Shown here: positions 1 to 64,000 of the stretch, piece after piece
Position numbering within the stretch: position 1 is the stretch's first letter
Layout: the number at the start of each line of letters is the position of its first letter
From: a virus
Length of the DNA stretch: 64,000 nt
IMG/VR virus record: IMGVR_UViG_3300036939_000021
Span: 32,001-96,000 of that record
Strand: one strand, 5' to 3'
Notes under the pieces: generated by a model
What the model was told of the DNA's origin: nothing
Seen by the model: the letters and a program-made list of their open reading frames with translations, nothing else
Databases searched by the model: none
Program-made: the position numbers and the translations under genes

Positions 1-636
1 AGGTAATCTAGTATTATCGTACTCTTTAAATTCATATTCGTCTTCCTCATATTCTGATGATTCCGGTGTTTTCTCTTCCTTCTGCTTTACGTAGGCTTGA
101 ACAAATACTTTTTTAGTAGACTCATCCCATCCGGCTAAGTCTGTTTGCTTCTTAGGGAGTTTTGCTAGAATCTTAGCGAGTTTAGCTGGATTATCTTGAC
201 CGTCCTTAGCTGTATTATTGAGACGTATAAGAGCGGCTTGACTGGAATCATCATCAAGACTTGTGAGAACTACTGGACACTTTTCCCAGAATTTTTTATT
301 AAAACGTTGTCTATGAAGAGTCTGTAATTCTTCCCTCTCTCCGGCTTTTAACCATTTCTGCCATTCATTCTCCCACCATTCGGAATCATCGATAGTTCTT
401 AAATTATCGGCAACTAACACTCTACCGTGACCTGATAACAGATAATCATAATCTCCGGTAGATTTTGTATTGAGAGTAGGATATGTGAGCCAACCAAATG
501 CGATTAACGATTTTTTTATTTCTTCTAAATCTTCTCCATTTTCCCAAGAATGTTCTCTAGGATTATCTGGATGAAACCTATCTATTAGTAAATTTGTTGG
601 TAGCCATATTAATGATGTATCTTGTTTACTAGGCAT
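1..636 (-). CDS. ParB/Sulfiredoxin-like N-terminal domain protein (runs off window start)
   Basis: Not in the ORF track; manual translation from ATG 636: MPSKQD...HPDNPREH...IKKSLIAFGW...LLSGHGRVLVA, the ParB N-terminal NPR/GHGR signature typical of phage packaging-region genes. Confidence 0.75.
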   Translation of the reverse strand, partial: MPSKQDTSLIWLPTNLLIDRFHPDNPREHSWENGEDLEEIKKSLIAFGWLTYPTLNTKSTGDYDYLLSGHGRVLVADNLRTIDDSEWWENEWQKWLKAGEREELQTLHRQRFNKKFWEKCPVVLTSLDDDSSQAALIRLNNTAKDGQDNPAKLAKILAKLPKKQTDLAGWDESTKKVFVQAYVKQKEEKTPESSEYEEDEYEFKEYDNTRLP

Positions 637-1324
637 TTTTATTACAATATTCGTGTTGTAAATGTATTATGGCTTGCTTTTCTAATTTCTTTACAGTCGC
701 AGGTTTTAATTGTAAAACTATTGCTGTGTCTTTTATAGTCATTTCCTGAAGTATTCGACATGAGATTACATGACGTTCTTCCTCTGTAAGTATCGATAAC
801 ACCTCATAAATGCAGATTTTAGAAGGTTCTTCATATAACTTTTCTTCTATATCTTCTACTATAGGTTTAAATTTTTGTATATAAATATTATTAAGCTCTA
901 CAGCTTGTTCTTTAGATATACCTAATTCCAGTGCTGCTTTCCTATATGATATTTTATTTTGTAAAGAATATTTTTTTATTTTTTGGTGGAGTTCTTGAGT
1001 TTTTGGGGGAATACGGATTAAATGTCCTTTATCCCGTAACCAGTGTAAAATCTCTCCTCTAATTTTAGGGAGTGCAAAAGGTGTAAATTTTATCTTTAGA
1101 TCGGGATTATAATTTTCTACCGCTTTTATTAAGCCTATTGTACCGATTTGAAATAAATCCTCAAAACTCTCTTTACAGCGTGTACGATAATAATTAGCTA
1201 CTTGGGTAACAAATCTTAAATTAGTTTTTACAATTTTATTACGAGTTTCAATATCCCTTGTAAGTTGATATTGTTGAAAAAGTTCTACATTATATAAATT
1301 TTTTGTTAATCTAAGTTTTCTCAC
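629..1324 (-). CDS. RNA polymerase sigma factor, group 3 (SigF/SigB-like)
   Basis: NLRFV...EDLFQIGTIGLIKAVENY...FALPKIRGEILHWLRD (region 2) and a C-terminal region 4 HTH. Confidence 0.92.
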   Translation of the reverse strand: MRKLRLTKNLYNVELFQQYQLTRDIETRNKIVKTNLRFVTQVANYYRTRCKESFEDLFQIGTIGLIKAVENYNPDLKIKFTPFALPKIRGEILHWLRDKGHLIRIPPKTQELHQKIKKYSLQNKISYRKAALELGISKEQAVELNNIYIQKFKPIVEDIEEKLYEEPSKICIYEVLSILTEEERHVISCRILQEMTIKDTAIVLQLKPATVKKLEKQAIIHLQHEYCNKNA

Positions 1325-1330
1325 AGAATC

Positions 1331-1768
1331 ATGACTAAAATATTTATTGCTAATCTAATAATTAACTTTAACGTAGAAATTACTAAGGATGAAATAGAGA
1401 TCGATGAGATTACAGGAAATCCGGTAATTATCGATTCAGAGTCTATTTATAAAGTAAAAGCACATATTCGAGGATTGCCTAGTATTCTTCAGGAAATGGG
1501 GAGCAATCCAAATCAAGTTAATGTAGAAGGAAAAATAGTAGAAACATGGAATCAGAAATTAAAACGCTGGGAAAATAACAAAATATTGCCAACACATATT
1601 ATAAGGTATCAGACTGAAGCAACAGCTGTCTACCTTAATCCTGATGAAGGCTTTGAACAAAACTGTTATTTTACTCTTCAACCTGATGTTGACTCGAAAC
1701 GCCCTAGAGTCGCAAGACGATTAGCAAAACGTTTAGGTAGCGATATTAAAGGAATTTTAAGATTCTGA
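1331..1768 (+). CDS. putative head-closure / head-tail joining protein
   Basis: 145 aa, beta-rich, DEITGNP motif near the N-terminus as in head-closure proteins; close to other neck genes. Confidence 0.45.
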   Translation: MTKIFIANLIINFNVEITKDEIEIDEITGNPVIIDSESIYKVKAHIRGLPSILQEMGSNPNQVNVEGKIVETWNQKLKRWENNKILPTHIIRYQTEATAVYLNPDEGFEQNCYFTLQPDVDSKRPRVARRLAKRLGSDIKGILRF

Positions 1769-1973
1769 AGAAAAATAAATCACTAGGTAATTATTGCAAA
1801 TTTTGTTATAAAAAAGTTTTCTATAAAAGAACTATAGCTAAACTATGCGAACTTAATCGAAAAAATTATAAATTTATGAAAGTTGAAGGTGTTATCTGTG
1901 ATTCTTGTATTAATGGTTTTGATGATGGTGATAATAGAGATTATATAGAAATTTAAATTTGAGACACCTTTGA

Positions 1974-2016
1974 ATAAGAAAAAAGCTAGATTTAAAAAAT
2001 CTAGCTTTTTTCTTAT
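1974..2016. terminator. bidirectional intrinsic terminator
   Basis: ATAAGAAAAAAGCTAGATTT/AAATCTAGCTTTTTTCTTAT inverted repeat between convergent units; a related hairpin lies at ~33273-33311. Confidence 0.8.
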
Positions 2017-2155
2017 GATTTTTTATTTAACGAATTTTAGGGAACCGTTTATTTTTACCATGTTCTTGAGATTTGAAATATGTCATGGCTTCTATTACAA
2101 GAGATTCTGGGAGTTCCTCTACAGATAGTTCCTTAATTCATGGACAAATATCCAA

Positions 2156-3364
2156 TCAATTAAGTTTATAAGGAGTAATCCTTACTGGCTGAACTACAAC
2201 AGCCTGTATTCCTTCTACAAACGCATTAGGAAATACTTTTCTGATTATATTTAAACTACCGTTGATATCAGCATTTATAAATTTGTTGTCAGCAGTTCTA
2301 AACAGCCCTCTTTTGACTCGCTTTCCCAAATACAACTCATGTTTACAAATAGGTTCATTATCCAAAGCACTACATTTTGAAGTGTAGCTTTCCTCTGTAA
2401 TGAAAACTTCAATGCCAACTAACTCACATTTGTACTGAAGCATTTCAATAAACTTGGCATGAGGAATTTGTACAAAGTTTTGGTTATTCCGCTTACCTAA
2501 ATTTATTTCTTGCTTCCAACCATCGTTTTTACCTATCACAAGGTTGCCAACTCGATGCTTAAGTAAGTAATTAACAATGAATCGACTTGCATTGTGTAGG
2601 TAATTATCTACTTTGCAGTTACGCTTATGAGTCAGTTTTTGAATCTGATTTGATGTGTAAATTTTACCCTTTAGTTTAGATTGCAGGCTAGCACGTTTCT
2701 TATTGAAATATACGTTGATTGACTTAAGAGGTCTTCCGTTAACCAGTACAGGTTTAAAGCCTTTAAGATTTGATGTTAAAGCCCCTAATGTATTCAGCCC
2801 GATATCTAAACCAGCAACAGTATTAGAGTCTAACTCGTGTTGTTCAGTTTCTTTCTCATAGACTACCTCAATAACATAATATTTGATTTTTGGAACTATT
2901 CTAACTTGACAAACATTATCAACTTTTGTAGGAATAAATATGTCTGTTTTAGATGGGTTAATTAAACCTTTTTTCAAGGCTTTCTTGCTAATTGCTTGAT
3001 TGGTGTAAGTGACTAAGTTTCTACCTTCCGTTTTATGTTTATAGCCAGGTAACTTAGGTCTGCCCTTAAACTTAGCAGGATTCTTGTAATATTCTTTATT
3101 TATCACAGCGAATGACTTCCAAGCTTCATCAAGCTTCATTAACACTTGCTGAGATACCTTGGCAGGCAAAGCAAGATAGTCAGGTGTATTCTGACACTGC
3201 TTTTGAACAGTGTTGTAACTTAGCCTAGTTCTGTCATTTATAAACGGTTGCCTAATTAGATAATTTGCATAGTTAAACAAATTTTTAGACAAAAAGCAGA
3301 ATTTGTCACATTCTTTATAAAATTTATGACTTTGTTTGATGATATGTCGTTCGACTAGCTGCAT
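2156..3364 (-). CDS. tnpB: RNA-guided endonuclease TnpB
   Basis: Likely start MQLVERH at 3364; RuvC motifs AGLDIG, VIGKN...EESYTSK and NADING. Confidence 0.93.
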   Translation of the reverse strand: MQLVERHIIKQSHKFYKECDKFCFLSKNLFNYANYLIRQPFINDRTRLSYNTVQKQCQNTPDYLALPAKVSQQVLMKLDEAWKSFAVINKEYYKNPAKFKGRPKLPGYKHKTEGRNLVTYTNQAISKKALKKGLINPSKTDIFIPTKVDNVCQVRIVPKIKYYVIEVVYEKETEQHELDSNTVAGLDIGLNTLGALTSNLKGFKPVLVNGRPLKSINVYFNKKRASLQSKLKGKIYTSNQIQKLTHKRNCKVDNYLHNASRFIVNYLLKHRVGNLVIGKNDGWKQEINLGKRNNQNFVQIPHAKFIEMLQYKCELVGIEVFITEESYTSKCSALDNEPICKHELYLGKRVKRGLFRTADNKFINADINGSLNIIRKVFPNAFVEGIQAVVVQPVRITPYKLN

Positions 3365-3410
3365 ATCTGTTATAGTTGTACTAACACTAGTATAGCAAGA
3401 GTTAGTAGAA

Positions 3411-3557
3411 ATGACACGTTTATCAGAGAAAATTTTGACGATTCGCATACCAGATATAGAGATGCAACTGTTAACTGAGTATTGCAAGCAAACAAAAAGG
3501 ACAAAGACCGATGTGGTAAGGGAACTTATTCGATCCTTGTCACAAAAAGGTACTTGA
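3411..3557 (+). CDS. CopG/ribbon-helix-helix protein (48 aa)
   Basis: Manual translation MTRLSEKILTIRIPDIEMQLLTEYCKQTKRTKTDVVRELIRSL; divergent from tnpB. Confidence 0.85.
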   Translation: MTRLSEKILTIRIPDIEMQLLTEYCKQTKRTKTDVVRELIRSLSQKGT

Positions 3558-3660
3558 CTAAATATGTCTATATTTGACTACATTTTCAGCAAAGTTTTGC
3601 AATACTCAAAATTATCTAATACTATTTTTATTAAATAATTAACGAATAATCTTTAATACT

Positions 3661-3951
3661 ATGGCACGTTTAGATTGGACTCCACCACAGATAACAGAAT
3701 ATGCAGAGTTTCAATATAATGTGGATTATGCTGCTGAAGTACACGAACTTACAGGTAATCGCTGGACTGATAGAGGATTAAATGGATCTAATCTACCTGA
3801 TGTTATGGCTAGCGAATATGCTAGTACTCAGGATTTAATTCAAGCTTTTAAAAATACTGCTGAATACTTGGGAGAACGTTTTCAAAATGAAGCACCAGTA
3901 AATTCAGGAAAACTTAAAGCTAGTTTTAATATTGAATGGAAAAATTTATGA
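3661..3951 (+). CDS. HK97 gp10-like tail-completion/neck protein (motif order permuted)
   Basis: YNVDYAAEVHE and APVNSGKLKAS motifs. Confidence 0.65.
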   Translation: MARLDWTPPQITEYAEFQYNVDYAAEVHELTGNRWTDRGLNGSNLPDVMASEYASTQDLIQAFKNTAEYLGERFQNEAPVNSGKLKASFNIEWKNL

Positions 3952-4383
3952 TTCCAGGGGGTAAACTCTAGTATTAAATACTATATTATCAGGAATTCTA
4001 AAAGTTGCTAAAAGTGTTTCGTATTCAGTAAAATTATTGATTGTTTCCCGACGATACGGAAAATTTAAACGCATTATTTCTATGGCGGTATCAAATTTAG
4101 TATATATTTCGGGTGTTCTCTCATTAGTTTTGAGTGTAATCATCCACTCAACAATATCCATTGATTGCGAATTTAATAATAAATCTGTGGATAAAGTATT
4201 TTTATACCTTCCGATAACACACTCAAGACCCCCTGTAACAGGTTCTTTTGGTGTAGATGGTGGCTCTACCCATATCGCCTTAATCTTAGTTCCATAAGTG
4301 CCTAGATACGGTGTGAGAATAGCTTCTAGCTTCTTACGTAATGGTAAAACTTGGGGGTAATAGGGATTAGGAAAAATTTCCAT
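3946..4383 (-). CDS. putative tail terminator protein
   Basis: LRKKLEAILTPYLGTY...AIWVEPP...GLECVI pattern; likely start MEIFPN at 4383. Confidence 0.5.
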   Translation of the reverse strand: MEIFPNPYYPQVLPLRKKLEAILTPYLGTYGTKIKAIWVEPPSTPKEPVTGGLECVIGRYKNTLSTDLLLNSQSMDIVEWMITLKTNERTPEIYTKFDTAIEIMRLNFPYRRETINNFTEYETLLATFRIPDNIVFNTRVYPLES

Positions 4384-4620
4384 ACCGGAATAATATTTTA
4401 TTAAAAAATCTGCTTCAGTTTCGAGACACCAAAGCAGATAGTACAAACAAATTGTAACTGAGAGTGCTTTTAAATTTTAACAAAAAATCTTAAAAAATTT
4501 GTGTTTTTGTTATCACATCGAAGTATTTTTGAAAAATAATAAACTAACGTGTGGAAAACTATGTTGAATATGTGAATTATTCCAGTGATGAAATTATTAT
4601 ATAGAAATTTAAATATAGTC

Positions 4621-4687
4621 TTGACATATTAGATTTTTATAATTATAATAGAGGAGTCGGGAAAGAAAAGCTAAGGAAATCGAAAAA
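4621..4687 (+). promoter_or_regulatory. repeated early promoter/RBS module
   Basis: TTGACA-17nt-TATAAT-AGAGGAGTCGGGAAAGAAAAGCTAAGGAAATCGAAAAA-ATG. Confidence 0.9.
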
Positions 4688-4927
4688 ATGCTAAATAAAC
4701 CAGAATTGCTTGAGCATCTTAAGTCTTCTTTAGAAAAAGCTTCAAAAGCTACATCTAAAAAAGAATTAAGACAATATTTAAGCTTGGCTCGATCATATGC
4801 AGGAGCGCTCGATCATCCTTGTTCAGAAGAACTTCAAACTCAAATAAATTTTCTGGATAATTTCAAAGGACACTTACCAAAGATCCATCTAAAAAATATT
4901 CAGAATCTCTGCAAAACAATTCTCTAA
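4688..4927 (+). CDS. hypothetical protein (cassette cargo)
   Basis: ORF directly after the promoter module and followed by a terminator at 4961-4989. Confidence 0.75.
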   Translation: MLNKPELLEHLKSSLEKASKATSKKELRQYLSLARSYAGALDHPCSEELQTQINFLDNFKGHLPKIHLKNIQNLCKTIL

Positions 4928-4987
4928 TAAAACACTTTCGATTATTCCATGTCTTCTTTCTCTCCTCACCTTCGAGGAGATTTTTTT

Positions 4988-5263
4988 TTATCTAAGCGTT
5001 CCATCAAATATTCTTACAAAACCGCCATACTGTACAACTCGTACTACTACCTTTTTTGGTACAGAATTTAAACTCTGAAGACTTGCCACAGGTTTAAAAT
5101 CCCAATCGGAATTATGAGTACACAAATTTGTAAGAAATTCTAGAGATATAGAATTTTTTGTTGTGCGTTCTATCCAATAATAATTTTGTAAATAATTTAA
5201 ACCGTTAGGATCTGATTCTGATGATTGTGACATTTTCAACAAAATAAAATAATATGCTAACAC
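4988..5263 (-). CDS. hypothetical protein
   Basis: ORF track; start probably at MSQSS. Confidence 0.45.
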   Translation of the reverse strand: MLAYYFILLKMSQSSESDPNGLNYLQNYYWIERTTKNSISLEFLTNLCTHNSDWDFKPVASLQSLNSVPKKVVVRVVQYGGFVRIFDGTLR

Positions 5264-5302
5264 ATCTATTATAATTATTGTTGAAAAAATATTAGGGCAT
5301 CT

Positions 5303-5596
5303 ATGATCTATTTCGCGTATAAACCTGGTTTTGTAAAAATAGGATATTCAAAAGACCCAAGTAAACGTTTGAAACAATTGCAAACTGGATGCCCAGAACG
5401 ATTAAAGATTATTTGTAAAATACCGGGAGATAAGAAACTTGAACGAAAATTACAGAAATTATTTTGGCGTAATCTTTTAGATGATGAATGGTTTTATTTT
5501 ACAACGGGTTTAAAACTATATATAAAACGTCTCACGGAATCATCGAAATTTGTTGAGCCGAATTATATAGAACTTTTTTGTGTTCCAGATATTTAA
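5303..5596 (+). CDS. GIY-YIG nuclease family protein (T5orf172/MUG113-like)
   Basis: IYF...VKIGYSKDPSKRLKQLQTGCP...LERKLQ...EWF. Confidence 0.88.
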   Translation: MIYFAYKPGFVKIGYSKDPSKRLKQLQTGCPERLKIICKIPGDKKLERKLQKLFWRNLLDDEWFYFTTGLKLYIKRLTESSKFVEPNYIELFCVPDI

Positions 5597-5617
5597 AAAA
5601 TATTTTTAAAATATATC

Positions 5618-5682
5618 TTGACATCTTAGATTTTTATTATTAAAATAAAGGAGTAGGAAAGAAAAGCTAAGGAAAGCGAAAA
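5618..5682 (+). promoter_or_regulatory. repeated early promoter/RBS module
   Basis: TTGACATCTTAGATTTTTATTATTAAAAT...GCTAAGGAAA; 5597-5647 is identical to 6956-7006 (51 bp). Confidence 0.9.
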
Positions 5683-6135
5683 ATGCCTAAACAAAATATT
5701 CTTTTTCTCTGCCATGTAGAAGAAAGCTTTAGATCATTTTTTCCTGATAAACTCTACGTCACACGATTAATAAAAGCTTGTCAATCTGTCAAATACGATC
5801 AAGTAATTGCACTAGTCAGCAATATTATGGATTATGATCCAATTCCTGAAATAGCTGATTTAGTAACAGATAGAATAGATTTTAGTTGGGGATATGAGCC
5901 AGAACAATTTGAAGATGAACCGGAAGAAGAAAAATTTATTATAGACGCTAGCTATAAATCCGCTCATGATTGGACTTGGATACCTCCAGAACTTAGAGAT
6001 AAATCATGGGCAACTAATAAAAATATCTATATCGGTGGTGGATGTAACGGAGAATGTCTAGCAGATTTTGAAGTAGTACTAGAAACACTAGATATAGATT
6101 ACAAACGAATAGAAGGATATATCTACGGAGTCTAA
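5683..6135 (+). CDS. putative cysteine-hydrolase (isochorismatase-like) fold protein
   Basis: N-terminal LFLCHVE strand and IYIGGGCNGECL motif. Confidence 0.5.
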   Translation: MPKQNILFLCHVEESFRSFFPDKLYVTRLIKACQSVKYDQVIALVSNIMDYDPIPEIADLVTDRIDFSWGYEPEQFEDEPEEEKFIIDASYKSAHDWTWIPPELRDKSWATNKNIYIGGGCNGECLADFEVVLETLDIDYKRIEGYIYGV

Positions 6136-6194
6136 ACACTCTCGATTATTCCAGGGATGCATCTACTCTCTTACCCCATTCATCTTCTAAAATC

Positions 6195-6623
6195 ATGCAA
6201 ACATTTCTTCCTTATCCTGACTTTGTTAAATCTGCTGAATGTCTTGATAGACAAAGATTAGGTAAACAACGAGTCGAGTGTTTACAACTTCTTAATGCTA
6301 TTGCGGGAACTTCTAAAGGTTGGATTAATCATCCTTGTACCAAAATGTGGAAAGATTACCCAGAAGCATTAGTGCATTATTCCGTTGTAATTTGTTTTGA
6401 GTGGCGATCTAGAGGTTATAAAGATTCTTGTTTAGAAAAAATAGAAAATTTAGGACAGCAACAAAACTGGAAAATAGAACAAGATATTTTAAAATATCCT
6501 TCTTGGATAGGTAGAGAAGACGTACACGCTTCACATCGATCGAATTTACTTAGAAAACTTCCTGATCATTATCAGCAGTTTGGATGGAGTGAACCGGATA
6601 ATCTACCTTATATCTGGGTTTAA
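6195..6623 (+). CDS. pyrimidine-dimer DNA glycosylase/endonuclease V-like (MSMEG_6728 family)
   Basis: MQTFLPYPDF..SA..LD.QRLGKQRVE...HPCTKMW...HASHRSNLLRK. Confidence 0.88.
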   Translation: MQTFLPYPDFVKSAECLDRQRLGKQRVECLQLLNAIAGTSKGWINHPCTKMWKDYPEALVHYSVVICFEWRSRGYKDSCLEKIENLGQQQNWKIEQDILKYPSWIGREDVHASHRSNLLRKLPDHYQQFGWSEPDNLPYIWV

Positions 6624-6706
6624 TATCTAAAACATTCTCGATGATACTCTCCTCTCCTTAGAGGAGATTTTTTTTATAATAATATTGTTGAATTCTCAAA
6701 AAATTT

Positions 6707-6850
6707 ATGATGATTCTGAGTAAACAAGATTCAAAAGTTTTTGTAGAAGTTTTGCTTAATCCTCCGGACGTATCAGAAAAACTACAAAAATCTTCTGAAA
6801 ACTATAAACAGAAAATTCTAAATAAAAGTAGTCCATCTAAAATCGCCTAG
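6707..6850 (+). CDS. DUF1778 (TacA/AtaR-type antitoxin) C-terminal-domain-only protein, 47 aa
   Basis: Manual translation MMILSKQDSKVFVEVLLNPPDVSEKLQKSSENYKQK; upstream TATAAT. Confidence 0.65.
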   Translation: MMILSKQDSKVFVEVLLNPPDVSEKLQKSSENYKQKILNKSSPSKIA

Positions 6851-6976
6851 AAGACCTCTCTAATTTTTAGGCTATCTAGCCCTAGCCGCAAGCTTTTCGA
6901 GTCTTATAGACTCACCTAGACCATAATAAAAAGCCCTCCAGGATTCTCGAAGGCTAAAATATTTTTAAAATATATC

Positions 6977-7042
6977 TTGACATCTTAGATTTTTATTATT
7001 AAAATAGAGGAGTCGGGAAAGAAAAGCTAAGGAAATCGAAAA
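6977..7042 (+). promoter_or_regulatory. repeated early promoter/RBS module
   Basis: TTGACATCTTAGATTTTTATTATTAAAATAGAGGAGTCGGGAAAGAAAAGCTAAGGAAATCGAAAA. Confidence 0.9.
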
Positions 7043-7243
7043 ATGCTAAAACCTAACCAAGTCATTCAATACAAAGGTCTACAAATCGCTATCTTTGCTA
7101 CAAAATCAATGAAATATGTAGCAACAGTAGGACAATACGACCACTACATGACAAATGATGTAGCGGCTCTAGGCTTAGAGAACGCTGAAACTGCTACAAA
7201 GAGCGCTAAAGCTTATATTGATGATTTGAAAAAGACAGCATAG
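7043..7243 (+). CDS. hypothetical protein (cassette cargo)
   Basis: ORF after the promoter module; terminator at 7264-7295. Confidence 0.75.
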   Translation: MLKPNQVIQYKGLQIAIFATKSMKYVATVGQYDHYMTNDVAALGLENAETATKSAKAYIDDLKKTA

Positions 7244-7315
7244 AAGCTAACCTAGACCATAATAAAAAGCCCTCTAGAATCCTAGAGGGCTTTTTATTTT
7301 ACTTAAATTTTGATT

Positions 7316-8317
7316 TTAAGCGGCTAATGTTTCCTTAGCGAATAGATATGATTCCAGTTGTTCTTTCTTTTCTGGTACATACTCAAGCCATACCTTACCA
7401 CATTCTTGTTTCATCTCTATAGAAAACTGAAAGTCTATAAAATTCTCGCTAGGTGCTGGATGTTGTTTTTTAGAATAATCCTGATAAGGATTGGTTAGTA
7501 CACGATAGAGTTTTTCTGGAAGTGTCTTTTGAAATTGTTGATAAGACTTTTCCCAATTTGCAATTGCTGTTTGAATGTCTTCCTCATAGTCTTCATCTTC
7601 TAATTGCTCTTGTGTGACTTGAGTGAAGCCATAGGAAAAGAGATCAATTTGTTCGCCAGTAAATAAAGTATCGATGAGTTTTAGAAATAATCCTTGTCGC
7701 TTTTGCTCTAATTGGTGTTCCTCGTATTCTTCTTGAGTCATATTTTCAACGGATTTAAATCCATTTTGACTGAGAAAGGGTGAGTACTCATCGCCTCTGT
7801 AATTGATGATTTCTAAGAAACGCATTTTATGGAGAGGCATAGGATACGCCCAAGGTTCAATAGTTTTGATTTGATTGTCTTTAGCTGCAAGAGCTTTTTG
7901 TAGTTCTACTACCGTTTGTCGTAATTCCTCAAGTTCACCTCCAACGTTCTGATACTCAGTAACAACAGCTTGCGATGATACACCCTCAAGCATAACTACT
8001 TTATCTTTACCGAGTTTCTTAATGACATCGATAACCCATAAACGTAATTCAATATTTGACCAGTAACCAAAATCAATCACCATTTCTTCCGTTCCCCAAG
8101 TCCCTCCATATTTGCCTTTTTGGACATCTAAAACTTTACCTTTAGTTTTTTCTAAAGCTCTTGTTAACGCTAAAGTATTCTCATTTCGTAAATAATTTCC
8201 TATTAAAGTATTGGTACTTTTTGCCATATCTGTTAAACATCCCCAAATAGAACCATCATCTCTTGTTTCAAAACGGATATTTTTACCTTGAAATTCTTGT
8301 GTAATAATATTTGACAC
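7316..8317 (-). CDS. KilA-N domain protein
   Basis: IRFETRDDGSIWGCLTDMAK...YLRNENT...GGTWG...IDFGYW. Confidence 0.85.
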   Translation of the reverse strand: MSNIITQEFQGKNIRFETRDDGSIWGCLTDMAKSTNTLIGNYLRNENTLALTRALEKTKGKVLDVQKGKYGGTWGTEEMVIDFGYWSNIELRLWVIDVIKKLGKDKVVMLEGVSSQAVVTEYQNVGGELEELRQTVVELQKALAAKDNQIKTIEPWAYPMPLHKMRFLEIINYRGDEYSPFLSQNGFKSVENMTQEEYEEHQLEQKRQGLFLKLIDTLFTGEQIDLFSYGFTQVTQEQLEDEDYEEDIQTAIANWEKSYQQFQKTLPEKLYRVLTNPYQDYSKKQHPAPSENFIDFQFSIEMKQECGKVWLEYVPEKKEQLESYLFAKETLAA

Positions 8318-8321
8318 TATT

Positions 8322-8510
8322 TTAGTTTCCTTGTTGTTTTTGTGAAGTTTGAGTGAGATTGTTACGAAATTGCTCTAAAGCAACCTTAATAACAGCATTA
8401 GCGGAAATCTGATGATCAATTGAGTAAGACTTTAACCATTCTTTAAGTTCAGCCGTAAGTCTTACCGACATAGTTGGAACCAAATGTCCGGATGAATCTT
8501 TTTTGTTCAT
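8322..8510 (-). CDS. Arc/ribbon-helix-helix regulator
   Basis: MSVRLTAELKEWLKSYS...SANAVIKVALEQF. Confidence 0.8.
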   Translation of the reverse strand: MNKKDSSGHLVPTMSVRLTAELKEWLKSYSIDHQISANAVIKVALEQFRNNLTQTSQKQQGN

Positions 8511-8519
8511 ATCTAAATA

Positions 8520-9900
8520 CTAACAAATGGTGTTTCCGGTGTCACCAATTTCTAGATATTCGTTACATAAGTTAAATGTGTTAGTTCACATAAATTGAAC
8601 TACTATACCCTGTAAGGCTTTCAGCCATTTAACCTTTTCTGATATGACCAGTTTTTCTATCCCCTAATCTCTAAATTACCTCAAAACCTTAACTTTTAGC
8701 CCTCCCAAGAAGCCTGAACCCTATACAGAGCATGAAATAGCGGTTTTTAGCCGTTCTTCAGAATCTCAAATAAGTATAAATACTTATGAATAGTTGAATC
8801 CTTGATTATATAAGGCTTTGAACCCTACACTACCCCAAAAAATCGAGGGTAAAACCTTCATTTCAGCCTTTGAAAAGCCTTAGTGACAAGTTGAAATTCG
8901 TAATATGACGTATTTTAAGATAATTTTTGGAAAGCCTGAATCGTTGATGGTTCTTAAGGTCTAGCGATTTGACCCCTTAAGAATCCCCATAGTTATTATT
9001 CCATTAGTGGCTTTCTCTCTAAAGACCCCCAAGTTAGTGCTAATCTTGATTTTTTTCTAGATTTTTGCAACTGGGCTGAAAGTATTGATTTTCCGTTGTT
9101 TTTAGTAGGTTCTGTAATAGAGTGTATAGTCTCTAATCAAATATCATATGAATTTAGTAGTGATATATCTGACCTAATTGCGGTTCAGTTAACCCACATA
9201 GGTCATATGCCAAAACGTTCATAGGAGTAATGTCCGAATAGAGTATGCACGTCTTAAAGCTCAGGGCATAAAGCCCTACTGGAATAATTCATAGATTTTT
9301 GGGGGTGTGGGGGAGAATCTAGATTGCTATTGAGGCGTAGGGGATTGGATAGGAGTCTTGAGGATTCTCTAGGTGCCATCTAGGAGGGCTGTAGAGCCTT
9401 AAAAGCTATCTTGGATGATGAATGACTCCTCTTAGAGACTCTCAGGGGCTTGTAGGAGCATGGACAGATTTAGTGACTAGTTTGGGTGAGAGGGTTAGGA
9501 TTTGTTACTAAGTAACTATAGTTATGTAGTTTGATGTTTTTGGATGGATTTTGAGTATACTACCTATCTTACTAGTTCCAAAAGTCTAGGATGACGTTAG
9601 AGTCAAGCATTCAGCTATTAGAGAAAAAAGAACACTAGAATGATACTTTCAGCGACTAGCTAAGTTAAGTAACAAGTTACTTTGTATTTTGGAGTAGTAG
9701 ATCGGTATTATATGCTTTCCAAAAATTCAAAGAAATTCTAAAAACATACTACATAGGCAGATTTCTATATAGAATCAATCCTCCAGCGTTTTTTATTGAG
9801 AATCGACCTAGCTTATCGCTAGAACCTTGATTCTATATAGAGGTTTTTGGAAAATAGGTACTAAAAAAACCTCTCAGAAGTCCTGAGAGGTTTTGAATGA
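8520..9900. other. long non-coding region, candidate replication origin or genome terminus
   Basis: ~1.4 kb without ORFs; top strand switches from C-rich to G-rich near 9200; many palindromes. Confidence 0.5.
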
Positions 9901-9917
9901 TTTTATTTGGCGATAGG

Positions 9918-10067
9918 CTAGGTGATGCCTCTTGCTAGCCGTTCTAGAGTGTCGGATAGACTAGTAGCGTTTATTTCTGTTTGTTTTTCTTCAAGCCACT
10001 TGAGTACTGTTGGAGTAACGGTAAGGGTGAGTTTTTGCTTAGATTCTTTATATACATTTTTTCTCAT
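9918..10067 (-). CDS. CopG/RHH protein (49 aa)
   Basis: Manual translation MRKNVYKESKQKLTLTVTPTVLKWLEEKQTEINATSLSDTLERLARGIT; terminator at 9864-9896. Confidence 0.75.
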   Translation of the reverse strand: MRKNVYKESKQKLTLTVTPTVLKWLEEKQTEINATSLSDTLERLARGIT

Positions 10068-10137
10068 AAGTAGTGTAATACCCGTTTAAAATACGTGCTA
10101 TAATTAAAGAGTAACGCAAATAGAAGGATTTTGCAAG

Positions 10138-10857
10138 ATGTCAGTTATTCAACAATGGCAGGGATCGGATATAAGATTTGAGACGCGTAAGGATGGACGT
10201 GTTTGGGGATGCCTTACAGATATGGCACAAGCAACAGGCAAACTAGTAGCCGATTATCTACGTCTTGTATCTACCCAAGATTATTTACAAGCTTTATCAG
10301 ATGATATGGGAATCCCCATAGCTAACATACTTTATGCTATTCCAGGTCAAAAAACAGGAACTTGGGCTATTGATGAAGTAGTAATAGATTTTGCACAGTG
10401 GTGCAATGTAAAGTTTCGGATTTGGGTGAATCGTGTTATTCGGAGTTTGATTATAGAGAAATCAGCATCATTTTTAGATGATTCTGTAGAAGAAAAAGCT
10501 TTATCGATGATTAGCAATTTAATTAATCAGATGGAAGCAAGTGTGAGTGATCCGTTAGCTGTTAGTCGTTATGGTAAGGCTATTGATGTTTTGAATGTAA
10601 CATTACATCGTAATCAAACGGCAATGTTAAAGGATATCAAAACTAACTCTGTTTCTGATTTCTTAGAACAACACGTAGAAGAGTTTAAAGGAGAGAAGAT
10701 GATAGCGAAAGACTTGTATCACAGTTATTGCCGTTTTTGCTTAAAAAATAAATATACAAAAGAGACATTAACATCTTTTGGTAAATATGTTAGTACAGTG
10801 TATGAAAAACATCGTACAAATAAAGGAGTAATTTATTTAGATATGCGGTTAAAATAA
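10138..10857 (+). CDS. KilA-N protein with C-terminal D5/P4-primase-type winged helix
   Basis: KilA-N N-terminus; C-terminal DLYHSYCRFC...TSFGKYV...RTNKGVIYLDMRLK. Confidence 0.8.
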   Translation: MSVIQQWQGSDIRFETRKDGRVWGCLTDMAQATGKLVADYLRLVSTQDYLQALSDDMGIPIANILYAIPGQKTGTWAIDEVVIDFAQWCNVKFRIWVNRVIRSLIIEKSASFLDDSVEEKALSMISNLINQMEASVSDPLAVSRYGKAIDVLNVTLHRNQTAMLKDIKTNSVSDFLEQHVEEFKGEKMIAKDLYHSYCRFCLKNKYTKETLTSFGKYVSTVYEKHRTNKGVIYLDMRLK

Positions 10858-10931
10858 AAATTGAAATGCGGTTTTTTGTCAAGTATACAAATCTGACTTT
10901 CCCAGAGGTCAGATTTTTTTTTAATATTTTA

Positions 10932-10995
10932 TTGACATCTTAGATTTTTATTACCATAATAGAGGAGTCGAAAGAGAAAGCTAAGGAAAACCAAA
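10932..10995 (+). promoter_or_regulatory. repeated early promoter/RBS module
   Basis: TTGACATCTTAGATTTTTATTACCATAATAGAGGAGTCG...GCTAAGGAAA. Confidence 0.9.
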
Positions 10996-11217
10996 ATGAG
11001 CTTATACATTAAGAATGCTGACCCTCTTTTATTTGTCTATGAGACTAGCGATCCAGAATCGGGAGAACCTGATTATCTTTTGACTACAACTTGCCCTTGT
11101 CTGGTAGGAAAGACTTCAATAGAACAAGCGATTATTCGAGATTCGTATGTAAATGAAACGGATGAAGATGAAGAAAAAGGAATAGCTTTAGTTTCTGAAT
11201 GGCTTAGAACACACTAA
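10996..11217 (+). CDS. hypothetical acidic protein
   Basis: First ORF of a cassette operon, with RBS. Confidence 0.75.
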   Translation: MSLYIKNADPLLFVYETSDPESGEPDYLLTTTCPCLVGKTSIEQAIIRDSYVNETDEDEEKGIALVSEWLRTH

Positions 11218-11279
11218 GAAATTTTCAATAATTCCAGGGATGCATCTACTAGGACAAAACACATAACTAAGGAAAAAAG

Positions 11280-11540
11280 ATGACATATATACCACAAAAA
11301 ATAATAGTCATAGATTTATATGGATCAGGATATGCTGTCTTAATAGATGCTAAGAGAGAACATGAAAAAGTTTGGTTTTCACATTCAGGTTTAACAGCTT
11401 GTGTAAGGAATAGACATCGAGTCAATGGGATTATAGAAAAAACAAGAATGAAAAATCCCAATATAGAGATTATTGAACACTATCATGATGGACATAATGA
11501 ATATATGCCATTAACTGAAGAAAGCAGACGTATTTTATAA
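11280..11540 (+). CDS. hypothetical protein
   Basis: TAAGGA RBS; same operon. Confidence 0.7.
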   Translation: MTYIPQKIIVIDLYGSGYAVLIDAKREHEKVWFSHSGLTACVRNRHRVNGIIEKTRMKNPNIEIIEHYHDGHNEYMPLTEESRRIL

Positions 11541-11592
11541 ATTATTAGAATGCATATACTAAGACAAAAAACCTCACATGGAATAATTCAAA

Positions 11593-11850
11593 ATGACAAC
11601 GACACAACAGACAGAACAAGATCAAGCAGAACATTACAAACGGTTATTTAACAAGTTTGCTGAAGGTGTCATAATGCTTTACAAACAAGCACTTGTTCTA
11701 AAAACACCTGAAGCATATCGATTCTGGAACTTACGAGAAGAAAACCTCTACAAGCAAATTACAGAGAATTTGAATGAGACAGACAAAAAGGAATTGCTCC
11801 GAATTCTGGTAATTGCTAATGAACGAGCGGTCAAAGTAATTCGTAAGTAA
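11593..11850 (+). CDS. hypothetical helical protein
   Basis: ORF track; same operon. Confidence 0.7.
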   Translation: MTTTQQTEQDQAEHYKRLFNKFAEGVIMLYKQALVLKTPEAYRFWNLREENLYKQITENLNETDKKELLRILVIANERAVKVIRK

Positions 11851-11909
11851 TTTAATAATAAAAATTAGGGAGCATCTACTATTAAAAGTGAACACCCAAT
11901 GGAATAATC

Positions 11910-12095
11910 ATAAAATTTGCAAAATTAGCTCTAGGTTTAACTCTTACGTTTTCTATCATTGTTGGTAATATTTATATTGTTGTAAAACCTTTGATAGCTT
12001 CTGAGACTCAAAGTTAGTGTAAAAAAGAAAAATCTAGTCCTTGTCCTGGTATGGGTAGGAGAGAGTACAATAGAATGATGTTTTCTTTTTCTTAG
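11910..12095 (+). pseudogene. decayed secreted peptide gene, PatX-like layout
   Basis: ATA start, signal-peptide-like N-terminus, internal TAG at 12015, C-terminal SSPCPGMGRRE. Confidence 0.4.
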
Positions 12096-12355
12096 CTACC
12101 ACAGTCTGACTTTTTATCAGGTCAGACTTTTTTTGTTTTAAATATTTTAATATTTTACTAATTTAGACTTTTCTAGAAGCCTCAATAATATTGGATAAGG
12201 GAATAGGTCATTTTCTTTATTTTTAAGGCTCTAGAGCCATTCTAGAGGGCACCTAGAAGATTAGAAAAGTCTGCTAGCTTTCGAGATTTTTCGAAATTTA
12301 TATATTTTCTAATAAAACAAAACAAAAAAAAATGGGGGATAGCTCCCCCAAGTCT

Positions 12356-12709
12356 TTATTCTTTTGTTTCCATCCAGTCTGCTAGTTTGGCTTTTCCTCC
12401 TTTTTTAATTATTCTCGTGTATTCTTTGTATTTTTCTTTGTCAGCTTTGCAAATTTCGGTCAAGTCTTTCAGAGTCATTTTAGAGAAGTTTGTCGGTTTT
12501 TCTGGAGGACTTTCTATAGGAATAATTTCTTGTTTTGGTTCTGGTTTTTTGATGATTTCTTTTGGCTTTTCTTCTGGTGTGTAGGGCTTGACTGGTGGAC
12601 AGTAAGTAGCCATCCAGGTTATGTGAGAGTGGTAGAAAGCATGAGCGATGATTCCAGAGAATCCTATGATTGCAATAGACTCGATTGCTGAGGTGAGAAG
12701 TGCTTGCAT
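12356..12709 (-). CDS. membrane-anchored protein with C-terminal Rho_N/HeH-like motif
   Basis: Hydrophobic N-terminus, P/E/K linker, FSKMTLKDLTEICK. Confidence 0.6.
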   Translation of the reverse strand: MQALLTSAIESIAIIGFSGIIAHAFYHSHITWMATYCPPVKPYTPEEKPKEIIKKPEPKQEIIPIESPPEKPTNFSKMTLKDLTEICKADKEKYKEYTRIIKKGGKAKLADWMETKE

Positions 12710-12827
12710 TGTCTATTTCCTTAGATTTTCTTAGCTAGGCGATTTAGAGAGGTTTTAGAGCTTTTTGAGGCGTCGCTCTTTTTCTTCCCTACTCTTCTAT
12801 TTTATTAATAAAAATCTAAGATGTCAA
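12710..12827 (-). promoter_or_regulatory. repeated early promoter/RBS module (with a longer leader)
   Basis: Reverse complement TTGACATCTTAGATTTTTATTAATAAAATAGAAGAGTAGG...CTAAGGAAATAGACA-ATG. Confidence 0.88.
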
Positions 12828-12912
12828 TAAATATAATATAAAGTTTTTATGAATAATTTTTTTTAAACTAATAGATTCACGATAAGATATTAAAAATAGA
12901 TTTGATGAATAA

Positions 12913-13659
12913 ATGGTTGAATTATTAAAAGATCCATATTTTCGAGTACAACTAGATAAAGATGCAAGTTCACCTAATCCGGAAGCTGCGATATGGAATG
13001 CACAACATATTTGTGTAGCTGAGAAAGATTCTTATCATGATCAGCTACCTTTAGAACCTGGAAAAGCAATAATAAAACATCAATTAGAAGGTGGAAAGGG
13101 TCACTATTCAGTAGCTGCTTTTGCTTTTGCAAAAATAGATTTTTATGGTTTCTCGCATGATGCTATTATGCAGATGAGAACTCATCACACTAGTGGTAGT
13201 GATGTAAGATTTCTAGTACAAAGTTCTCGTTATACTTCTCAGAGATTTATAGATGTAGCTGAAGGAAAACTAAAACCAGAGGAAGTATTTTATTGGCGTC
13301 CTTTAGGAAAATATACAAGTCGTAATGGTTGGTATGAAAATAGTGATTTAGTACAGAATATTTTTTATGAGCAATGTAGAGAAAATTGTAAAGTCTATGC
13401 TGATTTAGTTTTAGAGTACAATCAACCTTATGAACAGGCAAGAAACGTACTTTCACAAGGAATACGACAAGATTTCACAATAGCAGCAACGTTAAAAGGA
13501 TTTTGGCATTTACTCGATCAAAGAACAAAAAAAGATTCTCAACTAGAAATTCAAACTTTAGCAGAAATGTTACAGCAAGAATTAGAAAAATGGTGTCCTA
13601 CACTTTCTTATTGGTACAGAGAGAATCATATTAAAAAATCTAAGAAATTATTACCTTAA
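12913..13659 (+). CDS. thyX: flavin-dependent thymidylate synthase
   Basis: GHYSV, QMRTH, VQSSRY, EQAR, HLLDQRTKKDSQLEIQ motifs. Confidence 0.92.
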   Translation: MVELLKDPYFRVQLDKDASSPNPEAAIWNAQHICVAEKDSYHDQLPLEPGKAIIKHQLEGGKGHYSVAAFAFAKIDFYGFSHDAIMQMRTHHTSGSDVRFLVQSSRYTSQRFIDVAEGKLKPEEVFYWRPLGKYTSRNGWYENSDLVQNIFYEQCRENCKVYADLVLEYNQPYEQARNVLSQGIRQDFTIAATLKGFWHLLDQRTKKDSQLEIQTLAEMLQQELEKWCPTLSYWYRENHIKKSKKLLP

Positions 13660-13665
13660 AACAAG

Positions 13666-14196
13666 ATGACTATATTAGTTGACTGGCAGATAAGACAAGA
13701 AGCCTTACGAAATAATTTAGTAGTGCCTTTTGATGAGGAGATGCTCAATCCTTGTTCTATTGATGTGAGAGTAGGACATACAGCAAAACTTCGGATAGTT
13801 GGAGGATGGCAAGATATAGAATTAGCACATTATGGGGAAACATTTCCTTATATGCTTTATCCAGGAGATAGAGTTTTAATAGCTAGTTTAGAGACTTATA
13901 ATTTTTCTGAAAATTTAGCTGGACAGTTTAAATTAAAATCTAGTCGAGGTAGAGAATGGTATGAACATTTAGAAGCGGGATGGATAGATCCAGGATGGCA
14001 CGGAAGTAAATTAACAATGGAAATTATTGCAATGGATGTATCACCATTGCCTTTATATCCAGGTTTAAGAATGGGTCAAATAATATTTTTTAAATTAGAT
14101 GAAATACCAGAGAAATCTTATAGTGTGACTGGAAAGTATAATAATGATGTAACGGTACAAGAGAGTAAAGATAATATTTTTAGTATAAAATATTGA
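13666..14196 (+). CDS. dcd: dCTP deaminase
   Basis: LNPCSIDV...LKSSRGR...AGWIDPGWHG..LTMEI...GKY. Confidence 0.92.
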   Translation: MTILVDWQIRQEALRNNLVVPFDEEMLNPCSIDVRVGHTAKLRIVGGWQDIELAHYGETFPYMLYPGDRVLIASLETYNFSENLAGQFKLKSSRGREWYEHLEAGWIDPGWHGSKLTMEIIAMDVSPLPLYPGLRMGQIIFFKLDEIPEKSYSVTGKYNNDVTVQESKDNIFSIKY

Positions 14197-14618
14197 TTAT
14201 ATTTTCTCTAACTCTTCTTCTAAATCTAATAAAGTTCCCCAAGTTCTAGCATTTAACACACCGGAATCGTAAAGCATTTTTATAATCCTGGCTGTTTGTT
14301 TGCTGAGTTCTTGGGGATTATTTTCTTTAAGTGCTTCGGGAAAAGGTAAGAAATCCTCAAAAGTTGCATTCTCACCTGCCAACATTAGAGCAACTTTTGC
14401 TATCGACTTTGCATTAATATTTGCGTTAAGTCTCTCTAATTTTCCTATTTCTTTAAGCGTTTCCCTGATGATGTGACAGGGACATCTATGATAGATTCTT
14501 CTGTGGAAGATTGGATCGCTAATATTTCTGGCTGTAAGTTTGTAGTATCCGGTTCTGTAAAATTCTTGTTGCTCTCTGACGGAATCGCGATAACTTCGTA
14601 ACCGTTCAAGTATTGTTT
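14197..14618 (-). CDS. tail assembly chaperone frameshift extension (gpT-like), -1 frame
   Basis: The -1 frame is open from the slippery site GGAAAAAAAAC (14625-14615) through TILERLRSY...DPIFHRR...DFLPFP to the stop at 14197. Confidence 0.8.
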
Positions 14619-15278
14619 TTTTTCCTGTGGAACTGTATCATCTACCGATTCCCATTCTCTCTCCTCAGCTAGAGCAAAACCAGCTAGTTCTCGAATATCA
14701 GACATAGGAAGTTTAGAAATTATTCTATTAAAAATCGCAATACGTTTTTCAGAACTTAACCACTGTTCCTCAGGAATTGCTAATAATTCTGATGTTTCTT
14801 TAGGTTCTAGGGATAATCTGTAAGTTTTATTTATTTTAGTAAGATTTTCTACAAGCCATTGTGAATCTAGACGGCTAGAAAGAATCATTAAAGCTACTGC
14901 TTTAGTTTGTATAGTATTTATTTTTTCAGGATTATTTTGTTGAGAAAGTACAGTCATATGCTCTTTAAATTTTATCGAGAATGACATGAGCTTCAGTTGT
15001 TCATTCTCATCAGCTATTACTTTATTTTCTAAAATTTTTGAAATAAAACTTAAAGCTTCTTCTAGCGGTATATTTTCTTTTTCTGATACTGCTATTGCAA
15101 ACTTTTCAATAGCATCGAGTTTTTGGAGTTCATGACCTCTAACTTTATCAGCCATGTATTCTGTTTCTTCTACTGTGAGACTTCCCATTTTTGCTAGAGG
15201 AAAGGGGAAAGAACCAACAGGGTAAAGAGAAGAGAAAACACTGGAATCATTCATACAAAAGTAATATAAATTGTTCAA
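14445..15278 (-). CDS. tail assembly chaperone (gpG-like)
   Basis: Downstream of the major tail genes; contains an A-run slippery site with an open -1 frame; start may be MNDSS. Confidence 0.75.
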   Translation of the reverse strand: MNNLYYFCMNDSSVFSSLYPVGSFPFPLAKMGSLTVEETEYMADKVRGHELQKLDAIEKFAIAVSEKENIPLEEALSFISKILENKVIADENEQLKLMSFSIKFKEHMTVLSQQNNPEKINTIQTKAVALMILSSRLDSQWLVENLTKINKTYRLSLEPKETSELLAIPEEQWLSSEKRIAIFNRIISKLPMSDIRELAGFALAEEREWESVDDTVPQEKKQYLNGYEVIAIPSESNKNFTEPDTTNLQPEILAIQSSTEESIIDVPVTSSGKRLKK

Positions 15279-15347
15279 TATATTAATTTAACACATATAG
15301 AAGTTAAAAATATTAAAATAAAGATTTTATAAATTTTTTAATAGATA

Positions 15348-15407
15348 TTGACAGCATATTAGATTTTAGCTATTATAGAGAAGTCGAGCTAAGAGAAGCA
15401 AAGAAAA
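15348..15407 (+). promoter_or_regulatory. repeated early promoter module (variant)
   Basis: TTGACAGCATATTAGATTTTAGCTATTATAGAGAAGTCGAGCTAAG. Confidence 0.8.
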
Positions 15408-15629
15408 ATGAAATTAACTTACTGGGTAGCTGTCAATAAGCAGGATGCTTCTTGCTATAATCTTCGAGCTAAAACTAAGAAACGGGTTTTAGAATTAATA
15501 AAACTTTCAGGGCATGATGATGAACACTATGGAACACCGAAAAAAGTAGAAATAGAGTATGATGATGGATTTGATTTATTAACACAAGCTTTAGGAGAAG
15601 GAGGACTAAGCTATTTAGAAGAAGATTAA
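15408..15629 (+). CDS. hypothetical protein (moron inserted antisense in the tail operon)
   Basis: Own promoter and terminator (15640-15680). Confidence 0.75.
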   Translation: MKLTYWVAVNKQDASCYNLRAKTKKRVLELIKLSGHDDEHYGTPKKVEIEYDDGFDLLTQALGEGGLSYLEED

Positions 15630-15698
15630 GATGATTAAAAAACAAAAAATCTCTTAGATAGCTCTAAGAGATTTTTTGTTTAATAGTTTCATATGGAA

Positions 15699-15968
15699 TC
15701 ATTCATTTAGTTTTTCAAAATAAACTTTAATATTATTGTTTATATCACATAATCGAGCATATGTTTCTACTTGTAGTTCTTTTGGTACAAGTAATCTACG
15801 ACCATCTTTAATTAATTCTGAGCCGTAAAATAAACGTTGTGGATTTTTAGTAAAAAAGAGAGCGCAACCACAAGTTACATGATTTTCAAAAAGTTTACAA
15901 TTTATTAATATTATTGTTTGTCCTTTAGAAGCTAAATAATTATAGAAATTATTATCCATATTAAACAA
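15699..15968 (-). CDS. hypothetical protein
   Basis: ORF overlapping the stop of the upstream tail gene. Confidence 0.55.
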   Translation of the reverse strand: MFNMDNNFYNYLASKGQTIILINCKLFENHVTCGCALFFTKNPQRLFYGSELIKDGRRLLVPKELQVETYARLCDINNNIKVYFEKLNE

Positions 15969-16656
15969 TATTTAAGGAGTTGTAAGTATTAGGTTGAACT
16001 CTTGCATCAATACGGAAACTCCTCAAACTTTGCATATTTGCGGTAGGACTACAACTAGTAACTATAGCAGCACCACGTTTATAATTACCATCCGGATAAG
16101 TATGTAAAAACCAAAATTCGTGATTTCTAAAACTTAAATCTTCGCATAGTTTTATAAGTAAAGCCCCACCAACATCACCGTAAATTTCAATAAGGTCTAT
16201 ATTTATTTTTTTAGAATTAAAAGTTTGTTTTTCTTCTCGTTCTGCTCCATGAGATACATTACTGGTATCAGTTGTTTGTATTTCTGGACTAATTATAAAA
16301 TTTTTACATCCTGCCACTAACCATAAAGCCTGAGTAGTAGAGGTTGTATTTATTGGAATAATAACTCCACTAGATTGATCTAAAATGCTTACTGGTGTTG
16401 ATGTTGTAGTTAAATTAACATCTTCAGCAATTTCTATGATTATTCCATTGAATATTAATTGTGTTTCTGCTGTTAAATATGTTTCTAAATTTGATTTTAA
16501 AAATATTATTCCAGGATTAGTATTACTATTAAATTCTTGAGTTACGGTAATATTGTGATTTTTAGGTATTCTAACGCCAAGAGGCAAGAGAGCTATACGC
16601 AATCTTGCCCCTAATGTAGTTTTTCGAGTAGATGGGTAAGTATGGGATTTAGCCAT
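15961..16656 (-). CDS. major tail protein paralog
   Basis: Shares PSTRKTT, GC.N..ISP.IQ, IYGD.GG and EF.F motifs with 16656..17426. Confidence 0.7.
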   Translation of the reverse strand: MAKSHTYPSTRKTTLGARLRIALLPLGVRIPKNHNITVTQEFNSNTNPGIIFLKSNLETYLTAETQLIFNGIIIEIAEDVNLTTTSTPVSILDQSSGVIIPINTTSTTQALWLVAGCKNFIISPEIQTTDTSNVSHGAEREEKQTFNSKKINIDLIEIYGDVGGALLIKLCEDLSFRNHEFWFLHTYPDGNYKRGAAIVTSCSPTANMQSLRSFRIDARVQPNTYNSLNIV

Positions 16657-17426
16657 TAAACAACAGCAACAGCGGTTACAGTAGCCTTAGTATGTACATA
16701 GGAGTCACCTTGTACCTGAGCAGAACCTGAAATATTTACAAGTTGTTGAACTCCACCTTGAGGCGATGCAGAATTAAGAATTGCCACACCTTCGTGAATT
16801 TCTCCTGAACTTTCTCGAACTTCAAAATAAAATTCACGTCCAATGTCGCTGTCTTCATACATGATGTCATAAAGAACGTCTCCACCTCTATCACCATATA
16901 TTGCACGAAATTCAAATGCAAGTTCTTTAGCATTTGAAACTGTTACCATTTCTTTTCCTGTTCCTGAAAGATAAGTTGTTCCGTCTTCATTCTGTATCTG
17001 AGGACTTACAGTAGCGTTAGAGCAACCATTTACAAAAATAAGAGCTTTTGTAATAGTTGTATCTGTTGTAGCGAGAGTAACTGGAGCATCAGGATCGATA
17101 ATAGTTACAGGTGTAGCAGTAGTGCCAACTTCTTTACCTTCAGCAACTTTTACCACTTTATTAGTTCCAAAATTTAAGATTAATCCACCATCAACATATA
17201 CTTTAGTACCAGCTGTAGGAGCTGTACCATTAACTTGGGTAAGAGTTAATGAAAGTTGATCAGAACTCGCACTAGTAAAAGCTGAAGCAACTGTTAAAGT
17301 ATATAATGGCGCTTTACGAATAGTAGAAATTTGTTCACCATATAAAATAATAGGTAGTCTACCAATTGCAAAAGTTTTGCCGATGGTAGTTCTACGTGTA
17401 GATGGTCTAACTACTGTCTTAGCCAT
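16656..17426 (-). CDS. major tail (tube) protein
   Basis: Tail-tube-like pattern, upstream of the chaperone, preceded by the late motif. Confidence 0.75.
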   Translation of the reverse strand: MAKTVVRPSTRRTTIGKTFAIGRLPIILYGEQISTIRKAPLYTLTVASAFTSASSDQLSLTLTQVNGTAPTAGTKVYVDGGLILNFGTNKVVKVAEGKEVGTTATPVTIIDPDAPVTLATTDTTITKALIFVNGCSNATVSPQIQNEDGTTYLSGTGKEMVTVSNAKELAFEFRAIYGDRGGDVLYDIMYEDSDIGREFYFEVRESSGEIHEGVAILNSASPQGGVQQLVNISGSAQVQGDSYVHTKATVTAVAVV

Positions 17427-17456
17427 TTTAATAAATAAAAATAGTACGGTACTATT

Positions 17457-17469
17457 TACAATATTCCAC
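17457..17469 (-). promoter_or_regulatory. putative late promoter GTGGAATATTGTA
   Basis: 30 nt upstream of the major tail gene; same motif before scaffold, capsid and tape measure. Confidence 0.7.
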
Positions 17470-17471
17470 TA

Positions 17472-19400
17472 GTGGAAGTCTCAGAAAGTATGGAAGATTT
17501 TAAGAATAAAAACATCCCCGGAATAATCGAAGGTGCTGGTATTGGAGGTAAAGGAGGTGGCACTCCTGATCAAGATAGGATTTCTGGTACTTCTACAGCA
17601 TATGTATACGCTCTTTTTGGTATAGGTGAAGGCACTATTGAAGGTTTAAAAGCGGGTGCAAAGTCTATTCAACTTGATGGCACACCTATAGAGAATGCTG
17701 ATGGCACTAAAAATTTTAGTGATTTTAAATTTATATTTACTCCAGGTTTGCAAAGTCAAGCTAATATACCATCAGAAGCAAATGAAGTAAGTTCTGAATC
17801 TGCTGTAGGTGTAGAAGTTCTAAAATTATTTCCTGTAACTCGACAAATAACAAATCCAGATATTAATGGTATTCGTATAAGACTCGGTTTTCAATTACAA
17901 GAACAAGAAAAAGAAAGTGGTGATATTAATTCTTTAGCTTGTAATTTTGCAATATATATAAAAGAAGGTAATGGTGCTTTTGTAGAAAGATTAGCTTATA
18001 GAAATAATGAGTTTAAATACCGTTTTACAAGTCTTACAGAATTTACTTATTTTTTTCCTGTTAATTCACAAATAACAGATACCTTTCAAATAAAAGTTGA
18101 AAAAATTTCAGAAGATGCTGTAGATAATGAAGATGTTGTACAGCAACGTACTGTAAGGTGGCAAGCATATGCAGAAGTTATTCAAGATACATTAGAGTAT
18201 CCTTGGACTGCATTATGTTATATGCAATTTCCAGGAAATGCCTTTAAAAGTGTCCCAACACGTAAATATTTAGTTGGGGGTATAAAGTGGCTTATTCCGA
18301 CGGTATTTACTGTAGGTGCTGATAGAGGATTAGATTATAACGGTCAAGCTTGGGGTGGAGGTTTTTACGAACCTGATAAAGCACCAGCTGATGCTGCTTG
18401 GGTAGTATGGGGATTGCTTACAAATAATAGATATGGTTTAGGAAGAAAAATAGCAGGTCGTTTAGGATTAGGTAGAGGATTACAAGAATCTGACATAGAT
18501 AAATTTGCGCTGTATCAGTGTTCTTTGCATAACAACGGTATTATTCCAGACGGATTTGGAAATACTGAAAGACGTTATAGTGCTAACGGAATCTTACAAG
18601 GCTCTCAAGATGCTTGGGAGATGATACAGAGTGTTTGTAGTAATTTTGCTGCAAAAGCTTATTGGAATGGTTCACAGATAAGTTTTTGGCAAGATCGCCC
18701 TTGGATTGGATTACCAAGAGCTATTTTTACTAATGCAAAAGTTGTAGATGGAAGGTTTATATATACAAGTCAGGAATGGAAGGGAATTACAACAGTTGCA
18801 AAAGTAAGTTGGAATGATCCGGCTCAGGATTATGGCTTAGTCCCCGAACCTATAGAATATCAACAAGGTATTTTAGATTGGGGAGTACATGAAGATGAGT
18901 TTTCTGCTTTTCTCTGTACTTCTCGTGGTCAAGCTTATCGATTAGGTTTAAAAAATATTTTAACTTCTTTACTTGAGACTGAAATGGTAAGTTTTCGAGC
19001 ATTACCAGAATCTTTTTATTGCCGTCCTGGAGATGTAATTCAAGTTCAAGATAATCGTAGAACACAAACTAGAAAGGGTGGATTAATAACTTCTGCTACC
19101 ACAACTTCTATTACAGTAGATTTAAAAAATCCAGTAACTCTAGTCGGTACATCTCCATATAAAGTAAGAGTAACTTTACCCAATTTACAAGTAGAAGAAA
19201 GATTTATAAGTAATGGTGCTGGAACGCATTTAACTTTATTACCAACACAGCCTTTTAGTATGCCACCTCTTTCTCATGCAATTTGGTTAGTACAAGATGG
19301 AGCTGCTCTTGAGATGCTATATCGAATTATTTCTATAACTCCTGGTGAAGCAGAAAATAAAATGATTTATGAAATCAGCGCTAAAACTTATGCTGGTTAG
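17472..19400 (+). CDS. tail tip / host-specificity protein J, N-terminal part
   Basis: GEGTIEGL, LDGTPIEN.DG..NF, YPWTAL, NNRYGLG, IDKFALY, CTSRGQA.R.G, PGDVIQVQD; ends YEISAKTY before the fibronectin domains. Confidence 0.9.
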   Translation: MEVSESMEDFKNKNIPGIIEGAGIGGKGGGTPDQDRISGTSTAYVYALFGIGEGTIEGLKAGAKSIQLDGTPIENADGTKNFSDFKFIFTPGLQSQANIPSEANEVSSESAVGVEVLKLFPVTRQITNPDINGIRIRLGFQLQEQEKESGDINSLACNFAIYIKEGNGAFVERLAYRNNEFKYRFTSLTEFTYFFPVNSQITDTFQIKVEKISEDAVDNEDVVQQRTVRWQAYAEVIQDTLEYPWTALCYMQFPGNAFKSVPTRKYLVGGIKWLIPTVFTVGADRGLDYNGQAWGGGFYEPDKAPADAAWVVWGLLTNNRYGLGRKIAGRLGLGRGLQESDIDKFALYQCSLHNNGIIPDGFGNTERRYSANGILQGSQDAWEMIQSVCSNFAAKAYWNGSQISFWQDRPWIGLPRAIFTNAKVVDGRFIYTSQEWKGITTVAKVSWNDPAQDYGLVPEPIEYQQGILDWGVHEDEFSAFLCTSRGQAYRLGLKNILTSLLETEMVSFRALPESFYCRPGDVIQVQDNRRTQTRKGGLITSATTTSITVDLKNPVTLVGTSPYKVRVTLPNLQVEERFISNGAGTHLTLLPTQPFSMPPLSHAIWLVQDGAALEMLYRIISITPGEAENKMIYEISAKTYAG

Positions 19401-19699
19401 CTTAAAACATTATCTGGTAAACTTTTAGTTTTTATTTTAGGTATTGAAATTTTTTGATAGTCTTTTAATTGAGATAAAGCAAAAGATATATCTGAGTTAT
19501 TTGTAGTTTTAGGATTAATAAGATGTCCATACATATTATAACTTTCGGATAATTTTTCTAATAAATCTTCTTCTATTAAATTAGCAAGATAGTTATCAGG
19601 AGTTTCTACAAATATATCAATAGAAGTTTTTGTATCAGATTTGTCGTTATCTGTTAATAATCTAATTGAGATATTGTCTTGTTTTATTATGAATTCCAT
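19397..19699 (-). CDS. hypothetical protein (candidate partner of the upstream peptidase)
   Basis: 100 aa acidic ORF 4 nt downstream of 19704..21185. Confidence 0.6.
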   Translation of the reverse strand: MEFIIKQDNISIRLLTDNDKSDTKTSIDIFVETPDNYLANLIEEDLLEKLSESYNMYGHLINPKTTNNSDISFALSQLKDYQKISIPKIKTKSLPDNVLS

Positions 19700-19703
19700 A
19701 AAA

Positions 19704-21185
19704 TTAGTTATTTAAGAGATGTCCTAAAACTAAATTAAAATGTTCAGGATCTTTATTATATAAAGATCTCATAGTTTGTGGTGAATGGAAATGTTCCATA
19801 CCAACTGCGTGTACTTCGGTAGCTTCAACGTCTGAAGTATAAACTCTTCCTACATAAGGAGTTATATAATTACCTCTATAAGCTATTTCATCATTTCTAT
19901 ATTTGCTACTATTAGTTATATCATTAAGTTTTTCTGCATTTTGAGTTAGACTTCTCTCTTCTCGCCATTTTTCATTTGCTCTTAATATATTTTTATTTTC
20001 AGTTTCAGCATGATGGGATACTTCATGCCATAAAGCATAAGATGGGGCATTTTTACCAACTTCAATTAATTTTTTATTTTTATCGGCATAGGCTCTGTCG
20101 CCCTCTGCTTTAATTGATTGAAGTAGAGATTGACCTTTACCGCCTGTGTGATAATAATAGTCAGTTAGATCATCTAAAACTCTTTGTTTAATTTGAGGAT
20201 CTTTAATATCTATATCTACTTTTTCTGCTAAAGCTCTGGCTTCTTGTTTTGATAAAGGAGTAGATTTGCCTAAATCTTCTCTTAAATTTATAAAAGCTTG
20301 CTCTTGTTCTTTTTTTAATTTTTCTTGTTCTTGCTGTAAATTTTCTATATTTTTTTGTATATTTTTACGATCTTTAACAGATGCTTTAGGTAGACGCTTT
20401 TTTTCGTTTCTTAATTTAATACTAATATCTACTAATTTTTTTCCATGATCTTTAATACTATCTAAATGTTTATTAGATAAAGTAGCACCAATACTAATAA
20501 TTTCTTTTGGTGATGATTTTATCGATTTAGAAGAAGACTCTAGAGAAACTTCAACAGCTTTTTTAATTTCTGTTTTTTGTCTTTTGGGTATTTCATCGTT
20601 ATTTAGTAATTTACTGACTTTTTCTTTTAATACTGTTTTTTTCGTTTTACTAGGAAGTTCATCAGCAAATAAGGTTTTTTTAACATCTTTAACGTCTTGA
20701 GCTATAGGTTTACCTATTTTAGATATTTCATCTAATTTACTTTTTAAAGTATCTAATTTTGTTTTTTGTTTTAATATAGACGACGTTTCAGGCTTAGGAT
20801 GTGTTTTAGTAGAAGTTGTAGGAAGTATAGATTTTTTGGATCTAGCTTCTTCTATAGCTTCACGCCAACTATCAGTTTTTCTACCATCTTTAGCTTTAAC
20901 ACCATATTCAGCAGCAACTTTTTTAAGAGTTGCTAATTTCATTCCTTTTAAATCATTATCAGCATTATTAGAAGAAACTGTAGAAGTTTTAGAAGTAGTA
21001 TTTTTTGTAGTAGATGCTTTAGTTTCAGTTTTTTTAGTAGATTTAGTTGTACTTTTTTTTGTTTTATCTCCTCCTTTAGGCATAAACTGACCACCTAAAG
21101 GATGTCCTGGAGGATAACGAGGATGCTCACTCTCTTTAAAAGAACTTGCTATTTTCTTTCTTGTTGATCCTAATTTTGTAGGCAT
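19704..21185 (-). CDS. putative virion-packaged protein with C-terminal zincin metallopeptidase
   Basis: N-terminal FKESEHPR...GGQF motif, Rho_N-like helix pair, HEVSH (HExxH) plus downstream EVHAVGME. Confidence 0.65.
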   Translation of the reverse strand: MPTKLGSTRKKIASSFKESEHPRYPPGHPLGGQFMPKGGDKTKKSTTKSTKKTETKASTTKNTTSKTSTVSSNNADNDLKGMKLATLKKVAAEYGVKAKDGRKTDSWREAIEEARSKKSILPTTSTKTHPKPETSSILKQKTKLDTLKSKLDEISKIGKPIAQDVKDVKKTLFADELPSKTKKTVLKEKVSKLLNNDEIPKRQKTEIKKAVEVSLESSSKSIKSSPKEIISIGATLSNKHLDSIKDHGKKLVDISIKLRNEKKRLPKASVKDRKNIQKNIENLQQEQEKLKKEQEQAFINLREDLGKSTPLSKQEARALAEKVDIDIKDPQIKQRVLDDLTDYYYHTGGKGQSLLQSIKAEGDRAYADKNKKLIEVGKNAPSYALWHEVSHHAETENKNILRANEKWREERSLTQNAEKLNDITNSSKYRNDEIAYRGNYITPYVGRVYTSDVEATEVHAVGMEHFHSPQTMRSLYNKDPEHFNLVLGHLLNN

Positions 21186-21208
21186 GGTTGATAAAAAATA
21201 GATTTAAA

Positions 21209-21221
21209 GTGGAATATTGTA
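21209..21221 (+). promoter_or_regulatory. putative late promoter GTGGAATATTGTA
   Basis: 29 nt upstream of the scaffold ATG. Confidence 0.7.
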
Positions 21222-21250
21222 AATACGGCTTTTATTAGAAAATATCTATT

Positions 21251-22099
21251 ATGGCACTTGATCCAGAAGTATTAGCAGCTATTCAAGAAACTGTCAAGGA
21301 ATCTTTTACTGAGTTTAATTCTACTATAGAATCTAAATTTCGTGAATTAACAAGAAAACAAGACTCAATAAAAAAAGATTTTACAAATATTATTGATACA
21401 CAACTTAATGAACGCTTTGACAGTATTACTCCGAATCTAGCATTTATTGAAGATGTAAGAAAAGAGTATGAAGAGGAAATTAGACAAAATCAGTATAATC
21501 CTGAACCTGAAGTAGAAATTGAAGAAGGTAATAAAAATAACAAACGTTCTAAAGGTAAGCGAGATGTTGTGGAAGAAACCACACTTTTAGAACAAAAATT
21601 AAGAGCAGAGTTCGAGGCTAAATTGATCGAAGATCGTAAACGTGTTACAGAACTTGAAACACAACTTAAAGCCGATCAAGAAAAAACTAGAGAAGAACAA
21701 GAAAAAGCACGTCTTACCAGTTTACGTAATGATGCTCTAAACACTATTCGAGAAATGGGTTTAGTTTCTCCAGGTAAAGAGAATCGTTTGTTTACTCTTT
21801 TAGAGCAAGACGGCAGACTTGTAAAAACAGAAGAAGGTTTTAAGATTGCGGCTAAAGATAAATTTGGTGATGATGTTCAATTAGCTATTTCAGAGCAATT
21901 ACCTGAATTAATTAAAACATCATATGATGAATATTCAATACCTAGAGGTGGAACAGGTACGGGAGGAGTAAACACACCACGGAATAATAATGTACCCACT
22001 CAGGATTTCTCAGGATTGACCGCACAACAAATTTACGAACAAAAAAATTTGCTTGGTGCTGATTTGATTAAAACTCTTGAACAAAATTACTCTGTGTAA
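21251..22099 (+). CDS. capsid scaffolding protein
   Basis: Acidic coiled coil with a GGTGTGG tail, directly upstream of the capsid gene. Confidence 0.8.
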   Translation: MALDPEVLAAIQETVKESFTEFNSTIESKFRELTRKQDSIKKDFTNIIDTQLNERFDSITPNLAFIEDVRKEYEEEIRQNQYNPEPEVEIEEGNKNNKRSKGKRDVVEETTLLEQKLRAEFEAKLIEDRKRVTELETQLKADQEKTREEQEKARLTSLRNDALNTIREMGLVSPGKENRLFTLLEQDGRLVKTEEGFKIAAKDKFGDDVQLAISEQLPELIKTSYDEYSIPRGGTGTGGVNTPRNNNVPTQDFSGLTAQQIYEQKNLLGADLIKTLEQNYSV

Positions 22100-22104
22100 T
22101 TTTT

Positions 22105-22117
22105 GTGGAACATTGTA
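22105..22117 (+). promoter_or_regulatory. putative late promoter GTGGAACATTGTA
   Basis: 25 nt upstream of the capsid ATG. Confidence 0.7.
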
Positions 22118-22142
22118 ATTAAAGGAATATTATTAAAAAATA

Positions 22143-23507
22143 ATGCCACCTACACAAACTCCTAATGCTGGTGCATTGCTTGAGACGGCTATTGCATCAG
22201 CAGCATTAACACAACTTAATCATGTTGCTATATATCCTCGTGTTGCGACTCGTGACTATGAACTGGGAGCATTTGCAAGAGGAAATGTAGTTAGGATTAG
22301 ACGCCCTAAGCGTAGACGTGCTGTAGATTTAGATCCTCGTACTGGTGGATTTAATTTTACAGAAGCAGAATTCTTTTCTGGGGAAGTAAAGCTAGAGCGT
22401 TTGTGGACTGACGGATTTTTGATGTATGGTCATGATTCACAGCAAACAATGGCTTTATATTTGGCTGAAACTGCTAGTCAAATTTCTGATGCTATCATTA
22501 CACCGAATGATGAGTATCTTTATACAAAATTTAGAGATTGGAGTCCCTTCGCTAGTGTTTTAAGCACGGGTGCTTATGCGCTTGGTGATACTCCACCATT
22601 TAATATTTCTTTTTGTATAAAAGATGATGGCACTCTTACAGAATTTAATAATGAAGGACTAAGAGGTGCTAGTGTTTTCTTAGATAAAGAAAATGCAGGT
22701 AATGATCGTTATGCTGTGATCTCTAGTTCTGCTAAAGGTGCTTTTCTTGGAGATAGTATAGCAATCGAAGGATCTAAAGTTGAAGCGGAAAAAGATCCAC
22801 TCTCTCAATTAATTATTGCTGGTATCAGACAAGGGCAATTTGTTGAGAGATATGGATTTAGACTTGCAGGATCTAATACCGTAGGTGGTCAAACAGGTAC
22901 ACCTGATTTAGATACAGTCGCAGGAATTCAGGGGACTTTACCTATTAGTGCTAGTGCTGCGAATACTCAGTTATCGTATGCTGATTTTAGTTCTACCTAT
23001 GGTGTAGGTTCTTTGATTGGTGCCGTAGATATTACTCTGACAGCCGGAACGGCTTTACCTCCAAGTATTGCAGTAGGTAAAATTGCTAGACTTGCACCAG
23101 GAACACCCAATAAGAGTAACGTATTTTATGGTGTTATTCTACGAGTAAATCTTACAACACCAACAGCACCTATTGTAACGATGGTTCCATATAAATGGAA
23201 TGGTCAAAAAATTCCTGCAACGGGAATTATTCCAGGTACTTACGTATTTAGCGTTCCTGACATTCCTAGCGTAAATACTGTAAACACTACTGAAGGTTTG
23301 TTGATGGCAAATCGTTTCTTACGTGAGCCACGTTTAGGAAGTGGAGCGGTTGCAGCAAGTATCCGTGACCCTCAGACTAATAATGTAATTCAAGTCTTTA
23401 CAGGGAATTATGACTTGGGTACTGTGAGCGAAAAGAATGCAGCTTATATGCTAACAGGTGCTAAAATTTCTGATTGTCGTAAGACTGGTTTGATTCTTTC
23501 ACTATAG
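22143..23507 (+). CDS. major capsid protein (P22 coat-like)
   Basis: RDYE...GNVVRIRRP N-terminal signature; follows the scaffold gene. Confidence 0.85.
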   Translation: MPPTQTPNAGALLETAIASAALTQLNHVAIYPRVATRDYELGAFARGNVVRIRRPKRRRAVDLDPRTGGFNFTEAEFFSGEVKLERLWTDGFLMYGHDSQQTMALYLAETASQISDAIITPNDEYLYTKFRDWSPFASVLSTGAYALGDTPPFNISFCIKDDGTLTEFNNEGLRGASVFLDKENAGNDRYAVISSSAKGAFLGDSIAIEGSKVEAEKDPLSQLIIAGIRQGQFVERYGFRLAGSNTVGGQTGTPDLDTVAGIQGTLPISASAANTQLSYADFSSTYGVGSLIGAVDITLTAGTALPPSIAVGKIARLAPGTPNKSNVFYGVILRVNLTTPTAPIVTMVPYKWNGQKIPATGIIPGTYVFSVPDIPSVNTVNTTEGLLMANRFLREPRLGSGAVAASIRDPQTNNVIQVFTGNYDLGTVSEKNAAYMLTGAKISDCRKTGLILSL

Positions 23508-23523
23508 GATTTTAATAATAAAA

Positions 23524-24099
23524 ATGCCTGAATACGAATATACTTTGATGTATGAACCCCGTAATGGGACACCTGTTTCGGTTCCATCTGCTGAGGTTCA
23601 AGCAAGGCTTAATGAAGGTTTTAGAACAGCTAAACCTGATGAAGATACGGTTTTAAAACCTGGTACAGGAATAGCAAGAGTAGATATTTCTCCTAGTGCA
23701 ACTATTGCAGCTAGAGAAATGGTGCCTATTGAAATTAATGCAGCAACTCTTAAAGATTTACAAGTGCGTTTAGGTCTTTCTACTGCTTATGCAAAATTAG
23801 TAAAAGAAAAAAGACCTTACACCGATTTAGAGGATTTAATTGCAAAAGTCCCAGAGATTAACAACTGGGCTAATCTTGAACATATTATTAGCTTTAAGGA
23901 ACAAGAGCAACCTAAAGAGCTTGAGCAAGAAAAGGCAGTAATCCCACAGATTACTCAAAATCAAGATTTAAGTCCTACAGGTACAGATAAAGCAACGCCT
24001 GTTGAAGGTGAACTGAAAGTACTTTCAACAAAAGAAAAACTTGAGACAGATACTCAACAAAAGCTAGAAGCTAAACCAGAAGAAAAATCGAAGAAATAA
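23524..24099 (+). CDS. helix-hairpin-helix (ComEA/HHH_3-like) domain protein
   Basis: IEINAATLKDLQ..LGL....AK.....RPYTDLEDL. Confidence 0.7.
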   Translation: MPEYEYTLMYEPRNGTPVSVPSAEVQARLNEGFRTAKPDEDTVLKPGTGIARVDISPSATIAAREMVPIEINAATLKDLQVRLGLSTAYAKLVKEKRPYTDLEDLIAKVPEINNWANLEHIISFKEQEQPKELEQEKAVIPQITQNQDLSPTGTDKATPVEGELKVLSTKEKLETDTQQKLEAKPEEKSKK

Positions 24100-24104
24100 G
24101 TATT

Positions 24105-24476
24105 ATGGCATTGTCTGAGCGTTCAGTATCTCTATTACATGAAATATATGAGATTACGACAATGCCTAACACGGTTTTTGCCGGAGGTGAAGGTACATCT
24201 CGTTTAGTACCAGATTTATTTAATGCTGGTTTGAGTGTTAGAGAACAACTTGAAAAAGCAATAGAGCAAATAAATCAGAATCCTTCTGTTATTACTAGAA
24301 TTGAAGAAATTCTAGCAGAATGGGAAGAGTTATCTATTGACCCTAGTAAAATAGAACAAGAGGGTTATTTTTTAAAACCCGAAAAAAATATAAAAGCAAT
24401 AAGAAAAAGACTCTACACATACACTGGAATAATATTTTCTGGTGATATTTCTTTTAATAGAATACCGTTAGGTTAA
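24105..24476 (+). CDS. putative head-tail connector
   Basis: 123 aa helical protein after the capsid locus. Confidence 0.45.
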   Translation: MALSERSVSLLHEIYEITTMPNTVFAGGEGTSRLVPDLFNAGLSVREQLEKAIEQINQNPSVITRIEEILAEWEELSIDPSKIEQEGYFLKPEKNIKAIRKRLYTYTGIIFSGDISFNRIPLG

Positions 24477-24488
24477 AGGAAGATATTA

Positions 24489-27146
24489 ATGCCTTTACCT
24501 ACAACAGCTAAAAAAGGTACTACATTTAACTTTGAAATAGTGGCAGTGTTAGATAAAGATTATCCTAACGCTATTTTAGTTTATTATGGTGAAGCTACAG
24601 AATATAATCATAAAAAACGTGAAACATTTACTTTAGGTTCTGTACCTAATCAAGGTATTACATTAAAATCAAAAGTTCAATCTTTAGGGCAATATACTTA
24701 TATCTGGAAAGTTGAAATAGTTGATAGCATTACTTCTAATTTAACAAAAACAGAATTTCAAACTTACTGTAAAATATTTTTAGATCAATATCGTTCTATT
24801 GAGATTGAGCGACAAATTTTAACATTAGAAGATAGTAAACCTTATATCAATCCTTTTATTATTTTTGATGTCGTTGTTCCTGATGTTCCTATTAATCAAA
24901 ATCCTTTAATTTCTATTACATCGCCTATATCCGGTGTTTCAATTGTTGCAGGAACATTAATAACAATTACAGCACAAGCATCTGATTCAGATGGGACAGT
25001 AGCCAGTGTTAGTTTTTATGCTAATAATATTTTAATAGGAACCGATACAACATCACCCTATTTTATACCTTGGACACCTACACAAGGAAATTATAATTTA
25101 ACTGCTAGAGCAACAGACGATAAAGGTGCTATAACAACTTCTGCTATTATTCCGGTTGTTGTTTCTGCTTCTTCTACTCCGACACCTACAGAGCCTATTT
25201 TAAGAAGTGAAGCAAATTTATTAGGAATAAATATTCCTGCAATGGGGGATTATTTTGCACCATATTTTAGAGATGCTGCAAGACAGTCACGACCCTATGA
25301 GGCAATAGGGGGAGGAGTTATAGCAAAAAATGCTAATGGTTATCCGACTGTTGCAAACTTTCAAGTTTATATATGGGCAGGAGGATATAAAAGACATGGA
25401 ACATATTTTATAGAAATATTACATTCAGATTCTTATTCTGGTGAAGGTATTTTAGATAGATTAGGTGGAGAGTTATCTAATATTATTTACGATATAAATA
25501 TTAATAAAACTACAGCAACTTGGATACATACAAATCCTGATGAATCTGTAGGAATGTTAATATTTCAAGGATTTACTGGAGGGATAACACATTTAAAAGT
25601 TTTGCGTCCTTCAAGTTCGGGTAGTAATATACCTTACGATGAATCTAAGATTTTTATGGATTCTATCGTAGATATTATGGGTAAGTTTGATGGAGCAAGA
25701 TTTTTAGATACAACGGGCGTAAATAGTTCTAGTATTCGTACTTGGAATCAAAGAACTTTAATTACCGATTATTCGCAAGCTAGAGATCAAGGAGAACCTG
25801 AATCAGGTTTTGGATTTGCTGGACGTGGATTAGCTTGGGAATACGTTGCAGATTTAGCCAATGAAGTAAAAGCAAAATATCCAAGTTTTAAAGCAATATG
25901 GATAAATATTCCGGTACTTGCTGATAATGATTATGTACTACAGTTATTTACTTTATTAAAAACTAGATTAAACACCGGAATAATAGTACATTGCGAATTT
26001 GGTAATGAAAACTGGAATTATACAAGACCTTTTTTACACGCTGAATATAATAAAAATGAAGCAGTTTTAGATGCACAGAAACCAGGTAGTTTATTAGTTT
26101 TTGATGGAAATACTGGTGAGTACACATTATCTTGGAGAAGGCAAGCTTTAAGAACTATTGAATTTTATTCTATTGCTCAAACAGTATGGGGAGCTGATGT
26201 AGATAATAAAATTCAATTTCAACTTCAATGGCAACAAAGAAATGGGCAAAACACTGCTGGTGTGATGCTCTCTTTTGTTGATAAAGCTTTGAATGCTCTT
26301 GATATTATTGGAAAATTTGGTTTAGGTGGAAGTTGGTATTATAACCCTATTCATAACGATCCAAATTTAACTATAGATAATATTTGGAATTCAGGTACTA
26401 TGAATTCTGAAACATGGGCAAATGAATGGTTACAGACTGATGTAGATTGGGTTACCGCATATTCTAAACCTAATGGTTTTTTACAATGGAATGGGTATGA
26501 GGGTGGTACAAGTTTTGATAAAGTATTTGAAAGTTTAGAGACGACTAAAGAAGTTGCAGATAAAAATAATGCAATAATGAAACTTGCAAATTATGATTCC
26601 AGAATGACAACTAATCATGTAGAACATATAGATATGGGTTCAAAACATGGTCGTAACTGGAATTATTGTTATAAGTTAGGGGGTGCAAGAGAAAATCAAT
26701 ATGAATGGGCATATTTATATAATCACGATGACTTTAATACACCTAAAATCAATGCAATAGATATTCTTAGATCTAGAAACAGGGCTGCTTTAACATATGG
26801 TAGAATTGTACCTTTTATTATTAATGCTGGATTGTATTCTATCAACGACAAAGGATATGGTGATAGAATTGATGGTGATTATAAATTAGATGGTGAGGAA
26901 ACTGTTAGTTATACGTTTAGGGTAGTAACAGCAGGAAACTATACATTCAGTTTTGTTTCTAATGATACTAATAGTTATAAGATTTTATTTGGTACAACAG
27001 TTTTAAATAATAATATTAATGCATTAGCAAATCAGAGTATAGAACCTATTATTATTAATTGTCCAAATAGTGGATTATATGCAATTAGAATAAAAAATTT
27101 ATCAACAGGTCAAGCATATTTAAAAGAAATTTCTATACAGGTTTAA
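24489..27146 (+). CDS. Ig-like (Big_7) domain plus clan GH-A-like glycoside hydrolase
   Basis: ASDSDGTVASVSFY...ARATDDKG Ig domain; WINIP, EFGNENWN and YEGG motifs. Confidence 0.7.
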   Translation: MPLPTTAKKGTTFNFEIVAVLDKDYPNAILVYYGEATEYNHKKRETFTLGSVPNQGITLKSKVQSLGQYTYIWKVEIVDSITSNLTKTEFQTYCKIFLDQYRSIEIERQILTLEDSKPYINPFIIFDVVVPDVPINQNPLISITSPISGVSIVAGTLITITAQASDSDGTVASVSFYANNILIGTDTTSPYFIPWTPTQGNYNLTARATDDKGAITTSAIIPVVVSASSTPTPTEPILRSEANLLGINIPAMGDYFAPYFRDAARQSRPYEAIGGGVIAKNANGYPTVANFQVYIWAGGYKRHGTYFIEILHSDSYSGEGILDRLGGELSNIIYDININKTTATWIHTNPDESVGMLIFQGFTGGITHLKVLRPSSSGSNIPYDESKIFMDSIVDIMGKFDGARFLDTTGVNSSSIRTWNQRTLITDYSQARDQGEPESGFGFAGRGLAWEYVADLANEVKAKYPSFKAIWINIPVLADNDYVLQLFTLLKTRLNTGIIVHCEFGNENWNYTRPFLHAEYNKNEAVLDAQKPGSLLVFDGNTGEYTLSWRRQALRTIEFYSIAQTVWGADVDNKIQFQLQWQQRNGQNTAGVMLSFVDKALNALDIIGKFGLGGSWYYNPIHNDPNLTIDNIWNSGTMNSETWANEWLQTDVDWVTAYSKPNGFLQWNGYEGGTSFDKVFESLETTKEVADKNNAIMKLANYDSRMTTNHVEHIDMGSKHGRNWNYCYKLGGARENQYEWAYLYNHDDFNTPKINAIDILRSRNRAALTYGRIVPFIINAGLYSINDKGYGDRIDGDYKLDGEETVSYTFRVVTAGNYTFSFVSNDTNSYKILFGTTVLNNNINALANQSIEPIIINCPNSGLYAIRIKNLSTGQAYLKEISIQV

Positions 27147-27150
27147 ATTA

Positions 27151-28848
27151 ATGGTTATTCTATACAATAAACAAGGTATTTCGGTTGATGTTCCTGAAGG
27201 AGCGGTTGAACAGGCTTTAAATGAAGGTTTTACTAGAGATTTTCCTACTTTAGCTGTTTTAATAAAAAACTATAATCCTAATGTTAATCAGGATGAAATA
27301 CCTGTAGATATACAAGGAACGTTAAAACAAGTAGAATTTATTTTACAAAATCGTTCGGATACTGTTATTAATGTTCGTTATGGCGATACAGGTAGTGAAA
27401 CTAATATACCTGGAGGTGTACCTGCTAATGGTAAATTAAGATTTACTGCTTTTTCTGGTACAACACAAGTAAGTAGTTTACCTACGGTCTTAGTAACTTC
27501 TTCTGATTCTGATAATTTTGTAGAGTTAGAAAAATTTATTATATTTACAGCTACGCAACAAAAAAGTGGAACTATAACAAAAGTTGAGTTTTATTCTGGT
27601 GCAAGATTATTAGGTACTGTAGTATCAGCACCTTATACACTACAGCATACTTTTACAGCTACAGGAAAATATAAAATATACGCACGTTGTTATAGTGGTA
27701 CTGATTATACAACGAGTAATTTTTTAGATGTTTTTGCCATACCTAATAGAAGACAAGATCGAAATTTTACTCCTACCGTAACGCTAACAGCACCAAACAC
27801 CGGAATAATAAATCAAGCTGTTTTATTACAAGCGATTGCTACAGATTTAGATGGTACGGTTAATAAAGTTGAATTTTATTCTAATGATTTAAAAATAGGC
27901 GAAGATATAACAACACCATATTCTTTAAGTTATACTTTTGTTACTGGTGGAACTTATGTAGTAAAAGCAAGAGTTTATGATAATTTAGGTGCAACATCAG
28001 AATCTAATATTATACAGATTGTTATTTCAGCACCTTCTGTTCCTATTCCTACAATTTCTGTAACAGCACCAAGTACAGCTAATACAAATACCGCTCTTAC
28101 TTTAAATGCTACTGCAAGTATTACAGGAGATACGATAGCAGGTGTTCAATTTTTAGTAAATGGTATTAATCAAGGTAGTGCTGATACAACATCACCTTAT
28201 TCCATAAGTTGGACTCCTACCACACCGGGAAATTATACAATTACTGCTATTGCAACCGGAGTTTTAGGAGGTAGTGCTACAAGTGCAGGAGTAACGGTAA
28301 CGGTAACAACCCCAGCTGTACCAACTCCTACAATATCTATTGCTAATACAACACCAAAAGCAGGATTAATAAATGAAGTTTTTATAATAACCGCAACAGC
28401 AGCTTTAACAGGAGATACATTAACTTCTGTTCAATTTAGAGTTGATGGATCGAATATAGGAAGTCCGGATACAGTAGCACCTTATAGTTTAAGTCATACT
28501 TTTACAACAAAAGGTATTAAGCAATTATCAGCTATTGCTTTAGGTTCTCAAGGTGGAACAGCAACATCAGCTAACTACTCTATACAAATATTTGACTCAA
28601 AGGTCGTTGGTGGAGGTGCTGGTGCTGGTGGTGCTTCCTTAGGTGCTGATCCTGCCGATTTTATGTTATTTGACACTAATTTAGCTGGGGGCAATGCTTC
28701 AACTATGGCGATATTCGTAGGAGCAACACAAGTGGGGGCATTTAATTATGATGATACAAGTTATGCAGGTAAACCTTTTGCTTATTTTCATAATGCAACT
28801 AGCACTATGTACACAGGAACTATTCAACCTACTGTTAACTTTTCCTAA
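27151..28848 (+). CDS. multi-Ig-domain virion decoration protein
   Basis: Four Big_7-like repeats (V.FY/QF...G.D...PYS). Confidence 0.8.
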   Translation: MVILYNKQGISVDVPEGAVEQALNEGFTRDFPTLAVLIKNYNPNVNQDEIPVDIQGTLKQVEFILQNRSDTVINVRYGDTGSETNIPGGVPANGKLRFTAFSGTTQVSSLPTVLVTSSDSDNFVELEKFIIFTATQQKSGTITKVEFYSGARLLGTVVSAPYTLQHTFTATGKYKIYARCYSGTDYTTSNFLDVFAIPNRRQDRNFTPTVTLTAPNTGIINQAVLLQAIATDLDGTVNKVEFYSNDLKIGEDITTPYSLSYTFVTGGTYVVKARVYDNLGATSESNIIQIVISAPSVPIPTISVTAPSTANTNTALTLNATASITGDTIAGVQFLVNGINQGSADTTSPYSISWTPTTPGNYTITAIATGVLGGSATSAGVTVTVTTPAVPTPTISIANTTPKAGLINEVFIITATAALTGDTLTSVQFRVDGSNIGSPDTVAPYSLSHTFTTKGIKQLSAIALGSQGGTATSANYSIQIFDSKVVGGGAGAGGASLGADPADFMLFDTNLAGGNASTMAIFVGATQVGAFNYDDTSYAGKPFAYFHNATSTMYTGTIQPTVNFS

Positions 28849-29171
28849 TGGCAACTCTTACGGCTAACGCTCAAAGACTAGGAACTAATTATAAAAACGC
28901 TGCTTTTGTTTCTACTGGTAGTGTTTTTGCTGTAGGAACTACTACAGTTTTTATCAGAGAAGCTAACGGTACTTTAAGAAGTTGGCAAAATGGCAGAGCA
29001 TCTTTTTTGAATACCTTGCCTGGAACTAATAAAGATGAAATTCCAGCCTACACAGCTTTTCAAGTACTGCCAAGTCAGGAAATAATAACAGATGATAGTT
29101 TATTATCATTTGGAACCACCATTGCTACGGGTGGCGGCACGACTGTAAATGCTAACGGATTTATTCTCTAA
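28848..29171 (+). CDS. hypothetical virion protein
   Basis: Translationally coupled in the structural operon. Confidence 0.6.
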   Translation: MATLTANAQRLGTNYKNAAFVSTGSVFAVGTTTVFIREANGTLRSWQNGRASFLNTLPGTNKDEIPAYTAFQVLPSQEIITDDSLLSFGTTIATGGGTTVNANGFIL

Positions 29172-29173
29172 TC

Positions 29174-29902
29174 ATGACTCAAAATACTAGACCAGTTGAC
29201 GTTTCAGCAAATGGCAGCACTTCACAGGTTAATCTAATCGTAGATAGAAACGCATCAGGACACGAGGCAATGGGACGAGCGTTAGTTCACAACGAAAACC
29301 TGGTCAGTGCCGCAAATCCTTTGCCTATCACCAATGCAAGCTTGCCTAGTACATTAGGTGCTAAAATAGCTGCTCAAAGTTTTGCGGTAACTCTTTCTAC
29401 TGACGGTGCGTTTGCTACTGCTTTCGGTGCTGCGACTGACGCTGCGTCTGCAACAGATACGGGAAACACTGGATTTATATCGCTTTTTAAACGTTTGTTT
29501 TCCAAGCTCCCAGCTGCTTTGGTAAACAATAGATTTGCTGTAGATTCAGTTGTCCGTACTGCTGTAACAAATCCATTGCAATATGCCGCCATAGGTACTA
29601 GTGCAGGCGCAAATATTAAAAATACAACAGGCTCACTTTATTCGTTGTCTTGTTTGAATTCAAATGCAAGCACTCGCTATGTTCAGCTTTTTAATAAGAA
29701 TACTGCTCCAGTGGCTAGTGATATACCGTTAGAAAGTTTTGCTGTCTACGGAAATGATGGTCAATTAGTGCTAGGTCAAGACTATTTTACGTTGAATGGT
29801 ATTGATTTTTCTACTGGTATTAGTTGGGGAATATCAACTACGCGTAACTTATATACAGCAGCTACAGCAGCAGATACTATTTTTACAGCGAGGTATTTAT
29901 GA
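29174..29902 (+). CDS. putative fibre/virion protein
   Basis: AATD...GFISLFKRL helix plus C-terminal beta domain (RYVQLFNK...FSTGISW). Confidence 0.6.
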   Translation: MTQNTRPVDVSANGSTSQVNLIVDRNASGHEAMGRALVHNENLVSAANPLPITNASLPSTLGAKIAAQSFAVTLSTDGAFATAFGAATDAASATDTGNTGFISLFKRLFSKLPAALVNNRFAVDSVVRTAVTNPLQYAAIGTSAGANIKNTTGSLYSLSCLNSNASTRYVQLFNKNTAPVASDIPLESFAVYGNDGQLVLGQDYFTLNGIDFSTGISWGISTTRNLYTAATAADTIFTARYL

Positions 29903-30768
29903 GCGGTTCTTTCCCTCCTCCATCTCTTGATCCTGTTGCTTTAACTTACGCGGCTCCTGGAACTTTTACTCTGACGATTCCTGCAAATGCAAAGTTGTTG
30001 CGCTTGATTGCAATAGCTTCCGGTAGTGGCGGTGCTAGCGGTCGTAGAGGTGCAGCGGGTACAGCCAGATTCGGTGGTGGTTCCGGTGCTTCTGGAAACA
30101 CTTCTGACGTAACCTATTCAGTCTCCTCTTTGGAATCCAGGATTCTCACAATTACTGTTCCTGCTGGTGGTGTTGGAGGAGCTGCTGTAACAACAGATGA
30201 TACTAATGGTGCTAATAGCGTAGCTGGAAGTTCTGCTTTTGTGACTATACCTGAACGAACTCTAATAGCCGCCAGTGGTAACGGGTTAGCGTCTGGTGGT
30301 ACTAACGCCGCTGGTGCGGGTGCGAGTATGTTCGCAGCCACTCAGCCCGGTACATTTTCAGGAGTGGCAGGAGTTTCAGCAATTGTCAATGGTACATCTA
30401 CGACAGGGCTATCTAATGCAAACGGCGCTGCTTCTGGTGGTGCCGGGGGGGGGATCGATGCAAGTAATGTCGTCAGAGCTGGAGGAAACGGAGGACTAGG
30501 TGGAAGAACTAATGCTCGGTCGTTAGCCGATGCTGGCAGTGGTGGTGCGATAGATACACCTGGAACTTCAGCAGGTGTACGACAGCCCGGAAATCTCGGA
30601 GGTTCTGGTGGTGGTGGCGGTGGGGCAAGTATCACTGCTGCTGGCGGCAATGGCGGTGACGGAATACTAGGTGGTGGCGGTGGCGGTGGCGGTGCCTCTG
30701 CTAACGGATTCAATTCTGGTGCTGGCGGTAAGGGTGGAGACGGAGCTGTGTATATTTACTACTGGTAA
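29899..30768 (+). CDS. glycine-rich fibre protein
   Basis: GSGGASG...GGGGGGG...GGKGGDGAVYIYYW; high GC. Confidence 0.75.
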   Translation: MSGSFPPPSLDPVALTYAAPGTFTLTIPANAKLLRLIAIASGSGGASGRRGAAGTARFGGGSGASGNTSDVTYSVSSLESRILTITVPAGGVGGAAVTTDDTNGANSVAGSSAFVTIPERTLIAASGNGLASGGTNAAGAGASMFAATQPGTFSGVAGVSAIVNGTSTTGLSNANGAASGGAGGGIDASNVVRAGGNGGLGGRTNARSLADAGSGGAIDTPGTSAGVRQPGNLGGSGGGGGGASITAAGGNGGDGILGGGGGGGGASANGFNSGAGGKGGDGAVYIYYW

Positions 30769-30774
30769 CAAATT

Positions 30775-32697
30775 ATGAGTGGATCGTTTAGTTCGCCTTC
30801 AACAGCATCAGCAGGGTCTACTAACTTTAAACAACCGCAAACAGGAACTATTACTAGAACCCTGTCTGCGAAATTAGCTGAAAGCGTAAGTGTTAAAGAC
30901 TTCGGGGCTGTAGGCAATAATATTGCTGATGATACCGCAGCTATTCAAGCAGCTATTGATGCCGTTAAAAATACGGGAGTAAAACTTGTTATTCCCGCTG
31001 GAAACTACAAAATTACCGATACCATCAAGATTGGATACGGAAATAGCCAATATGTAGCTATCCATATTGAAGGTGCCGGACGGAATCAAGACTTTGGTAC
31101 GTGTCGATTTATTGCAACCTTCAATGATAGACCCGCAATTAATATCCAGGGAGCTAGAGGGGTAACACTTTCTGGAATATCTGTAAAAGGTGTAAATGTT
31201 GCCCCAGAGTCAAGAAGTGATTTTCTAACTAATCCTGACTATCTCGACTGGATAACGGCAGGTTGCACTTTTGGCACTTACAACCCTTATTGTGGGATTG
31301 CTATTGACGCTTACTCAGGTGCCGATCCTGGAGCAGGCATTGATTATCCTAACGATCCTTACGGACGTTTTCACACAAGTAGAGTAACTGTCAAAGAGGT
31401 TGAGGTTCGTAACTTTGTTGTAGGATATTGTGTCAAACCAGCGAATGACGACAACAACGCCGAGGATATTGCCTTTAGAGATTGTGTGGCAAAGGGATGT
31501 ACATTTGGTTTGACAACAGGAGGAAAACAAAACAAAGGAATTAGCTATACCGATGGAGCGATGATTAATTGCTTCTGTGCTTATTCTGGCTTGCGCTATG
31601 GCAAACAAAATGGTTCAATCCCCAGATTATTTAATTTAGATATTGTAGTATGCCATCGGATTCTAGAAGTTGCACATACTGTATACTCAGGTTCTATAAC
31701 AGGACTGTATTGTGAAAATATCTGTGAACTAGGGTATTTTGGAAGTGGTTATGCTAGCGCTAGCAATACTCTGTCTATAACAGGCTGTACATTCAACAGA
31801 ACAGAATACAATAGTGGGGTTTTCGCAGCTTTCTACATGAACGTAGCTTTTCATGGCTGTTCATTTCAAGCTGCCGATCCCGAAGGTGTAATCAACTTTT
31901 ATCTTGACCCTTTAAACGTATATATCGCTTTTAATAACTGTACTTTTGGTCACACTCAAGGAAACGCAAATACTAAGCGTGTTGTCTATTCCGGCACCAA
32001 TCAACTGAGTATGGCTCAAGGGTGCAAGATGATTTATGGCTCACAATTTCTTTGTGACAACACCTTGCGCTTATCAAGTATTCCGAATAGACAAATTATT
32101 TACGAAACTATTTGGGAACTAGTCACAAGGACAACTACAACCACAAATAGATATAAGATTACTCGTGGCTTCACTCCTACGGTATTTTTTGGAGATGCAC
32201 GAAGCATTTCTGCTGACAAAACAACTGTAACTATTACGGCAAGTAGCGGTAGCTTTCCCTCTTACATGATTGGCGATTTTATTCTTTGGAACATCAAAGT
32301 TAAAAGCCCTGTAGGGACTCTTGTTAACTGGTTGGCTCCAGCTTTTAAAGTATCTGCAATAGATACGGGGACACTTACCGTCACAGCAACTTGTTTTATT
32401 TTGCCTGCAAATATCAGCGACACAGTTCCTAGTAATACCGTGTTATATAGAGAAACGTTTTTTAATGCAACCCTTTCAACTGCGACTGTGACAGCTGGCA
32501 GCAATGTTCTTACGAGTGTTACTGGTTTAGCCACAAACTTTCAACCAGGAGACTGGATAAGGGGAACGGGTTTACCAGGCTCTACAAGAGTAGTCAGTGT
32601 TGATTCTTCAGCAGGAACACTGACTATGAATGTTAACGCTACAGCTAGCGGGACTGGAGTCACAATTGACAATTCTACAGTAACTTTAACTAATTAA
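30775..32697 (+). CDS. tailspike / pectate-lyase-like beta-helix depolymerase
   Basis: SVKDFGAVGN..DDTAAIQAAID...IPAGNYKIT. Confidence 0.82.
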   Translation: MSGSFSSPSTASAGSTNFKQPQTGTITRTLSAKLAESVSVKDFGAVGNNIADDTAAIQAAIDAVKNTGVKLVIPAGNYKITDTIKIGYGNSQYVAIHIEGAGRNQDFGTCRFIATFNDRPAINIQGARGVTLSGISVKGVNVAPESRSDFLTNPDYLDWITAGCTFGTYNPYCGIAIDAYSGADPGAGIDYPNDPYGRFHTSRVTVKEVEVRNFVVGYCVKPANDDNNAEDIAFRDCVAKGCTFGLTTGGKQNKGISYTDGAMINCFCAYSGLRYGKQNGSIPRLFNLDIVVCHRILEVAHTVYSGSITGLYCENICELGYFGSGYASASNTLSITGCTFNRTEYNSGVFAAFYMNVAFHGCSFQAADPEGVINFYLDPLNVYIAFNNCTFGHTQGNANTKRVVYSGTNQLSMAQGCKMIYGSQFLCDNTLRLSSIPNRQIIYETIWELVTRTTTTTNRYKITRGFTPTVFFGDARSISADKTTVTITASSGSFPSYMIGDFILWNIKVKSPVGTLVNWLAPAFKVSAIDTGTLTVTATCFILPANISDTVPSNTVLYRETFFNATLSTATVTAGSNVLTSVTGLATNFQPGDWIRGTGLPGSTRVVSVDSSAGTLTMNVNATASGTGVTIDNSTVTLTN

Positions 32698-32710
32698 AAA
32701 TATAGATCAA

Positions 32711-32911
32711 ATGGCATGATTAGCTAAATTTGATAATACCGAAAAAATATTATATTTTCGAGAAAGTTCTAATTTGCCTTGGAGAGTATATAACACAACA
32801 CCTTATGCAACTCTTGGTTATAAAATTTCAAAAGGTTCTAAAGGTTGGACAACATACCAAAAGCTAAAAAAACTTAATTGGAAATTAATAGCAACCGAAA
32901 AAATAGAATAA
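32711..32911 (+). pseudogene. small cyanobacterial-type conserved hypothetical gene with TGA at codon 3
   Basis: MA*LAKFD...LYFR...PWR.Y...GSKGWTTYQKL.K..WKLI. Confidence 0.5.
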
Positions 32912-32922
32912 GAAATTAAAAA

Positions 32923-33270
32923 TTATATTCCTGTATAATTCCGATGGGAATGTTCTAGTTTTAACGAAAGTTTCCAAATATCGGAAGCATCCCAACTCCA
33001 AGAACGCTCTATAACTTTATAGAGTCTAGCCTCAAACCAAAACGGTTTTCCGGCACGTTCTTTTAAAAAATTATCTATTGCTGTCTTGTCAGTAAAAGAT
33101 TTTATTGTTAGATTTAACGACCAATCATCATCTACTGTATTTATTGCTGTTAAATTTGAGCGTGTCTCAATACCTCCATTACGTCTAGAAGATTGCACAT
33201 CCAAGGAATAATTTTGAGAATCACCAAAGCTACGTTTTAGGGCTGTAGGTGCGAAAGGATAAGTAGACAT
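32923..33270 (-). CDS. minor tail (distal tail, gpM-like) protein
   Basis: GGIETR...INT..DDWSL...IDNFLKERAGKPFWF. Confidence 0.75.
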   Translation of the reverse strand: MSTYPFAPTALKRSFGDSQNYSLDVQSSRRNGGIETRSNLTAINTVDDDWSLNLTIKSFTDKTAIDNFLKERAGKPFWFEARLYKVIERSWSWDASDIWKLSLKLEHSHRNYTGI

Positions 33271-33330
33271 ACAAAAAAGAAGCTAGATTTTTTAAGTCTA
33301 GCTTCTTTTTTATTCCGGGGGGATTGAATT

Positions 33331-33567
33331 TTAGCCTTGTTCTATAAGTCTAATCATGTAATTCATTGCTTTCCATGCTTTTTCGTTACGGGCATCTAGA
33401 AAGCAATTTTGAAAAATAATTTTTTGCTCTTGTGTCAGATTGTTTGTATTAATTCTTTGACTAATAAAAATTTGAAGATCTCTAGCTGTTTTGAGTTTTT
33501 TATTAAAATATTTTTCAACTAAAGTTAAAGTCTCTTGTCTAGCTACTCTTAGATTTTTAGAAGTCAT
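33331..33567 (-). CDS. hypothetical protein (moron between two gpM-like genes)
   Basis: Own promoter module at 33568-33632 and terminator at ~33273-33311. Confidence 0.7.
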   Translation of the reverse strand: MTSKNLRVARQETLTLVEKYFNKKLKTARDLQIFISQRINTNNLTQEQKIIFQNCFLDARNEKAWKAMNYMIRLIEQG

Positions 33568-33632
33568 TTTTCTTAGTCCTTAGCTTTTTTTTCCGACTCC
33601 TATATCATAACTAAAATCTAAGATGTTGTCAA
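33568..33632 (-). promoter_or_regulatory. repeated early promoter/RBS module
   Basis: Reverse complement TTGACAACATCTTAGATTTTAGTTATGATATAGGAGTCGGAAAAAAAAGCTAAGGA. Confidence 0.85.
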
Positions 33633-33682
33633 GCATATAGTAAAAATAAATTTTAAAGAAAAGCACACACCGGAATAATAAA

Positions 33683-34012
33683 TTATCTTGCTTCTTGGAT
33701 ACTCAGTGATATTTTCCATAATCCGGGTGATTCTTCTACAGTATTAAAATTAGAACACCAAAAATTTTTAAGAGGCATAAAATTATAGGGACGCCATTGA
33801 AAAGGGATTACACCAGCATGATTTTCTATAAATAATATATAAGTTTCAATTTCTAAATCAGATAAACCATTACATGAAAGACTCCATTCTTCACGTTCAC
33901 TATCTGTAACAGTAATATCTAAACTATAGCCATCACCTAATTTTATTCGATTACTTACTGGTTTATTAGTTTGAGAAAATCCCCAATTAGGAGAAAGTAC
34001 AAGTTCAGTCAT
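33683..34012 (-). CDS. minor tail protein gpM-like
   Basis: P.WG.S....P...IKLGDGY...FIENHAGVIPFQWRP. Confidence 0.82.
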   Translation of the reverse strand: MTELVLSPNWGFSQTNKPVSNRIKLGDGYSLDITVTDSEREEWSLSCNGLSDLEIETYILFIENHAGVIPFQWRPYNFMPLKNFWCSNFNTVEESPGLWKISLSIQEAR

Positions 34013-34017
34013 AATTT

Positions 34018-34671
34018 TTAATCATATCGTCTAACTCCAGGGAATCCTCCATAACGTCTAACATGACCATGATAAAGTTTACACATATCTAAATCATGAC
34101 GACATTCTCTGATTCCATTACTTGTTACTTGTCCAGCAAGATTATAATTAATATCTAATCGTGCTTGACAGTTTCCATCATCATATGTAGAAGTTCTAAG
34201 AATCCATTGACAACGTCTAAAGTAGCCTCTAGCTGGTACAGTTAAGCGTTGAAAATCCATTCCACCTATACAGTCAAATTCGATTTGTACTTGTGGTTCC
34301 CAAGTACGTTGATTTATTATTAGTTTTAAATCTCCTTGAAATTGTGTAGGATCGCTTGTAATTTGATTATCAAGGTAAGCTTTCCAAGTACGTTTTACAC
34401 TTAAAATAGTGCCTATAAATCCCCCCATACTTTGAATGAGTCCACCAAGATAACCTGATTCATCGGATACTGTTAATTTAGATCCAGGTACAGCACCATC
34501 AGCCGTTAAACCTGTCCAGTTAAAACTTATAGGTACTGGTTCGTATTCTTGACCATTAAAACTTACTCCGGCAATATTACAGAAAAAGATAGTTTGATTT
34601 CTTCCATTAATTTGAAAAAGATCTATACCATCCTCTAAGTCCAGTCCTTGTACATCTTCAATAATCGGCAT
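34018..34671 (-). CDS. minor tail protein gpL-like
   Basis: FNGQEYEPVPI...KRTWKAYLD...CQW...C...C.H....C...YGGFPG. Confidence 0.88.
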   Translation of the reverse strand: MPIIEDVQGLDLEDGIDLFQINGRNQTIFFCNIAGVSFNGQEYEPVPISFNWTGLTADGAVPGSKLTVSDESGYLGGLIQSMGGFIGTILSVKRTWKAYLDNQITSDPTQFQGDLKLIINQRTWEPQVQIEFDCIGGMDFQRLTVPARGYFRRCQWILRTSTYDDGNCQARLDINYNLAGQVTSNGIRECRHDLDMCKLYHGHVRRYGGFPGVRRYD

Positions 34672-34676
34672 AATCT

Positions 34677-35132
34677 ATGAATAAATATGAAATGTTAGAT
34701 AATGTTCAAGATCGAATTACTCATTATAGAGAAATAAGTAAACCTCCTGTAATAGTACCATCACCTAGAAATATAAGACTTAATATTATTTCTATAAAAA
34801 TAGAAGAAAATTATACCTATACTTTAGAAGTTCTTTGGGGAAAACCTTTAAAACATGATAATACTACAGAAGATTATATTTCTAGTTATATTGTAGAAAT
34901 ATCAAAAAATGGAAACAATTATAGTAATAGGCAAGAGATTGAGGAAAACTCTCAACGAATAGCACGATTTGAAAATATGATGATTGGTGACTATAAAGCT
35001 CGTGTAGCTGCTGTTGTAGCGACTTCAGACAAAATGAGTAGTTGGGAATATTCTAAAACACTTTTTAATCACTTTCCTAATAATGCCAGATTAAATTATA
35101 ATAATCCAGATACATATTGGTGGGAATTATAA
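34677..35132 (+). CDS. fibronectin-III protein; C-terminal part of split tail tip J
   Basis: NKYEMLDN...PSPRNIRL...LWGKP...YIVE...GDYKARVAAV...SSW. Confidence 0.7.
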   Translation: MNKYEMLDNVQDRITHYREISKPPVIVPSPRNIRLNIISIKIEENYTYTLEVLWGKPLKHDNTTEDYISSYIVEISKNGNNYSNRQEIEENSQRIARFENMMIGDYKARVAAVVATSDKMSSWEYSKTLFNHFPNNARLNYNNPDTYWWEL

Positions 35133-35135
35133 ATT

Positions 35136-36080
35136 ATGGGTAGTCGTAGATATAGAGCGCCAAAAGACGATAACACTTTAGATTATTTTTATAAAGATAT
35201 AGAAGGTGAAGGAACAAAAGAAAATCCTGATAAAACAGGAGTAGTTATAAGACCAAATAACTTAACAGGAGATGTAACAGATGTAGCTAACAAAGATGGT
35301 AATTTTATTGAAGTTCTAAAATACATTGCAAATACTCAATTTCAATTAAATAATAATTCTACGGCAAATAAAGACGGTGACTTACTAGGAGTTTTGCGTT
35401 ATATATCAAATAATCTAGCTGTTAGCAATAATCAATCAGCTCCCAATAAAGATGGAGATTTACTTGGAGTTTTACGTTATATTGCCAATAATTTAGTAAC
35501 AACTACAAATAATTCTATACCTAATAAAGATGGTGATGTTTTAGCTATACTTCGATACATCTCTAATAATTTAGCTTTAAATAATAGTAATTCTACAGCT
35601 AACAAAGATGGTGATTTATTAGGAACTTTAAGATATATAAGCAATAATCTAACTTTGATAAGTTCTCAAAATAGATCATCTAAAGTAACTACTGTAACTA
35701 ATAGGACTGTATCAACAACTTTAACTACAATTTTTGATACTGTTTGTGCTAATCATAATCAGCTTTCATTAAGATTACAAAACACTGGTAGTGTAGCTTT
35801 AAATGCTTTACAAGTACACGGCTTTGAGTCAGAAGATTTTCCTAATGATTTTCAAATAATTGCCGATACAGGTGCTAGTTATACTAGTCAAAATGGAAGA
35901 CAAACAAATAATAATATTATTCCAGTGGTAGATGCATCTGGCACTTTTCCCGGAGTGCCAGGAAATCAAGGAAAAGCCGGAATTTTATTAAATGTCAGAT
36001 TTTATCAAAGAATACGCTTACAAGCTAGTGTAAGCGCAGGAACTACAACAATGTCAGTAGGAGGTACTTTAATGTGCTAA
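35136..36080 (+). CDS. repeat-containing virion/fibre protein
   Basis: Five 26-aa repeats (NKDGDLLGVLRYISNNL) followed by a beta domain. Confidence 0.65.
   Translation: MGSRRYRAPKDDNTLDYFYKDIEGEGTKENPDKTGVVIRPNNLTGDVTDVANKDGNFIEVLKYIANTQFQLNNNSTANKDGDLLGVLRYISNNLAVSNNQSAPNKDGDLLGVLRYIANNLVTTTNNSIPNKDGDVLAILRYISNNLALNNSNSTANKDGDLLGTLRYISNNLTLISSQNRSSKVTTVTNRTVSTTLTTIFDTVCANHNQLSLRLQNTGSVALNALQVHGFESEDFPNDFQIIADTGASYTSQNGRQTNNNIIPVVDASGTFPGVPGNQGKAGILLNVRFYQRIRLQASVSAGTTTMSVGGTLMC
35286..35660 (+). repeat. intragenic 78-bp-period tandem repeat x5
   Basis: AAY AAA GAY GGN recurring every 78 nt. Confidence 0.8.
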
Positions 36081-36922
36081 ATATTCAAGATATTTTCAAA
36101 AAAGATTTAGATAAGCTTATTCGTGGATATAGTTGTTCCGCTGCAAACAATCAAAAAGAATCCTGTGGAATAATAACCAAAGATTTTGATTATATACATT
36201 GTGATAATCAACATTTAGAGCCTAATAATTATTTTGCTTTTAATCCTGGATTAATTAAAGGTTTAAAATCTGAAGATATTTTATTAGTCTGGCATTCACA
36301 TATTTTAGAATCTAGTCCTAGTTTTCTTAGTTTTCAAGATTTAGAGGCTTGTAGAGGTTTTGGTAAATCTCCAGATAAATATCCCTATTTGGTTTATCAT
36401 ACGTTATTTAATGAATGGGATTTTTATGATTCCATGTCACCTAATCCCTATCTTTTATCGCCCTATAAGCCTAAGCCCTCTAAAATGGCTTTAAGCGATG
36501 ACCCTAAGCGATATGACTTCTATATGGGCTTGCCTTTTGTATGGGGTCGTACCGACTGTTTTGGGGTCATTAGACATTATTTTTTAGGGGTCTTAGGATT
36601 AGATATCGGAGATTTCCGACGCCCTACGGAAGAAGAACAGAAAAACTTTCCGGGTGGGGATTGGATAAACCCTTGGGATTATTCTAAAAATAATTTTGAG
36701 TTAATGCCTAGAGGAGAAGATATTAGATTACATGATGTTTTCGAGATTGCACAAAATGGAGGAAAAGAAAGTAATCATATAGCTGTTGTGGTAGATGCGG
36801 TAAATATGCAAATATTACATTCCCCTGGAATAATTACTAGTAATGTAAGTAATGTCGAATTTTACGGTAAACATTGGCAAGTAAGAACAACACGACATTT
36901 GAGGCATAAAAGTTTAATATGA
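36074..36922 (+). CDS. tail assembly protein gpK-like (JAB + NlpC/P60)
   Basis: ESCG...VWHSH...S..D and FVWGRTDC...NHIAV...ILH. Confidence 0.88.
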   Translation: MLNIQDIFKKDLDKLIRGYSCSAANNQKESCGIITKDFDYIHCDNQHLEPNNYFAFNPGLIKGLKSEDILLVWHSHILESSPSFLSFQDLEACRGFGKSPDKYPYLVYHTLFNEWDFYDSMSPNPYLLSPYKPKPSKMALSDDPKRYDFYMGLPFVWGRTDCFGVIRHYFLGVLGLDIGDFRRPTEEEQKNFPGGDWINPWDYSKNNFELMPRGEDIRLHDVFEIAQNGGKESNHIAVVVDAVNMQILHSPGIITSNVSNVEFYGKHWQVRTTRHLRHKSLI

Positions 36923-37098
36923 ATATTTTTTATAATTGTGATTTTTGCTTAAATACAGGTTTTACTAAAAAATATCAATTAAATAATAAGCCGTTTTATA
37001 TAGCACCTAATATTTTAAGTTGGGGTTTTTATCAAATAAAAAAAGATTTTTGTGAATGCTTATACGGTAAACAACAGAAATGTCTAAAAAGCCTGTAA
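36919..37098 (+). CDS. small Cys-rich protein (59 aa)
   Basis: Manual translation MNIFYNCDFCLNTG...FCECLYG; overlaps the gpK stop. Confidence 0.5.
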   Translation: MNIFYNCDFCLNTGFTKKYQLNNKPFYIAPNILSWGFYQIKKDFCECLYGKQQKCLKSL

Positions 37099-37649
37099 AA
37101 ATAGTACTTTGGGGTGTATTAGGAGAGTTAGTAGTACCAGAAATTGAAGCGGAAGTTTCTACAGTAAAAGAAGCGCTTCTATGTTTAGACGCTAACTATC
37201 CTCATTTCTTTCAAACAATTTTAGATTTATCAGCACAAGGATATCATTATCAAGTTGTACTTAGCGATGAAAATATTTGTTTAGAATTTGATGGCACTAA
37301 ACCAGAAGTTTATGCAAACTTTCAAATAGAAGGAAAAACTTTAACAATATCTCCAGTAATAGCTGGTGCTGGTGGATTAGGAAAGTTATTTATGGGTTTA
37401 GCATTAATTGGTATTGGAATTGCTACAGGAGGTACTGGATTTATTCTTGCTGGTATAGCAATGGGATTACAAAGTATCTTTAGTGGTAATCCTGATAAAC
37501 CTAAAGAAAATGATCCAGAGAGTTTAGTTGTTAGTGGTCAAACAAATACAACTTCTGAAGGTACAAGAATACCTATTATTATTGGAGAATATTTAGTAGG
37601 TGATATGGTATTGAGTGCTACATATAAGACGGAATATAAAGCGTTATAA
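37080..37649 (+). CDS. tail assembly protein gpI-like
   Basis: ISPVIAGAGG...NTTSEGTRIPIIIGE..VG. Confidence 0.88.
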   Translation: MSKKPVKIVLWGVLGELVVPEIEAEVSTVKEALLCLDANYPHFFQTILDLSAQGYHYQVVLSDENICLEFDGTKPEVYANFQIEGKTLTISPVIAGAGGLGKLFMGLALIGIGIATGGTGFILAGIAMGLQSIFSGNPDKPKENDPESLVVSGQTNTTSEGTRIPIIIGEYLVGDMVLSATYKTEYKAL

Positions 37650-37712
37650 AAATAAACCATAGAATTATTTATATAATTCTATGGTTTATTTTTAATATAA
37701 AAAACAAACTAG

Positions 37713-37862
37713 TTATTGATGATTTTCTGCTAATCCCGATCCTCCACAAGTTTTACAATCTCCTACTTCTTGCCAACCGTCATCCTTATAATTATATTCT
37801 GTTCCTGTACCTCCACAATCTTGACAAGTATCTAAATCGTCATCATCATAAGTTGAAGGCAT
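37713..37862 (-). CDS. DnaJ-type zinc-finger miniprotein (49 aa)
   Basis: Manual translation MPSTYDDDDLDTCQDCGGTG...CKTCGGSG; TAAGGA RBS and promoter-module-like leader. Confidence 0.75.
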   Translation of the reverse strand: MPSTYDDDDLDTCQDCGGTGTEYNYKDDGWQEVGDCKTCGGSGLAENHQ

Positions 37863-37953
37863 TTTTTGAAGTCCTTAATTTTCTACTTCTCTAATATAGC
37901 AATTTTACTAGATGCTTGACAGCATATAGTAAAAATTATTTTTAATTAAAATA

Positions 37954-39510
37954 ATGGTAACACTCGATTCTCTCAAATACAGACACGCTGAACATCGGAA
38001 TAATGCAGCATATTGGCAATTGTTAGAAGCCACAATCGAAGGTGGTGATAAAGTATCTGATTCCATAAAAAGAGAACTTCTGCCAAATCCAGACGGAAGA
38101 CCGGAAGCGGTTATAAGAGAACGAATAAAATTAGCAACTTTTATAAATAAAATTTCTCCTATTCTTAATCGTTTTAATTCAGAATTATTTTCTCGTCCTG
38201 GTATACCTACAGGTAGTAATGATCCGTGGTGGAAAGAGAAATTCTTTGCAATGGGAGGTTTATTAGATGATGATGATGACGCTAGAGCTAATTTTAACAA
38301 TTATTTGCAACGATCTATGCATAATGCATTGGCAACAGGAAAAGCAATTGCACAGATCGATACACGAGTTAGTGCGTACCCGAACAATAAAGGCACTCAA
38401 CAAAGAATAGGTGAATTAGATCCCTATGTAATTTTGCATCCTCGTACTGCTTTATGGGATTGGGATAATTCTAGTGAAGGATTTAATTTTGTAAAATTAC
38501 AACAATTTCGATTAGTTCGAGAAAATTGGGAAAACTCTCCAATACCTGAACATATTTTTACAATTTATTTTCGTAATGGCTCAAGAGTTTTAGTATCAAA
38601 ATATCGAGTGCGACTACGAAATAATAAAGAAAAATTAGTAACACCTTTTATAGAACGTGTAGAAGAAAAAGATATAGTAATTATTCCAGATAATGCTAAC
38701 GGTGTTAGTTTAGAGAATCAGGAGATTTTTAATATTGGCGGATATTTTAAATTTCCTGTTGTAACGCTTACTCTACCGACTCCTCTTTGGATGGGGTCAC
38801 AATTATTTGAGTGTCAGAAAAGTTATTTTAGACAAACAGCAGCTATTGAGTATGCACTTTATACAGGGAATTACGGTATTCTTACAATAAATAATGTTGA
38901 AGATGAAACTGAAGATCCATTAGCAGGTAGACAAATAGGAGACGGTTATTATCTGTGTCTAAAAGAAGGTCAGAGTATCAATTGGTTAGAGCGAAGTGGA
39001 GGGACTGTAACGACAGCAATAAATTATCGTGCCGAAATCAAGAGAGATATTTACGACACATTACAACAAATAGCCATGAGTGCTGCTGATGGAGCTAGCA
39101 TTTTAAGTCGTAGTGGTGAAAGTAAAAAAGAAGATCGTAGACCAGAAGAAATTTTATTATTAAAATATGGAGAACTTGTTAAAGAATATTCTAAAAATAT
39201 TTTAGATTGTGCAAGTGTAGCTAGAGGAGAACGTGTAGAGTGGGAAGTAAAAGGATATGATGATTTTCTTACCGCAGGTCTTACAGATGTTTTAGCTGAT
39301 TATGCCGGAATAGCAACCGCTAATATACAATCACAAACATTTAAAAAAGAGCTTCAAAAGCATCTTATTACACAAGCAGCTAAAGCAATGGATATGAACC
39401 CTGATGCTGTGCAAAAAAGTATTGATGAAATAGATCAAGCAAAAAATATATCATTATTACCAGAAGCACAAGAAGCGTCACCAGTAAATATGAATGGGAA
39501 TGGTTTATAA
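37954..39510 (+). CDS. portal protein
   Basis: 518 aa; LLP...R...A...N..SPI...LF and SGESKKED motifs typical of siphovirus portals. Confidence 0.82.
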   Translation: MVTLDSLKYRHAEHRNNAAYWQLLEATIEGGDKVSDSIKRELLPNPDGRPEAVIRERIKLATFINKISPILNRFNSELFSRPGIPTGSNDPWWKEKFFAMGGLLDDDDDARANFNNYLQRSMHNALATGKAIAQIDTRVSAYPNNKGTQQRIGELDPYVILHPRTALWDWDNSSEGFNFVKLQQFRLVRENWENSPIPEHIFTIYFRNGSRVLVSKYRVRLRNNKEKLVTPFIERVEEKDIVIIPDNANGVSLENQEIFNIGGYFKFPVVTLTLPTPLWMGSQLFECQKSYFRQTAAIEYALYTGNYGILTINNVEDETEDPLAGRQIGDGYYLCLKEGQSINWLERSGGTVTTAINYRAEIKRDIYDTLQQIAMSAADGASILSRSGESKKEDRRPEEILLLKYGELVKEYSKNILDCASVARGERVEWEVKGYDDFLTAGLTDVLADYAGIATANIQSQTFKKELQKHLITQAAKAMDMNPDAVQKSIDEIDQAKNISLLPEAQEASPVNMNGNGL

Positions 39511-39515
39511 ATATT

Positions 39516-40043
39516 ATGGGTAAACTTTCTACTTTAAAAAGAAAAACTGCTGCAAAATGGGCAGAATCAAAACACGCTAGAAATCGATTAGGACAATTTG
39601 CTAGAAAAAATGCACCTGATTTAATTGTTAATACTGGTGGTACTGTTGGATCAATTATTGGAGGAAAGTTAGGAGGTGCTGTTGGTGCATATGCTGGCGA
39701 TTTAATTGGTGGATTAGTTACAAGACAAGTTGTAAATGTTTCTACTTCAGCTTTAAGTGCTAGACAAAAATTAAAAGCTAATGAAGTCTACCAAAAAGCG
39801 AAACGTTTACAAAAACTTAAGATGCTTGGAGCTGCAACAAAAAGTGAACTTAAAAATCGTACAGAACAATTAGGAGACGATATAACCGGAGATGTTACAG
39901 GATGGGCAATAGGTAATACAGCTGCTAATGTAGTAACAAATACTTTAGGTCGTAGTATTCCTTTAAGTGGTGCTGGTGTAGCAATGGCAACAGTTCCAAA
40001 ACTTGTAAAACTTAGACGAAAGATAGCAAATAGTACAAAATAG
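39516..40043 (+). CDS. putative virion-packaged glycine-zipper protein
   Basis: WAESKHARNRLGQF motif plus GxxxG hydrophobic helices. Confidence 0.55.
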   Translation: MGKLSTLKRKTAAKWAESKHARNRLGQFARKNAPDLIVNTGGTVGSIIGGKLGGAVGAYAGDLIGGLVTRQVVNVSTSALSARQKLKANEVYQKAKRLQKLKMLGAATKSELKNRTEQLGDDITGDVTGWAIGNTAANVVTNTLGRSIPLSGAGVAMATVPKLVKLRRKIANSTK

Positions 40044-40102
40044 AAAACCACTGGAATTATATAGATTATTCCAGTGGTTTTCTATTTTGTACTATTTGCT
40101 AT
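40023..40102. repeat. 35-bp perfect inverted repeat / bidirectional terminator with GGAAT..ATTCC core
   Basis: 40023-40057 is the exact reverse complement of 40068-40102. Confidence 0.85.
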
Positions 40103-40362
40103 TATTGTATTTCGATTTCTAGGTCACGTTCAGAGACATCGCTACCATCACTCTGACGATATTCCATATCATCAAAACCAGATCTTACAGCATCTAGAAT
40201 AAAAGCTTTTGCAATATCTTGTATAGAAGCTTCTGCTGTTAAACCTAAATTTAAAGCTAATTTTTTGAGTTTAGCTTTATTAGCAGGAAGTTCTAACGGA
40301 ACACTAACATCAATTTGACCTGTTACAATAATCTCTAAAGTTTTTTCTGTTTTAGTTGCCAT
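40102..40362 (-). CDS. hypothetical protein (cassette cargo)
   Basis: Promoter module at 40363-40417. Confidence 0.7.
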   Translation of the reverse strand: MATKTEKTLEIIVTGQIDVSVPLELPANKAKLKKLALNLGLTAEASIQDIAKAFILDAVRSGFDDMEYRQSDGSDVSERDLEIEIQ

Positions 40363-40473
40363 TTTTTAGATTTCTTAGCGACTCCTCTATTATGGCTATA
40401 AATTTAATAGATGTCAAGTATTGACAGATGTTAATTTTTGTTATATATTTAAAGAGTCGAGTTAAACAATCTT
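40363..40473. promoter_or_regulatory. back-to-back early promoter modules
   Basis: TGTCAA (40412) and TTGACA (40421), each followed by a -10 and GAGTCG. Confidence 0.82.
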
Positions 40474-40716
40474 ATGCTACATCTCTCAAATATTTCCATA
40501 CATCCAGAATATATTATTTGTATAAAATGGTTAGTGACAAAAAAACATACTGGTGATGATATTCAACCAAGTGTTGCAATATTTTTAGATATTACCGAAA
40601 GTCATGCTTTAGATTCTGTTCTCTACTTTCCTATAGATTCGCCAAATGCTAAGTTATTAAGATATGCCGCTGATACAGGTTTATTAGGAACATCAATCGA
40701 ATCTTTTGATTTATAA
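40474..40716 (+). CDS. hypothetical protein
   Basis: ORF after promoter. Confidence 0.65.
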   Translation: MLHLSNISIHPEYIICIKWLVTKKHTGDDIQPSVAIFLDITESHALDSVLYFPIDSPNAKLLRYAADTGLLGTSIESFDL

Positions 40717-40948
40717 GAAAATGAAAAAAGTACAAGAAGAAGCTGATCAACTTTTAAAAGAGATGGTAAAGGATTTAAACGATCTTTTACCTGAAGGTTC
40801 TAGGTGCATGGAACTTCTCTATCAAGATGTTTTAAAAGAAAATATTTGGGTAGGTCGTTACTACGGATATCATAAAGGAGAAAAAGGACATTTTCAGTTT
40901 TCGGTAAATTTACTTAAAGATTCTATAACAGTGGCTAAAGAAGTATAA
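40706..40948 (+). CDS. hypothetical protein
   Basis: ORF track; likely start MKKVQ. Confidence 0.65.
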   Translation: MIYKKMKKVQEEADQLLKEMVKDLNDLLPEGSRCMELLYQDVLKENIWVGRYYGYHKGEKGHFQFSVNLLKDSITVAKEV

Positions 40949-40979
40949 AAAGCAAAAACATAATCGGATAACAACAGTT

Positions 40980-41025
40980 AAAAAGAAACCTCGGAATAAT
41001 AAAGATTATTCCGAGGTTTCTTTTT
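40980..41025. terminator. hairpin with GGAATAAT-AAAG-ATTATTCC core
   Basis: 21-bp perfect arms with a T tail. Confidence 0.8.
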
Positions 41026-41050
41026 TGCTAAAACTTTTTTATATATGCTC

Positions 41051-41111
41051 TTGACATCTAGTATTTTTATAAGCATAATAGAGGAGTAGCTAAAGAAAAG
41101 GAAAAAATCAA
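41051..41111 (+). promoter_or_regulatory. repeated early promoter module
   Basis: TTGACATCTAGTATTTTTATAAGCATAATAGAGGAGTAGCTAAAG. Confidence 0.85.
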
Positions 41112-41339
41112 ATGAGTCTTCAAGAAGTCGCACAAATAGCTCAAGCTTCTCAGAATATTCAGCTAGTAGTCGATACTATGTCTAATGCTATGGTCTATCA
41201 TCCCGAACTTTACACAAACAGAAAATGCTACACGGATGGCTATTTTGTAATGGATAAGACATCCGGGCGAATTTGGAGCTTTCAAACTCTAGATGAGACT
41301 GTTCGCTTTATTTATGGTTTAACATACTGGACACATTAA
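41112..41339 (+). CDS. hypothetical protein (cassette cargo)
   Basis: Between promoter and hairpin 41357-41406. Confidence 0.72.
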   Translation: MSLQEVAQIAQASQNIQLVVDTMSNAMVYHPELYTNRKCYTDGYFVMDKTSGRIWSFQTLDETVRFIYGLTYWTH

Positions 41340-41356
41340 GCTGACGAAAAGTAAAT

Positions 41357-41406
41357 AAAAAATCAAACACCGGAATAAGTAATATTATTCCGGTGTTTGA
41401 TTTTTT
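41357..41406. terminator. hairpin with CACCGGAATAA/TTATTCCGGTG arms
   Basis: 22-bp perfect arms. Confidence 0.8.
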
Positions 41407-41446
41407 GTTAGTTTAAATAAAATAAAAATTAAATTTAAATATACTA

Positions 41447-41500
41447 TTGACATCTATTAATTTTATAGCTAAAATAGAGAAAAGCTAGAAAATTAGGAAA
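41447..41500 (+). promoter_or_regulatory. repeated early promoter module
   Basis: TTGACATCTATTAATTTTATAGCTAAAATAGAGAAAAGCTAG. Confidence 0.82.
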
Positions 41501-41896
41501 ATGAAAGCAAAATACAAAACTACAGAAATTACTGCTTATCCTTCTGGATATAAAGCTGAAAGAGAATTCAATAAGATTTTTACAGATGCTAATTATCAGA
41601 AAGGATTAGAACTTATAAAAGAGAGGATAGGAGAAATAGAGGAGGATTTGATTAAAGAAGATTACAACTCTATTAAATCTCGCTCTACTAAACGGCTTTA
41701 CCCGCATTATGATAGACCTTTAGCCGGATATTTTTATCTAGCTTTATCTACTTATCGAGATAGCTTTAATAAATTAATTATCATGCAATCACCAGAGACT
41801 TTAGAATGGGATAGCTTTGATAGAGATGAAGTCATATACAAAAATCCTGAAGGAGAGACAAAAGCTTTAGAAATTTTAAATCTGATGCTAGCTTAA
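41501..41896 (+). CDS. hypothetical protein (cassette cargo)
   Basis: Between promoter and hairpin ~41912-41955. Confidence 0.72.
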   Translation: MKAKYKTTEITAYPSGYKAEREFNKIFTDANYQKGLELIKERIGEIEEDLIKEDYNSIKSRSTKRLYPHYDRPLAGYFYLALSTYRDSFNKLIIMQSPETLEWDSFDRDEVIYKNPEGETKALEILNLMLA

Positions 41897-41955
41897 AGAT
41901 TGAGAAAAACAAAAAGAATCTCCTAAATAATGTATTATTTAGGAGATTCTTTTTG

Positions 41956-44900
41956 TTAAAAATAGCATATGTCTTTGATATATGTACAGCAATCTGATAT
42001 CCTTAAATTATTGACATTTGTTTTTAGAAGTGCTATACTTTCTACTGCTTCCAAATGCCAGAAACCAAAGTATTCAAATAGTTGCATACTATTAAAATTG
42101 AATATTGGTTGACCTCTACTGAAAGATCCTTCCATCAAACCTGAAGTAACAAAATTGCATTTAAGAAAATCGTAAGAAGCTTTTATTCCTCTTAAAGTTA
42201 CAGATGAATTTCTACCAGAGATATCAGCTATATTTGCATAAATAAACATTCTAAGAGCTATTGCAGCAAAATGAATAGTTCGATAATTACTTACTGGATC
42301 AATTTCAGCATAAAAGTCTGTTGGAGGTTGAAACTTTTTATTTCTTAAATAGTAACTACTTAACCAATTAATAAAGCCCATACTAATTTTTTTAGCTTGT
42401 GCTTTTAATTTTTCAAAATCAGTAGGTAGCGGAATATTAGTAGGAAATTCACCGATAGCCATTCTGTACCAAGCATGAGCTACACTTTCAGCTGGTCTAA
42501 TTTGATAACCTTCCCAATTTGTATTAGGGTCAACACCCTGAAAAGAGAAAAAGTCATATTGACCTTTTTCAAGTTGAAGTGAGTCCCAATACCCCCAGAC
42601 GTAGGTAGGAGCAAAAACACCATAAGTTTTATTTTTATTTTGTTGTCGATAAGCTTCTTGTGCGTCTTCTAAAAATTGTAAAACTTGTCGAAGTCGATCC
42701 CAATAACCCATTTTGACGTACCAACCCGGATATTGATAACCTGTTGCTGGCGCGCCTCTCCAACCTTCTACAGTTTGTCGAGTACCACTACCATCATCAA
42801 AAACATTTACAGTAAACGGAACAACACCGGGATTATAAGGAAGAATATCGCTAGGACTTCCTATAGGTTTAAAATCTCCTATCCATAGAGTATGAGCAAC
42901 TTTAAGACGGCTAACTATGACAGCTTTATAACTTTTAAGTGTTCCAAGTAATCTATAAGGTTCTTGACCTACCCAAAATATCCAAACTTGGCTAGCTGTT
43001 GGGCTAGCTACAAATTCAAAATTTGTAATAATATTTCCGCTGGGTGTTTTATTATCAAAATCTTTAAATTCGTTAGATTGAAAACTAGATTTTACCCAAT
43101 CAGTAGTCTGAATTGTTTTTCGATATTCTTTACCTGCAATCGTAAGTTTTATTATTGCAGTACCCTGTACTTTGTATTCCATCGTAAAAGGTAACGTTGG
43201 CAATCTTCCTAATAAATCTGGTGCAATACCTTTTGTTACTAAACCAGCACCAGCAAAATTACCATTAGCTGATAAGGTTATCTTAAAAACTTCATTTCTT
43301 ATTCCGTTTATTTCTGGATACTCCTTTACAATATTTGCTACACCATCATCACCTTTATAGGTGTAAATAGGATTATCAGCGATCCTAGTATGCCAGACAG
43401 TTTGTGCCTCATCCCATAAAATAAATTCATTTTTATTAAAATTTGCAATAGTTGTTACATTAGCAACTACAGGTAAATATCTTTTATAATATTGTGAAAA
43501 ATCAAAAGGATTGGGTTTAAGACTAATAATTAATTCTAATTCTGTTGTAATACTACAAGCTACTTCTACATATACTGTAGTATCGTCATCAAGTGTCGCA
43601 GTAACAGCATAGTTAGAAAATTCAATACTTGGATATTGAGCGGTAGAAGTTGGTATAACAACTTGTAAAAAATCTTTTTTATCTCCAGATATTACTCTGG
43701 AATTATTAACAATTCGATCATTTTTTGGAACTATTACAATTTGAGAACCCGGATAAGCAAAAGGATTTAATACATCATCTTTTTTATACCAATGTGTTAA
43801 ATTTATGACTTCTGCTGAGATTGCCTCTGTATATTTATTACAGTTATAGGCTACTGCCCAAATAGGATTAGTAGGCTCTATTTGAGTCATACTCTCATAA
43901 GCATCAGATGCCCAGGGGAAAACATCAATAGCACCAAGAGCTTCTATAGGTCTTAAAAGTCTCCACATCGGATAAGCTTCAAAACCTGTATTAGCGGGTA
44001 CTACAGCACCAACATATGCAGCATAAACAACTTTAGCAGTACCAGTATAATTAGTTTTTAATTTTATTATTCCAGGGTTTTCGTTTGTTTGTGTAGGTGC
44101 TTTTCCTCCAGGTTGTGAAGATTCTGGATAATATCGAACTATTACACCTTCTAATAAAATATTGCTAGTCCAATATTCGATATCCCACCAAAATCCTCCT
44201 AGCGGTTCAGCATAAACATTTTGCCAAAGTAATTGATCTGTTTCTGGATAAACTCGATAGACATCACTAAGCAATTCTCCAAAATTAGGAGAACCATTAG
44301 GAATAGTAGTAATCCCATTATTAAAATTTAGTATTAAATCAAAAAAGCCATAGTTTAAAGGATCGCTTGAAACTTTACCTTTAGTAACAAAAGATTCTGT
44401 TGTTATCAACCAATGAGGTACTCTAATACCTTTGTCGGGTGTCCAATTGGATTCTATTTTTAATGGATAAAAATAATTTAATAACGCATTACCACAAGCA
44501 ATTGCTAAATTTTTATATCGGACATCTCCCGTAACTTGGAAAGCATAAGCACAAGCTCTAGTAATAACAGCTTGTGCCTCTGTAGGAGCGCCAGAACTAG
44601 GAAAATATCCACCACGACCTAAAACCTTGTGGAAACTATTTCTAAGTACATATTGAGCATTAAGAATATATGGATAATCAGCTTTTTGCCATCTTAACAA
44701 CCAACTAATAGCACCATTTAAATGCAAATCTAAATTTGTATCATTAACCGATTCTTGTAATTTTGCTAGAGTTTCTTCTTTAGTTTTTGTTATATCGTAA
44801 TCCTCAGCAGCTTGTTTAAGAGCTGATTTTCTAAAAGGTTGATAGCTTCTTTTAAAACTTAAATCTATTTGCCAAAAATAGGGAGCAATGTAAGTATTAC

Positions 44901-45558
44901 TCCAAGCCATACAAGTGTATATATTATTACGAAATCTAAACGGGCGTGATGCCAAATCACGCATAAAATTGTTAGTAAGCTGTCTCTCTGACTCCGAGAC
45001 AGTTTTTGACAAAGACCAAGTATCAACACTGGAATTATAACCATATCTTGTTCTTGTTTCTATTCCACCATTTTTACGAGTTGTAAGAGTTTTTATATTA
45101 AAACTTCTATTAGAATTATATGTAATTTCAAAAGGAAAATTAGGATAATCTTCTAATAAATCAATATCTTTAATAGAACATTCATCAATATACCAATGAT
45201 TCCACTTAGAAAATGTAAATTGTACTTTCCATAATCCAGATGCAATCTGATTAATATTCCATTTATCAGCTATATATTCTCCTAAATTATCGATGCCCAA
45301 TTCCCAATTGTATGTTGTTTCTCCTACAGGTTTAGGTTTACGTAATCGCCATTCTAAAGGATTAATACCCTGATAGTTTTGAATAATATCTACAGAACTT
45401 AGATCGGTTACGGTTCCTGATAAATTCCAAGATTCCTCTATAATTTTTCCTGTTGGTATTCCAAGAATTTCAAAACAATCACCAAGTTCTTTATTATTAG
45501 AAAAGATACTATAATTTACCGATACTCCATATTCAGGGTTAAATTGAAATTCTGGCAT
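41956..45558 (-). CDS. large tail protein: two gpM-like domains plus putative (alpha/alpha)6 glycosidase-like region
   Basis: N-terminal ~240 aa parallel 33683 and 32923; PTEAQAV...AFQVTGD.RY resembles the GH8 SEGQ motif. Confidence 0.65.
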   Translation of the reverse strand: MPEFQFNPEYGVSVNYSIFSNNKELGDCFEILGIPTGKIIEESWNLSGTVTDLSSVDIIQNYQGINPLEWRLRKPKPVGETTYNWELGIDNLGEYIADKWNINQIASGLWKVQFTFSKWNHWYIDECSIKDIDLLEDYPNFPFEITYNSNRSFNIKTLTTRKNGGIETRTRYGYNSSVDTWSLSKTVSESERQLTNNFMRDLASRPFRFRNNIYTCMAWSNTYIAPYFWQIDLSFKRSYQPFRKSALKQAAEDYDITKTKEETLAKLQESVNDTNLDLHLNGAISWLLRWQKADYPYILNAQYVLRNSFHKVLGRGGYFPSSGAPTEAQAVITRACAYAFQVTGDVRYKNLAIACGNALLNYFYPLKIESNWTPDKGIRVPHWLITTESFVTKGKVSSDPLNYGFFDLILNFNNGITTIPNGSPNFGELLSDVYRVYPETDQLLWQNVYAEPLGGFWWDIEYWTSNILLEGVIVRYYPESSQPGGKAPTQTNENPGIIKLKTNYTGTAKVVYAAYVGAVVPANTGFEAYPMWRLLRPIEALGAIDVFPWASDAYESMTQIEPTNPIWAVAYNCNKYTEAISAEVINLTHWYKKDDVLNPFAYPGSQIVIVPKNDRIVNNSRVISGDKKDFLQVVIPTSTAQYPSIEFSNYAVTATLDDDTTVYVEVACSITTELELIISLKPNPFDFSQYYKRYLPVVANVTTIANFNKNEFILWDEAQTVWHTRIADNPIYTYKGDDGVANIVKEYPEINGIRNEVFKITLSANGNFAGAGLVTKGIAPDLLGRLPTLPFTMEYKVQGTAIIKLTIAGKEYRKTIQTTDWVKSSFQSNEFKDFDNKTPSGNIITNFEFVASPTASQVWIFWVGQEPYRLLGTLKSYKAVIVSRLKVAHTLWIGDFKPIGSPSDILPYNPGVVPFTVNVFDDGSGTRQTVEGWRGAPATGYQYPGWYVKMGYWDRLRQVLQFLEDAQEAYRQQNKNKTYGVFAPTYVWGYWDSLQLEKGQYDFFSFQGVDPNTNWEGYQIRPAESVAHAWYRMAIGEFPTNIPLPTDFEKLKAQAKKISMGFINWLSSYYLRNKKFQPPTDFYAEIDPVSNYRTIHFAAIALRMFIYANIADISGRNSSVTLRGIKASYDFLKCNFVTSGLMEGSFSRGQPIFNFNSMQLFEYFGFWHLEAVESIALLKTNVNNLRISDCCTYIKDICYF

Positions 45559-45625
45559 ATTTTATAATAAAAAAATACTAGCTCCCTAAAGCTAGTATAG
45601 AAGTGTTACCACATATTAGAACATT

Positions 45626-45838
45626 TTATCTTTTTATTGGCAAATTACAACAGGGTGTTACTAATAAAAAACAAGATTCTCTATAATATCCATAAACTCT
45701 AAGAGAAGCATACCCAACACCACTAAGAGAGCCTAGGGGTTTATAAGAAACCTGATTAGGTATTTCAGCATCATTTATTACAGCATAGCAATCTGTTTTT
45801 TCTAAATCTATAATTCGTTTGTGTTCTGTTGTGTGCAT
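45626..45838 (-). CDS. hypothetical protein
   Basis: ORF track. Confidence 0.4.
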   Translation of the reverse strand: MHTTEHKRIIDLEKTDCYAVINDAEIPNQVSYKPLGSLSGVGYASLRVYGYYRESCFLLVTPCCNLPIKR

Positions 45839-46233
45839 AATTCCAGTGTTTGATTTTTCGTAAATCGATTTCCTGAGTATTCTAATTTATTAACTTTTTC
45901 TATAAAATTTTTAAGAGGTCGTACCCAAGCTAAAGACTCTCTATTAGTTTGAGCAGCTGGATATAAAATCCAATGATTTTTTTCTTCAATCTGAACTAAA
46001 TATAAATCTTCTGTTTCGCTATCTCTAGCAATAAAGTTACCGTAAATTGATATCTCTTTAAATGTGTTAAACCAGTTATCTGTATATATTACAGGAAATT
46101 TTTTAGTAAGTTCTATATAAAAGAAATTTGCAGAGTAACTTCCAATACCAATTATCCAGTAATTTGTACCTTTAAAATGTTTCCAGTTTTCCCCGGATTT
46201 TGGAATTTCACGATCAAACATAAAAGCTATCAT
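45808..46233 (-). CDS. DUF1653-like protein
   Basis: WKHFKG..Y...ARDSETE...WVRPL.NF...RF. Confidence 0.7.
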   Translation of the reverse strand: MIAFMFDREIPKSGENWKHFKGTNYWIIGIGSYSANFFYIELTKKFPVIYTDNWFNTFKEISIYGNFIARDSETEDLYLVQIEEKNHWILYPAAQTNRESLAWVRPLKNFIEKVNKLEYSGNRFTKNQTLELCTQQNTNEL

Positions 46234-46283
46234 ATATTATTTTTATTATTATAACAGATAAGAAACACTGGAATAATACATTA

Positions 46284-46296
46284 GTGGAATATTGTA
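46284..46296 (+). promoter_or_regulatory. putative late promoter GTGGAATATTGTA
   Basis: 28 nt upstream of the tape measure ATG. Confidence 0.7.
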
Positions 46297-46324
46297 TTTA
46301 TATATTTTAATTTTTTATTGTTAA

Positions 46325-49300
46325 ATGTCTACATCTCTTGGACGGTTAACACTAGATTTAGCCGCAGATCCGACACAACTTAATAATGATTTAAATGCTG
46401 TTAAAGCTCATGCTCAACAGATAGCAAAAGATATAGAAAATAGTTTAAGACAAGCTTTTCAAACAGCAGGATCAGCAGCAACTAATGCAGCAAACCAAGC
46501 TAACCGAAATAATAATACGGGTACGAGTAATAATTTTTTTTCTGGTTTAAATAATAGTTTAACAAGTTTTACTACAAATATTAGAACTACTTTTGCATCT
46601 TTACGTACTTTAAATTTTACTAATATTTTTAGAGGCTTAAAAACTTCATTTCAAAATATACCACAAATAGCCCAAAATGCTATTAGAAATTTACCAAGAA
46701 TATTAAAAGCGGGTGTAGCAACTTTACCTATTGTTTTAGCTGCTGTCGGAATAGAGGCAGGAAAACGTTTAGGTCAAGGAGTATTAAGTGCAACAAGAAC
46801 AGGATTAAGCGGTTTAGGACGTTTAGCACAAAAAGCAGGAAGTACAGTAGCTAGTAGTTTTAATGCAGGTTTGGGTGCTATAGCTTTTGGTGCTTTTACA
46901 AGTGCTGGAGTTTCTGCATTTAATACCGTTACAGGTGTTATAGGAGGTGCAATTAATCAAGTTAAAGGATTTGGAGGAGAGTTATTTAACACTTTAAAAG
47001 AAGTTCAAAAATTTGATGCACGTCTTAAAACTTTTGTAACCGATACAGAAAAACGAGCTGAACTAAATAAACGTTTAAATTCTTTTGCTGCAACCACACC
47101 TTTTGAATTAAAAGATATTCGTGAATCTGCAATAAAAAATCTCAGCACTATGGCTGATCCGTCTAAATTAAATTTAGATAAATATATGGCAGATTTAAAA
47201 GCACTAGGAGATGTTGCAGCAGGTTCTCAACAACCAGTTGGAGAATTAGCGGATAAATTTGCTAAAGCACGTTCAGAAGGAAAAGCACAAAATGAAGATT
47301 TACAAGAATGGGCAGGTAGAGGCATACCCATTTATCAAGAGTTAGGAAAACTCTTAGGAGCTACAGCAGCAGAAGTCAGACAAATGGCTACAGATGGAAA
47401 AGTAGATTTTGAAATGCTTTCTGCTGCTGTTAGTTCAATGACTCAAGAAGGAGGAGTATTTTTCAAAAGTATGGAAAATCAAGCTGGAACATTAGAAGGT
47501 AAAATTTCTAATATTTCAGATACTTTCTACCAATTTAAAGAACAATTAGGTAAAGCTTTTGAGCCTCTAGCTAATTTAGGCGTTGATATCTTTGGTGAAA
47601 TAGTCTCAAGCCTTAAAGATTCTAAAGGTGTAATGGAAGATATTACAAAAGAAACTCAAAAACTTGCAGATTATTTTAAAGAAAATCCAGAAATAGCAAA
47701 ATCTTTAAACAAGGCACTACAAGACATTATTCGTGGTGCAATGAAAGGTCTAGTTAATGGTGTTAAAAGTTTTACAGAATTTCTAAAAGATAATCCAGAT
47801 ATTATAAAACAAATTGCAACCGGAATAGCTACAGTATCTAAAACTATTGCACAAGTCGTTGGATATGTTGTAGATTTAGCTTCTACTTTTGGTGGTGCTG
47901 TTGCCGATAATATAGCAAAAAACCAGGATTTAATTACTGGAATAATAAATATAATTCGGGATATTGTTGATAAAGCAATAGAAATTGCTTCAGTTTTTGG
48001 TAACACGATTCTTAATGCTGTAAATGAAAATAATTTTCTCATTGAAGGAATGAGAAATATTGTTACAGCCATTTTAGATTTATGGTATCAACATAAAGAT
48101 ACTTTATTATTAATTGCACAATCTATCGGCTCTCTTGTAGTAACAGCTTTAAAAGTTGTTATAGATTTAGTTTTAGGTATTCTTAATTATCTTAAAGAAC
48201 ATCCAGCAATTATACAAACTATAGTTAAAACAGTACAATTTCTTTCTGCAATATTTGAAGGAATTCTTAAAACTATTGGTTTATTACTTCAGGGTTTAGG
48301 TTGGGTGATAGAGAAAGTTACTCAATGGGTAGCAGCTAATCAACCAATACAAACATTTTTTGATGGTGTTAGTACAGCAGTCACCGGAATAATAACCGGA
48401 ATGGATAATATTATTGCAAAAACTTTTGATTGGTTAAAAAAATTAGAACCTGTTCAAAAAGCTTTAGAGTGGATAGGTAATTTAAGTAATAGTGGTGGTG
48501 ATAATAGTGGTAATGAGAATAATGGAGAAGTTCAAGATATAGGTAATTCCATGAATGGGATGCTTAATACTATGGGAGGGAGTTTTGATCCTTTTGCTGG
48601 TGGTTCTAATTCTTTTGCTGCCAAAGTTGTAGGACATAGCGAAGGGAACAGAACTGCTACAGGCGGTTTTAATGCTAGTTATAAAGGACATAGCGATCCT
48701 GGTAATGCTCAACATAACGTGGGTAGTTTCAGTATGCAAACTGGAACTCATGGAATGAAATCACCCGAACAAGCTGATATATATTGGCAAGGAAAACTAA
48801 AAGGTGTATGGAATCAGTTCGTACAAGCCGCACAAAAAGCAGGATTAGATCCAAACAATCCAACACTTGCAGCAAATTTTTTAGATTTGTATACTCAATC
48901 TCCTGCTGCTGCTGTAGAAGGTATGACATCTTTTATTAATAATCTTGACAAAATTAAAGCAGGTGGAGGAACAGAAGAAGCAATATTAAAAACACGATTA
49001 GCGGCATTTCATAATAGTGCTGGAAGATTAGAAGCATGGACAGATATAGGAGGTTTAACAGCAGATCAAAAAAGAAGAATGTCAGCATTACAAGCAGCGA
49101 TGCCTAATGCCACTAAAGGTATGCAAATGAGTAGTAGTGGAGGATTAGAAAATTTTCCTGAAAAAAATACAGGTAGCAGACGTGGTGGGAAAACTATAGC
49201 TCATCCAAGTGGTGGATTAACTATACATGATTCCGCTGGTGGAACTATCGATAAATATAGTCAGCTAACGGTACATCATCCTAGTAGAGGAACTAGAGGT

Positions 49301-52300
49301 AGAGAATCCGGACGGAATTATTTAGATATTGGTGGACGTTTAGAAGAAGCAAGAATAGGTGGTGATGTAGCTGGTGGTGTTCCTCATATTAAAAAAGATT
49401 TTGTATTAGAGGATAAAAATGGAAGTCTTGATGTAGGTATGCCAGCACCTACATCAGGTATTGTTTCTGCTATTTATCCAGAAGTAGGAGCTGTTGTAAT
49501 TGGAGACGGTAAAGGAGGACGTAAAGGTGCTGCTCTACATATGAAAAATATTAGAGTAAAAGTAGGGGATAGAGTTTCTTATGGTCAGATAATTGGTACA
49601 CAGTCTTATACAGGTAGTGAAGCTGTACACGCTCACGTAGAACTACCATTAAATGAATTTCCTAGATATATTGCAGATTTAAGATCAGGTCGTTTTGGTT
49701 CAGCTCCAGAATCTTCTAATTCCGATGATAAAAGTTTAGGTAACTTTAACGAAAGAGGTACTGGTAGTAACAAACCTTCTAATAAAACTACACCAAAAGT
49801 TAGCAGTTCAAGTGGAGGTTCTAGAGTTGCTGCTGCTACGAGTACAAGTAATGTTAGTGGTACTTCTTCTAGTAAAAGTTCTGTTTCTAGCTCTAGCACT
49901 ACAAGTAATAGCAGTGGAGGTCTTGTAGCACCTAAAGTAAGCTCTATCACAGTATCGCCTCAAGCTAAAAGAGATTTACTTACCGCTCGTCAAAAAGAAC
50001 AAGAAAAATCTTATAAAGAGATTGCTGATGAAATAGCATTCTCTCAACGTACTGGTAATGCTCAACAAAAACAACAACGAGAATTAGAAGATACAGCAAG
50101 AAAGCGTCAAACAGAAGAAGTAAAAGCCAGATTACAATTACAGATAGCTAAAGCAGAATCACCGGAAGCTAAGAAAATTTTAGAGAAAAATCTTCAACAG
50201 TTTGATGTTGACACTAAATATGAAGACGAACTCAAAAAATTACAACGTCAACGAGAAGATTTAGTAAAATCTCAACAAAATAAAATAGCCGCTATTAAAA
50301 AAGCAGAAGAACGTAAAAACGAATTTATAGAACAAAAACGAAAAGCGGGTGAAGAATATACACCAGCAGATTTAGAAAAATTCAAAGTAACACCTGATGA
50401 AGGTGCAATGATGGATTTCTCAAAAGCAATCAAAGACGTTGATAAAATGATTGCTTCTCAGAAAACTTTAAAAGAATTAGAACTCCAAACCCTTGGAATA
50501 AGTGAATCTATCGAAGAACGTCAGGAACGACGTGCTAAACAACGAGAACGTGATATAGAACAACTTAAACGTCAAAGTGCTATTGAAATTGATAGTTTGA
50601 AAAAACTGGAATCTTCGGTAACTGATGAAGATTTAAAAAAACAAATACAAGAAAAATTATCTAAAACTGAATTACAACTTAATGCAAAAATAGAGCTAAT
50701 GCCAATTGATGACCAATTGGAAGATTTACAGTTAGCATTATCAGAAGTACTTGCAGCAGGAATTAAAAAAGATGCACCAGAAGCACAAGAAATACAAAAA
50801 CAAATAGACGAATTAAATAAACAAAAAGCAGAAATAGCTAGAAAATCAGGATTAGATTTAACCCTCTTAGAAAACGAGCGTAAGCAAGCTGATATAGAAC
50901 GAGAACGTGAAAAGAAAGCCGAAACTAATGCTTTAACACATCGTACTAAAATAGCTGAAATTGATAGTAAAATTACTTCAGCTCGTTCTGATACGGAAAG
51001 AGCTACTTTAGAATTTGAAAAAGAAAGATTAAGTTTATTACAAGAACAATCAGAAGAACAACAACCTCTATTAGATAAATTAGCTGATTTACAAAAAGAT
51101 AAATCAACACTCTTAGGAAACGGTATTAAAGAATCATCGGAGGAAATGAAAATCCTTAATGATTCCATTGGTACTGTTACTCAGCAATTACTTTTATTAC
51201 AAAAAGAAGGTAAGACAGCTTTAGGCACTCTTACTAAAGAATCTCAAAAAGCTATAGATGAAGCTAAACGTGCTGACTCTAGCAGATTATTAGAAAAAGA
51301 ATCTTTACTATCAGGTAGCGATCTCAAATCTTCACGTTTAGAACAAATGCGTGAAAGAGATGCTGATCCATATAAAACATCAGCTTTCGAGAAAGAGATA
51401 GCAGCATCACAAGAAGCATTACGCTATCGTCAAGAAATGTTAGACATTGAAGAGAGAATAGCAAGTTTTCGTGATACTAATGCAGAATTATCGGTAACAG
51501 AAGAAAACCAACTCCGGAATAATGCAAGAGCAATTCATGAAATTAATTTAGAAAAAGTAAATGATAACGTCAGAACACTTGGAAAAGATTTAAGTAGTAT
51601 AGGTAAAGGTGCTGTTAAAGATTTTTTTGGTCAGTTAGTTTCTGGCAGTATGGACTTTAACAGTATTATGCAAAATATAATTTCTCAAATAGGTAATCTT
51701 GCGGTAGAACTTATTCAATCACATATTTTCGGAGAAGATGGATGGTTTGGTAAAAAATCTAAAAAAGAAGAAAAATCTGGGGGTGGTTTCTTAAGTGGGT
51801 TATTAGATGGCTCTCAAACACCCTCTAGCTTATTAGGTGGAAGTGGAGCGGGTGCAAGTCCTCTACAACCTGCTTTTGTGTCTGTAGTAGGCAGTGGAGG
51901 AGGTATAGGAGGATTGATAGGAGGTGCTACAGGTACAAGTAGCTTTGGAGGTGGAACCGATTTTATTAGTGCAATATTTGGTGGAGGAGGTTCTATTAAT
52001 AAAACCAATCCCTTACCGATAGATATGGTTAGCGCTGATAAAAATGCCTTTAGCGGTCTAGGGGATATCTTCTCTGGTATCTTTGGAGGTGGCTCTAGTG
52101 GAGGTCTAGGAGGGATGCTAGGGGGATTATTCGGAGGAGCTACCGGGGGATCTACAAGCTCACCTGGAGGAGGATTATTTGGAAGTATTCTTGGAATCTT
52201 ACCTAGTATTTTTGGATTTGCTGATGGTGGAAGAGTTCAAGGTGTAAAAATAGATAAACTTCCTAATCCAAGCGAAAATCCTATTGCAAAAGCTCTTAGA

Positions 52301-52624
52301 GCCGAAAGTATCGCAAGTGGTCAAAAACCTATTCTTGCTGTACTTCATGAAGGCGAATTAGTTCTTAATCGAGAACAACAACAAAGAGCAGGTATTTTTG
52401 ATGTTCCTAGATTTGATAATGGTGGACGTGTTGGTAATAATAGTATGAGTTTTGGAAATACAAATAATAATAATATTAATATGAGTTTTAATGTCGGTGA
52501 AGGTGTTGATAATTCCGGATTAGACGTAAATATGATCCGTGCTGTCGTAAATAACGAAATTATTAGACAGCAAGGATCAGGAGGAAGTTTAGGACGTGGT
52601 TCTTATTCCAGACGTGGGAGATAA
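46325..52624 (+). CDS. tape measure protein with embedded lysozyme-like and M23 peptidase-like domains
   Basis: FAATTPF...LGDVAAG...GIPIYQEL tape-measure domain; VKVGDRV..GQIIG...TG....HAHVE (M23); C-terminal FADGG...LHEGELV. Confidence 0.93.
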   Translation: MSTSLGRLTLDLAADPTQLNNDLNAVKAHAQQIAKDIENSLRQAFQTAGSAATNAANQANRNNNTGTSNNFFSGLNNSLTSFTTNIRTTFASLRTLNFTNIFRGLKTSFQNIPQIAQNAIRNLPRILKAGVATLPIVLAAVGIEAGKRLGQGVLSATRTGLSGLGRLAQKAGSTVASSFNAGLGAIAFGAFTSAGVSAFNTVTGVIGGAINQVKGFGGELFNTLKEVQKFDARLKTFVTDTEKRAELNKRLNSFAATTPFELKDIRESAIKNLSTMADPSKLNLDKYMADLKALGDVAAGSQQPVGELADKFAKARSEGKAQNEDLQEWAGRGIPIYQELGKLLGATAAEVRQMATDGKVDFEMLSAAVSSMTQEGGVFFKSMENQAGTLEGKISNISDTFYQFKEQLGKAFEPLANLGVDIFGEIVSSLKDSKGVMEDITKETQKLADYFKENPEIAKSLNKALQDIIRGAMKGLVNGVKSFTEFLKDNPDIIKQIATGIATVSKTIAQVVGYVVDLASTFGGAVADNIAKNQDLITGIINIIRDIVDKAIEIASVFGNTILNAVNENNFLIEGMRNIVTAILDLWYQHKDTLLLIAQSIGSLVVTALKVVIDLVLGILNYLKEHPAIIQTIVKTVQFLSAIFEGILKTIGLLLQGLGWVIEKVTQWVAANQPIQTFFDGVSTAVTGIITGMDNIIAKTFDWLKKLEPVQKALEWIGNLSNSGGDNSGNENNGEVQDIGNSMNGMLNTMGGSFDPFAGGSNSFAAKVVGHSEGNRTATGGFNASYKGHSDPGNAQHNVGSFSMQTGTHGMKSPEQADIYWQGKLKGVWNQFVQAAQKAGLDPNNPTLAANFLDLYTQSPAAAVEGMTSFINNLDKIKAGGGTEEAILKTRLAAFHNSAGRLEAWTDIGGLTADQKRRMSALQAAMPNATKGMQMSSSGGLENFPEKNTGSRRGGKTIAHPSGGLTIHDSAGGTIDKYSQLTVHHPSRGTRGRESGRNYLDIGGRLEEARIGGDVAGGVPHIKKDFVLEDKNGSLDVGMPAPTSGIVSAIYPEVGAVVIGDGKGGRKGAALHMKNIRVKVGDRVSYGQIIGTQSYTGSEAVHAHVELPLNEFPRYIADLRSGRFGSAPESSNSDDKSLGNFNERGTGSNKPSNKTTPKVSSSSGGSRVAAATSTSNVSGTSSSKSSVSSSSTTSNSSGGLVAPKVSSITVSPQAKRDLLTARQKEQEKSYKEIADEIAFSQRTGNAQQKQQRELEDTARKRQTEEVKARLQLQIAKAESPEAKKILEKNLQQFDVDTKYEDELKKLQRQREDLVKSQQNKIAAIKKAEERKNEFIEQKRKAGEEYTPADLEKFKVTPDEGAMMDFSKAIKDVDKMIASQKTLKELELQTLGISESIEERQERRAKQRERDIEQLKRQSAIEIDSLKKLESSVTDEDLKKQIQEKLSKTELQLNAKIELMPIDDQLEDLQLALSEVLAAGIKKDAPEAQEIQKQIDELNKQKAEIARKSGLDLTLLENERKQADIEREREKKAETNALTHRTKIAEIDSKITSARSDTERATLEFEKERLSLLQEQSEEQQPLLDKLADLQKDKSTLLGNGIKESSEEMKILNDSIGTVTQQLLLLQKEGKTALGTLTKESQKAIDEAKRADSSRLLEKESLLSGSDLKSSRLEQMRERDADPYKTSAFEKEIAASQEALRYRQEMLDIEERIASFRDTNAELSVTEENQLRNNARAIHEINLEKVNDNVRTLGKDLSSIGKGAVKDFFGQLVSGSMDFNSIMQNIISQIGNLAVELIQSHIFGEDGWFGKKSKKEEKSGGGFLSGLLDGSQTPSSLLGGSGAGASPLQPAFVSVVGSGGGIGGLIGGATGTSSFGGGTDFISAIFGGGGSINKTNPLPIDMVSADKNAFSGLGDIFSGIFGGGSSGGLGGMLGGLFGGATGGSTSSPGGGLFGSILGILPSIFGFADGGRVQGVKIDKLPNPSENPIAKALRAESIASGQKPILAVLHEGELVLNREQQQRAGIFDVPRFDNGGRVGNNSMSFGNTNNNNINMSFNVGEGVDNSGLDVNMIRAVVNNEIIRQQGSGGSLGRGSYSRRGR

Positions 52625-52626
52625 AG

Positions 52627-52869
52627 CTATTTTAAATATATAGCTTTAACGATGTCTAAAGATTGTTTTTGTTTTTCATCAAGCCAATCTATATTTTCAT
52701 GCTCACCTTGATAAGTTCCTGATAAAGCATTAAGTCCTATTTCTACGAGATCACATCCAGAAATATCATCATATCCTGTTCCATTATTTCCAGAAACAAC
52801 AATTCGAGTCTCCGAGTCTAAACCTTCAAGCAATTTTTGTAATTTACCAACTGTTAGATATTCTTTCAT
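52627..52869 (-). CDS. hypothetical protein (cassette cargo)
   Basis: Promoter module at 52870-52933. Confidence 0.72.
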   Translation of the reverse strand: MKEYLTVGKLQKLLEGLDSETRIVVSGNNGTGYDDISGCDLVEIGLNALSGTYQGEHENIDWLDEKQKQSLDIVKAIYLK

Positions 52870-52933
52870 TTTCTATAATCCTTCGATTTTCTACTTACTT
52901 CTTAATTTTAACTATAAAAATCTAAGATGTCAA
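52870..52933 (-). promoter_or_regulatory. repeated early promoter module
   Basis: Reverse complement TTGACATCTTAGATTTTTATAGTTAAAAT. Confidence 0.85.
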
Positions 52934-53041
52934 CAAAAGCTATAATTTTTATTTTATTCCCATTTTATTTCTAAATTCTTACGTTTTAACATTTTTATCA
53001 ATTCTTAAAAAAAATATCTTGATGATAACAGCTAGAAGTAA

Positions 53042-53224
53042 TTATTTTATGTAATCACTAAAAGTTTTATTCAATAAATAATATTTCATATCATAACTTT
53101 TAATCTCTTTTAAATGCTTTTTACAGCAATGTAATAAATTTATCTCTCCCTCATATTCAGCAACAGCCAGAGATAGCCTACCGTCTTCTTTACAGATATC
53201 ACAAAAAGGTATAGTAACTTTCAT
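53042..53224 (-). CDS. small zinc-binding protein, paralog A
   Basis: CDIC...GRLSL.VAEY...HCC..HL.EIK. Confidence 0.65.
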   Translation of the reverse strand: MKVTIPFCDICKEDGRLSLAVAEYEGEINLLHCCKKHLKEIKSYDMKYYLLNKTFSDYIK

Positions 53225-53226
53225 AT

Positions 53227-53418
53227 TTATTTTAGATAATTAATAAGAGTTTTATTCAATAACCAATAATAGGAGTATTTTTCTTTAATTTCGATTAAAT
53301 GTGTTATACAACAATGTAAAACTTTTAGATCATTATCGTATTCTGTATATTCAGCAACGCCTAAAGATAAACGTCCTTTTATTGCACATTGATTACAAAT
53401 TGGAATGTTAACCTGCAT
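53227..53418 (-). CDS. small zinc-binding protein, paralog B
   Basis: CNQC...GRLSL.VAEY...HCC..HL.EIK. Confidence 0.65.
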   Translation of the reverse strand: MQVNIPICNQCAIKGRLSLGVAEYTEYDNDLKVLHCCITHLIEIKEKYSYYWLLNKTLINYLK

Positions 53419-53819
53419 TATTCTTTTAATCCTCGATTAGCTATAATACTCCCTCTTCCTGCACAAGATTGGGAGCAATATTTATCTTGTTTTCCTTTTA
53501 AATCTCTACAGCAAACTACACAACTTTTACCATTAAATTTTCTATTAATTGCTATTGCTTCTCCATAACATTTTTTTGAACAATACTTATTCTTAAGAAC
53601 TTTATTTTCTTCTCCACATATTAAACATTTTGGCTTTTCTTTTGGTATGCGTCTTTCTTTTCGTATTTGTTGTTTAAACTTTTTTTTATCTTTTTTCTTC
53701 AAAATTACTTTTTCTTGTGATAAAACTTTTATTTTAACAGGCTCTTGATTTGTTTTCTTTTTTGCTTCTATCCGCTCTAGAGCATCTAACTTGCGAATTT
53801 CTGTATAATCAATATTCAT
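53418..53819 (-). CDS. basic protein with two CxxC...YCSxxC zinc fingers
   Basis: CLICG...KYCSKKC and CVVC...KYCSQSC. Confidence 0.7.
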   Translation of the reverse strand: MNIDYTEIRKLDALERIEAKKKTNQEPVKIKVLSQEKVILKKKDKKKFKQQIRKERRIPKEKPKCLICGEENKVLKNKYCSKKCYGEAIAINRKFNGKSCVVCCRDLKGKQDKYCSQSCAGRGSIIANRGLKE

Positions 53820-53823
53820 AGTC

Positions 53824-54270
53824 TTAATTCTCCAAAAATCCCGATTCTGTTATAAAAGTAGCAAGCCCAAAAGCTTGCCATAAATGTGATTTTAAATATT
53901 TTGTAGTTTGCTTACCATACTTTTCTATAAGACACTTACGCATACCGGAATCATTAGTAACACCATGATGTTTTTTAATGGTTGTTCTTAAAATCATAGT
54001 ATCGTCTATATCTGTTATAATATCAGCTTTTTTCTTTTCCCAAACTTGATAAAATCTCCCACTCCAAAAAGCCGTATCTAAGATTTCACGTCCAATAACT
54101 TGCCCCATATTTGCAAGTTTCTCAATGAATAAATATTCAGCTTGTGATGATTCCAGTAGTGTTACTATTTGTCCATTTGTGGTAATGCAAGCCTTATATA
54201 TTTGTGTTCCATCCCATTCAAGATAGGCTGATATTTTATTACCCGGATCGATTGCGATTATTAAAGGCAT
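53824..54270 (-). CDS. RuvC-like Holliday junction resolvase
   Basis: IIAIDPG...FIE...HLWQAFGLA. Confidence 0.75.
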   Translation of the reverse strand: MPLIIAIDPGNKISAYLEWDGTQIYKACITTNGQIVTLLESSQAEYLFIEKLANMGQVIGREILDTAFWSGRFYQVWEKKKADIITDIDDTMILRTTIKKHHGVTNDSGMRKCLIEKYGKQTTKYLKSHLWQAFGLATFITESGFLEN

Positions 54271-54331
54271 AAAAAACTAGGTAAGTCTTACTGTGAGCTT
54301 ACCTAGTTTTTTAGTATATGTCAAGAGTATA

Positions 54332-55234
54332 TTAAAAATTAAATTCTTTATCGAGTGATTCTAGATAATGCTGAATCTCTTCATTAGATGGTTTTAAGCT
54401 GTCTCGATCACTAATAATTTTAAACTGCGTAGTTGCTTTAGATTTTGATGTTCCTAATTGTGGCAGGTCTAAAGCTAATTTAACCTCATGACACGCTAAC
54501 CAAATGCTATGAGTTAAAGAAGGCTTACGTCCTAAACTTAAAGCACCGTCATAATAATAAGCAGCTAACTCTTCAGCACGTCCTACAGCGTGTATTTGTA
54601 AAGCTTCTGGTATGTGATTACGTCCTATTTGGATAATGCCATTTATTACAGGCATTGATCGTAATTTATCAGCGGTTGTACCAAGTAAAAACTGATAAGT
54701 CATATTAGTATACTTGGCATAAGCTCTTTCATCGTGTCCACAATGAGCTTTAATTACATCTGTAAAACTTCTACGGTGAATCTTACGTTTAGCTCTTTCT
54801 TCTTCCCAGGTGCCTATAATAAACTTTTGATGATCTGTTAAATCTACTGGCTGATTATCTTTAATACCTATTTGATATCCAGCCATCCGATAAAGGAATT
54901 GGTTAGCACCTGCATCGATCATCTCATCAAATAACTCTGGGTTATCTTTAGCTAACCAACGTCCCATAATCTTTGCTGGTATTAAAATAACCTGAGATGA
55001 TCCTTTACCAATACCATGTTGAATGCTTGCTTTCACTAACTTTGTGAATTTTTTCACAGTGCCCTCAAACTCATTTATATCAATAGTTTCAAGATTTTGA
55101 CAACGTTTAGTTACAGTAGTACGATCAATATTTTGCCAACGTGAATAACTAGATTGTGTACAAAAAGCTTGACCATTATTTAAAATTACTACTTCAAGAC
55201 CAGAATCACTGCGAGAATATGTTAAACTAGACAT
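54332..55234 (-). CDS. antirepressor-like DNA-binding protein
   Basis: GLEV....G.AF..QS.Y.R N-terminus and RRSFTDVIK...YTN..Y..LLG C-terminal domain. Confidence 0.5.
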   Translation of the reverse strand: MSSLTYSRSDSGLEVVILNNGQAFCTQSSYSRWQNIDRTTVTKRCQNLETIDINEFEGTVKKFTKLVKASIQHGIGKGSSQVILIPAKIMGRWLAKDNPELFDEMIDAGANQFLYRMAGYQIGIKDNQPVDLTDHQKFIIGTWEEERAKRKIHRRSFTDVIKAHCGHDERAYAKYTNMTYQFLLGTTADKLRSMPVINGIIQIGRNHIPEALQIHAVGRAEELAAYYYDGALSLGRKPSLTHSIWLACHEVKLALDLPQLGTSKSKATTQFKIISDRDSLKPSNEEIQHYLESLDKEFNF

Positions 55235-55323
55235 ACAACAATTTTCCTTAGATTATCTACATGGGGCTAGCAACCGTTAATTGCTAGCCTTCTTTTTTAT
55301 TTTAACATATTATATCGACATCT

Positions 55324-55383
55324 AGCAAAAAGAAACATACACCGGAATCATAAAGATTATTCCGGTGTATGTTTCTTTTTGCT
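55324..55383. terminator. hairpin with GGAATCAT-AAAG-ATTATTCC core
   Basis: 25-bp perfect outer arms. Confidence 0.8.
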
Positions 55384-55391
55384 TTCTACTA

Positions 55392-57011
55392 TTACCGTCT
55401 AGTAAAAACCCATAAGTCCTCAGATGCTCTTGTAATAGCCGTATAGAGCAATCGATATATCACCGAATTATTCTCGTATGGCGTTAGATTAGGATTGCGA
55501 GAGAAGCAATCCGCATAGTTGTAAAAGACTTTATTAAGTGTCGTTCCTTGGGATTTGTGGACAGTAATTACCCAAGAACTATAAAGCTTATTTGTTACTT
55601 TGTATGTTTTATTACCGTCTTCAAAACAATAAGGTTTGTCTGATTCTGCTGTCCAATGCTGAAACTCAAATTGTGTATTAAAAGTATTATTGAGCAAAGA
55701 TTTATATTTTACTAAAATAGGTTCTGGTATTCGATATTGTTTCCAAAAATCAAGGACATATTGCATAAATCTTGCATAAGCTTTACGTTGAGAATCTGTA
55801 AGTACTGCTACCTCATATTCTCTACCTTTATAAGTTAGAGTAAGCAAGCAATATTCAATACATATTTGAGGTTCCCAATATTGAAAATATTTTAAAAATT
55901 CAGCATGATTATTAGATCTTGTTAAAGGAGAGAAAAAATAATGCTCTTTTATTTCGCAAGATTTTACATAAAAATCCTCAGAGTTTGCTAAACGTTTTCT
56001 TGCTTTATCACGCTCATCTACTAAATATTTTGTTTTATTTGTTTGTTCTTCTGTCCGTCTAGATACCCAACTTAAATCAAATAGTTCTAAATGTTTAGTC
56101 AAACTATAATAAGCATGAAAAGGTTGATGACTGAAAAGACACTCACCAGGTACATACTGGAATAATGCTGTTTCCCCATAGACAGCTGTTCTAATAAGAG
56201 TTGAAAATGTTTCTAGTGTTCGGCGTTTATAGACAAGCATTCTTAAATAATCCGGGCGAGGATTACCCATAAAATTTGCTTCCTGTAAAGCCATATGTAA
56301 GAAGTCAGCAAACCAGTGAGAATTCTCCGGTGCTACTTTTTCCTTACAAACTGTTATGGATTCTACTGATTTAGGGAATACATAAGCGTAATCTATTTCC
56401 TCATTTTCTATGCGTTCTCTAATACGAGAAGCTGTTTTTAAAATATTTCCTTGATATCTTACTATTCCCTCTAAATAAAATACTTTTTTAATTTGTCTAA
56501 AAGGTGCTGAAACTCTATTCTCTTTGACTGGATATAATTGATAAGGATCACCAATAAATAATAATTTACCTTTTATAGATTCCATAATCATTTCAAAAAG
56601 CAAATTATTAATCATGCTTGCTTCATCTACAAAAACATAATCATATAAACCATACGGTCTTGTTTCTACAGGATCAGACGTAAATTCTAATTCAGAATCG
56701 TCTTCCTCTTCTTCTGTGGGAATAGATTTTAAAAATTTATGAATAGTACCTAGTGCTATAGTTTTATACTGAGGTTTTCCTACTAATTTATTAATATTAA
56801 ATTGTGATAATTTTTCTTCTAAAACTCTTACAGCTTTATTTGTTGGAGCGCTAACACCTATAAGAGCATCAGGATCTTTATCTAAAATATCGTCTATTAA
56901 AGTTGCAACTAGAAAGGTCTTACCACTACCAGCAGCACCTATAAGAGTACCTGTACCTTCTAGTTGAAAAAACCATTCTCTAGCTTGCTGCTGACTTTCT
57001 GTAAGTTGCAT
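55392..57011 (-). CDS. SF1B (Dda/RecD-like) helicase
   Basis: GAAGSGKT, APTNKA, DEASM, GDPYQL, TVHKSQG, YTAITRA. Confidence 0.92.
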   Translation of the reverse strand: MQLTESQQQAREWFFQLEGTGTLIGAAGSGKTFLVATLIDDILDKDPDALIGVSAPTNKAVRVLEEKLSQFNINKLVGKPQYKTIALGTIHKFLKSIPTEEEEDDSELEFTSDPVETRPYGLYDYVFVDEASMINNLLFEMIMESIKGKLLFIGDPYQLYPVKENRVSAPFRQIKKVFYLEGIVRYQGNILKTASRIRERIENEEIDYAYVFPKSVESITVCKEKVAPENSHWFADFLHMALQEANFMGNPRPDYLRMLVYKRRTLETFSTLIRTAVYGETALFQYVPGECLFSHQPFHAYYSLTKHLELFDLSWVSRRTEEQTNKTKYLVDERDKARKRLANSEDFYVKSCEIKEHYFFSPLTRSNNHAEFLKYFQYWEPQICIEYCLLTLTYKGREYEVAVLTDSQRKAYARFMQYVLDFWKQYRIPEPILVKYKSLLNNTFNTQFEFQHWTAESDKPYCFEDGNKTYKVTNKLYSSWVITVHKSQGTTLNKVFYNYADCFSRNPNLTPYENNSVIYRLLYTAITRASEDLWVFTRR

Positions 57012-57075
57012 CTTCTTTTTAGGCTATAAATCTATATCTCTACTATATGCCTAAAAATGCAATATGTCAATAAAA

Positions 57076-57435
57076 TTATTTTCTTAAAACATCTCGAATA
57101 GTACCAAGTATATCTGAGATACTGTAAGGCTTAGTAATATAACGATCAGCACCTAATTTAAAACCTATTTTTTGATCTACATAACGAACGTGAGCAGAAA
57201 CAAAAATAAAAGGTGTTTTTGGATATAATTCTTTTGCTTCAGTTATTACGTTATATCCTGTAATACCTGGCATCGTTATATCACAAAGTATTAAATCAAA
57301 TTCTTTTTTTCTTATTACATCAATTGCATCACGTCCACCAGATACAGATACTACCTCGTATCCCTCCATTTTTAAAAGTTCTTCTAAAGCAAACCTATTA
57401 CCCTCGTCATCTTCAACAACTAAAATTACACACAT
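57076..57435 (-). CDS. single-domain response regulator receiver
   Basis: ILVVEDD...DLILCDITMPG..G...FIFVSA...GADRYITKPY. Confidence 0.92.
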   Translation of the reverse strand: MCVILVVEDDEGNRFALEELLKMEGYEVVSVSGGRDAIDVIRKKEFDLILCDITMPGITGYNVITEAKELYPKTPFIFVSAHVRYVDQKIGFKLGADRYITKPYSISDILGTIRDVLRK

Positions 57436-57698
57436 TTCTTTTTAAAAATTACTATATTTTTCTCTTCTATTTGCTTATTCTTTTGTTCTAAAATTTGTAA
57501 CTCTTTTTCAAACGATTGCTCTATAATATCTAAATGTTTTTGTATTTGTTCTGAAGTAAGTTTTCCTGAATCTAAGTATTTTTTTAAAATAGCTACAGAT
57601 GTTAAACCGGAAGTTATCACATTTCTAGATTCATGATTACGTGCTTGTATAAGTTGCAAAGGACATTGTTCCTCGTATTCGCAATTTATCTTAATCAT
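57426..57698 (-). CDS. HisKA (DHp)-only protein
   Basis: NHESRNVITSGLTSVAILKKY...EQIQKHLDII resembles a kinase H-box helix pair; no ATPase domain. Confidence 0.65.
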   Translation of the reverse strand: MIKINCEYEEQCPLQLIQARNHESRNVITSGLTSVAILKKYLDSGKLTSEQIQKHLDIIEQSFEKELQILEQKNKQIEEKNIVIFKKKCV

Positions 57699-57784
57699 GA
57701 TTTTGCTTAAGTGAATATTATATCAAGTCTATTGCAAAATAATTATTATTTATCTCAATCGCTCGATAGTTGTTATTTAAAAAA

Positions 57785-59884
57785 TTACCAGTTAACACCA
57801 GACCAATTATGTTTTACTATCATTTGTTCCCAAGTCTCTTCAGGTTCATAATCTGGTATGTAATACTGCATTTCTTCAGTTATTACATCAACGGCTATAG
57901 GTGCTATCTCAGGTAATAATTCTTTTCTAATCTCTAACATCAAAGAATCATGAGAAAAATTTACAAGATGTGCATTATCTATTCCCCAAGTAAACTGACA
58001 TAACTCATCTATTATTCCAAGTGAGTTTTTCATAACCGTTGCTTCAGGTCGTAACCATTGACAAGAAACAACATCAGAAATTTTTAATTTATATTTTGTT
58101 TGTCCATACCAGTTTTCTTGTGCTTGCGCTCTATGCCAAATAAGACCTCCATCTAATGTTTCAGAATATCCGAATACTCCTAAACAATCTTGATTACCTG
58201 TTAGTTTATTATCAATATAAATAGTTTCTAGAGTATTCTGAGCTTTAGCGTAAATGCCATCCTGGAATAATCGCAAATCTTCGTAAGCTTCAGCACAAGC
58301 TTCTAAATAATTTTTACAATCTTCAAGACTTACAGAAAGTTCATAACCATAAAAAGATTGTTGAAGCCTAGCACCTCCAGAATAGTTTAAGAAAGAGTAA
58401 ATTACAGTTTTAGCTAATTTATAAAGATGTTTATAGTGAGATTGTTTATTTGAAGGTTTTTCTACTAATTCCTTTGCCTCTAACGGTGTTACCGTTAAAT
58501 CTTCAAACTTAAGCATTGCGGCTAAAGTAATGTAATGTAATTTAATTCCCTCTTTTTTTGCTTTCTGAAGATTTTTATCATTACTAAGAATACGTGCAAA
58601 CTGTAAATGACTTGCTGCTAAATCTATTTCTAAAAGTTGATAACCAGGTCTAGCTGATACTATAGAACGTACTGGTGGAAGATTTTGCGATTGATGACTT
58701 GGAAGATGTTTACTAAAATTTTGAGTGTTATGTAAATGCTTATCTCTTTTAGAGCCACTGGAACTTCTTCCCATTCCTTGAGTAGCAAGAATAGAAAACG
58801 TAGTTTGAATACATTTTCTATTTCTATCTAAAGTATCTATATAACCTTTAATTGTTGATGCTGCACGATTTATACCACGAAAATTAATAAGTTCTCTTAT
58901 CTCATAATCATCAGGAAATTTCTCTGTAATAATATAGAGATTTTCCTTACCACTAGATTCTTTCCATTCTTTAGTTTTAGTATCAAATTTTAAAAGCATA
59001 TCCTCACCAAATTTATTACGAATGTAATATCTAATCTGATCAGGACTGTTAGGGTTAAATACAGAGGGCTTAGGTATCTTTATTGGTTGACCTTTTTTAC
59101 CTAAAATAGGATTCTTCCAATATTCTTGTATTTTCTCTCGTTGACATGGATTTTCTGGTAATAATTTCTCTAATTTTTCTTTTAAATATTGAGCAGCTTG
59201 TTGATAACCTTCTAATACAAATTCAGCTTTTCTAATATCTCCTACAGGTAAACCCTGATGAATAAGTTCTATAAAAGCAGGTATGCAAGACATCTCTGCT
59301 TCTAATACTTCTTTTTGTGATATTACTAATTCTTTATACTGAGCATCACCTATTTTATATGTTACTATTGCATCTTTACCCGCATACATAAACTGTTCAT
59401 CTGATAATTCCAGTTGTGACCAGTCACTCTTCTGATATTGTTTATCATGAATATATCCATATTCTTCGCACAAATACTCTAAACTATTAGAATTTTGTAT
59501 CCCTAGCTCATATACATAACCATCATATCTTCCAGCTTTTAGAATTTGAGACATTAATCTAGTGTCTCTAATATTTCTAATTTTTATGTTATATTTTGCC
59601 CTAAACCATAAGGCGTCAAATACAGCATTCTGAATATACTTAACAACTTTAGGATTATCAAGAACTTGTAATAATTTTTGAAACCATATTTCTTGTTCTT
59701 CGGTCATAAACCACAAATCTATTATGGCTACTTGCGCTATTTTTGGTAAATATATTTGCACCAATCTTAAGTCATCTACATAAGCATTTAATCCCGTTGT
59801 TTCAGTATCTAATGCTAATTCTGGAGTATCGAGAATACTAAGATTAGACCAATCTTGGAATAATATAACTTTAAGTTCTTTCAT
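57785..59884 (-). CDS. polA: family A DNA polymerase with 3'-5' exonuclease
   Basis: LDTETTG, NAVFD, YAGKD; GRSSS, IDLAASH, AKTVIY, SHDS. Confidence 0.9.
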   Translation of the reverse strand: MKELKVILFQDWSNLSILDTPELALDTETTGLNAYVDDLRLVQIYLPKIAQVAIIDLWFMTEEQEIWFQKLLQVLDNPKVVKYIQNAVFDALWFRAKYNIKIRNIRDTRLMSQILKAGRYDGYVYELGIQNSNSLEYLCEEYGYIHDKQYQKSDWSQLELSDEQFMYAGKDAIVTYKIGDAQYKELVISQKEVLEAEMSCIPAFIELIHQGLPVGDIRKAEFVLEGYQQAAQYLKEKLEKLLPENPCQREKIQEYWKNPILGKKGQPIKIPKPSVFNPNSPDQIRYYIRNKFGEDMLLKFDTKTKEWKESSGKENLYIITEKFPDDYEIRELINFRGINRAASTIKGYIDTLDRNRKCIQTTFSILATQGMGRSSSGSKRDKHLHNTQNFSKHLPSHQSQNLPPVRSIVSARPGYQLLEIDLAASHLQFARILSNDKNLQKAKKEGIKLHYITLAAMLKFEDLTVTPLEAKELVEKPSNKQSHYKHLYKLAKTVIYSFLNYSGGARLQQSFYGYELSVSLEDCKNYLEACAEAYEDLRLFQDGIYAKAQNTLETIYIDNKLTGNQDCLGVFGYSETLDGGLIWHRAQAQENWYGQTKYKLKISDVVSCQWLRPEATVMKNSLGIIDELCQFTWGIDNAHLVNFSHDSLMLEIRKELLPEIAPIAVDVITEEMQYYIPDYEPEETWEQMIVKHNWSGVNW

Positions 59885-59956
59885 TACTTTTATTAGTAAA
59901 ATAGGGTAAAAACAACAGAATCATAAATATAATATTTATGATTCTGTTGTGAGTTT

Positions 59957-60175
59957 TTAAAAAGTATCTTTCGCTTGCTCTAATAATTTTGCTAAATATT
60001 CATCAAAAATATCTACCGGAAAATCAAAAGCCTTATCATTATCATCATGTGTTGTTACTAATAAGCCCTCTTCATTATCATAATCAAAATCCCATAAACC
60101 TAGATTTGGGTTTCTTTCTAGTATTTCTGGATATTTTTCTTTTAGGTAATTATAAAAAATTTCTACATCGTTCAT
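59957..60175 (-). CDS. hypothetical acidic protein
   Basis: Likely start MNDVE after TAAGGA; promoter module at ~60200-60231. Confidence 0.6.
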   Translation of the reverse strand: MNDVEIFYNYLKEKYPEILERNPNLGLWDFDYDNEEGLLVTTHDDNDKAFDFPVDIFDEYLAKLLEQAKDTF

Positions 60176-60227
60176 GATAAATTCCTTAAAAGCTTCATTT
60201 CTACTATATGTCAAAATTTAATAGATG

Positions 60228-61670
60228 TCAACCTAAATACATCTCTATTGTTTGCTCATTTAATCCCAAAACTTTAAGAGCTTTTTGTTTCGTATTCACT
60301 CCTATTTTTTTATGCTCAATAATACGTTTTACCTTTTTTTGGTGAAGCATATTTGTTGATTCCATAATTCTTTTAATATATTGCCAGTCGTCTAGTTCCT
60401 CTTTATACTCTACTAATTCTCCGTCTACTTCTATTGGTGCTTCTCTTTTTTCTCGTTTTTCTGGAATAATTAACCACTCATTTAAAGTTCCACATTCACA
60501 TAATTTTTTATAGCCTTCTTCTCCTTTCATTACTACAACATTTTTAAAAACTAAAGGTAAACCACATCCAGAACATTTAAGCTTTTCTGGACTTCCTTTA
60601 GTTGTTATATCAGGGAATAATGAGTATTCTCGTTGAAATCTAGGACTACCATGAAAATGAGCATTTCCAGCATGATCTAATATTGTTAGCCTCTTACCAT
60701 TAGGCTTTGGTCTTAGACCTCTACCCCATATCTGAGTAAGCAATCCAGGACTACCCACAAAGCGCTGTAAGCTCAAGCAAGACACCAATGGAATATCGAT
60801 ACCCTCGGTAATTAGAGAGACATTTACAAGTCCTGTAAGCTCACCATAAAGATATGATTCCAGTGTGTCTCTTCTTTGTGTAGCTGTAAGAGTACTGCCG
60901 ATATATGCAAACTTATATTTACCATCAAAATAAGTATTAAATTTTTCTACAATAGCGTAGCAATGCTCAGTGGTTGTTGCATATACTAATGTTTTTTCTC
61001 CTAATGCAAATCGTTCCCACTCTTTACAAGCATCTGCTATCAACTCGCCTCTATTGAAGTGTAAATCTTGTTCGACTAAATCATCTTTAGAACTCTTAGC
61101 TTTGTAATCTGTTTTCCAAGATTTCAAATAATAATCAGCTAAATATCCTTGATCTATAAACCAACCAATATCATTATTTTCATAAGAATTTATATAATCA
61201 TAATAATGTCCTAAAGGTTGTCCGTCAGTACGCTCTGGAGTAGCTGTATAACCAATATGCCAAGCATTAGGAAAATATTTAAGAATTTTTGAATAGGTGT
61301 TAGATGGTGATCGATGAATCTCATCACCTATAACAATGTCATACTCTGGAATAACATCAAGACGGTTAGCAATACTTTTATAAACACCAATACTAATTTT
61401 ATTAAAAGTATTTTCTTTACCCATACCTAATCGGCTAACAAAAGGTTTTAAATAAGGTTTAGGTGAAGTAATACGTGCATATAGGTCTTCTACAAGCTCC
61501 CCCATAGGCACAACTATCAAAACACTTAAACCTTTTTTATAGGCATCCCATACATTTTTTGTTATTAAAGTTCCTTTTCCTGTACCAGTTGGTAGTAGTT
61601 GTAAAACTTTTTTACCTTGTAGTTCCCAAAGTTTTGTATCTATTGCAATTTGATAATCTCTAAGCTTCAT
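60228..61670 (-). CDS. SF2 DEAD/DEAH helicase with Zn ribbon
   Basis: PTGTGK, DEIH, TATPER.DG, EGIDIP, Q..GRGLRP, LDHAGN...HG. Confidence 0.92.
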   Translation of the reverse strand: MKLRDYQIAIDTKLWELQGKKVLQLLPTGTGKGTLITKNVWDAYKKGLSVLIVVPMGELVEDLYARITSPKPYLKPFVSRLGMGKENTFNKISIGVYKSIANRLDVIPEYDIVIGDEIHRSPSNTYSKILKYFPNAWHIGYTATPERTDGQPLGHYYDYINSYENNDIGWFIDQGYLADYYLKSWKTDYKAKSSKDDLVEQDLHFNRGELIADACKEWERFALGEKTLVYATTTEHCYAIVEKFNTYFDGKYKFAYIGSTLTATQRRDTLESYLYGELTGLVNVSLITEGIDIPLVSCLSLQRFVGSPGLLTQIWGRGLRPKPNGKRLTILDHAGNAHFHGSPRFQREYSLFPDITTKGSPEKLKCSGCGLPLVFKNVVVMKGEEGYKKLCECGTLNEWLIIPEKREKREAPIEVDGELVEYKEELDDWQYIKRIMESTNMLHQKKVKRIIEHKKIGVNTKQKALKVLGLNEQTIEMYLG

Positions 61671-61818
61671 CTGGAATAATATAGAAACCTATATCTACTA
61701 TATGCCATATTTTAATAGATGTCAATATTACAAAAAAAAAATAACCGCTAGTTTGCTCAAGACTAACGGTTAATAGTAGAGATTCAGTTAAAACTATTCA
61801 AATTTTCAACTATTTCTA

Positions 61819-62952
61819 TTAAAACACAAAATACTCCATATTCTTTTGTTCCTCAAGCAATCGTTGATATTTAGCAGGTAATCCGCTAGTGAAAACTTGA
61901 TGTTCCGGCATTTTATTACCCTTAGCATTTGGAGCAGAAATATAAAGATACCAAGGTTTTAAAGGTGTTGGAGGTTTATCTTTAACTAAATTTGTAGTTG
62001 CAATACTGCCAAGACTGCCACGATCTCCACATTGAATACTTCCAACAGTGTTTAAAGGAATATCATCGCTATCCATACCAAGATAAGCTTTTACTGGTAC
62101 TCCAGGCATATCACTAAGAGAGACTCCAAAAGTTGCCTGGAAGAATTTACCTGTTCCATCTTTTTTCTCGATTTTTCCTGTTTTAATTACCGAAGTAATA
62201 GGAATAATAACCCCTCGTTTAGGAAAAGTACCTTCTTTCATCATGTTTTCAAAAATTGTTTGAATTTTTGCACTAGCTGATATTCCAGAAGATATATTGA
62301 GTTTTAGATCTTTCCAAGCTTCTTGCCGTTCATCTTCATTTAAAGATGTTAAATCATCCCAAGTAGATTTAAAATTACCGTAATCAAAATCAGGTGTTAC
62401 TGAAATCCCTATTTGAAAACTAAGTTTATTAGTTTTCCTTTCTGGATGAGCAATAATAGCTAAAGGAATTCGATAACTTGTATTATCATTTCTTTTAAGT
62501 TCTATAGAATCTAAACCCAAACCATTAATTATAGTTCCTTCAAACGTTAAACGATTTTCAAAAACTTTCAAAGGAAAAAATTGATAATCTTCTACATTCC
62601 CTTTATCATCACCAATTACTAATCCGACTACATCATCAATCTTTTTAATTGTTGGTGCTTTTACATATTTGGGCGTATCTCCCAAATATGTAACAGAAAT
62701 AAATTTTTGAGCAACAGGTAATTCTGTATACTCTTTACCAAAAAGCGCAAGTAAAAGACCATGTACGTTATCAGCAACACTATATAGATCGCCTTCATAA
62801 GTCATATCAAGATTTTCAAGATCTTCAAGACTCACAAAGATATTAGTACGTTCATTATCTTGAGGATCAAAATCTTCCCCCATTTTTTGATATAAAAGAG
62901 AAGCATTAAACAGAGGAGCAAAGTAATTAGCAGTTAAATTGACTAAAGGCAT
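61819..62952 (-). CDS. hypothetical replication-module protein
   Basis: True start likely MPLVNL (62952), since 62953-63020 is a promoter module. Confidence 0.6.
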   Translation of the reverse strand: MPLVNLTANYFAPLFNASLLYQKMGEDFDPQDNERTNIFVSLEDLENLDMTYEGDLYSVADNVHGLLLALFGKEYTELPVAQKFISVTYLGDTPKYVKAPTIKKIDDVVGLVIGDDKGNVEDYQFFPLKVFENRLTFEGTIINGLGLDSIELKRNDNTSYRIPLAIIAHPERKTNKLSFQIGISVTPDFDYGNFKSTWDDLTSLNEDERQEAWKDLKLNISSGISASAKIQTIFENMMKEGTFPKRGVIIPITSVIKTGKIEKKDGTGKFFQATFGVSLSDMPGVPVKAYLGMDSDDIPLNTVGSIQCGDRGSLGSIATTNLVKDKPPTPLKPWYLYISAPNAKGNKMPEHQVFTSGLPAKYQRLLEEQKNMEYFVF

Positions 62953-63020
62953 TTTTCTATTTCCGTTAAGTGGTTTTTCCTCGACTCCTATATAGTAGCT
63001 ATAAAAATCTAAGATGTCAA
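62953..63020 (-). promoter_or_regulatory. repeated early promoter module
   Basis: Reverse complement TTGACATCTTAGATTTTTATAGCTACTATATAGGAGTCG. Confidence 0.85.
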
Positions 63021-63091
63021 GAGTATATAGCAAAAATCTTTAGAAAATAATTTCTAAAGATTTTTAAAGTTGTTTTAATTTTTTAATAAAA

Positions 63092-63544
63092 TTAAGTTTC
63101 ATCCTCATCTACTAAATTTTCTTTTAACCATTCTTCATATAGCCAAGCAGTTAAAGAAACAAGAGAATGATGAGTTTTATTCATCTTTTCTTTCAATTTT
63201 TGGGTAATCGCTTCAGGTTGCCTAATCGCTACCACAGGGCAATTAGTAGGTAACATAACTTTAGGTAGTGAATTCACTTGTTCATATTCACCATCAAGAT
63301 ATCTATCAAACAGATATCTTGTTAAAGCGTTAAAATTCTTCAAGTACGATAATACAATACCTGCTTCCTTCAATCCTCTTCTCGTTTTATCCATCTTAGT
63401 TTTAACCCTAAGTATCAGTTCCTCAGAAACCCTTATAGTTAATTGAGGGTGTAAATTCTTGCCACTACTCCTAACCCTTTTGACAGGCTTAACCCTATAT
63501 GGGGAGTTTTCCAATTTTTTTAATGTTTCTTCTCGAATAAGCAT
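63092..63544 (-). CDS. tandem ribbon-helix-helix regulator
   Basis: LTIRVSEELILRVK and VAIRQPEAITQKLK. Confidence 0.55.
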   Translation of the reverse strand: MLIREETLKKLENSPYRVKPVKRVRSSGKNLHPQLTIRVSEELILRVKTKMDKTRRGLKEAGIVLSYLKNFNALTRYLFDRYLDGEYEQVNSLPKVMLPTNCPVVAIRQPEAITQKLKEKMNKTHHSLVSLTAWLYEEWLKENLVDEDET

Positions 63545-63688
63545 ATTTTTAGGTTTTACGTGATAGTTTAACGTATAGTGATTTTTCTATATGTTAAACC
63601 ATATATTTTGCAATGTCAACAAAAATCTTGTTTGACAGAACCTTCTTTTTTGTTATATGCTGTAAGCATCTTTTATCCTTTTAAGCCT

Positions 63689-64000
63689 GTGAACAATATT
63701 TATTATTCCGATGTTTCCTCTGTGTCTGTTAGACACTCATTAGGTTTAGATGCCGTTTTAGGGAATGAAGGATGTATTAGTCTTTTTTGGAAAATAATTA
63801 AAGATGAAGAGACTAATACACAAACTAATAAAATTATTTATCAAATAAATTTAGGTAGTCGTAGTAGTGCTACAAATCCTAAACCCGTAAGCACTCTAAT
63901 TAATGCCAAATCTTGGGGTAAAAAATACCCTAAAAATGGAAATACTTACGATGGTATTACTTGGGTAACGGTTGAAAGCTCTATAGAAAAATTTACCCAA
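63689..64000 (+). CDS. partial ORF (possibly primase), runs off window end
   Basis: Open frame from GTG 63689 after TTGACA 63632; divergent from the replication block. Confidence 0.45.
   Translation, partial: MNNIYYSDVSSVSVRHSLGLDAVLGNEGCISLFWKIIKDEETNTQTNKIIYQINLGSRSSATNPKPVSTLINAKSWGKKYPKNGNTYDGITWVTVESSIEKFTQ

Follow-up and report, generated by a model that had tools for sequence, protein, structure and literature searches.

Virion genes scattered over both strands in a siphovirus with relatives in Nostocales assemblies

How does a siphovirus come to carry its virion genes dispersed over both strands, and what lets it live with such an order? An earlier note on one stretch of viral DNA had claimed that the morphogenesis module was scrambled, that many independent late promoters had freed gene order and that repeats drove the shuffling. 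We analyzed the same stretch of 64,000 nucleotides (the window), which covers bases 32001-96000 of the 105,884-bp record IMGVR_UViG_3300036939_000021 and is the virion-gene and replication part of the genome. The virus is a long-tailed siphovirus with a complete genome of ~105.8 kb, and its lineage has relatives in assemblies of filamentous cyanobacteria (Nostocales). Gene order was compared with nine relatives, designated G001-G009, a set that leaves out the closest relatives (Logan/ENA contigs with 74-87% capsid identity). G008 is a contig from a Tolypothrix assembly, the genome of G009 is complete at 103,420 bp and has terminal repeats, and the G004 contig stops just past its capsid gene.

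An assembly artefact or a chimeric contig could be suspected, as short dispersed repeats are abundant on both strands of the genome. However, no exact repeat inside the genome exceeds 51 nt (the next longest measure 41 and 30 nt) and scattered inverted repeats extend to ~30 nt, whereas the two genome ends overlap exactly over 127 nt, consistent with a circular assembly. Genes end cleanly at the junctions, and a cut in the tail gene J, with its own stop and ATG, is common to six relatives. A second contig of nearly the same length (105,898 bp) encodes identical capsid and J-C proteins. From these sequence features assembly error appears unlikely, and as an explanation of the gene order we regard an artefact or chimera as extremely improbable.

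The head genes, tail tube and tape measure lie at the following positions:

14197-14385 and 14445-15278, minus strand: two tail assembly chaperone candidates, named by position only
15961-16656, minus strand: tube paralog, 31% identical to the tube protein
16656-17426, minus strand: tail tube protein (weak phrog_820; fold search)
19704-21185, minus strand: conserved 493-aa protein, its N-terminus weakly EndoVII-like, encoded divergently from the scaffold gene
21251-22099, plus strand: scaffold candidate
22143-23507, plus strand: major capsid protein, HK97 fold with an insertion domain, P22/Sf6-like (AlphaFold and Foldseek)
23524-24476, plus strand: two conserved head-linked proteins, after the capsid gene in G001-G003 and G005-G008
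37954-39510, plus strand: portal protein (phrog_145)
46325-52624, plus strand: tape measure protein of 2099 aa that includes a peptidase-like segment (phrog_9959, phrog_1942, phrog_305)

The plus-strand portal and tape measure genes claimed earlier are borne out by these family matches, and portal orthologs with 53-61% identity occur in IMG/VR contigs and three Nostocales assemblies. A sequence-family search gave no match for the capsid protein; its AlphaFold model (pLDDT 77) matches Sf6 and P22 coat proteins in Foldseek (E 1e-13), so that the capsid half of the scaffold/capsid claim stands by fold. The scaffold remains a candidate by position and composition: it is charged, rich in Glu and Lys, and encoded upstream of the capsid gene in all relatives. 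The gene for the 493-aa protein has the same divergent place beside the scaffold gene in G006 and G008. For the tube protein, a low-confidence model (pLDDT 63) finds its best fold matches in the tubes of T1, FCWL1, phiXa and lambda (gpV), in support of the minus-strand tube that had been proposed. The chaperone label is positional: a family search found no match for the two candidates, and in G004-G008 their orthologs are flanked by the tube gene and the tape measure gene.

The first kilobases of the window had been read as neck genes, which proved an over-reading:

629-1324, minus strand: phage sigma-70-family factor with regions 2 and 4 (phrog_351, E 2e-37; Pfam Sigma70_r2 and Sigma70_r4 above cutoff)
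1331-1768, plus strand: conserved protein, a neck candidate by position only
2156-3487, minus strand: TnpB insertion, IS200/IS605-type (phrog_506; Pfam OrfB_IS605 and Cas12f1-like_TNB)
3661-3951, plus strand: conserved small protein with orthologs (29-55% identity) in relatives
3946-4446, minus strand: likely tail terminator or completion protein (leads from Atlas features and structures to the Phage_tail_terminator and gp17 families)

We rejected the first and third of these as neck genes, one being a sigma-70-family factor and the other a TnpB/IS605 element. The sigma factor is kept in all relatives of the clade and stands head to head with gene 1331 across a 6-bp gap, a pairing also kept in G005-G008. 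Orthologs of gene 1331 are present in G002, G003 and G005-G008; family, Atlas and PDB searches returned no match for it, nor did a PDB sequence search for gene 3661. The TnpB element, of which a second copy lies at genome positions 7897-9141, separates genes that adjoin each other in relatives. The likely tail terminator gene is inverted relative to gene 3661 (the orthologs are co-stranded in G005, G007 and G008), and in G009 a domain homologous to it lies directly upstream of the tube gene.

The tail-tip genes are likewise dispersed:

17472-19400, plus strand: J-N, covering from the N-terminus five sixths of J, the central tail fibre/tip protein (phrog_31 positions 253-841, E 5e-136)
24489-32697, plus strand: Ig-domain proteins, minor tail and tailspike-like genes (Pfam Big_7, Y_Y_Y; PHROGs), among them a minor tail protein at 29899-30768 and a tailspike-like gene at 30775-32697 (phrog_754/356 and tailspike PHROGs)
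32923-33270, minus strand: M-like minor tail protein 1 (phrog_14, E 6e-5)
33683-34012, minus strand: M-like minor tail protein 2 (phrog_14, E 8e-12)
34018-34671, minus strand: minor tail protein L (phrog_18; Pfam Phage_tail_L, 67 bits against a cutoff of 25)
34677-35132, plus strand: J-C, the C-terminal module of J (phrog_31 positions 855-957)
35136-36080, plus strand: repeat protein 'Y' with five 26-aa repeats (repeat family D2)
36074-36922, plus strand: minor tail protein at the lambda K position (phrog_30)
37080-37649, plus strand: tail assembly protein I (phrog_32, E 9e-24)
41956-45558, minus strand: 1200-aa tail protein (phrog_2871, E 1e-117; weak phrog_14)

The two plus-strand pieces of J were correctly named, as their phrog_31 matches show. 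J-C is a separate gene 15.3 kb from J-N, and each piece has its own stop or start. The cut falls exactly on a domain boundary: J-N ends in '...TYAG', J-C begins with 'MNKY...', and in the fused J of G006-G008, J-C aligns immediately past the J-N end, with zero residues lost between. In six relatives with 67-80% identity J-N terminates at this very residue, and two further groups also stop there. G009 carries a standalone J-C ortholog; its J is split by a 1.5-kb insert in which a KilA-N gene abuts the J-N stop. Since the database gene call is 636 aa long, J-N probably starts at the ATG at 17490.

The minus-strand M/M/L group also holds, with both M-like proteins in one family and L matched twice over. 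Orthologs of the first M-like gene lie beside L in G006-G008 and after J-C in G009; those of 'Y' follow J in G006-G008, and the G009 copy is on the opposite strand after that same M-like gene. For the proposed plus-strand J-C/K/I group, J-C and I are supported. The K label comes from position, because the ortholog sits between L and I in G009; the protein has no K-type Pfam domain and no Pfam match, and in G004-G008 its ortholog is on the opposite strand after the tape measure gene. What had been called a Dit-enzyme is the 1200-aa tail protein, shared by G009 as the sole relative (40% identity). It has a weak M-like domain near the N-terminus (residues 140-241; Pfam Phage_min_tail below cutoff), and family and Pfam searches found no enzyme domain.

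The 75 ORFs of the window switch strand 29 times, with virion genes on both strands, and ORF coordinates together with family and fold searches confirm that the module is scrambled. In evolution the morphogenesis genes have been broken up into ~10-12 blocks of one to four genes each, on both strands, between which lie early-type orphan cassettes, nucleotide-metabolism genes and mobile elements. The portal, placed after the tail-tip genes, starts 15.8 kb after the capsid gene starts, close to the 16 kb given earlier, and the 31 kb stated between the tape measure and the chaperone candidates is correct. Tube, chaperone and tape measure genes adjoin one another on the same strand in G004-G008, with the tape measure after the chaperones, and J is one ORF of 757-784 aa in G005-G008. 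In G009 the tape measure, L, K, I, J-N and J-C are all on the plus strand.

If this were simply the ordinary order of the clade, then the phage would not be special. G005-G008 do deviate from the lambda order as well: they have M, L, tube, chaperone and tape measure on one strand and I-J on the other, with K opposed, and tightly abutted divergent starts occur in them too. However, the window order differs from all nine relatives compared. It is separated by 11 breakpoints from G008 (28 shared reciprocal-best-hit genes), by 11 from both G007 and G006 (25 each) and by 9 from G005 (23). Moreover, the relatives disagree among themselves, with 10 breakpoints over 38 genes between G006 and G008, 4 over 34 between G007 and G008, and I-J on the tube strand in G005. 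We therefore hold a shared clade order to be very improbable.

To judge by sequence identities, mosaic exchange among phages accounts for part of the pattern, with a tail tip like that of G009 and a head like those of the Nostocales-assembly contigs. The tail-tip genes share 36-47% identity with their counterparts in G009 (the second M-like gene 32%) versus 25-39% with those in G006-G008. For the head genes, identity to G006-G008 is 50-61% (~35% for the scaffold), with no detectable match in G009 for capsid, portal or terminase.

A 17-nt motif occurs at five sites, 21-26 nt upstream of the tube, scaffold, capsid and tape measure genes and one further gene:

17453-17469, minus strand: late motif GTGGAATATTGTAAATA, 26 nt upstream of the tube ATG
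21209-21225 and 22105-22121, plus strand: late motifs at scaffold and capsid
46284-46300, plus strand: late motif GTGGAATATTGTATTTA, 24 nt upstream of the tape measure ATG

The window holds 4 sites where 0.66 would be expected, a count attained in 0 of 100 shuffles, for a motif that was noticed by eye in upstream regions first and counted afterwards. In G006-G008 a GGGAA-type motif lies 20-50 nt upstream of orthologs of the motif-bearing genes, and of portal and I. It precedes 7-11 of ~130 ORFs per contig, most of them virion-module orthologs in G006 and G007; the motif is short, and some copies fall within coding sequence, where the protein may explain conservation. Because it precedes orthologs even where the genes are still contiguous, the autonomy of the units seems to predate the scrambling. 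The motif copies support autonomous late units with putative promoters. Virion genes on either strand with a motif of their own fit the earlier claim of independent late promoters; 'many' is an extrapolation, because copies number only five, and no recognisable promoter was found upstream of J-N, L, J-C, portal or the 1200-aa tail protein. The divergent starts lie 5 bp (34671/34677) and 6 bp (1324/1331) apart, as claimed, and alignment to relatives supports them. That promoters sit inside the opposite gene follows from the gene map for L and J-C, because every gene upstream of L is on the opposite strand and a two-way hairpin at 33273-33311 keeps transcription from reading through towards J-C.

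Two small units are inserted among the tail genes:

15348-15681, plus strand: moron-like cassette with an early-type promoter, a 73-aa orphan ORF and a 19-bp-stem hairpin
33273-33632, minus strand: moron-like cassette with an early-type promoter, a 78-aa orphan ORF and a hairpin, between the two M genes

The first lies antisense within the tube-chaperone operon, whose flanking genes overlap or abut in relatives; a homolog search with its ORF was empty. Morons of lambdoid phages are accessory genes that are added or swapped, and as with lambdoid morons and PeSLs, these promoter-ORF-terminator units sit inside late operons. We know of no case in which PeSLs or morons reorder core virion genes.

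Could such repeats have driven the shuffling? On this account PeSL-like promoter/leader and GGAATAAT-hairpin repeats would recombine to excise, invert and re-insert units. A conserved early promoter/leader recurs in more than 15 copies on both strands, a hairpin family with a shared stem flanks unrelated orphan ORFs on both strands, the two cassettes interrupt structural operons left intact in relatives, and a GGAAT-type motif lies within ~40 nt of 9 of 15 junctions (counted from the map). The location of repeats at junctions proves nothing, because these are early-type promoters and terminator hairpins, whose function alone would place them at the edges of units. In addition, the copies are 63-90% identical over 50-80 nt, the junctions J-N|19397, L|J-C, 35136|K and tape measure|52627 have no repeat nearby, PeSLs shift accessory genes of hyperplastic regions and not core virion genes, and no recombination event via cassettes was caught in this comparison. 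As the main cause, we find the repeats doubtful. PeSL shuffling is documented in T4-type phages, where promoter and stem-loop units likewise flank unrelated small ORFs (Arbiol et al., 2010, PMC2839356; Comeau et al., 2014, PMC4122927).

Alternatively, mobile elements and illegitimate recombination may have rearranged the genes, the scatter being a neutral by-product. The genome has two TnpB elements (one between genes 1331 and 3661), two HNH endonuclease genes beside the terminase at the G006 portal position, and three KilA-N genes, the family found at the J-N stop in the G009 insert; at many junctions two genes meet tail to tail, 0-4 nt apart. Yet most window junctions lack any element, the scanned ORFs show no invertase or integrase, and TnpB elements are not known to shift neighbouring genes, and we consider this origin rather unlikely.

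T4-type and jumbo phages have their virion genes in several clusters, which a phage sigma factor reads from many short late promoters. This phage resembles them in encoding a sigma factor and in having a short A/T-rich motif (…TGTAAATA) near the start codons of its abundant virion genes, on both strands. It differs in its sigma factor, which belongs to the ordinary sigma-70 family (regions 2 and 4) and is not gp55-like, and in being a lambda-like siphovirus of ~106 kb with only five motif copies. Homologs from the lambda tail module (V, G/T, H, M, L, K, I, J) are found here for L, M, I, J, tape measure and tube, in ~10-12 blocks instead of one module, with J as two genes and with two M-like genes plus the weak M-like domain of the 1200-aa protein. 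In mycobacteriophage Marvin some minor tail genes are reportedly displaced; the title of its description reads 'unusual genome organization'. Cyanophage vB_AphaS-CL131 (~113 kb, Nostocales host), which has no detectable sequence relation to this phage, has terminase and portal flanking the structural region oppositely, in an order said to deviate from the conserved one (PMC6293099). Those two phages have one or a few displaced blocks, whereas here the scrambling is gene by gene with a split J. The Nostocales siphovirus Cr-LKS3 keeps the lambda order (PMC9303873), and Cluster J mycobacteriophages (~110 kb) keep the canonical one (PMC3706429).

We lean towards a model in which module exchange and internal rearrangement scrambled the genes, tolerated through late units with their own promoters. 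Abundant virion genes would each be read from a short late promoter and not from one long late operon; the promoter would be GTGGAATATTGTAAATA in this phage and GGGAA-type in relatives, probably read with the phage-encoded sigma-70-family factor. Units would end at two-way hairpin terminators and, because each has its own late promoter and terminator, flipping or moving one would cost little. A tail tip of the G009 kind would have been combined with a head, tube and tape measure resembling their equivalents in the Nostocales-assembly contigs, with repeated rearrangement inside the genome as a second process, and J would work as two polypeptides cut at a natural domain boundary. Tolerance of scrambling does not explain what caused it. 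The gene order of this phage breaks the usually rigid order of long-tailed viruses and is unmatched among the nine relatives compared.

The earlier note had described virion genes scrambled over both strands of the window, an observation that ORF maps, PHROG and Pfam searches and fold searches confirmed, with correction of some labels. Homologs of M, L, I and J from the lambda-type tail tip module were all found with PHROG and Pfam, and the ORF map contains no contiguous, co-oriented H-M-L-K-I-J order. The names given to J-N and J-C (the N- and C-terminal pieces of tail-tip protein J), to the two M-like genes, to L and to I were correct, and PHROG and Pfam searches bore out the portal and the tape measure. 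The distances in the original description (16 kb from capsid gene to portal, 31 kb from chaperone to tape measure) were also accurate, as were the gaps of 5 and 6 bp between the divergent starts at 34671/34677 and 1324/1331, with start codons supported by alignment to relatives. The genes at issue are as follows.

Virion genes of the phage, in window coordinates unless marked as genome coordinates
genome 23343-24839, minus strand: large terminase
14197-14385 and 14445-15278, minus strand: chaperone candidates
16656-17426, minus strand: tail tube candidate
17472-19400, plus strand: J-N (phrog_31)
21251-22099, plus strand: scaffold candidate
22143-23507, plus strand: capsid candidate
32923-33270 and 33683-34012, minus strand: two M-like genes, M1 and M2 (phrog_14)
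34018-34671, minus strand: L (phrog_18 and Pfam PF05100)
34677-35132, plus strand: J-C (phrog_31)
35136-36080, plus strand: Y, a protein with five tandem 26-aa repeats (78-nt period) that follows J in relatives
36074-36922, plus strand: K-like gene
37080-37649, plus strand: I (phrog_32)
37954-39510, plus strand: portal
41956-45558, minus strand: 1200-aa tail protein
46325-52624, plus strand: tape measure

In the ORF map, these genes run from chaperone and tube (minus) to J-N (plus), the head genes, M, M and L (minus), J-C, Y, K and I (plus), then portal and, further on, tape measure (plus). Between the terminase and the end of the tape measure, the coding strand switches 29 times among 75 ORFs, or 21 times when only the 54 ORFs of ≥90 aa are counted.

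The capsid candidate had no match in PHROG and Pfam family searches, and its homologs were too diverse in alignment for a pattern scan. An AlphaFold model built with 26 homologs as input (pLDDT 77) was compared by Foldseek and matched the Sf6 and P22 coat proteins (E ~1e-13), followed by many other HK97-fold capsids. The capsid label is therefore borne out, and on this model the product of 22143-23507 qualifies as a predicted HK97-fold major capsid protein. By tblastn against phages, the capsid gave no matches and the portal one distant match. The tube label could be upheld as well: 16656-17426 has a weak phrog_820 match, and a low-confidence model (pLDDT 63) has as its best fold matches the tail tubes of T1, FCWL1, phiXa, monocin, lambda and SPP1.

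Other labels stood in part. The chaperone and scaffold labels are positional, and the positions hold in relatives: that of the chaperone pair is kept in five of them (G004-G008), and a scaffold candidate lies upstream of the capsid wherever that region is present. The scaffold candidate of the window is very Glu/Lys-rich. A chaperone frameshift was considered and rejected, as the two candidates overlap by 4 nt or stand as separate genes in relatives. Among the ‘neck genes’ placed at 1-4 kb, 3946-4446 is likely a tail terminator or completion protein, based on a protein-atlas lead and on G009, a complete IMG/VR genome that has a homologous domain immediately before its tube gene. Two others are not neck genes: 629-1324 encodes a sigma-70-family protein, with regions 2 and 4 (Sigma70_r2, Sigma70_r4) above Pfam cutoffs, and PHROG and Pfam identify 2156-3487 as a TnpB/IS605 element. 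The ORFs 1331-1768 and 3661-3951 are conserved in relatives; a protein-atlas search for the former returned nothing, and PDB profile searches with the 1331, 3661 and 3946 families gave chance matches only. The supposed ‘Dit-enzyme’ at 41956-45558 is a tail protein in which we found no enzyme domain. A weak M-like domain spans residues 140-241, next to a large phrog_2871 body. A search with the whole protein gave matches only to distant phages with large genomes that infect enterobacteria and Vibrio, at ~23% identity; IMG/VR scans with this protein and with J-N as queries found nothing. Lastly, 36074-36922 matches phrog_30 only and has no Pfam domain, and hence no K-type peptidase domain; it is a K candidate by position, as its counterpart in G009 is flanked by L and I.

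The window covers positions 32001-96000 of one virus record of 105,884 bp. The genome around these genes has a G+C content of ~32% and no tRNAs, and its first 23 kb hold small genes, all on one strand. An exact 127-nt direct repeat at the record termini (genome 1-127 = 105758-105884) looks like the overlap of a circular assembly, which would give a unique genome length of ~105,757 bp. When 24 kb of the window were compared by megablast with GenBank phages, no match was returned; the capsid and portal searches likewise gave no close relative in that set. Nucleotide-metabolism genes are interleaved with virion genes: a plus-strand stretch at 12913-14196 with ThyX (Pfam Thy1) and a dCTP deaminase-like gene separates the genes of the neck region from chaperone and tube. 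Just before the window, a pair of paralogous HNH endonuclease genes (phrog_374; genome 24899-25930 and 27177-27854) adjoins the large terminase, in the place where G006, a contig from a Nostocales assembly, has its portal gene. Two IS200/IS605-type TnpB genes are present (genome 7897-9141 and window 2156-3487), and the window copy breaks a gene neighbourhood that relatives conserve. Three paralogous genes have one common N-terminal domain (7316-8317, 10138-10857 and genome 102778-103563); Pfam KilA-N was matched on the first two, the third was assigned by similarity only, and one of the three also has C-terminal Pox_D5- and RFX-like matches.

An assembly artefact at the repeats is one alternative reading of the order. 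Internally, exact repeats do not exceed 51 nt; the longest (51, 41 and 30 nt) are all direct and belong to the early cassettes, at 4.6-7 kb and ahead of the window start near -5.9 kb. Dispersed inverted exact repeats reach ~30 nt at most. Blocks join at clean gene ends, independent assemblies share the J boundary, and a second contig of 105,898 bp in the protein database encodes identical capsid and J-C proteins. Collectively, these features argue strongly that the scrambled order is not an assembly artefact.

The order could also be the fixed order of the whole clade. We compared gene order by tblastn and ORF maps, counting breakpoints on reciprocal best hits, with five IMG/VR contigs (G001-G005), three whole contigs of 104-118 kb from assemblies bearing the capsid family (G006-G008), and G009, a complete 103,420-bp genome with terminal repeats reached through its J homolog. 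The capsid family is present in Fischerella, Aetokthonos, Nostoc, Tolypothrix and Dolichospermum assemblies. Tube, chaperone and tape measure adjoin on one strand in G004-G008. The layout of G006-G008 is K (plus), then tape measure, chaperone, tube, L and M (minus), then I, J and Y (plus); in G005, I and J share the strand of the tube gene. G009 has a near-lambda order, all on the plus strand: terminator-like domain, tube, tape-measure-like giant, L, K, a 428-aa protein, I, J-N, a 1.5-kb insert, J-C and M. Almost no adjacency is common to the window and G004-G009, K-I being the sole survivor. The window differs from G008 by 11 breakpoints among 28 genes, from G007 and from G006 by 11 among 25 each, and from G005 by 9 among 23, so one order is not conserved across the clade. 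Breakpoints also separate the relatives from each other (4 among 34 genes for G007 and G008, 10 among 38 for G006 and G008), which indicates that the whole clade rearranges and that the window phage is the extreme case. G009 (18048-30560) and G002 (38173-50835) have giant ORFs of 4170 and 4220 aa, respectively. Towards the C terminus these are similar to the end of the window tape measure, and they may represent fusion proteins or tape measures of unusual size. G001, a distant relative, has head genes in common with the window but an unrelated, almost entirely co-oriented tail module (regions 10045-10933 and 9959-10834 flagged) with two receiver-domain homologs of window gene 57076; as this module ends at an integrase, G001 is probably temperate.

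One break is within J, which in the window is two ORFs 15.3 kb apart, not a single polypeptide. In G005-G008, J is a single ORF of 757-784 aa, and in alignment the end of J-N (‘...EISAKTYAG’) and the start of J-C (‘MNKYEMLDN...’) abut with no residues lost. A second copy of J was looked for in the genome and not found. The six nearest J-N homologs (67-80% identity; Logan, ENA assemblies) are 625-638 aa long and end at the residue where the window J-N ends, and two further groups, at 47-49% and ~40% identity, also stop there; other J-N homologs run on for 133-148 aa, which is the J-C module. A word-indexed protein search found no standalone J-C homolog; G009 has one, and so has the two-gene form of J, its pieces parted by the 1.5-kb insert, in which a KilA-N gene abuts the J-N stop. 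Given the shared end point and the two-gene form in G009, the cut falls at a recurrent domain boundary and is conserved in the phage’s own sub-lineage, which makes a defect very unlikely. The unusual feature is the 15.3-kb spacing, which holds head genes, fibre genes, M, M and L. A model of the split by one or two inversions was rejected: relative to G006-G008 most tail genes keep their strand and change order, and relative to G009 half are flipped.

By sequence identity, the genome is mosaic as well as rearranged, with a tail tip nearer to G009 and head genes nearer to G006-G008. L, K, I, J-N, J-C, M1 and Y are 36-47% identical to G009, compared to 25-39% for G006-G008; M2 is 32% identical to G009, compared to one 25% match, in G007. 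Among the relatives, the 1200-aa tail protein is common to the window and G009 only (40% identity). Identity to G006-G008 is 58-61% for capsid, portal and terminase, 34-52% for small head-linked proteins, 34-35% for scaffold, 41-43% for tube and 32-47% for tape-measure segments; in G009, matches to capsid, portal and terminase were not detectable.

Inspection of upstream regions showed GTGGAATATTGTAAATA ahead of four genes: tube (minus), scaffold, capsid and tape measure. The motif was picked out in this way and then counted, and a window scan allowing ≤3 mismatches gave 4 sites against 0.66 expected, with none of 100 shuffles reaching four. A whole-genome weight-matrix scan added one site, before a 147-aa gene at window -2741 to -2298, and all five sites lie 21-26 nt upstream of a start codon. 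In G006-G008, a GGGAA-type motif is present 20-50 nt upstream of the orthologs of these genes and of portal and I, even where genes remain contiguous, and precedes only 7 to 11 of ~130 ORFs per contig. The sigma-70-family gene is conserved across the clade. The tube motif (17440-17490 region) overlaps a perfect 14-nt palindrome, TTCCACTAGTGGAA. The strand that encodes J-N thereby has a second GTGGAA half-site, ~12 nt ahead of the ATG at 17490, and the palindrome may be a control site common to the divergent pair. YGGAATMAT, which overlaps the late-motif core (GGAATATT), was not accepted as the late promoter; it is highly iterated, with 162 copies in the genome on both strands, inside and between genes and in hairpin stems (for example, at 24426, 25977, 27802, 33672 and 46270).

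The earlier note had proposed that many independent late promoters freed gene order. Autonomous late units are plausible given the five sites, with the motif as a putative promoter. From these sites, the related motif at contiguous orthologs and the conserved sigma-70-family gene, we infer that the abundant virion genes are autonomous late units: each would be read from its own short late promoter by the phage sigma factor, and such self-contained units, in place before scrambling, would have permitted reordering. The claim that the putative promoters of L and J-C must lie inside each other’s coding regions follows from the map, as only opposite-strand genes lie upstream of L, and a hairpin at 33273-33311, with A and T tracts on both sides, sits between J-C and the nearest upstream plus-strand operon and cuts J-C off.

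It had also been suggested that repeats drive the shuffling. Two repeat families are prominent: a host-type early promoter with leader (TTGACAT...TAnAAT...AGAGGAGT; >15 copies), and long hairpins with a common ...CYGGAATAAT stem. The cassette repeats, families D1, D3, D4 and D5, flank small ORFs that have no homolog in relatives and no paralog. Two cassettes lie inside virion operons, between genes that are adjacent in distant relatives with intact operons:

15348-15681, antisense: cassette between the 15699 gene and the chaperone candidate
33273-33632: cassette between the two M genes

The cassettes resemble lambdoid morons. Early promoter and stem-loop surround unrelated small ORFs, and the cassettes thereby resemble the PeSL cassettes, mobile promoter and stem-loop elements, of T4-type phages (PMC2839356, PMC4122927). 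A role for the repeats in reordering core genes is unproven: several block junctions have none, and repeats at junctions do not prove causation, since unit boundaries would carry them in any case. The genome also has other possible agents, namely the two TnpB elements, the two HNH genes beside the terminase and the three KilA-N genes. It is a tentative and, in our estimation, rather unlikely proposal that every core virion gene is a self-contained unit with phage sigma and short late promoter, and that the recombination that moves cassettes also shuffles, flips and even splits core tail genes, J into two proteins.

A fixed head-to-tail order is among the most dependable rules of phage genomics and is used to annotate genes without recognisable sequence. 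In T4-type and jumbo phages, scattered virion genes with many late promoters are the rule, and mycobacteriophage Marvin reportedly departs from canonical order. That order is documented for siphoviruses, including ~110-kb mycobacteriophages (PMC3706429), and a lambda-like Nostocales phage keeps it (PMC9303873); a reported departure is cyanophage CL131, whose structural region has the terminase on one side and the portal on the other (PMC6293099). What is new here is a lambda-type siphovirus tail module scrambled gene by gene, with J as two distant genes. The lambda-type tail is retained, yet nearly every adjacency is broken and the tape measure is parted from its chaperone candidates. The case bears on whether gene order has a role in assembly, dosage or timing or is merely inherited, and warns against position-based annotation in this phage group. 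The series from near-canonical G009 through half-rearranged G005-G008 to the window phage offers a route to study module break-up. If the proposal of self-contained units and cassette recombination is true, this phage would be a natural experiment in which gene order is dispensable for lambda-type tail assembly.

Follow-up and report, generated by a model that had tools for sequence, protein, structure and literature searches.

Why does an asymmetric eight-letter word recur about once per kilobase in a phage genome, inside genes and between them, and what reads it? Cellular genomes are known to contain highly iterated words, among them HIP1, USS/DUS and Chi. The literature searched held nothing relevant on the word described here, nor did it describe any asymmetric word that is private to a virus and has a defined flank. 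The stretch analysed (the window) comprises 64,000 nucleotides of a phage genome of 105,884 bp. A sequence-only reading of it had singled out the octamer GGAATAAT as a phage-specific, highly iterated signal for a nicking, priming, recombination or DNA-organising protein. The octamer very probably belongs to a selected, phage-private DNA word that is read by a phage-encoded factor.

Enrichment and anatomy of the word

The window holds 47 copies of GGAATAAT, 28 on the + strand and 19 on the − strand, whereas 100 dinucleotide shuffles gave a mean of 4.55 (sd 1.9, maximum 9). The over-representation reported in the sequence-only reading is thereby confirmed, and every position that it named is present. 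Genome-wide, relative to an order-3 Markov expectation, GGAATAAT is the top-ranked octamer (77 copies against 10.2) and GGAATCAT the second (38 against 4.4). The approximately tenfold excess is limited to GGAAT[A/C]AT (GGAATMAT), which is asymmetric, has 25–38% GC and totals 115 copies, or ~1 per 0.92 kb with both strands counted. GGAATTAT shows a mild excess (22 against 7.5, 2.9-fold) and the remaining one-off variants are near 1-fold. The extended 12-mer occurs 16 times against 0.33 expected. The excess also persists after control for codon usage, the test that the sequence-only reading had set: coding DNA contains 70 copies, whereas shuffling of synonymous codons within genes leaves 16.2 ± 3.4 and shuffling of codon order 8.5 ± 3.0.

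A G-free 5' flank of 7 nt precedes the word at 92 of the 115 sites, compared with a background of 31%. The absence of G spans exactly seven positions, G being normal again at −8, and in 93% of sites a pyrimidine occupies position −1, just before an invariant GG. The ACAC, CC or CT prefix noticed earlier is real and forms part of this flank. No conservation was seen downstream of GGAATMAT. The whole element is 15 nt long, with seven G-free letters ending CAC-Y and then GGAAT[A/C]AT.

Distribution over strands, reading frames and genes

Copies lie on both strands whatever the direction of the genes, 34 of the coding copies being on the gene strand and 36 antisense, and every allowed reading frame is used. 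Gly-Ile-Ile (15 copies) and Ile-Ile-Pro (12) are the commonest readings, in agreement with the coding context first described, but the other allowed frames are used as well. The use of all frames and both strands, together with survival of the codon-preserving shuffles, shows that the word acts at the DNA level. A promoter of a phage sigma factor (−35 of the GGAAT type) was rejected because the strand of the copies is unrelated to that of the genes and a −10 element is lacking. Neither the Rfam scan nor the tRNA scan detected RNA genes in the window. The spacing of copies is Poisson-like (~1 per 1.8 kb per strand), with no regular spacing seen. The orientation of the copies is not biased with respect to either the genome ends or GC skew, and + and − copies are balanced in every 10-kb bin.

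Several of the largest gaps between copies hold a GC-rich tail-fibre block, the terminase with an HNH endonuclease, or a TnpB gene (Table 1). The tail-fibre block is probably DNA recently acquired. Both TnpB genes of the phage fall in motif-free gaps, and TnpB is probably a recent arrival too. Word hairpins flank one TnpB gene and not the other, so there is no systematic link to TnpB/IS605 ends. Hairpins of the REP/PATE or IS200/IS605-end types were also rejected, as the coding copies are not hairpins and no Y1 (TnpA/RAYT) transposase was found in the phage.

Table 1 Features of the window related to the word.
Feature	Position	Strand	Remarks
TnpB gene (OrfB_IS605 + Cas12f TNB)	2156..3487	−	within second-largest motif-free gap
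Dispersed copies in window	4387..63709	both	47 GGAATAAT, 18 GGAATCAT, 15 GGAATTAT
Largest motif-free gap (5.4 kb)	27810..33204		tail-fibre block, 42.7% GC; Big_7, PKD and pectate-lyase-like domains
Palindrome, 35-bp perfect stem	40023..40102		between convergent genes; apex GGAATTAT / ATTATTCC, with GGAATAAT on − strand at 40065; fold −51.5 kcal/mol
Palindrome, 21-bp stem	40980..41025		apex GGAATAAT-AAAG-ATTATTCC; A-run and T-run at flanks; terminator-like on both strands
Palindrome, 22-bp stem	41357..41406		word on − strand (41384); terminator-like on both strands
Palindrome, 25-bp stem	55324..55383		apex GGAATCAT-AAAG-ATTATTCC; C/T mismatch exactly at degenerate position 6 of the word; 29 nt past stop codon
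DNA polymerase A gene (polA)	57785..59884	−	three GGAATAAT and one GGAATTAT; none at positions of the L069 ortholog
SF2 helicase gene, replication module	60228..61670	−	three copies; positions not conserved with L069
AEP primase-helicase gene (978 aa), start	63578..64000	+	runs past window end; candidate word reader

Terminator palindromes carrying the word

Approximately half of the intergenic copies lie within strong hairpins. In ten cases an inverted word pair is located at the apex of a long perfect terminator palindrome; the paired arms are separated by a variable spacing of 2 or 4 nt, and all ten pairs have the 8-mers at the centre. The word palindromes are located 18–32 nt past stop codons and carry U-runs, and a subset of the hairpins has the GC-containing stem, the T-run and the position just past stop codons of intrinsic (bidirectional) terminators.

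These features would suit a word that is the apical motif of a family of terminator or RNA-processing hairpins, with the coding copies as remnants or chance occurrences. However, folding at the 70 coding copies is no stronger than at coding sites picked at random (−10.03 and −10.02 kcal/mol, respectively; p 0.88), and hairpins at coding copies were rejected on this ground. The coding copies are also split evenly between sense and antisense and are present in conserved genes such as polA, and the word is missing from half of the long palindromes. Moreover, four of the ten pairs are mismatched exactly at the degenerate position, and thus the word is kept over pairing. An origin as a hairpin motif is largely refuted and must be regarded as very unlikely.

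The word in related phages and in bacterial genomes

A scan of IMG/VR with the hairpin-form pattern returned mostly single chance matches, and the sole enriched contig was L069, a relative with 41.6% GC whose polA is 52% identical. This contig carries 11 word copies in 9.3 kb alongside HIP1, all at positions non-orthologous to those of the phage described here, which itself has no copies of HIP1. HIP1 is present in related phages (L169–L172), and more distant polA relatives carry host-type HIP1. Closer relatives are known as proteins (polA 70–76% identical, primase 60–70%), and the phage collection searched contained no cultured relatives. The short contigs of relatives showed no primase gene; for L211, none was present among the 10 largest proteins encoded in 21 kb. 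Two further candidates, GGGGTTAC in L169/L172 and CAACCTGG in L209, are local tandem arrays and were rejected as dispersed words.

Among 401 cyanobacterial genomes the 12-mer reaches at most 12 copies in any one, which is near chance, and a search for the hairpin form across GTDB gave 51 scattered single matches in 185,579 species against ~44 estimated by chance. Because L069 shares the word at non-orthologous positions and the sampled bacteria show no enrichment, the signal is private to the phage lineage and is maintained for density, not position; calling it phage-specific and highly iterated was correct. The word is kept by selection across the lineage at very different GC contents. A host-defined signal copied by the phage, either an uptake sequence or the Chi of the host, would fit the USS/DUS anatomy described below and the host-type HIP1 of the more distant polA relatives. 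The near-chance counts in cyanobacteria and GTDB, however, and the retention of the word by L069 at its higher GC content beside HIP1, make such borrowing scarcely credible.

The word persists while its positions turn over, and it has accumulated in resident DNA and not where the DNA is probably recent. Both could also result from a drive by biased repair or gene conversion, of the type proposed for HIP1 and its methyltransferases, with the word as a by-product that has no function; a D12 methyltransferase and HNH nucleases are encoded by the phage. Yet one-step precursors are not consistently depleted (small counts), and no Vsr-like or C5-methyltransferase gene was detected in the phage. The word is furthermore non-palindromic and contains no known methyltransferase site, D12 being the sole methyltransferase type in the phage. 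A drive of this kind is therefore considered unlikely.

Comparison with known repeated words

In its anatomy the word resembles the USS of Pasteurellaceae and the DUS of Neisseriaceae, which share an asymmetric core with a weaker flank, a frequency of about once per kb, equal use of the strands, occurrence in all frames and intergenic inverted pairs that act as terminators. Unlike USS and DUS, the word resides in a virus and not in a naturally competent bacterium with an uptake receptor; there is no uptake machinery, and no sampled bacterial genome carries it as an enriched word. HIP1 and the alternate HIPs are likewise octamers, ~10-fold or more enriched, written into genes and of unknown or debated function, but they are GC-rich palindromes with methyltransferase sites and occur in host genomes (PMC4390886, PMC5861425). 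The word is instead AT-rich and asymmetric with a G-free flank, and it shows neither the hyper-abundance in the sampled cyanobacteria nor the cognate orphan methyltransferase of HIPs. Chi and KOPS/SRS are sharp 8-mers over-represented genome-wide, as is the word, but they are strand-skewed and host-encoded whereas the word has no polarity. Being AT-rich, asymmetric, without polarity and absent from the sampled host genomes, the word is not a member of the HIP1, Chi or USS families; the analogy to HIP1 or Chi drawn in the sequence-only reading is valid for anatomy and fails for family membership.

Function as a Chi-like hotspot of recombination or repair, or as a nuclease attenuator, for a phage or host helicase-nuclease, perhaps in cassette exchange between related phages, was also weighed. 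The 8-mer is sharply specific, and the phage encodes a Dda/RecD-like SF1 helicase in addition to the SF2 helicase. A C39-like peptidase cassette has word hairpins on its flanks; in L069 its genomic surroundings are different, and a word hairpin again adjoins it. This cassette fits the proposed association of the word with rearrangement breakpoints but is a single case, and the unbiased orientation of the copies and the lack of enrichment in sampled host genomes also argue against a Chi-like role, which appears improbable.

Candidate readers and a priming model

In a structure model of modest quality (7 input sequences, pLDDT 65), the N-terminus of the primase-helicase displays an AEP Prim-Pol fold (6zp9, E 4.8e-4; RepB' 3h25; invariant DLD); the C-terminus is D5-like. 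RepB' of RSF1010 is a precedent for an AEP primase that is both sequence- and hairpin-specific. The word may represent preferred lagging-strand start sites for this enzyme, a proposal that is made tentatively although it is the favoured one among the mechanisms considered. The enzyme would recognise the uncopied 8-mer on the single-stranded template. Because position −1 is predominantly a pyrimidine, the primer would start with a purine opposite that Y, and copying of the seven G-free template letters would yield a primer without C. Because the 8-mers are at the centre of all the close pairs, one terminator palindrome, that is, one inverted intergenic pair, would provide one site per strand with synthesis directed outwards. 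Reading of the word by the primase, or by any particular protein, is something that we infer.

AEP primases prefer 3'-G-Y-C/Y-5' with the G uncopied (PMC10345425), and the 5'-C-Y-G-3' junction of the element matches this preference, having a templating pyrimidine that is followed in the 3' direction by an uncopied G. The 5'-GTC-3' site of T7 and the ssiA/ssiB sites of RepB' similarly place an uncopied 3' element beside a pyrimidine start, and the G-free copied stretch recalls the T7 primers, which consist of A and C only. Kilobase spacing on each of the two strands is also what primase sites require, and the RepB' sites are paired on opposite strands. The sharp specificity is as expected of a dedicated recognition domain. 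Circumstantial evidence for priming is provided by the density of copies, their presence on both strands, the random-like spacing, the turnover of positions and the gaps in probably recent DNA. Equally circumstantial is the finding of other dispersed words, GCCCACA(A) and TG-R-CCACA(A), again in every frame and on either strand, in phages that have the neighbouring SF2 helicase in common.

Several observations count against priming. To our knowledge, the putative uncopied element of 8 nt is far longer than that of any characterised replicative primase. Strand polarity and regular spacing are both lacking, and hairpin formation by a palindrome in single-stranded DNA would leave the proposed start base paired. 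The dispersed words of distant relatives are laid out differently, in that the putative uncopied part is short and the body conserved. In addition, a protein that binds duplex DNA could equally well account, through its contacts, for the G-free flank and the Y at −1.

A duplex-DNA binding word might mark or organise phage DNA as 'self', in nucleoid organisation, global regulation or protection against a nuclease that could be of phage or host origin. The word is sharp, orientation-free, dense, evenly spread and absent from probably recent DNA, and the phage encodes many DNA-binding proteins that could read it: two ParB-like proteins, KilA-N, Bro-N, T5orf172 and an RFX-like winged helix, besides a membrane FtsK-like ATPase. 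However, the variable arm spacing is a poor fit to a dimeric operator, and a sharp-edged block of 7 nt that accepts anything but G is unusual as a protein contact. An 8-mer reader of the FtsK-gamma type was rejected, since the ATPase core alone was detected, without a gamma-type domain (PDB sequence match E 0.3). Overall, a 'self' mark is conceivable but rather doubtful.

Implications

The priming model has a stricter form, in which primers start only at the 15-nt signal and the genome must carry it at kilobase density. Such an obligatory priming code is doubtful; if true, replication would be confined to DNA of the phage itself, the word and the enzyme would evolve together, and related phages would use private words of their own (GCCCACAA, TGRCCACAA). 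Should the word prove to be where the phage primase starts, it would be a case of a virus encoding a long replication code of its own; should it prove to be a 'self' tag or a recombination signal, a DNA-reading protein not yet known would be implied. In practical terms, the word separates the resident DNA of these phages from DNA that they acquired recently, and it can assist in assigning fragmentary metagenomic contigs to the lineage.

Abundance of the word

The octamer GGAATMAT (M, A or C), hereafter the word, occurs mainly as GGAATAAT and GGAATCAT. The window contains 47 copies of GGAATAAT (28 on the plus and 19 on the minus strand) against 4.55 ± 1.9 in dinucleotide shuffles (maximum 9), which bears out the strong over-representation claimed by the sequence-only reading. 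In the whole genome GGAATAAT is the top over-represented octamer (77 copies versus 10.2 under an order-3 Markov model), followed by GGAATCAT (38 versus 4.4). A one-substitution scan yielded about 10-fold enrichment for A or C at position 6 and 2.9-fold for T; no remaining variant exceeds 2.3-fold and most are near 1-fold, thus the word is sharp. Copies of GGAATTAT carry the same 5′ flank as the word. The excess persists in the codon-controlled check that was set beforehand as the refuting condition: coding DNA (both strands) holds 70 copies, compared with 16.2 ± 3.4 when synonymous codons are shuffled within each gene and 8.5 ± 3.0 when codon order is shuffled. The extended 12-mer was observed 16 times versus 0.33 expected.

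Placement and flank

Genome-wide, 45 of the 115 copies are located in intergenic DNA, which makes up only 15% of the genome. The 70 coding copies are divided between the gene's strand (34) and the antisense strand (36), and use every reading frame that avoids the TAA stop held in the word. Intergenic and coding copies carry an identical type of 5′ flank, preferably C-A-C-Y, with a pyrimidine at position −1 in 93% of sites. G is nearly barred from exactly seven flank positions (1–6 G per position in 115 sites) and returns to a normal or above-normal level at position −8 (27 G); positions −7 to −1 are G-free in 92 of 115 sites, versus 31% upstream of any GGA. No conserved bases were found 3′ of the genome copies. 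Spacing is Poisson-like (CV 0.91), with sites averaging about one per kb, and strand polarity is absent from every 10-kb bin.

The largest word-free gap matches the tail-fibre block, which encodes Big_7, PKD and pectate-lyase-like domains, has 42.7% GC versus 32.6% for the genome, contains zero word copies and is probably a recent acquisition. Further large gaps contain a TnpB gene or the terminase and an HNH endonuclease; from these contents, recently acquired DNA seems to lack the word.

Word-capped palindromes

Ten word pairs lie ≤ 30 nt apart, all arranged as word-N2-4-complement and never in reverse. They cap long-stemmed palindromes whose stems contain runs of A and of T, several of them perfect across 21–35 bp, that begin 18–32 nt past stop codons and are terminators on both strands according to a consensus scan. 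In 4 of the 10 pairs the degenerate position is A in one arm and C in the other, placing a mismatch in a near-perfect stem; each arm is therefore preserved as a word, not as a pairing partner. About half of the 22 perfect palindromes in the genome with stems ≥ 12 bp have no word, or have near-variants, at the apex. This phage therefore uses long palindromic terminators as a rule, and the word is an optional addition to them. Coding copies fold as random coding sites do (−10.03 vs −10.02 kcal/mol, p 0.88). A motif serving termination only is very unlikely.

Genome context

The parent record comprises 105,884 bp (32.6% GC), with the window at bases 32001–96000. Genes for a 2099-aa tape-measure protein, tail proteins, a T4-type large terminase, DNA polymerase A, helicases and a primase-helicase identify it as a large siphovirus-type phage. 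The phage collection searched yielded no cultured relative; relatives closer than the contigs described below are known at the protein level. Several genes are odd for a phage (see table), and a PAPS-reductase-like protein is encoded two genes away from one ParB-like protein. The phage looks lytic and carries two TnpB genes, each surrounded by a word-free stretch; word hairpins at genome positions 7345 and 9291 bracket one of them.

A second iterated element consists of CTTGACATCT, a 17-nt spacer, TAAAAT or CATAAT, and then AGAGGAGT. The cassette is probably a mark of host-sigma early promoters that have a strong ribosome-binding site, and the genome contains 30 copies of TTGACATC versus 3.8 expected.

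Locations of features in the window, in other stretches of the same record (L175, L176) and in contigs of relatives (L069, L169, L172)
Feature	Location	Strand
Promoter cassette	window 5618, 6977, 10932, 41051, 41447	+
Promoter cassette	window 12820, 40410, 52926, 60224, 61718, 63013	−
Largest word-free gap	window 27802-33205	
Tail-fibre block	window 27800-33200	
Near-variants TAAATAAT, AGAATTAT, AGAATCAT at apex of long perfect terminator palindromes	window 41908-41957, 37647-37694, 59912-59950	
TnpB (OrfB_IS605 + Cas12f-like TNB)	window 2156-3487	−
TnpB (OrfB_IS605 + Cas12f-like TNB)	L175:7897-9141	+
Odd gene set, loci listed jointly: sigma-70-family factor (regions 2 and 4), stand-alone receiver domain, D12 adenine methyltransferase, membrane FtsK/SpoIIIE-like ATPase, two ParB-like proteins	window 629-1324 (−), window 57076-57435 (−), L176:6615-7445, L175:18273-19883, L175:5870-6844, L176:16653-17636	
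C39-like peptidase gene with flanking word hairpins, near TnpB	L175:9333-9920	
C39-like peptidase gene beside polA and a word hairpin	L069:4857-5216	
GGGGTTAC repeat arrays	L172:4063-4165, L169:815-939	both

Relatives and hosts

The IMG/VR contig L069 (9.3 kb, 41.6% GC) encodes a polA with 52% identity to that of this phage and an adjoining SF2 helicase with 42% identity. It contains 10 copies of GGAATCAT and 1 of GGAATAAT versus 0.5 expected, among them a single terminator palindrome built on the same plan, and also 8 copies of HIP1. The polA and SF2 helicase orthologs have no word copies at aligned positions in either genome; what is conserved is thus the word, with turnover of its positions. 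A repair-type drive is an unlikely explanation. A Chi-like recombination signal is likewise improbable; in its favour, one cassette has shifted context with word hairpins adjoining. That C39-like peptidase unit is a possible mobile cassette, and a word hairpin adjoins the gene in L069 too.

The word is missing from the more distant polA relatives L169-L172 (47% identity), whose richness in HIP1 (12–34 copies) identifies the wider group as cyanophage-like; HIP1 is absent from this phage. Iteron-like arrays of GGGGTTAC in these HIP1-rich relatives are possibly a replication origin. Contigs with only the SF2 helicase in common (23–30% identity) contain other dispersed words, which occur on either strand and in every frame: GCCCACA(A) in four contigs of 31–57% GC, and TG-R-CCACA(A) in L211, where it frequently forms the palindrome TTGTGGCCACAA. 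The density is about 0.5–1.3 per kb in L211, L216, L221, L224 and L215.

A scan for the hairpin form in one genome per species (185,579 species) resulted in 51 scattered single matches versus about 44 estimated by chance, and no retrieved stretch exhibits a systematic word excess. The 12-mer reaches at most 12 copies per genome in 401 sampled cyanobacterial genomes. The evidence from these sampled genomes against a host word is strong but not final; a host origin is very unlikely. Of the earlier proposal of a phage-specific, HIP1- or Chi-like signal, the first part holds, as the word is lineage-private and not enriched in the sampled bacteria. Bacterial uptake sequences (USS/DUS) and HIP1 are closest to it in anatomy, but it fails the membership tests of both.

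Candidate readers

These observations require a process that reads the DNA itself rather than RNA or protein, is blind to gene direction, uses many sites over particular ones and is specified by the phage lineage. Lagging-strand priming is the one ordinary phage process meeting these needs, and the word may mark priming sites for the phage primase. The architecture fits: the element at the 3′ end is invariant, the position next to it is a pyrimidine, from which a primer would begin with a purine, and a short composition-restricted stretch follows. The junction 5′-C-Y-G-3′ matches the template preference of AEP primases, 3′-G-Y-C/Y-5′, in which the G is left uncopied (PMC10345425). The 978-aa primase-helicase comprises a D5-type C-terminal half and an N-terminal domain with an invariant DLD motif, whose model, of modest quality (pLDDT 65), resembles AEP Prim-Pols most closely, among them cyanophage S-2L PrimPol and RepB′. 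RepB′, an AEP primase, is specific for both sequence and hairpin, and its sites are paired across the two strands. The 8-mers point towards the centre in all 10 pairs of this phage, such that synthesis would proceed outwards. An 8-nt uncopied element has no known precedent among replicative primases, and this, like the lack of polarity and even spacing, speaks against the model; a primase start site is put forward as a tentative possibility. Slightly less probable is that one of the many DNA-binding proteins that the phage encodes recognises the word in duplex DNA as a 'self' tag or organising site. Whatever reads it, GGAATMAT is a genuine iterated DNA word, under strong selection and private to this lineage.

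Follow-up and report, generated by a model that had tools for sequence, protein, structure and literature searches.

A repeated promoter-plus-leader module, probably read by the host RNA polymerase, before small early and replication genes of an uncultured phage

Genes and transcription units in the window

The 64,000-nucleotide stretch analysed here (the window) belongs to a complete 105.9-kb phage genome with lambda-type tail genes, among which tape measure, gpM/gpL-like, J-like and major-tail matches can be recognised. Neither a T4-type core nor a tyrosine integrase was found in the genome. The sole relatives found share 53-59% identity with it in the portal protein, and about 15 of the 158 genes have matches there, in a different order. 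Distant relatives have been binned with filamentous cyanobacteria and the polymerase gives weak matches to cyanophages, from which the host is probably a filamentous cyanobacterium. Near the left end of the window, genes are found for a phage sigma factor with regions 2 and 4 (629-1324, minus strand), a TnpB-type protein (2156-3487, followed by a hairpin at 1974-2016) and an Arc-like ribbon-helix-helix (RHH) protein (8322-8510, minus strand; phrog_3180, E=7.6e-6, with a weak match to DUF6290).

Dispersed among these and other genes are 17 related promoter-like sites, named here by the first position of the -35 box and assigned to spacer classes A and B (see below). Three class A cassettes lie on the plus strand: 4621-4980 comprises a promoter (4621-4649), a leader, a 79-aa ORF of no known family (4688-4927) and a hairpin with a T-run (4961-4980); 5618-6667 has a promoter (5618-5646) before a 150-aa orphan ORF (5683-6135) and a 142-aa pyrimidine-dimer glycosylase (6195-6623, PF03013), with a hairpin at 6648-6667; and 6977-7296 has a promoter (6977-7005), a 66-aa ORF (7043-7243) and a hairpin starting at 7261. 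The class A unit at 10889-12128 (plus strand) begins with an upstream hairpin (10889-10916), continues with a promoter (10932-10960) and three small ORFs (10996-11217, 11280-11540 and 11593-11850) and ends in a hairpin (12103-12128). That at 12333-12827 (minus strand) has an unusually long 118 nt between its promoter (12827-12799) and the ATG of a 117-aa ORF with a hydrophobic N-terminus (12709-12356), closed by a hairpin and T-run (12350-12333).

Two units are class A variants in which the spacer block is shifted by the same 2 nt. One (15348-15682, plus strand) has a promoter at 15348-15376, a 73-aa ORF (15408-15629) and a two-way hairpin at about 15640-15682, its flanking genes being on the minus strand; the other (33271-33632, minus strand) has a promoter at 33632-33604, a 78-aa ORF (33567-33331) and a hairpin at 33323-33271. 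The first-pass annotation described both as interrupting structural operons. Both do lie within the tail region: the second sits between two gpM-like genes (phrog_14; minor-tail; 33683-34012 and 32923-33270), and the first lies opposite a minus-strand run that includes a weak major-tail match.

A cluster of units follows at 40033-41957. The class A unit at 40033-40417 (minus strand; promoter 40417-40389, 86-aa ORF 40362-40102, long two-way hairpin 40092-40033) stands back to back with a divergent plus-strand unit at 40421-41025 (promoter 40421-40449, two 80-aa ORFs at 40474-40716 and 40706-40948, hairpin 40980-41025). Two further plus-strand class A units come next, 41051-41405 (promoter 41051-41079, 75-aa ORF 41112-41339, hairpin 41358-41405) and 41447-41957 (promoter 41447-41475, 131-aa ORF 41501-41896), the latter sharing its two-way hairpin (41908-41957) with a convergent tail gene. 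At 52627-52933, directly after the tape-measure gene of the opposite strand, a minus-strand class A unit (promoter 52933-52905) encodes an acidic 80-aa protein (52869-52627).

The remaining five units, all on the minus strand, head genes of the replication module. The promoter at 57070-57042 (unit 55325-57070, with a class B-type -10 context) precedes a Dda-like helicase (57011-55392) and a hairpin (55382-55325). Class B units lie at 59912-60231 (promoter 60231-60203, small acidic ORF 60175-59957, hairpin 59950-59912, with the DNA polymerase gene, 59884-57785, next) and at 60228-61725, where the promoter (61725-61697) heads a DNA helicase (61670-60228). A class A unit (61819-63020; promoter 63020-62992) heads a 377-aa protein of no known family with its ATG at 62952, and an outlier (63031-63619; promoter 63619-63591) heads a basic 150-aa ORF (63544-63092), RHH-like by eye only, with a hairpin at 63066-63031. 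The earlier description of most sites as driving unrelated ORFs of 60-150 aa does not extend to these five (57070, 60231, 61725, 63020 and 63619).

Some additional sites were seen. Next to the 63619 outlier there is a divergent plus-strand promoter at 63632. Two degenerate members, 37918 and 54324 (both minus strand), were absent from the earlier list. The former belongs to a degenerate back-to-back pair (37860-37945), in which the -35 box of 37918, a site that precedes a 49-aa ORF (37862-37713), is mutated, and 37916 (plus strand), just upstream of the portal gene, has a TTGACA that abuts a class B -10 context. The latter (54270-54324) has TTGACAT, a stem-loop covers its -10/leader position, and the ORF at 54270-53824 follows immediately.

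A promoter family in fixed register with genes

All 17 sites carry TTGACA on the strand given above, with a -10-like hexamer 17 nt later, and, a few strays aside, they are the only matches to 10-12 of the 12 consensus positions in the window. The pattern TTGACA-N17-TAnnnT occurs 17 times, compared with a mean of 1.36 (maximum 5) in dinucleotide shuffles, which bears out the initial description of some 17 related sigma70-type promoters on both strands. The longer motifs are likewise enriched: TTGACATCTTAGAT with at most two mismatches is matched 8 times (1.05 expected) and TTGACATCT, an extended -35 box, occurs 11 times (0.85 expected). With a profile built from the 17 window sites, about 38-40 family sites are found in the whole 105,884-bp genome, some 20 of them outside the window within a one-strand early region. 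These modules make up the genome's main repeat family.

Conservation extends beyond the two hexamers, as had also been proposed. TCT follows the -35 box immediately in 82-92% of sites (per-position conservation), A at +12 and TT at +16/17 are conserved in the spacer, and the -10 box is followed by a conserved A-n-A-G-n-A-G-T-n-G. Upstream lies a T/A-rich tract, with A at -21 to -19 and T at -16 to -11 above background. Exact identity covers 20-29 nt in 8-10 copies, and 96% identity extends over as much as 91 nt; in some copies the shared sequence spans the whole leader to the ATG.

The sites also stand in a constant relation to genes. At 35 of 38 genome sites an ATG-initiated ORF of at least 45 aa begins 50-70 nt from the -35 box, compared with 4.4% of random positions (binomial p ~2e-44), and, with 87% of the genome coding, 30 of the 38 lie between genes. 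Purines make up 69% of the leaders, which lack structure (mean dG -2.4 kcal/mol, z +0.16), and leader motifs are found almost solely at +29/+32 of a promoter. Hairpins with dG of -17 kcal/mol or below, which would act as terminators, follow the first ORF in 11 of the 17 window units and at 16 of 38 sites genome-wide, compared with 4% of random positions; three further window promoters are followed by two or three small ORFs and then a hairpin, so that the order of ORF and hairpin first described is mostly correct. Upstream hairpins (dG of -12 or below) accompany 17 of 38 sites, compared with 21% of random positions (p=0.004).

The genes behind the promoters have little in common. An all-against-all blastp comparison shows almost no paralogy among them, confirming the picture of dispersed units of sigma70-type promoter, ribosome site, ORF and terminator with unrelated cargo. 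Apart from one DenV-type glycosylase, no cargo ORF was assigned to a Pfam or PHROG family, and the one cargo searched against 5.8 billion proteins, ORF 41501-41896, found only itself. The small cargo ORFs have no match in the relatives, where only about 15 of 158 genes match at all, and the promoter motif is absent from those relatives.

The units might instead be small transposable elements, for example of a kind moved by IS200/IS605-type machinery, with the promoter and hairpin ends as termini and the gene as passenger. The phage does encode a TnpB-type protein, the hairpin after that gene resembles the closing hairpin of the 33632 cassette, and cassettes occur in both orientations. However, no Y1 transposase or target-site duplication was seen, the 3' hairpins are heterogeneous among cassettes, and cargo GC content (31.9%) equals that of the phage's other small genes (31.8%). 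A fixed register with ATGs is moreover a trait of expression signals rather than of termini. We regard this explanation as highly improbable.

Two spacer classes and the sigma factor that reads them

The 17-nt spacer falls into two discrete fixed types, with TTGACATCT invariant in both. Class A has a T-rich spacer including ATCTTAGAT and heads small orphan genes, among them every unit within the tail/head region in either orientation. Class B combines an A-rich spacer with a GGCATATAGT-type -10 context and heads mostly replication genes, as well as some genes of the early region.

Conservation past the hexamers is typical of promoters with a dedicated sigma factor, and the long consensus could be explained if the two-domain sigma factor of the phage (629-1324), rather than the host primary sigma, recognised the family or one class of it; region 4 of the phage factor could in principle read a -35/-10 promoter. 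Against this, the hexamers and 17-nt spacing are the textbook primary-sigma consensus, and the genes behind the family promoters are early-type orphans and replication genes, none of them structural. No family promoter precedes the structural operons; a different 17-nt motif is instead found 36-41 nt before the ATG of several of them, preceding tail-tube, scaffold-like, capsid-like and tape-measure genes, and provides a more natural target. It is likely that the phage sigma factor reads this separate motif as a late promoter. The family promoter is also absent before the sigma gene itself. We regard it as improbable that the phage sigma factor reads the family.

A palindrome adjoining the -35 box

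It had been proposed that the palindrome ATCT-T-AGAT is a built-in operator for a single phage repressor, with RHH genes at 8322, 9918 and 63092 as candidates. On this model the class A spacer would be bound by the Arc-like protein (8322-8510) or by some other RHH-like protein, and all class A cassettes would be silenced together. The palindrome is certainly there, adjoining the -35 box in 10-11 copies genome-wide, and several features of the spacer would suit a protein-binding site. Its 14 nt are identical or nearly so in pairs of copies with unrelated upstream and leader parts, the block is retained in 15348 and 33632 despite having moved 2 nt relative to the -35 box, the two discrete classes track gene type, and an Arc-like protein is indeed encoded.

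The symmetry itself, however, is at chance level: 4+n+4 palindromes number six in the 77-nt consensus and 3.4 in shuffles (p=0.16), so one of the 4+1+4 form is to be expected by chance in a conserved sequence of that length. The left arm falls within TTGACATCT and is invariant in both classes, whereas the right arm is found in one class only and is missing from half of the family. No compensatory changes are seen among copies, those at 4621 and 15348 break the dyad, three of the 13 genomic palindromes lie outside promoters, and none lies upstream of the Arc-like gene. As for the repressor, the scans run gave neither family nor fold support to two of the three RHH genes put forward. For 63092-63544, the sequence searches returned nothing and the fold model could not be used (pLDDT 47). 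At 9918 the RHH-like minus-strand frame, covered by a PDB search only, was blank, the family scans having been run on the overlapping plus-strand frame (9922-10089). The built-in operator is not upheld by these results, and a repressor site of this kind appears unlikely. Nevertheless, an identical 14-20-nt spacer amid unrelated flanks exceeds any known requirement of RNA polymerase, and there may therefore be a factor that binds it.

Comparison with known systems

In T4-type phages, promoter-early stem-loop (PeSL) cassettes (Arbiol et al. 2010, PMC2839356; Comeau et al. 2014, PMC4122927) consist of an upstream stop codon in an AT-rich tract, a sigma70-consensus early promoter, a stem-loop terminator, a ribosome site and an ATG, and recombination between copies has been demonstrated through indels between close relatives and mini-circles. 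The analogy drawn earlier with PeSLs and morons fits this published anatomy. Like PeSLs, the present modules are composite repeated elements, with AT-rich tract (including the upstream gene's stop codon in the examples inspected), a promoter with a 17-nt spacer repeated at 17 window and about 38 genome sites and, at the 3' end, a ribosome site and start codon (35 of 38). They are dense among orphan genes, 50-90-nt direct repeats flank single orphan genes, and the units would be transcriptionally insulated. An adjacent stem-loop is also present, but its layout differs from the commonest PeSL position: the hairpins are long and AT-rich and come either behind the ORF or 10-30 nt ahead of the -35 box, whereas PeSLs have G/C-tract stems inside the promoter, the exception here being 54324 with its stem-loop inside the promoter/leader. 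Units also occur inside the structural region, in both orientations. PeSLs reside in hyperplastic regions of T4-type myoviruses, whereas the tail genes of this phage are lambda-type and it encodes a sigma factor; because it has no T4-type core, we say that the units work like PeSLs, not that they are homologues.

Morons were reportedly described in lambdoid phages by Juhala and Hendrix in 2000. What defines them is that close relatives lack them at the corresponding position, often also an odd base composition, and expression from a prophage. The units at 15348, 33632, 40033-41957 and 52933 resemble them in having their own promoter and terminator between structural genes, and should be expressible apart from the surrounding late operon. 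Their GC content is native, no tyrosine integrase was found and, unlike morons, all share one promoter family.

T5, T4 and SPO1 also have early-promoter families whose class-specific homology goes past the hexamers, that of T5 reportedly having been described by Gentz and Bujard in 1985 and that of SPO1 belonging to its host-takeover module. Here too there are many promoters, predicted to be very strong and read by the host polymerase, in which the upstream tract is A/T-rich and the conserved blocks in spacer and start region differ between (temporal) classes, and nearly every small early gene has one. Identity is higher in the present family (the 20-29-nt exact and 91-nt blocks noted above) and takes in the whole leader in some copies.

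Taken together, we favour the reading, to which we give a probability of about 0.75, that the family is a set of early/middle promoters for RNA polymerase with the host primary sigma factor, fused in register to a leader and carried in PeSL/moron-like units. Each copy runs from the AT-rich tract through a perfect -35 box extended to TTGACATCT, a spacer of either type, a near-consensus -10 box and the start region A-n-A-G-n-A-G-T to a purine-rich, unstructured leader of 20-35 nt with an AAGGA-type ribosome site, the ATG lying 50-70 nt from the -35 box. Host polymerase would read each copy and turn the gene or genes behind it into a self-contained transcription unit, closed by a strong, often two-way hairpin, and polymerase carrying the phage-encoded sigma factor would probably read the structural operons from their 17-nt motif. 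The absence of a family promoter before several non-structural genes (thyX, the sigma gene and the KilA-N genes) speaks against this reading. The start sites and their timing, like the polymerase and sigma factor involved, are all deduced here from sequence alone.

The sameness of the copies would result from selection for a strong, class-specific promoter together with copying of modules or recombination among them. Individual copies are mosaic: the distance matrices of their segments correlate only weakly (r 0.15-0.31), and identical spacers occur in some pairs whose flanks are unrelated. Some neighbours are 96% identical across 55-91 nt, and the 91-nt modules at 5618 and 6977 are 95.6% identical. 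Such adjacent near-identical and mosaic copies are no more than suggestive internal signs of the mobility and the part in genome scrambling that had been put forward, and the units probably work like PeSL cassettes or morons in evolution as well as in anatomy. One uncultured phage would then carry about 40 copies of a strong host-type promoter-plus-leader module before its small early and replication genes, much as PeSL cassettes are arranged in T4-type phages.

Promoter modules and their anatomy

The first-pass annotation described 17 related sigma70-type promoters scattered over both strands of the window, and all of these proved to be real: each consists of a TTGACA box, a 17-nt spacer and a -10-like hexamer on the strand assigned to it, and the 17 are the top consensus matches in a generic promoter scan. 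Weak promoter-like matches taken together show no enrichment in that scan. The pattern TTGACA-N17-TAnnnT occurs 17 times in the window compared with 1.36 in dinucleotide shuffles (maximum 5) and 34 times in the whole genome compared with 2.35, whilst TTGACATCT is found 29 times in the genome against 1.3. A profile built from the 17 window sites recovers ~38–40 sites genome-wide, including two degenerate members in the window that had been missed, at 37918(-) and 54324(-) (sites are named here by the start of the -35 box), and ~20 sites outside the window. The latter lie among small genes on one strand, in the apparent early region (from genome position 102.5 kb across the ends to 27 kb). A promoter at 42011-42039(+) that matches the consensus at 11 of 12 positions and has a TG-extended -10 box has no ORF behind it and points antisense into the 3' part of a 1200-aa tail gene.

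Conserved positions were read from an alignment on the -35 box, from which offsets are counted. An A/T tract is conserved at -21 to -11, TTGACA is followed by TCT (82–92%), an A at +12 and TT at +16/17, and the -10 box at +23 to +28 by A-n-A-G-n-A-G-T-n-G. Almost all copies then have an ATG at +51 to +68. At 35 of 38 sites an ATG-initiated ORF of at least 45 aa starts between +50 and +70, compared with 4.4% of random positions (p ~2e-44). The leaders are 69% purine with AAGGA/GGAA-type ribosome sites and show no RNA structure (mean ΔG -2.4 kcal/mol, z +0.16). Leader motifs such as GGAGTCG, found at exactly +32 of a promoter, keep a fixed promoter offset and are rare elsewhere (AGAGGAGT is nearly confined to cassettes, with five of its seven copies there), which argues that the module is one unit in fixed register.

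The first ORF is followed by a strong hairpin (ΔG -17 or lower) at 16 of 38 sites genome-wide (11 of the 17 window sites), compared with 4% of random positions, and hairpins are also enriched upstream (p=0.004). A cluster of cassettes, each comprising promoter, leader, ORF(s) and hairpin, spans 40033-41957. It opens and closes with a two-way hairpin, between which come, in order, back-to-back promoters, small ORFs and a hairpin, then a further promoter with its ORF and hairpin, and finally a promoter and its ORF. Inverted copies of an (ACAC)YGGAATAAT-type core make up the cassette terminators at 40033-40092, 40980-41025, 41358-41405 and 55325-55382, which are long two-way hairpins. The commonest 9-mer of the genome is TGGAATAAT, with 24 copies.

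Two classes of promoter and their cargo

Clustering splits the family promoters into two classes. Class A promoters have a T-rich spacer containing ATCTTAGAT and a CATAAT or TAAAAT -10 box followed by AGAGGAGT(C/A)G, and are found before orphan genes, including all units inside the structural region. Class B promoters have an A-rich spacer and an GGCATATAGT/ACT -10 context, and are found upstream of the genes for helicase and polymerase and of several genes in the early region.

Among the repeats of the genome, the promoter modules form the main family. Its longest pairs are neighbours, one being 5597-5686 and 6956-7046 (91 nt, 95.6%) and the other lying outside the window (55 nt at 96%), and copy similarity shows no trend with genomic distance (rho 0.03). 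Distances for the upstream, spacer and leader segments are weakly correlated (Mantel r 0.15–0.31), and identical segments lie beside unrelated ones: some pairs of copies agree exactly in the spacer and have unrelated flanks, and in one pair the upstream part is identical and the spacers belong to different classes. On this evidence the copies are mosaics, which requires recombination between copies, selection acting on the segments separately, or both.

The proteins encoded behind the promoters are unrelated to one another, and only one, a DenV-type pyrimidine-dimer glycosylase, falls into a Pfam or PHROG family. Small acidic proteins are common among them, and the N-terminus of one is hydrophobic. 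The sole match to one of them among 5.8 billion proteins was the protein itself. A second contig also holds one cargo protein. No signal of foreign base composition was seen in the cargo, the GC content of which equals that of other small phage genes. Five window promoters drive replication-module genes instead of orphans; these encode two helicases, a 377-aa protein of no known family and a 150-aa basic protein, and include a small ORF that precedes the polymerase gene.

Palindrome and candidate regulators

A palindromic operator had been proposed as a built-in part of the family, but the 77-nt consensus contains six palindromes of the 4+n+4 form compared with 3.4 in shuffles (p=0.16), and the proposal is not upheld. 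Variants of the palindrome break the dyad and show no compensatory change. Of the 13 genomic copies of ATCT-T-AGAT, 10 lie in promoters; the left arm falls within TTGACATCT, an element common to both classes, and the right arm is present in class A only. The spacer block is kept despite a 2-nt shift at 15348 and 33632. It is the fixed spacer as a whole, including the shifted block, that needs explaining, and a factor that reads the spacer is therefore conceivable, if unlikely; the dyad is no evidence for such a factor.

RHH proteins had been named as candidate repressors. The product of 8322-8510 is indeed Arc-like, whereas 63092-63544(-) has no family, PDB-sequence or fold support: family scans and a PDB sequence search were blank, and a single-sequence fold, at pLDDT 47, was not used. 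Both this ORF and 9918-10067(-) are RHH-like by eye. For the latter, a PDB sequence search was blank, and family scans covered the plus-strand frame 9922-10089.

A candidate late promoter and a phage sigma factor

The hexamers and spacing of the family promoters are those of the primary-sigma consensus, and no family promoter stands before a structural gene in the genome. The genome contains exactly four copies of a different motif, GTGGAAYATTGTAAWTA (and none of the reversed-pattern control), each placed 36–41 nt upstream of a late-gene ATG: at 17453-17469(-) before the major-tail-like gene (17426-), at 21209-21225(+) before the scaffold-position gene (21251+), at 22105-22121(+) before the capsid-position gene (22143+) and at 46284-46300(+) before the tape measure (46325+). 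A fifth, near-match precedes a gene outside the window. From its sequence context, GTGGAAYATTGTAAWTA is a candidate late promoter. The phage also encodes a sigma factor of 231 aa with regions 2 and 4 only (629-1324(-); phrog_351, E=1.7e-37). The distribution of GTGGAAYATTGTAAWTA and the presence of this gene suggest a scheme in which the host sigma would read the family promoters early and the phage sigma would read GTGGAAYATTGTAAWTA late. A search for a T7-type RNA polymerase was blank for the phage and also for its controls.

Gene content and host

The virus record comprises 105,884 bp with a 127-bp terminal repeat and ~32% GC, and the window covers its bases 32001-96000. By PHROG and Pfam matches its tail genes are of lambda type: they encode a tape measure of 2099 aa, minor tail proteins like gpM and gpL, a J-like protein and a tailspike, and the major-tail gene gives a weak match only. 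The matches also identify a portal and place a DNA polymerase and two helicases in a replication module; ThyX, dCTP deaminase, a TnpB-type gene, KilA-N proteins and the two-domain sigma factor were recognized as well. No tyrosine integrase and no tRNAs were found in the phage, and an Rfam scan of the window gave no match. Matches to GenBank phage proteins are at only 25–31%, some of them to phages of filamentous cyanobacteria, and megablast with 12 kb found no match among GenBank phages. The nearest portal relatives (53–59% identity, 41–54% GC) include contigs binned with Drouetiella and Coleofasciculaceae cyanobacteria. These protein matches and bins point to a host that is probably a cyanobacterium; the phage itself is deep-branching and uncultured.

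The ThyX and dCTP deaminase genes (12913-14196(+)) are divergent from promoter 12827 and lack a family promoter of their own. KilA-N paralogues are encoded at 7316-8317(-) and 10138-10857(+), and the family has two further members elsewhere in the genome. One paralogue comes after the Arc-like gene, and one combines its KilA-N domain with a D5/RFX-type DNA-binding part. The ~1.4-kb stretch at 8511-9917, flanked by the Arc-like gene and 9918-10067(-), contains no ORF of 50 aa or longer and gives no Rfam match. The TnpB/IS605 OrfB-type gene is at 2156-3487(-) (PF01385 and PF07282), and a downstream hairpin with a 20-bp stem (1974-2016) is 92% identical over 36 nt to 33280-33315, the hairpin that closes the 33632 cassette.

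Relatives and gene order

No close relative was found in the collections searched (GenBank phages, viral contigs, metagenomes and genomes). Viral contigs and genomes held no exact match to the promoter 20-mer, and viral contigs no relatives of the DNA polymerase; the one metagenome hit to the 20-mer (1.3 kb, 42% GC) was unrelated and judged to be chance. Neither the family motif nor a comparable repeat family is present in the portal relatives, and too little synteny is shared with them for breakpoints to be located. Three lineages of relatives (L009-L018 and G001-G003 were compared) have the portal, scaffold-position and capsid-position genes contiguous, the last two within 0.1–2.6 kb after the portal. 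Here the portal (37954-39510) and the scaffold/capsid-position genes (21251-24476) are 14 kb apart, and the portal block has the cassette cluster after it and a degenerate promoter pair before it. This layout is compatible with cassettes at rearrangement joints, but as there is one cassette per 3.8 kb on average the association proves nothing.

The terminase-like gene is another 30 kb distant, on the opposite strand within the early region, and tail genes are scattered on both strands. Among the relatives, G001 has a string similar to GTGGAAYATTGTAAWTA before its scaffold-position gene, G001 and G003 encode homologues of the phage sigma (34% identical), and the G001 contig carries a CRISPR-like array at ~37165-38181 (~17165-18181 in L021) with at least 14 copies of a ~37-nt repeat.

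The most far-reaching reading holds both that the class spacers are read by phage factors (an RHH protein on class A, for example, timing a switch from orphan to replication genes) and that direct and inverted exchange between promoter/leader copies moved cassettes into the tail and head region and scrambled gene order. We would give this combination roughly one chance in eight.

Comparison with PeSL cassettes

PeSLs, the promoter-early stem-loop cassettes of T4-type phages, are defined by an AT-rich tract, a sigma70 early promoter, a stem-loop, a ribosome site and an ATG, and lie among orphan genes; recombination between copies yields indels and mini-circles (PMC2839356, PMC4122927). This published anatomy fits the family found here, and the first-pass annotation was right about both the cassettes and their known analogues. 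The cassette concept itself is not new. What the family adds is that PeSL-like packaging of orphan genes as insulated units is also found outside T4-type phages, even in the structural region. It also provides a sequence-defined transcription map that comprises two classes of host-type early/middle promoters (~40 in all), a separate motif as candidate late promoter, and the phage sigma; the promoter plus leader is a candidate strong expression part for the host group.

Follow-up and report, generated by a model that had tools for sequence, protein, structure and literature searches.

A 47-residue phage reading frame homologous to the toxin-binding C-terminal region of DUF1778/TacA antitoxins: a candidate trimmed antitoxin of Nostocales origin

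T4 Dmd is a phage antitoxin mimic directed against RnlA and LsoA. Other phage orphan antitoxins have been described as counter-defence, including AdfA and the NADAR/DarG-like enzymes that act against DarTG, and orphan antitoxins of type II are considered hard to recognise, being short and disordered (PMC11825919). For the DUF1778 antitoxins (PF08681; TacA, AtaR and KacA), the division of labour within the protein is well described. In the structure of KacA-KacT with DNA, KacA residues 5-51 form the RHH domain and residues 52-86 comprise strand betaB, helix alphaC, the linker PPAP and helix alphaD, with this second segment wrapping the toxin and providing the high-affinity contact. Neutralisation requires Arg77 of KacA, which competes with acetyl-CoA binding, and is also lost in the triple mutant M65A/I68A/Q70A (PMC6698736). 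The pairing of TacA with TacT is described as usually highly specific in the work of Grabe et al. as it is cited in PMC9431474, and the non-cognate KacA3 neutralises KacT2 at 34% identity (PMC9431474). At the level of annotation, ORF106 of cyanophage S-CREM1 has been recorded as an orphan TacA, with a suggestion of counter-defence (PMC9964418), and DUF1778 genes have likewise been annotated in the Klebsiella phages vB_KpnM_VAC13 and VAC66 (PMC10100988). Our own literature search found no report of GNAT/DUF1778 modules protecting against phages.

The open reading frame considered here, which we refer to as mini-TacA, lies in an accessory region of a phage genome. The window, by which we mean the whole 64,000-nucleotide stretch of DNA that was analysed, comprises bases 32001-96000 of virus record IMGVR_UViG_3300036939_000021, which is 105,884 bp long, has direct terminal repeats and is estimated to be 100% complete. 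Its features around the ORF are as follows, in window positions.

6648-6677, plus strand: intrinsic terminator, with an 8-bp stem and a T-run behind it, that ends the preceding operon of genes 5683-6135 and 6195-6623 and fills the 83-nt gap before mini-TacA
6675-6680, plus strand: TATAAT hexamer in the T-tail of that terminator, 26 nt before the ATG, without a -35 element or a TG extension
6689-6691, plus strand: in-frame TGA lying 15 nt before the ATG and limiting the open frame to 52 aa
6707-6850, plus strand: mini-TacA ORF, 47 aa, with ATG at 6707, a second ATG at 6710 and TAG at 6848-6850; peptide MMILSKQDSKVFVEVLLNPPDVSEKLQKSSENYKQKILNKSSPSKIA
Parts of the 47-aa peptide: strand MMILS, helix at residues 6-17, linker NPPDVS, helix at residues 24-41 and a poorly conserved 10-residue tail
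6911-6955, no strand assigned: repeated terminator-like element downstream of mini-TacA, with a second copy at 7247-7291 after the next small gene
6964-7043, plus strand: 80-nt promoter and 5'-leader cassette serving the next gene (7043-7243), with copies at 4608-4687 and 5605-5684

The preliminary description of this DNA had reported a 47-aa ORF with a TATAAT of its own. The ORF is real, its start, stop and peptide all being as given there, and since the exact 47-aa protein is already present in public collections (NCBI, JGI/IMG and Logan), gene callers do predict it. The promoter fared less well: the hexamer is present, but it sits in the T-tail of a terminator, it lacks a -35 element and a promoter scan passed it over, and it is possibly a weak promoter only. 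The preceding gene (6195-6623) encodes a pyrimidine-dimer glycosylase, a promiscuous gene that yielded no syntenic loci when used as an anchor, and a near-identical copy of the terminator that follows it is found at 4960-4988. The 113 nt downstream of mini-TacA are occupied by the terminator-like repeat and then by the next promoter cassette. This 80-nt cassette, which combines a promoter (TTGACA...TAAAAT), a conserved 5' leader and an RBS, recurs before successive small genes and, together with the paired look-alike terminators, suggests that these small genes are organised as modular cassettes. Unlike its neighbours, mini-TacA has no copy of the cassette ahead of it. It is also not preceded by a Shine-Dalgarno sequence, which says little because only 21 of the 88 ATG-initiated ORFs of at least 100 aa in the whole phage genome carry a Shine-Dalgarno-like 4-mer between -20 and -4, a share that fits the SD-poor translation initiation of cyanobacteria. 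No Rfam family matched the ORF, the search giving nothing but terminator-like noise at 7203-7363, and folding of the flanks around it gave nothing unusual. Further downstream, a 62-aa Arc-like RHH protein (8322-8510, minus strand; PHROG 3180 at E 7.6e-6 and a weak DUF6290 match) is encoded directly upstream of a 333-aa KilA-N protein (7316-8317, minus strand); the two likely form a regulatory pair with no relation to the RHH domain of TacA.

Mini-TacA is homologous to the C-terminal, toxin-binding region of the DUF1778/TacA antitoxins. The PF08681 (TacA1) profile aligns residues 2-34 of the ORF with profile positions 47-79 of 80 (E 0.0012, 19.2 bits), which stays under the gathering cut-off of 21 bits because only the C-terminal part of the family is present. 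With phmmer run without filters against 1.84 billion representative proteins, the hits apart from the ORF itself and a 2,411-aa protein (P0002) were five proteins that are 48-118 aa long (E 3e-5 to 8e-4), and each of these short relatives itself passes PF08681, matching the C-terminal half of the profile with 30.7-45.7 bits. Searched against single Nostocaceae genomes, the ORF gives an E-value of about 5e-9. When all 2,738 six-frame ORFs of the phage were searched with an HMM built from 32 full-length cellular TacA proteins, mini-TacA scored 48.4 bits (E 1e-13), with the next best ORF at E 0.19; the score is somewhat flattered because the relatives were chosen with the help of the query, and the unbiased searches agree with it. 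A profile made from the C-terminal alignment, including the ORF, matched among known structures the TacA3 peptide (7ak9_C, 3.8e-6), KacA (5.6e-4), AtaR (1.6e-3) and two other DUF1778 structures, and a profile search of a collection of 5.8 billion proteins gave 2,338 relatives, the top ones being from Nostocales or metagenomic, with identity of up to 65-68%. PHROGs, NCBIfam and PADLOC had nothing for the ORF, a word-based protein search with the single sequence found only the ORF itself, and a search for longer relatives found nothing.

The part of the antitoxin that is represented can be defined quite closely by comparison with KacA. In a profile alignment to KacA residues 50-84, phage MMILS falls on betaB, PPDV on the linker PPAP and Lys25 on Arg77, a position at which lysine is found in the Nostocales TacAs as well, and V13, L16 and N18 fall on M65, I68 and Q70. 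AlphaFold2, given an alignment of 58 rows, predicted a helix at residues 6-17, a linker and a helix at residues 24-41, with a pLDDT of 85.8 overall and 91-95 over residues 1-30; as the model was built on the family alignment, it is not independent of the homology. In a Foldseek search of 350,542 PDB chains, the six best hits to this model were the C-terminal regions of AtaR, TacA3 and KacA in their toxin complexes (rmsd 1.2-1.9 Å), two of the top entries being toxins crystallised with the antitoxin C-terminal peptide alone; the E-values are poor (1.6-6.9), reflecting the shortness of the model. The ORF therefore encodes the complete module that grips the toxin and no part of the DNA-binding domain. 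The TacA HMM detected no RHH domain near the ORF, the 83-nt gap upstream is taken up by the terminator, and the in-frame TGA at 6689-6691 leaves no room for such a domain in the frame of the ORF. A weak RHH-like match outside the window, at genome positions 102514-102771, had an E-value of 0.19 and was rejected as chance.

A toxin partner was also sought. Neither PF00583 (Acetyltransf_1) nor PF13508 (Acetyltransf_7) matched anywhere in the 105,884-bp genome, when all 14 of 14 control genomes gave matches, and searches with the cognate Nostocales toxins, as with an HMM built from 28 of these, produced only chance-level matches to the phage, none of which lay near the ORF. The preliminary description had proposed DUF1778 similarity, the lack of an adjacent toxin and retention of the neutralising half alone, and on each point the data agree with it: the PF08681, phmmer and TacA-HMM scores bear out the similarity, no GNAT gene or toxin remnant was detected genome-wide, and what is encoded is a C-terminal module without RHH that begins at betaB. 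With no RHH, no adjacent GNAT gene and a score below the Pfam cut-off, mini-TacA is best described as a derivative of the C-terminal module of the family and not as a member of a toxin-antitoxin pair.

The nearest relatives point to the origin of the sequence. When prokaryotes were scanned at one genome per species, 38 loci were obtained, of which the best, about 28, are in Nostocales (Halotia, Nostoc, Aliinostoc, Anabaena, Dolichospermum, Aphanizomenon, Calothrix and others) and show 49-63% identity over residues 1-37; a homologue at E <= 1e-3 is found in 36 of 151 sampled genomes of Nostocaceae. The ORF matches the C-terminal third of Nostocales TacA proteins of about 101-105 aa, which have the form '...ERLEARISKEQKE.FQRAA.IQGRTLTDFV...QEHEMMILSRQDQEVFVEALLNPPEPSAKLKAAAQRYKQNMGV', and its start coincides exactly with the internal Met-Met of the 'EHE-MMILS' of these relatives, where strand betaB begins in KacA. 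The Nostocales TacA genes are followed without a gap by an ORF of about 171 aa, and the six of these downstream ORFs that were sampled are GNAT acetyltransferases by Pfam; the relatives are therefore canonical TacA-TacT pairs. Among viruses, the patterns used retrieved no homologue from 2.9 million IMG/VR contigs. Since the DUF1778 genes of S-CREM1 and the Klebsiella phages were not retrieved with a Nostocales-type sequence, the phage copy represents an independent acquisition, and mini-TacA would thus appear, from its sequence, to be Nostocales-derived and to lack a close viral relative. A resemblance of the ORF tail to the start of the donor toxin gene was considered and is too weak to claim.

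Short TacA-like ORFs occur in the hosts as well. Stand-alone 47-aa ORFs without RHH are present in at least four Nostocales sources (L150:2489-2632 and L151:2489-2632, on contigs G073:C232 and G118:C23, together with P0054 and P0074), with the form 'MNQEIMILSKEDQKVF.AALLNPP.PSLKL.NAA.RYKKYVLKSLKQ'. They lie on a block of about 190 bp that is about 95% identical between two genomes and is found in unrelated contexts with no GNAT gene adjoining, and the pair differs by two synonymous and five non-synonymous changes, with no clear purifying selection. Two further loci (L153 and L154, on G037:C43 and G050:C12) are degenerate tacAT loci cut beside transposase genes, L154 retaining a 52-aa N-terminal piece of the GNAT gene, and they show how C-terminal TacA fragments arise in hosts.

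The remainder of the genome is in keeping with a host of this kind. The phage has siphovirus-type tail genes, a portal and replication genes, and the window has a G+C content of about 32%. The structural region gives a multi-gene match, at 64-69% nucleotide identity, to contigs of two Nostocaceae assemblies (G095:C53 and G027:C282), which may be related prophages or co-assembled phages; the matching parts are window positions 38057-39362 and 22209-23500 (portal and neighbouring gene). The N-terminal part of the polymerase is closest to the polymerases of Nodularia and Pseudanabaena phages. Given these matches, the polymerase affinity and the Nostocales affinity of mini-TacA, a Nostocales host is likely, and the 106-kb phage probably infects filamentous (Nostoc-type) cyanobacteria. 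Neither of the two assemblies with related phage contigs has a mini-TacA homologue, G027 giving nothing at E <= 1 and G095 one chance-level match (E 0.49). No close relative of the phage was found in the isolate phage collection, and in five distant IMG/VR relatives (portal 53-59% identical) the whole accessory region of 4.5-9 kb is missing, mini-TacA included. Elsewhere in the window, a stretch of 32-50 nt within a small ORF (32818-32889) recurs at 80-94% identity in dozens of Nostocaceae genomes, and glycine-rich GGY repeats with a local GC of 46% (30590-30770), which end the ORF at 29899-30768, account for many short exact matches to cyanobacterial genomes.

On the basis of the sequence, the predicted structure and the analogy with known antitoxins, we consider it moderately probable that mini-TacA is a host-derived, trimmed antitoxin, in which a fragment of a Nostocales-type tacA-tacT locus has been cut down to the GNAT-wrapping strand-helix-PPxP-helix module and would serve to silence the TacT of the host. 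The gene would act from within an accessory region of small genes with sigma-70-type promoter cassettes, transcribed either by polymerase that reads through the weak terminator with its 8-bp stem or from the bare TATAAT. The 47-aa peptide would then bind monomers of a TacT-like acetyltransferase of the host, in the way seen in crystals for the C-terminal peptides of AtaR and TacA3, with Lys25 standing for KacA Arg77, the competitor of acetyl-CoA binding, and Val13, Leu16 and Asn18 standing for the KacA residues that cover the toxin dimer interface. Without an RHH domain, the peptide would neither dimerise on DNA nor repress any operon. During infection, host shut-off would stop the resupply of the labile TacA, and the freed TacT would acetylate aminoacyl-tRNAs, halt translation and abort the infection; by replacing the missing antitoxin tail, the phage peptide would keep the toxin silent and leave aminoacyl-tRNAs usable for phage translation. 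Such an anti-toxin counter-defence is plausible and has precedents. The data themselves show the homology, the trimming point, the lack of a toxin and the conservative divergence; expression, binding, target and benefit are what we infer.

This model presupposes that the ORF is a working gene. If it is instead an inert remnant of a host tacAT locus, caught by illegitimate recombination and now decaying, then its ATG is simply the internal Met-Met of the donor and no functional peptide would be made. Some features of the locus would suit such a history: mini-TacA is a singleton within an accessory region, has a terminator before it and the next promoter cassette after it and lacks the promoter family of its neighbours, and similar truncated leftovers lie beside IS elements in Nostocales genomes (L095, L110, L153 and L154). 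The natural stop has also been lost, leaving a 10-residue unconserved tail. The protein keeps 11 of the 15 invariant or nearly invariant columns of the family; the departures are A15V, P22V, A29S and A30S, and in addition the family motif 'RYK' reads 'NYK', with Asn for the Arg of most relatives. Its codon-usage score is merely intermediate, at the 12th percentile of windows from true genes, with 21% of spurious ORFs scoring higher.

The way in which the sequence has diverged stands against decay. Nucleotide identity to the Nostocales genes is 0.59-0.68, and in the closest genes identity is highest at the second codon position (about 0.78), lower at the first (about 0.65) and lowest at the third (about 0.57). 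We simulated neutral drift by starting from the Halotia sequence and placing the observed 37 nucleotide differences randomly, with the base composition of the phage, in 4,000 sequences. The frame stayed open in 15% of these (587 sequences), and none of the 587 reached the observed 22 identical residues of 37 (mean 14.2, sd 2.0); the HMM score of 48.3 bits for the ORF compares with a maximum of 27.4 bits among the open simulated sequences. The ORF has moreover a phage-like base composition (G+C 30%, GC3 23%), as opposed to 38-47% in the donors, which suggests that it has long resided in the phage, where stops should by now have arisen in an AT-rich frame not under selection, and its trimming to the functional module is clean, leaving neither RHH nor toxin debris. 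The pattern of divergence thus argues for protein-level constraint, part of which was possibly exerted in an unsampled donor before capture. Because selection may have preceded capture, codon usage is intermediate and tacA leftovers do lie beside IS elements in cyanobacteria, we still regard the inert remnant as a serious, though less likely, alternative; the observation itself is real and the mini-TacA, as far as its sequence tells, probably functional.

A functional peptide need not be aimed at the chromosomal TacT of the host. It could serve anti-addiction or superinfection, acting on GNAT toxins of plasmids or prophages, it could titrate TacT and so perturb tacAT autoregulation, or it could act on another GNAT enzyme. 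The stand-alone 47-aa ORFs without RHH and without an adjacent GNAT gene in Nostocaceae chromosomes (L150, L151, P0054 and P0074) would fit anti-addiction, a model discussed for orphan antitoxins in PMC11825919 and PMC9431474. However, the lack of clear purifying selection in these host ORFs, with two synonymous and five non-synonymous differences, is at odds with this, and the sequence offers no distinction between such targets and the host chromosomal TacT; we regard these other roles as improbable. That a chance ORF should resemble DUF1778 fortuitously, a notion for which the Pfam score below the gathering cut-off and the many spurious ORFs of 25-46 aa in this AT-rich window might be cited, is already refuted to near certainty by the phmmer relatives at E 3e-5 to 8e-4, all five short ones being DUF1778 proteins, by the E-value of about 5e-9 per genome and by the clade HMM at E 1e-13.

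If mini-TacA is indeed a trimmed antitoxin that silences host TacT, then it would give the first sign that phages of bloom-forming and symbiotic Nostocales are threatened by tRNA-acetylating GNAT toxins, it would imply that the disordered tail of a type II antitoxin suffices alone as a viral counter-defence, and it would represent a minimal natural inhibitor of TacT-type toxins. The sequence also supplies candidate toxin partners, namely the GNAT genes adjoining the closest Nostocales TacA homologues, among them those at L082:3121-3636, L083:3121-3630 and L093:3121-3651. More broadly, and with less than even confidence, we can put forward the tentative idea that the TacAT systems of filamentous cyanobacteria are an abortive-infection defence, that unrelated phages have repeatedly trimmed tacA to an RHH-less antidote peptide of 40-55 residues, and that the 47-aa tails of Nostocaceae are the same device turned against toxin-bearing elements. 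Were the ORF only a remnant, it would still document gene flow from Nostocales toxin-antitoxin loci into the phage lineage and support the host assignment.

Set beside the TacA, AtaR and KacA antitoxins of PF08681, mini-TacA shares the strand-helix-PPxP-helix module, at 49-65% identity to Nostocales and metagenomic proteins, keeps the L, D, F, LLNPP, L and YK positions and has a basic residue at the site of KacA Arg77, and its predicted fold superposes on the toxin-bound tails of AtaR, TacA3 and KacA. It differs from them in having 47 aa where they have about 90-105, in lacking the RHH and with it dimerisation on DNA and autoregulation, in being encoded by a phage with no GNAT gene adjacent or distant, and in the substitutions A15V, P22V and AA29-30SS, the R-to-N change in 'RYK' and the extra unconserved tail. 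Its closest counterparts in form are the stand-alone ORFs of Nostocaceae (P0054, P0074, L150 and L151), which are of equal length and contain the same module (start '...EIMILS'), likewise with no RHH and no adjacent GNAT gene, whereas they are chromosomal, lie on the block of about 190 bp and are 44-50% identical to the phage ORF. With S-CREM1, VAC13 and VAC66 it has in common a DUF1778-like gene in lytic phages without TacT. As a phage-encoded homologue of a host antitoxin without its toxin, mini-TacA is an orphan antitoxin, and like Dmd, AdfA and the DarG-like proteins it is a phage-borne relative or mimic of an antitoxin, found among accessory genes with no partner toxin, for which the silencing of a host toxin during infection is the proposed role. 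For those systems the role has been shown experimentally, whereas for mini-TacA it is one that we infer, and whereas the DarG-like proteins are enzymes that reverse damage, mini-TacA would be a stoichiometric binder in the manner of type II antitoxins.
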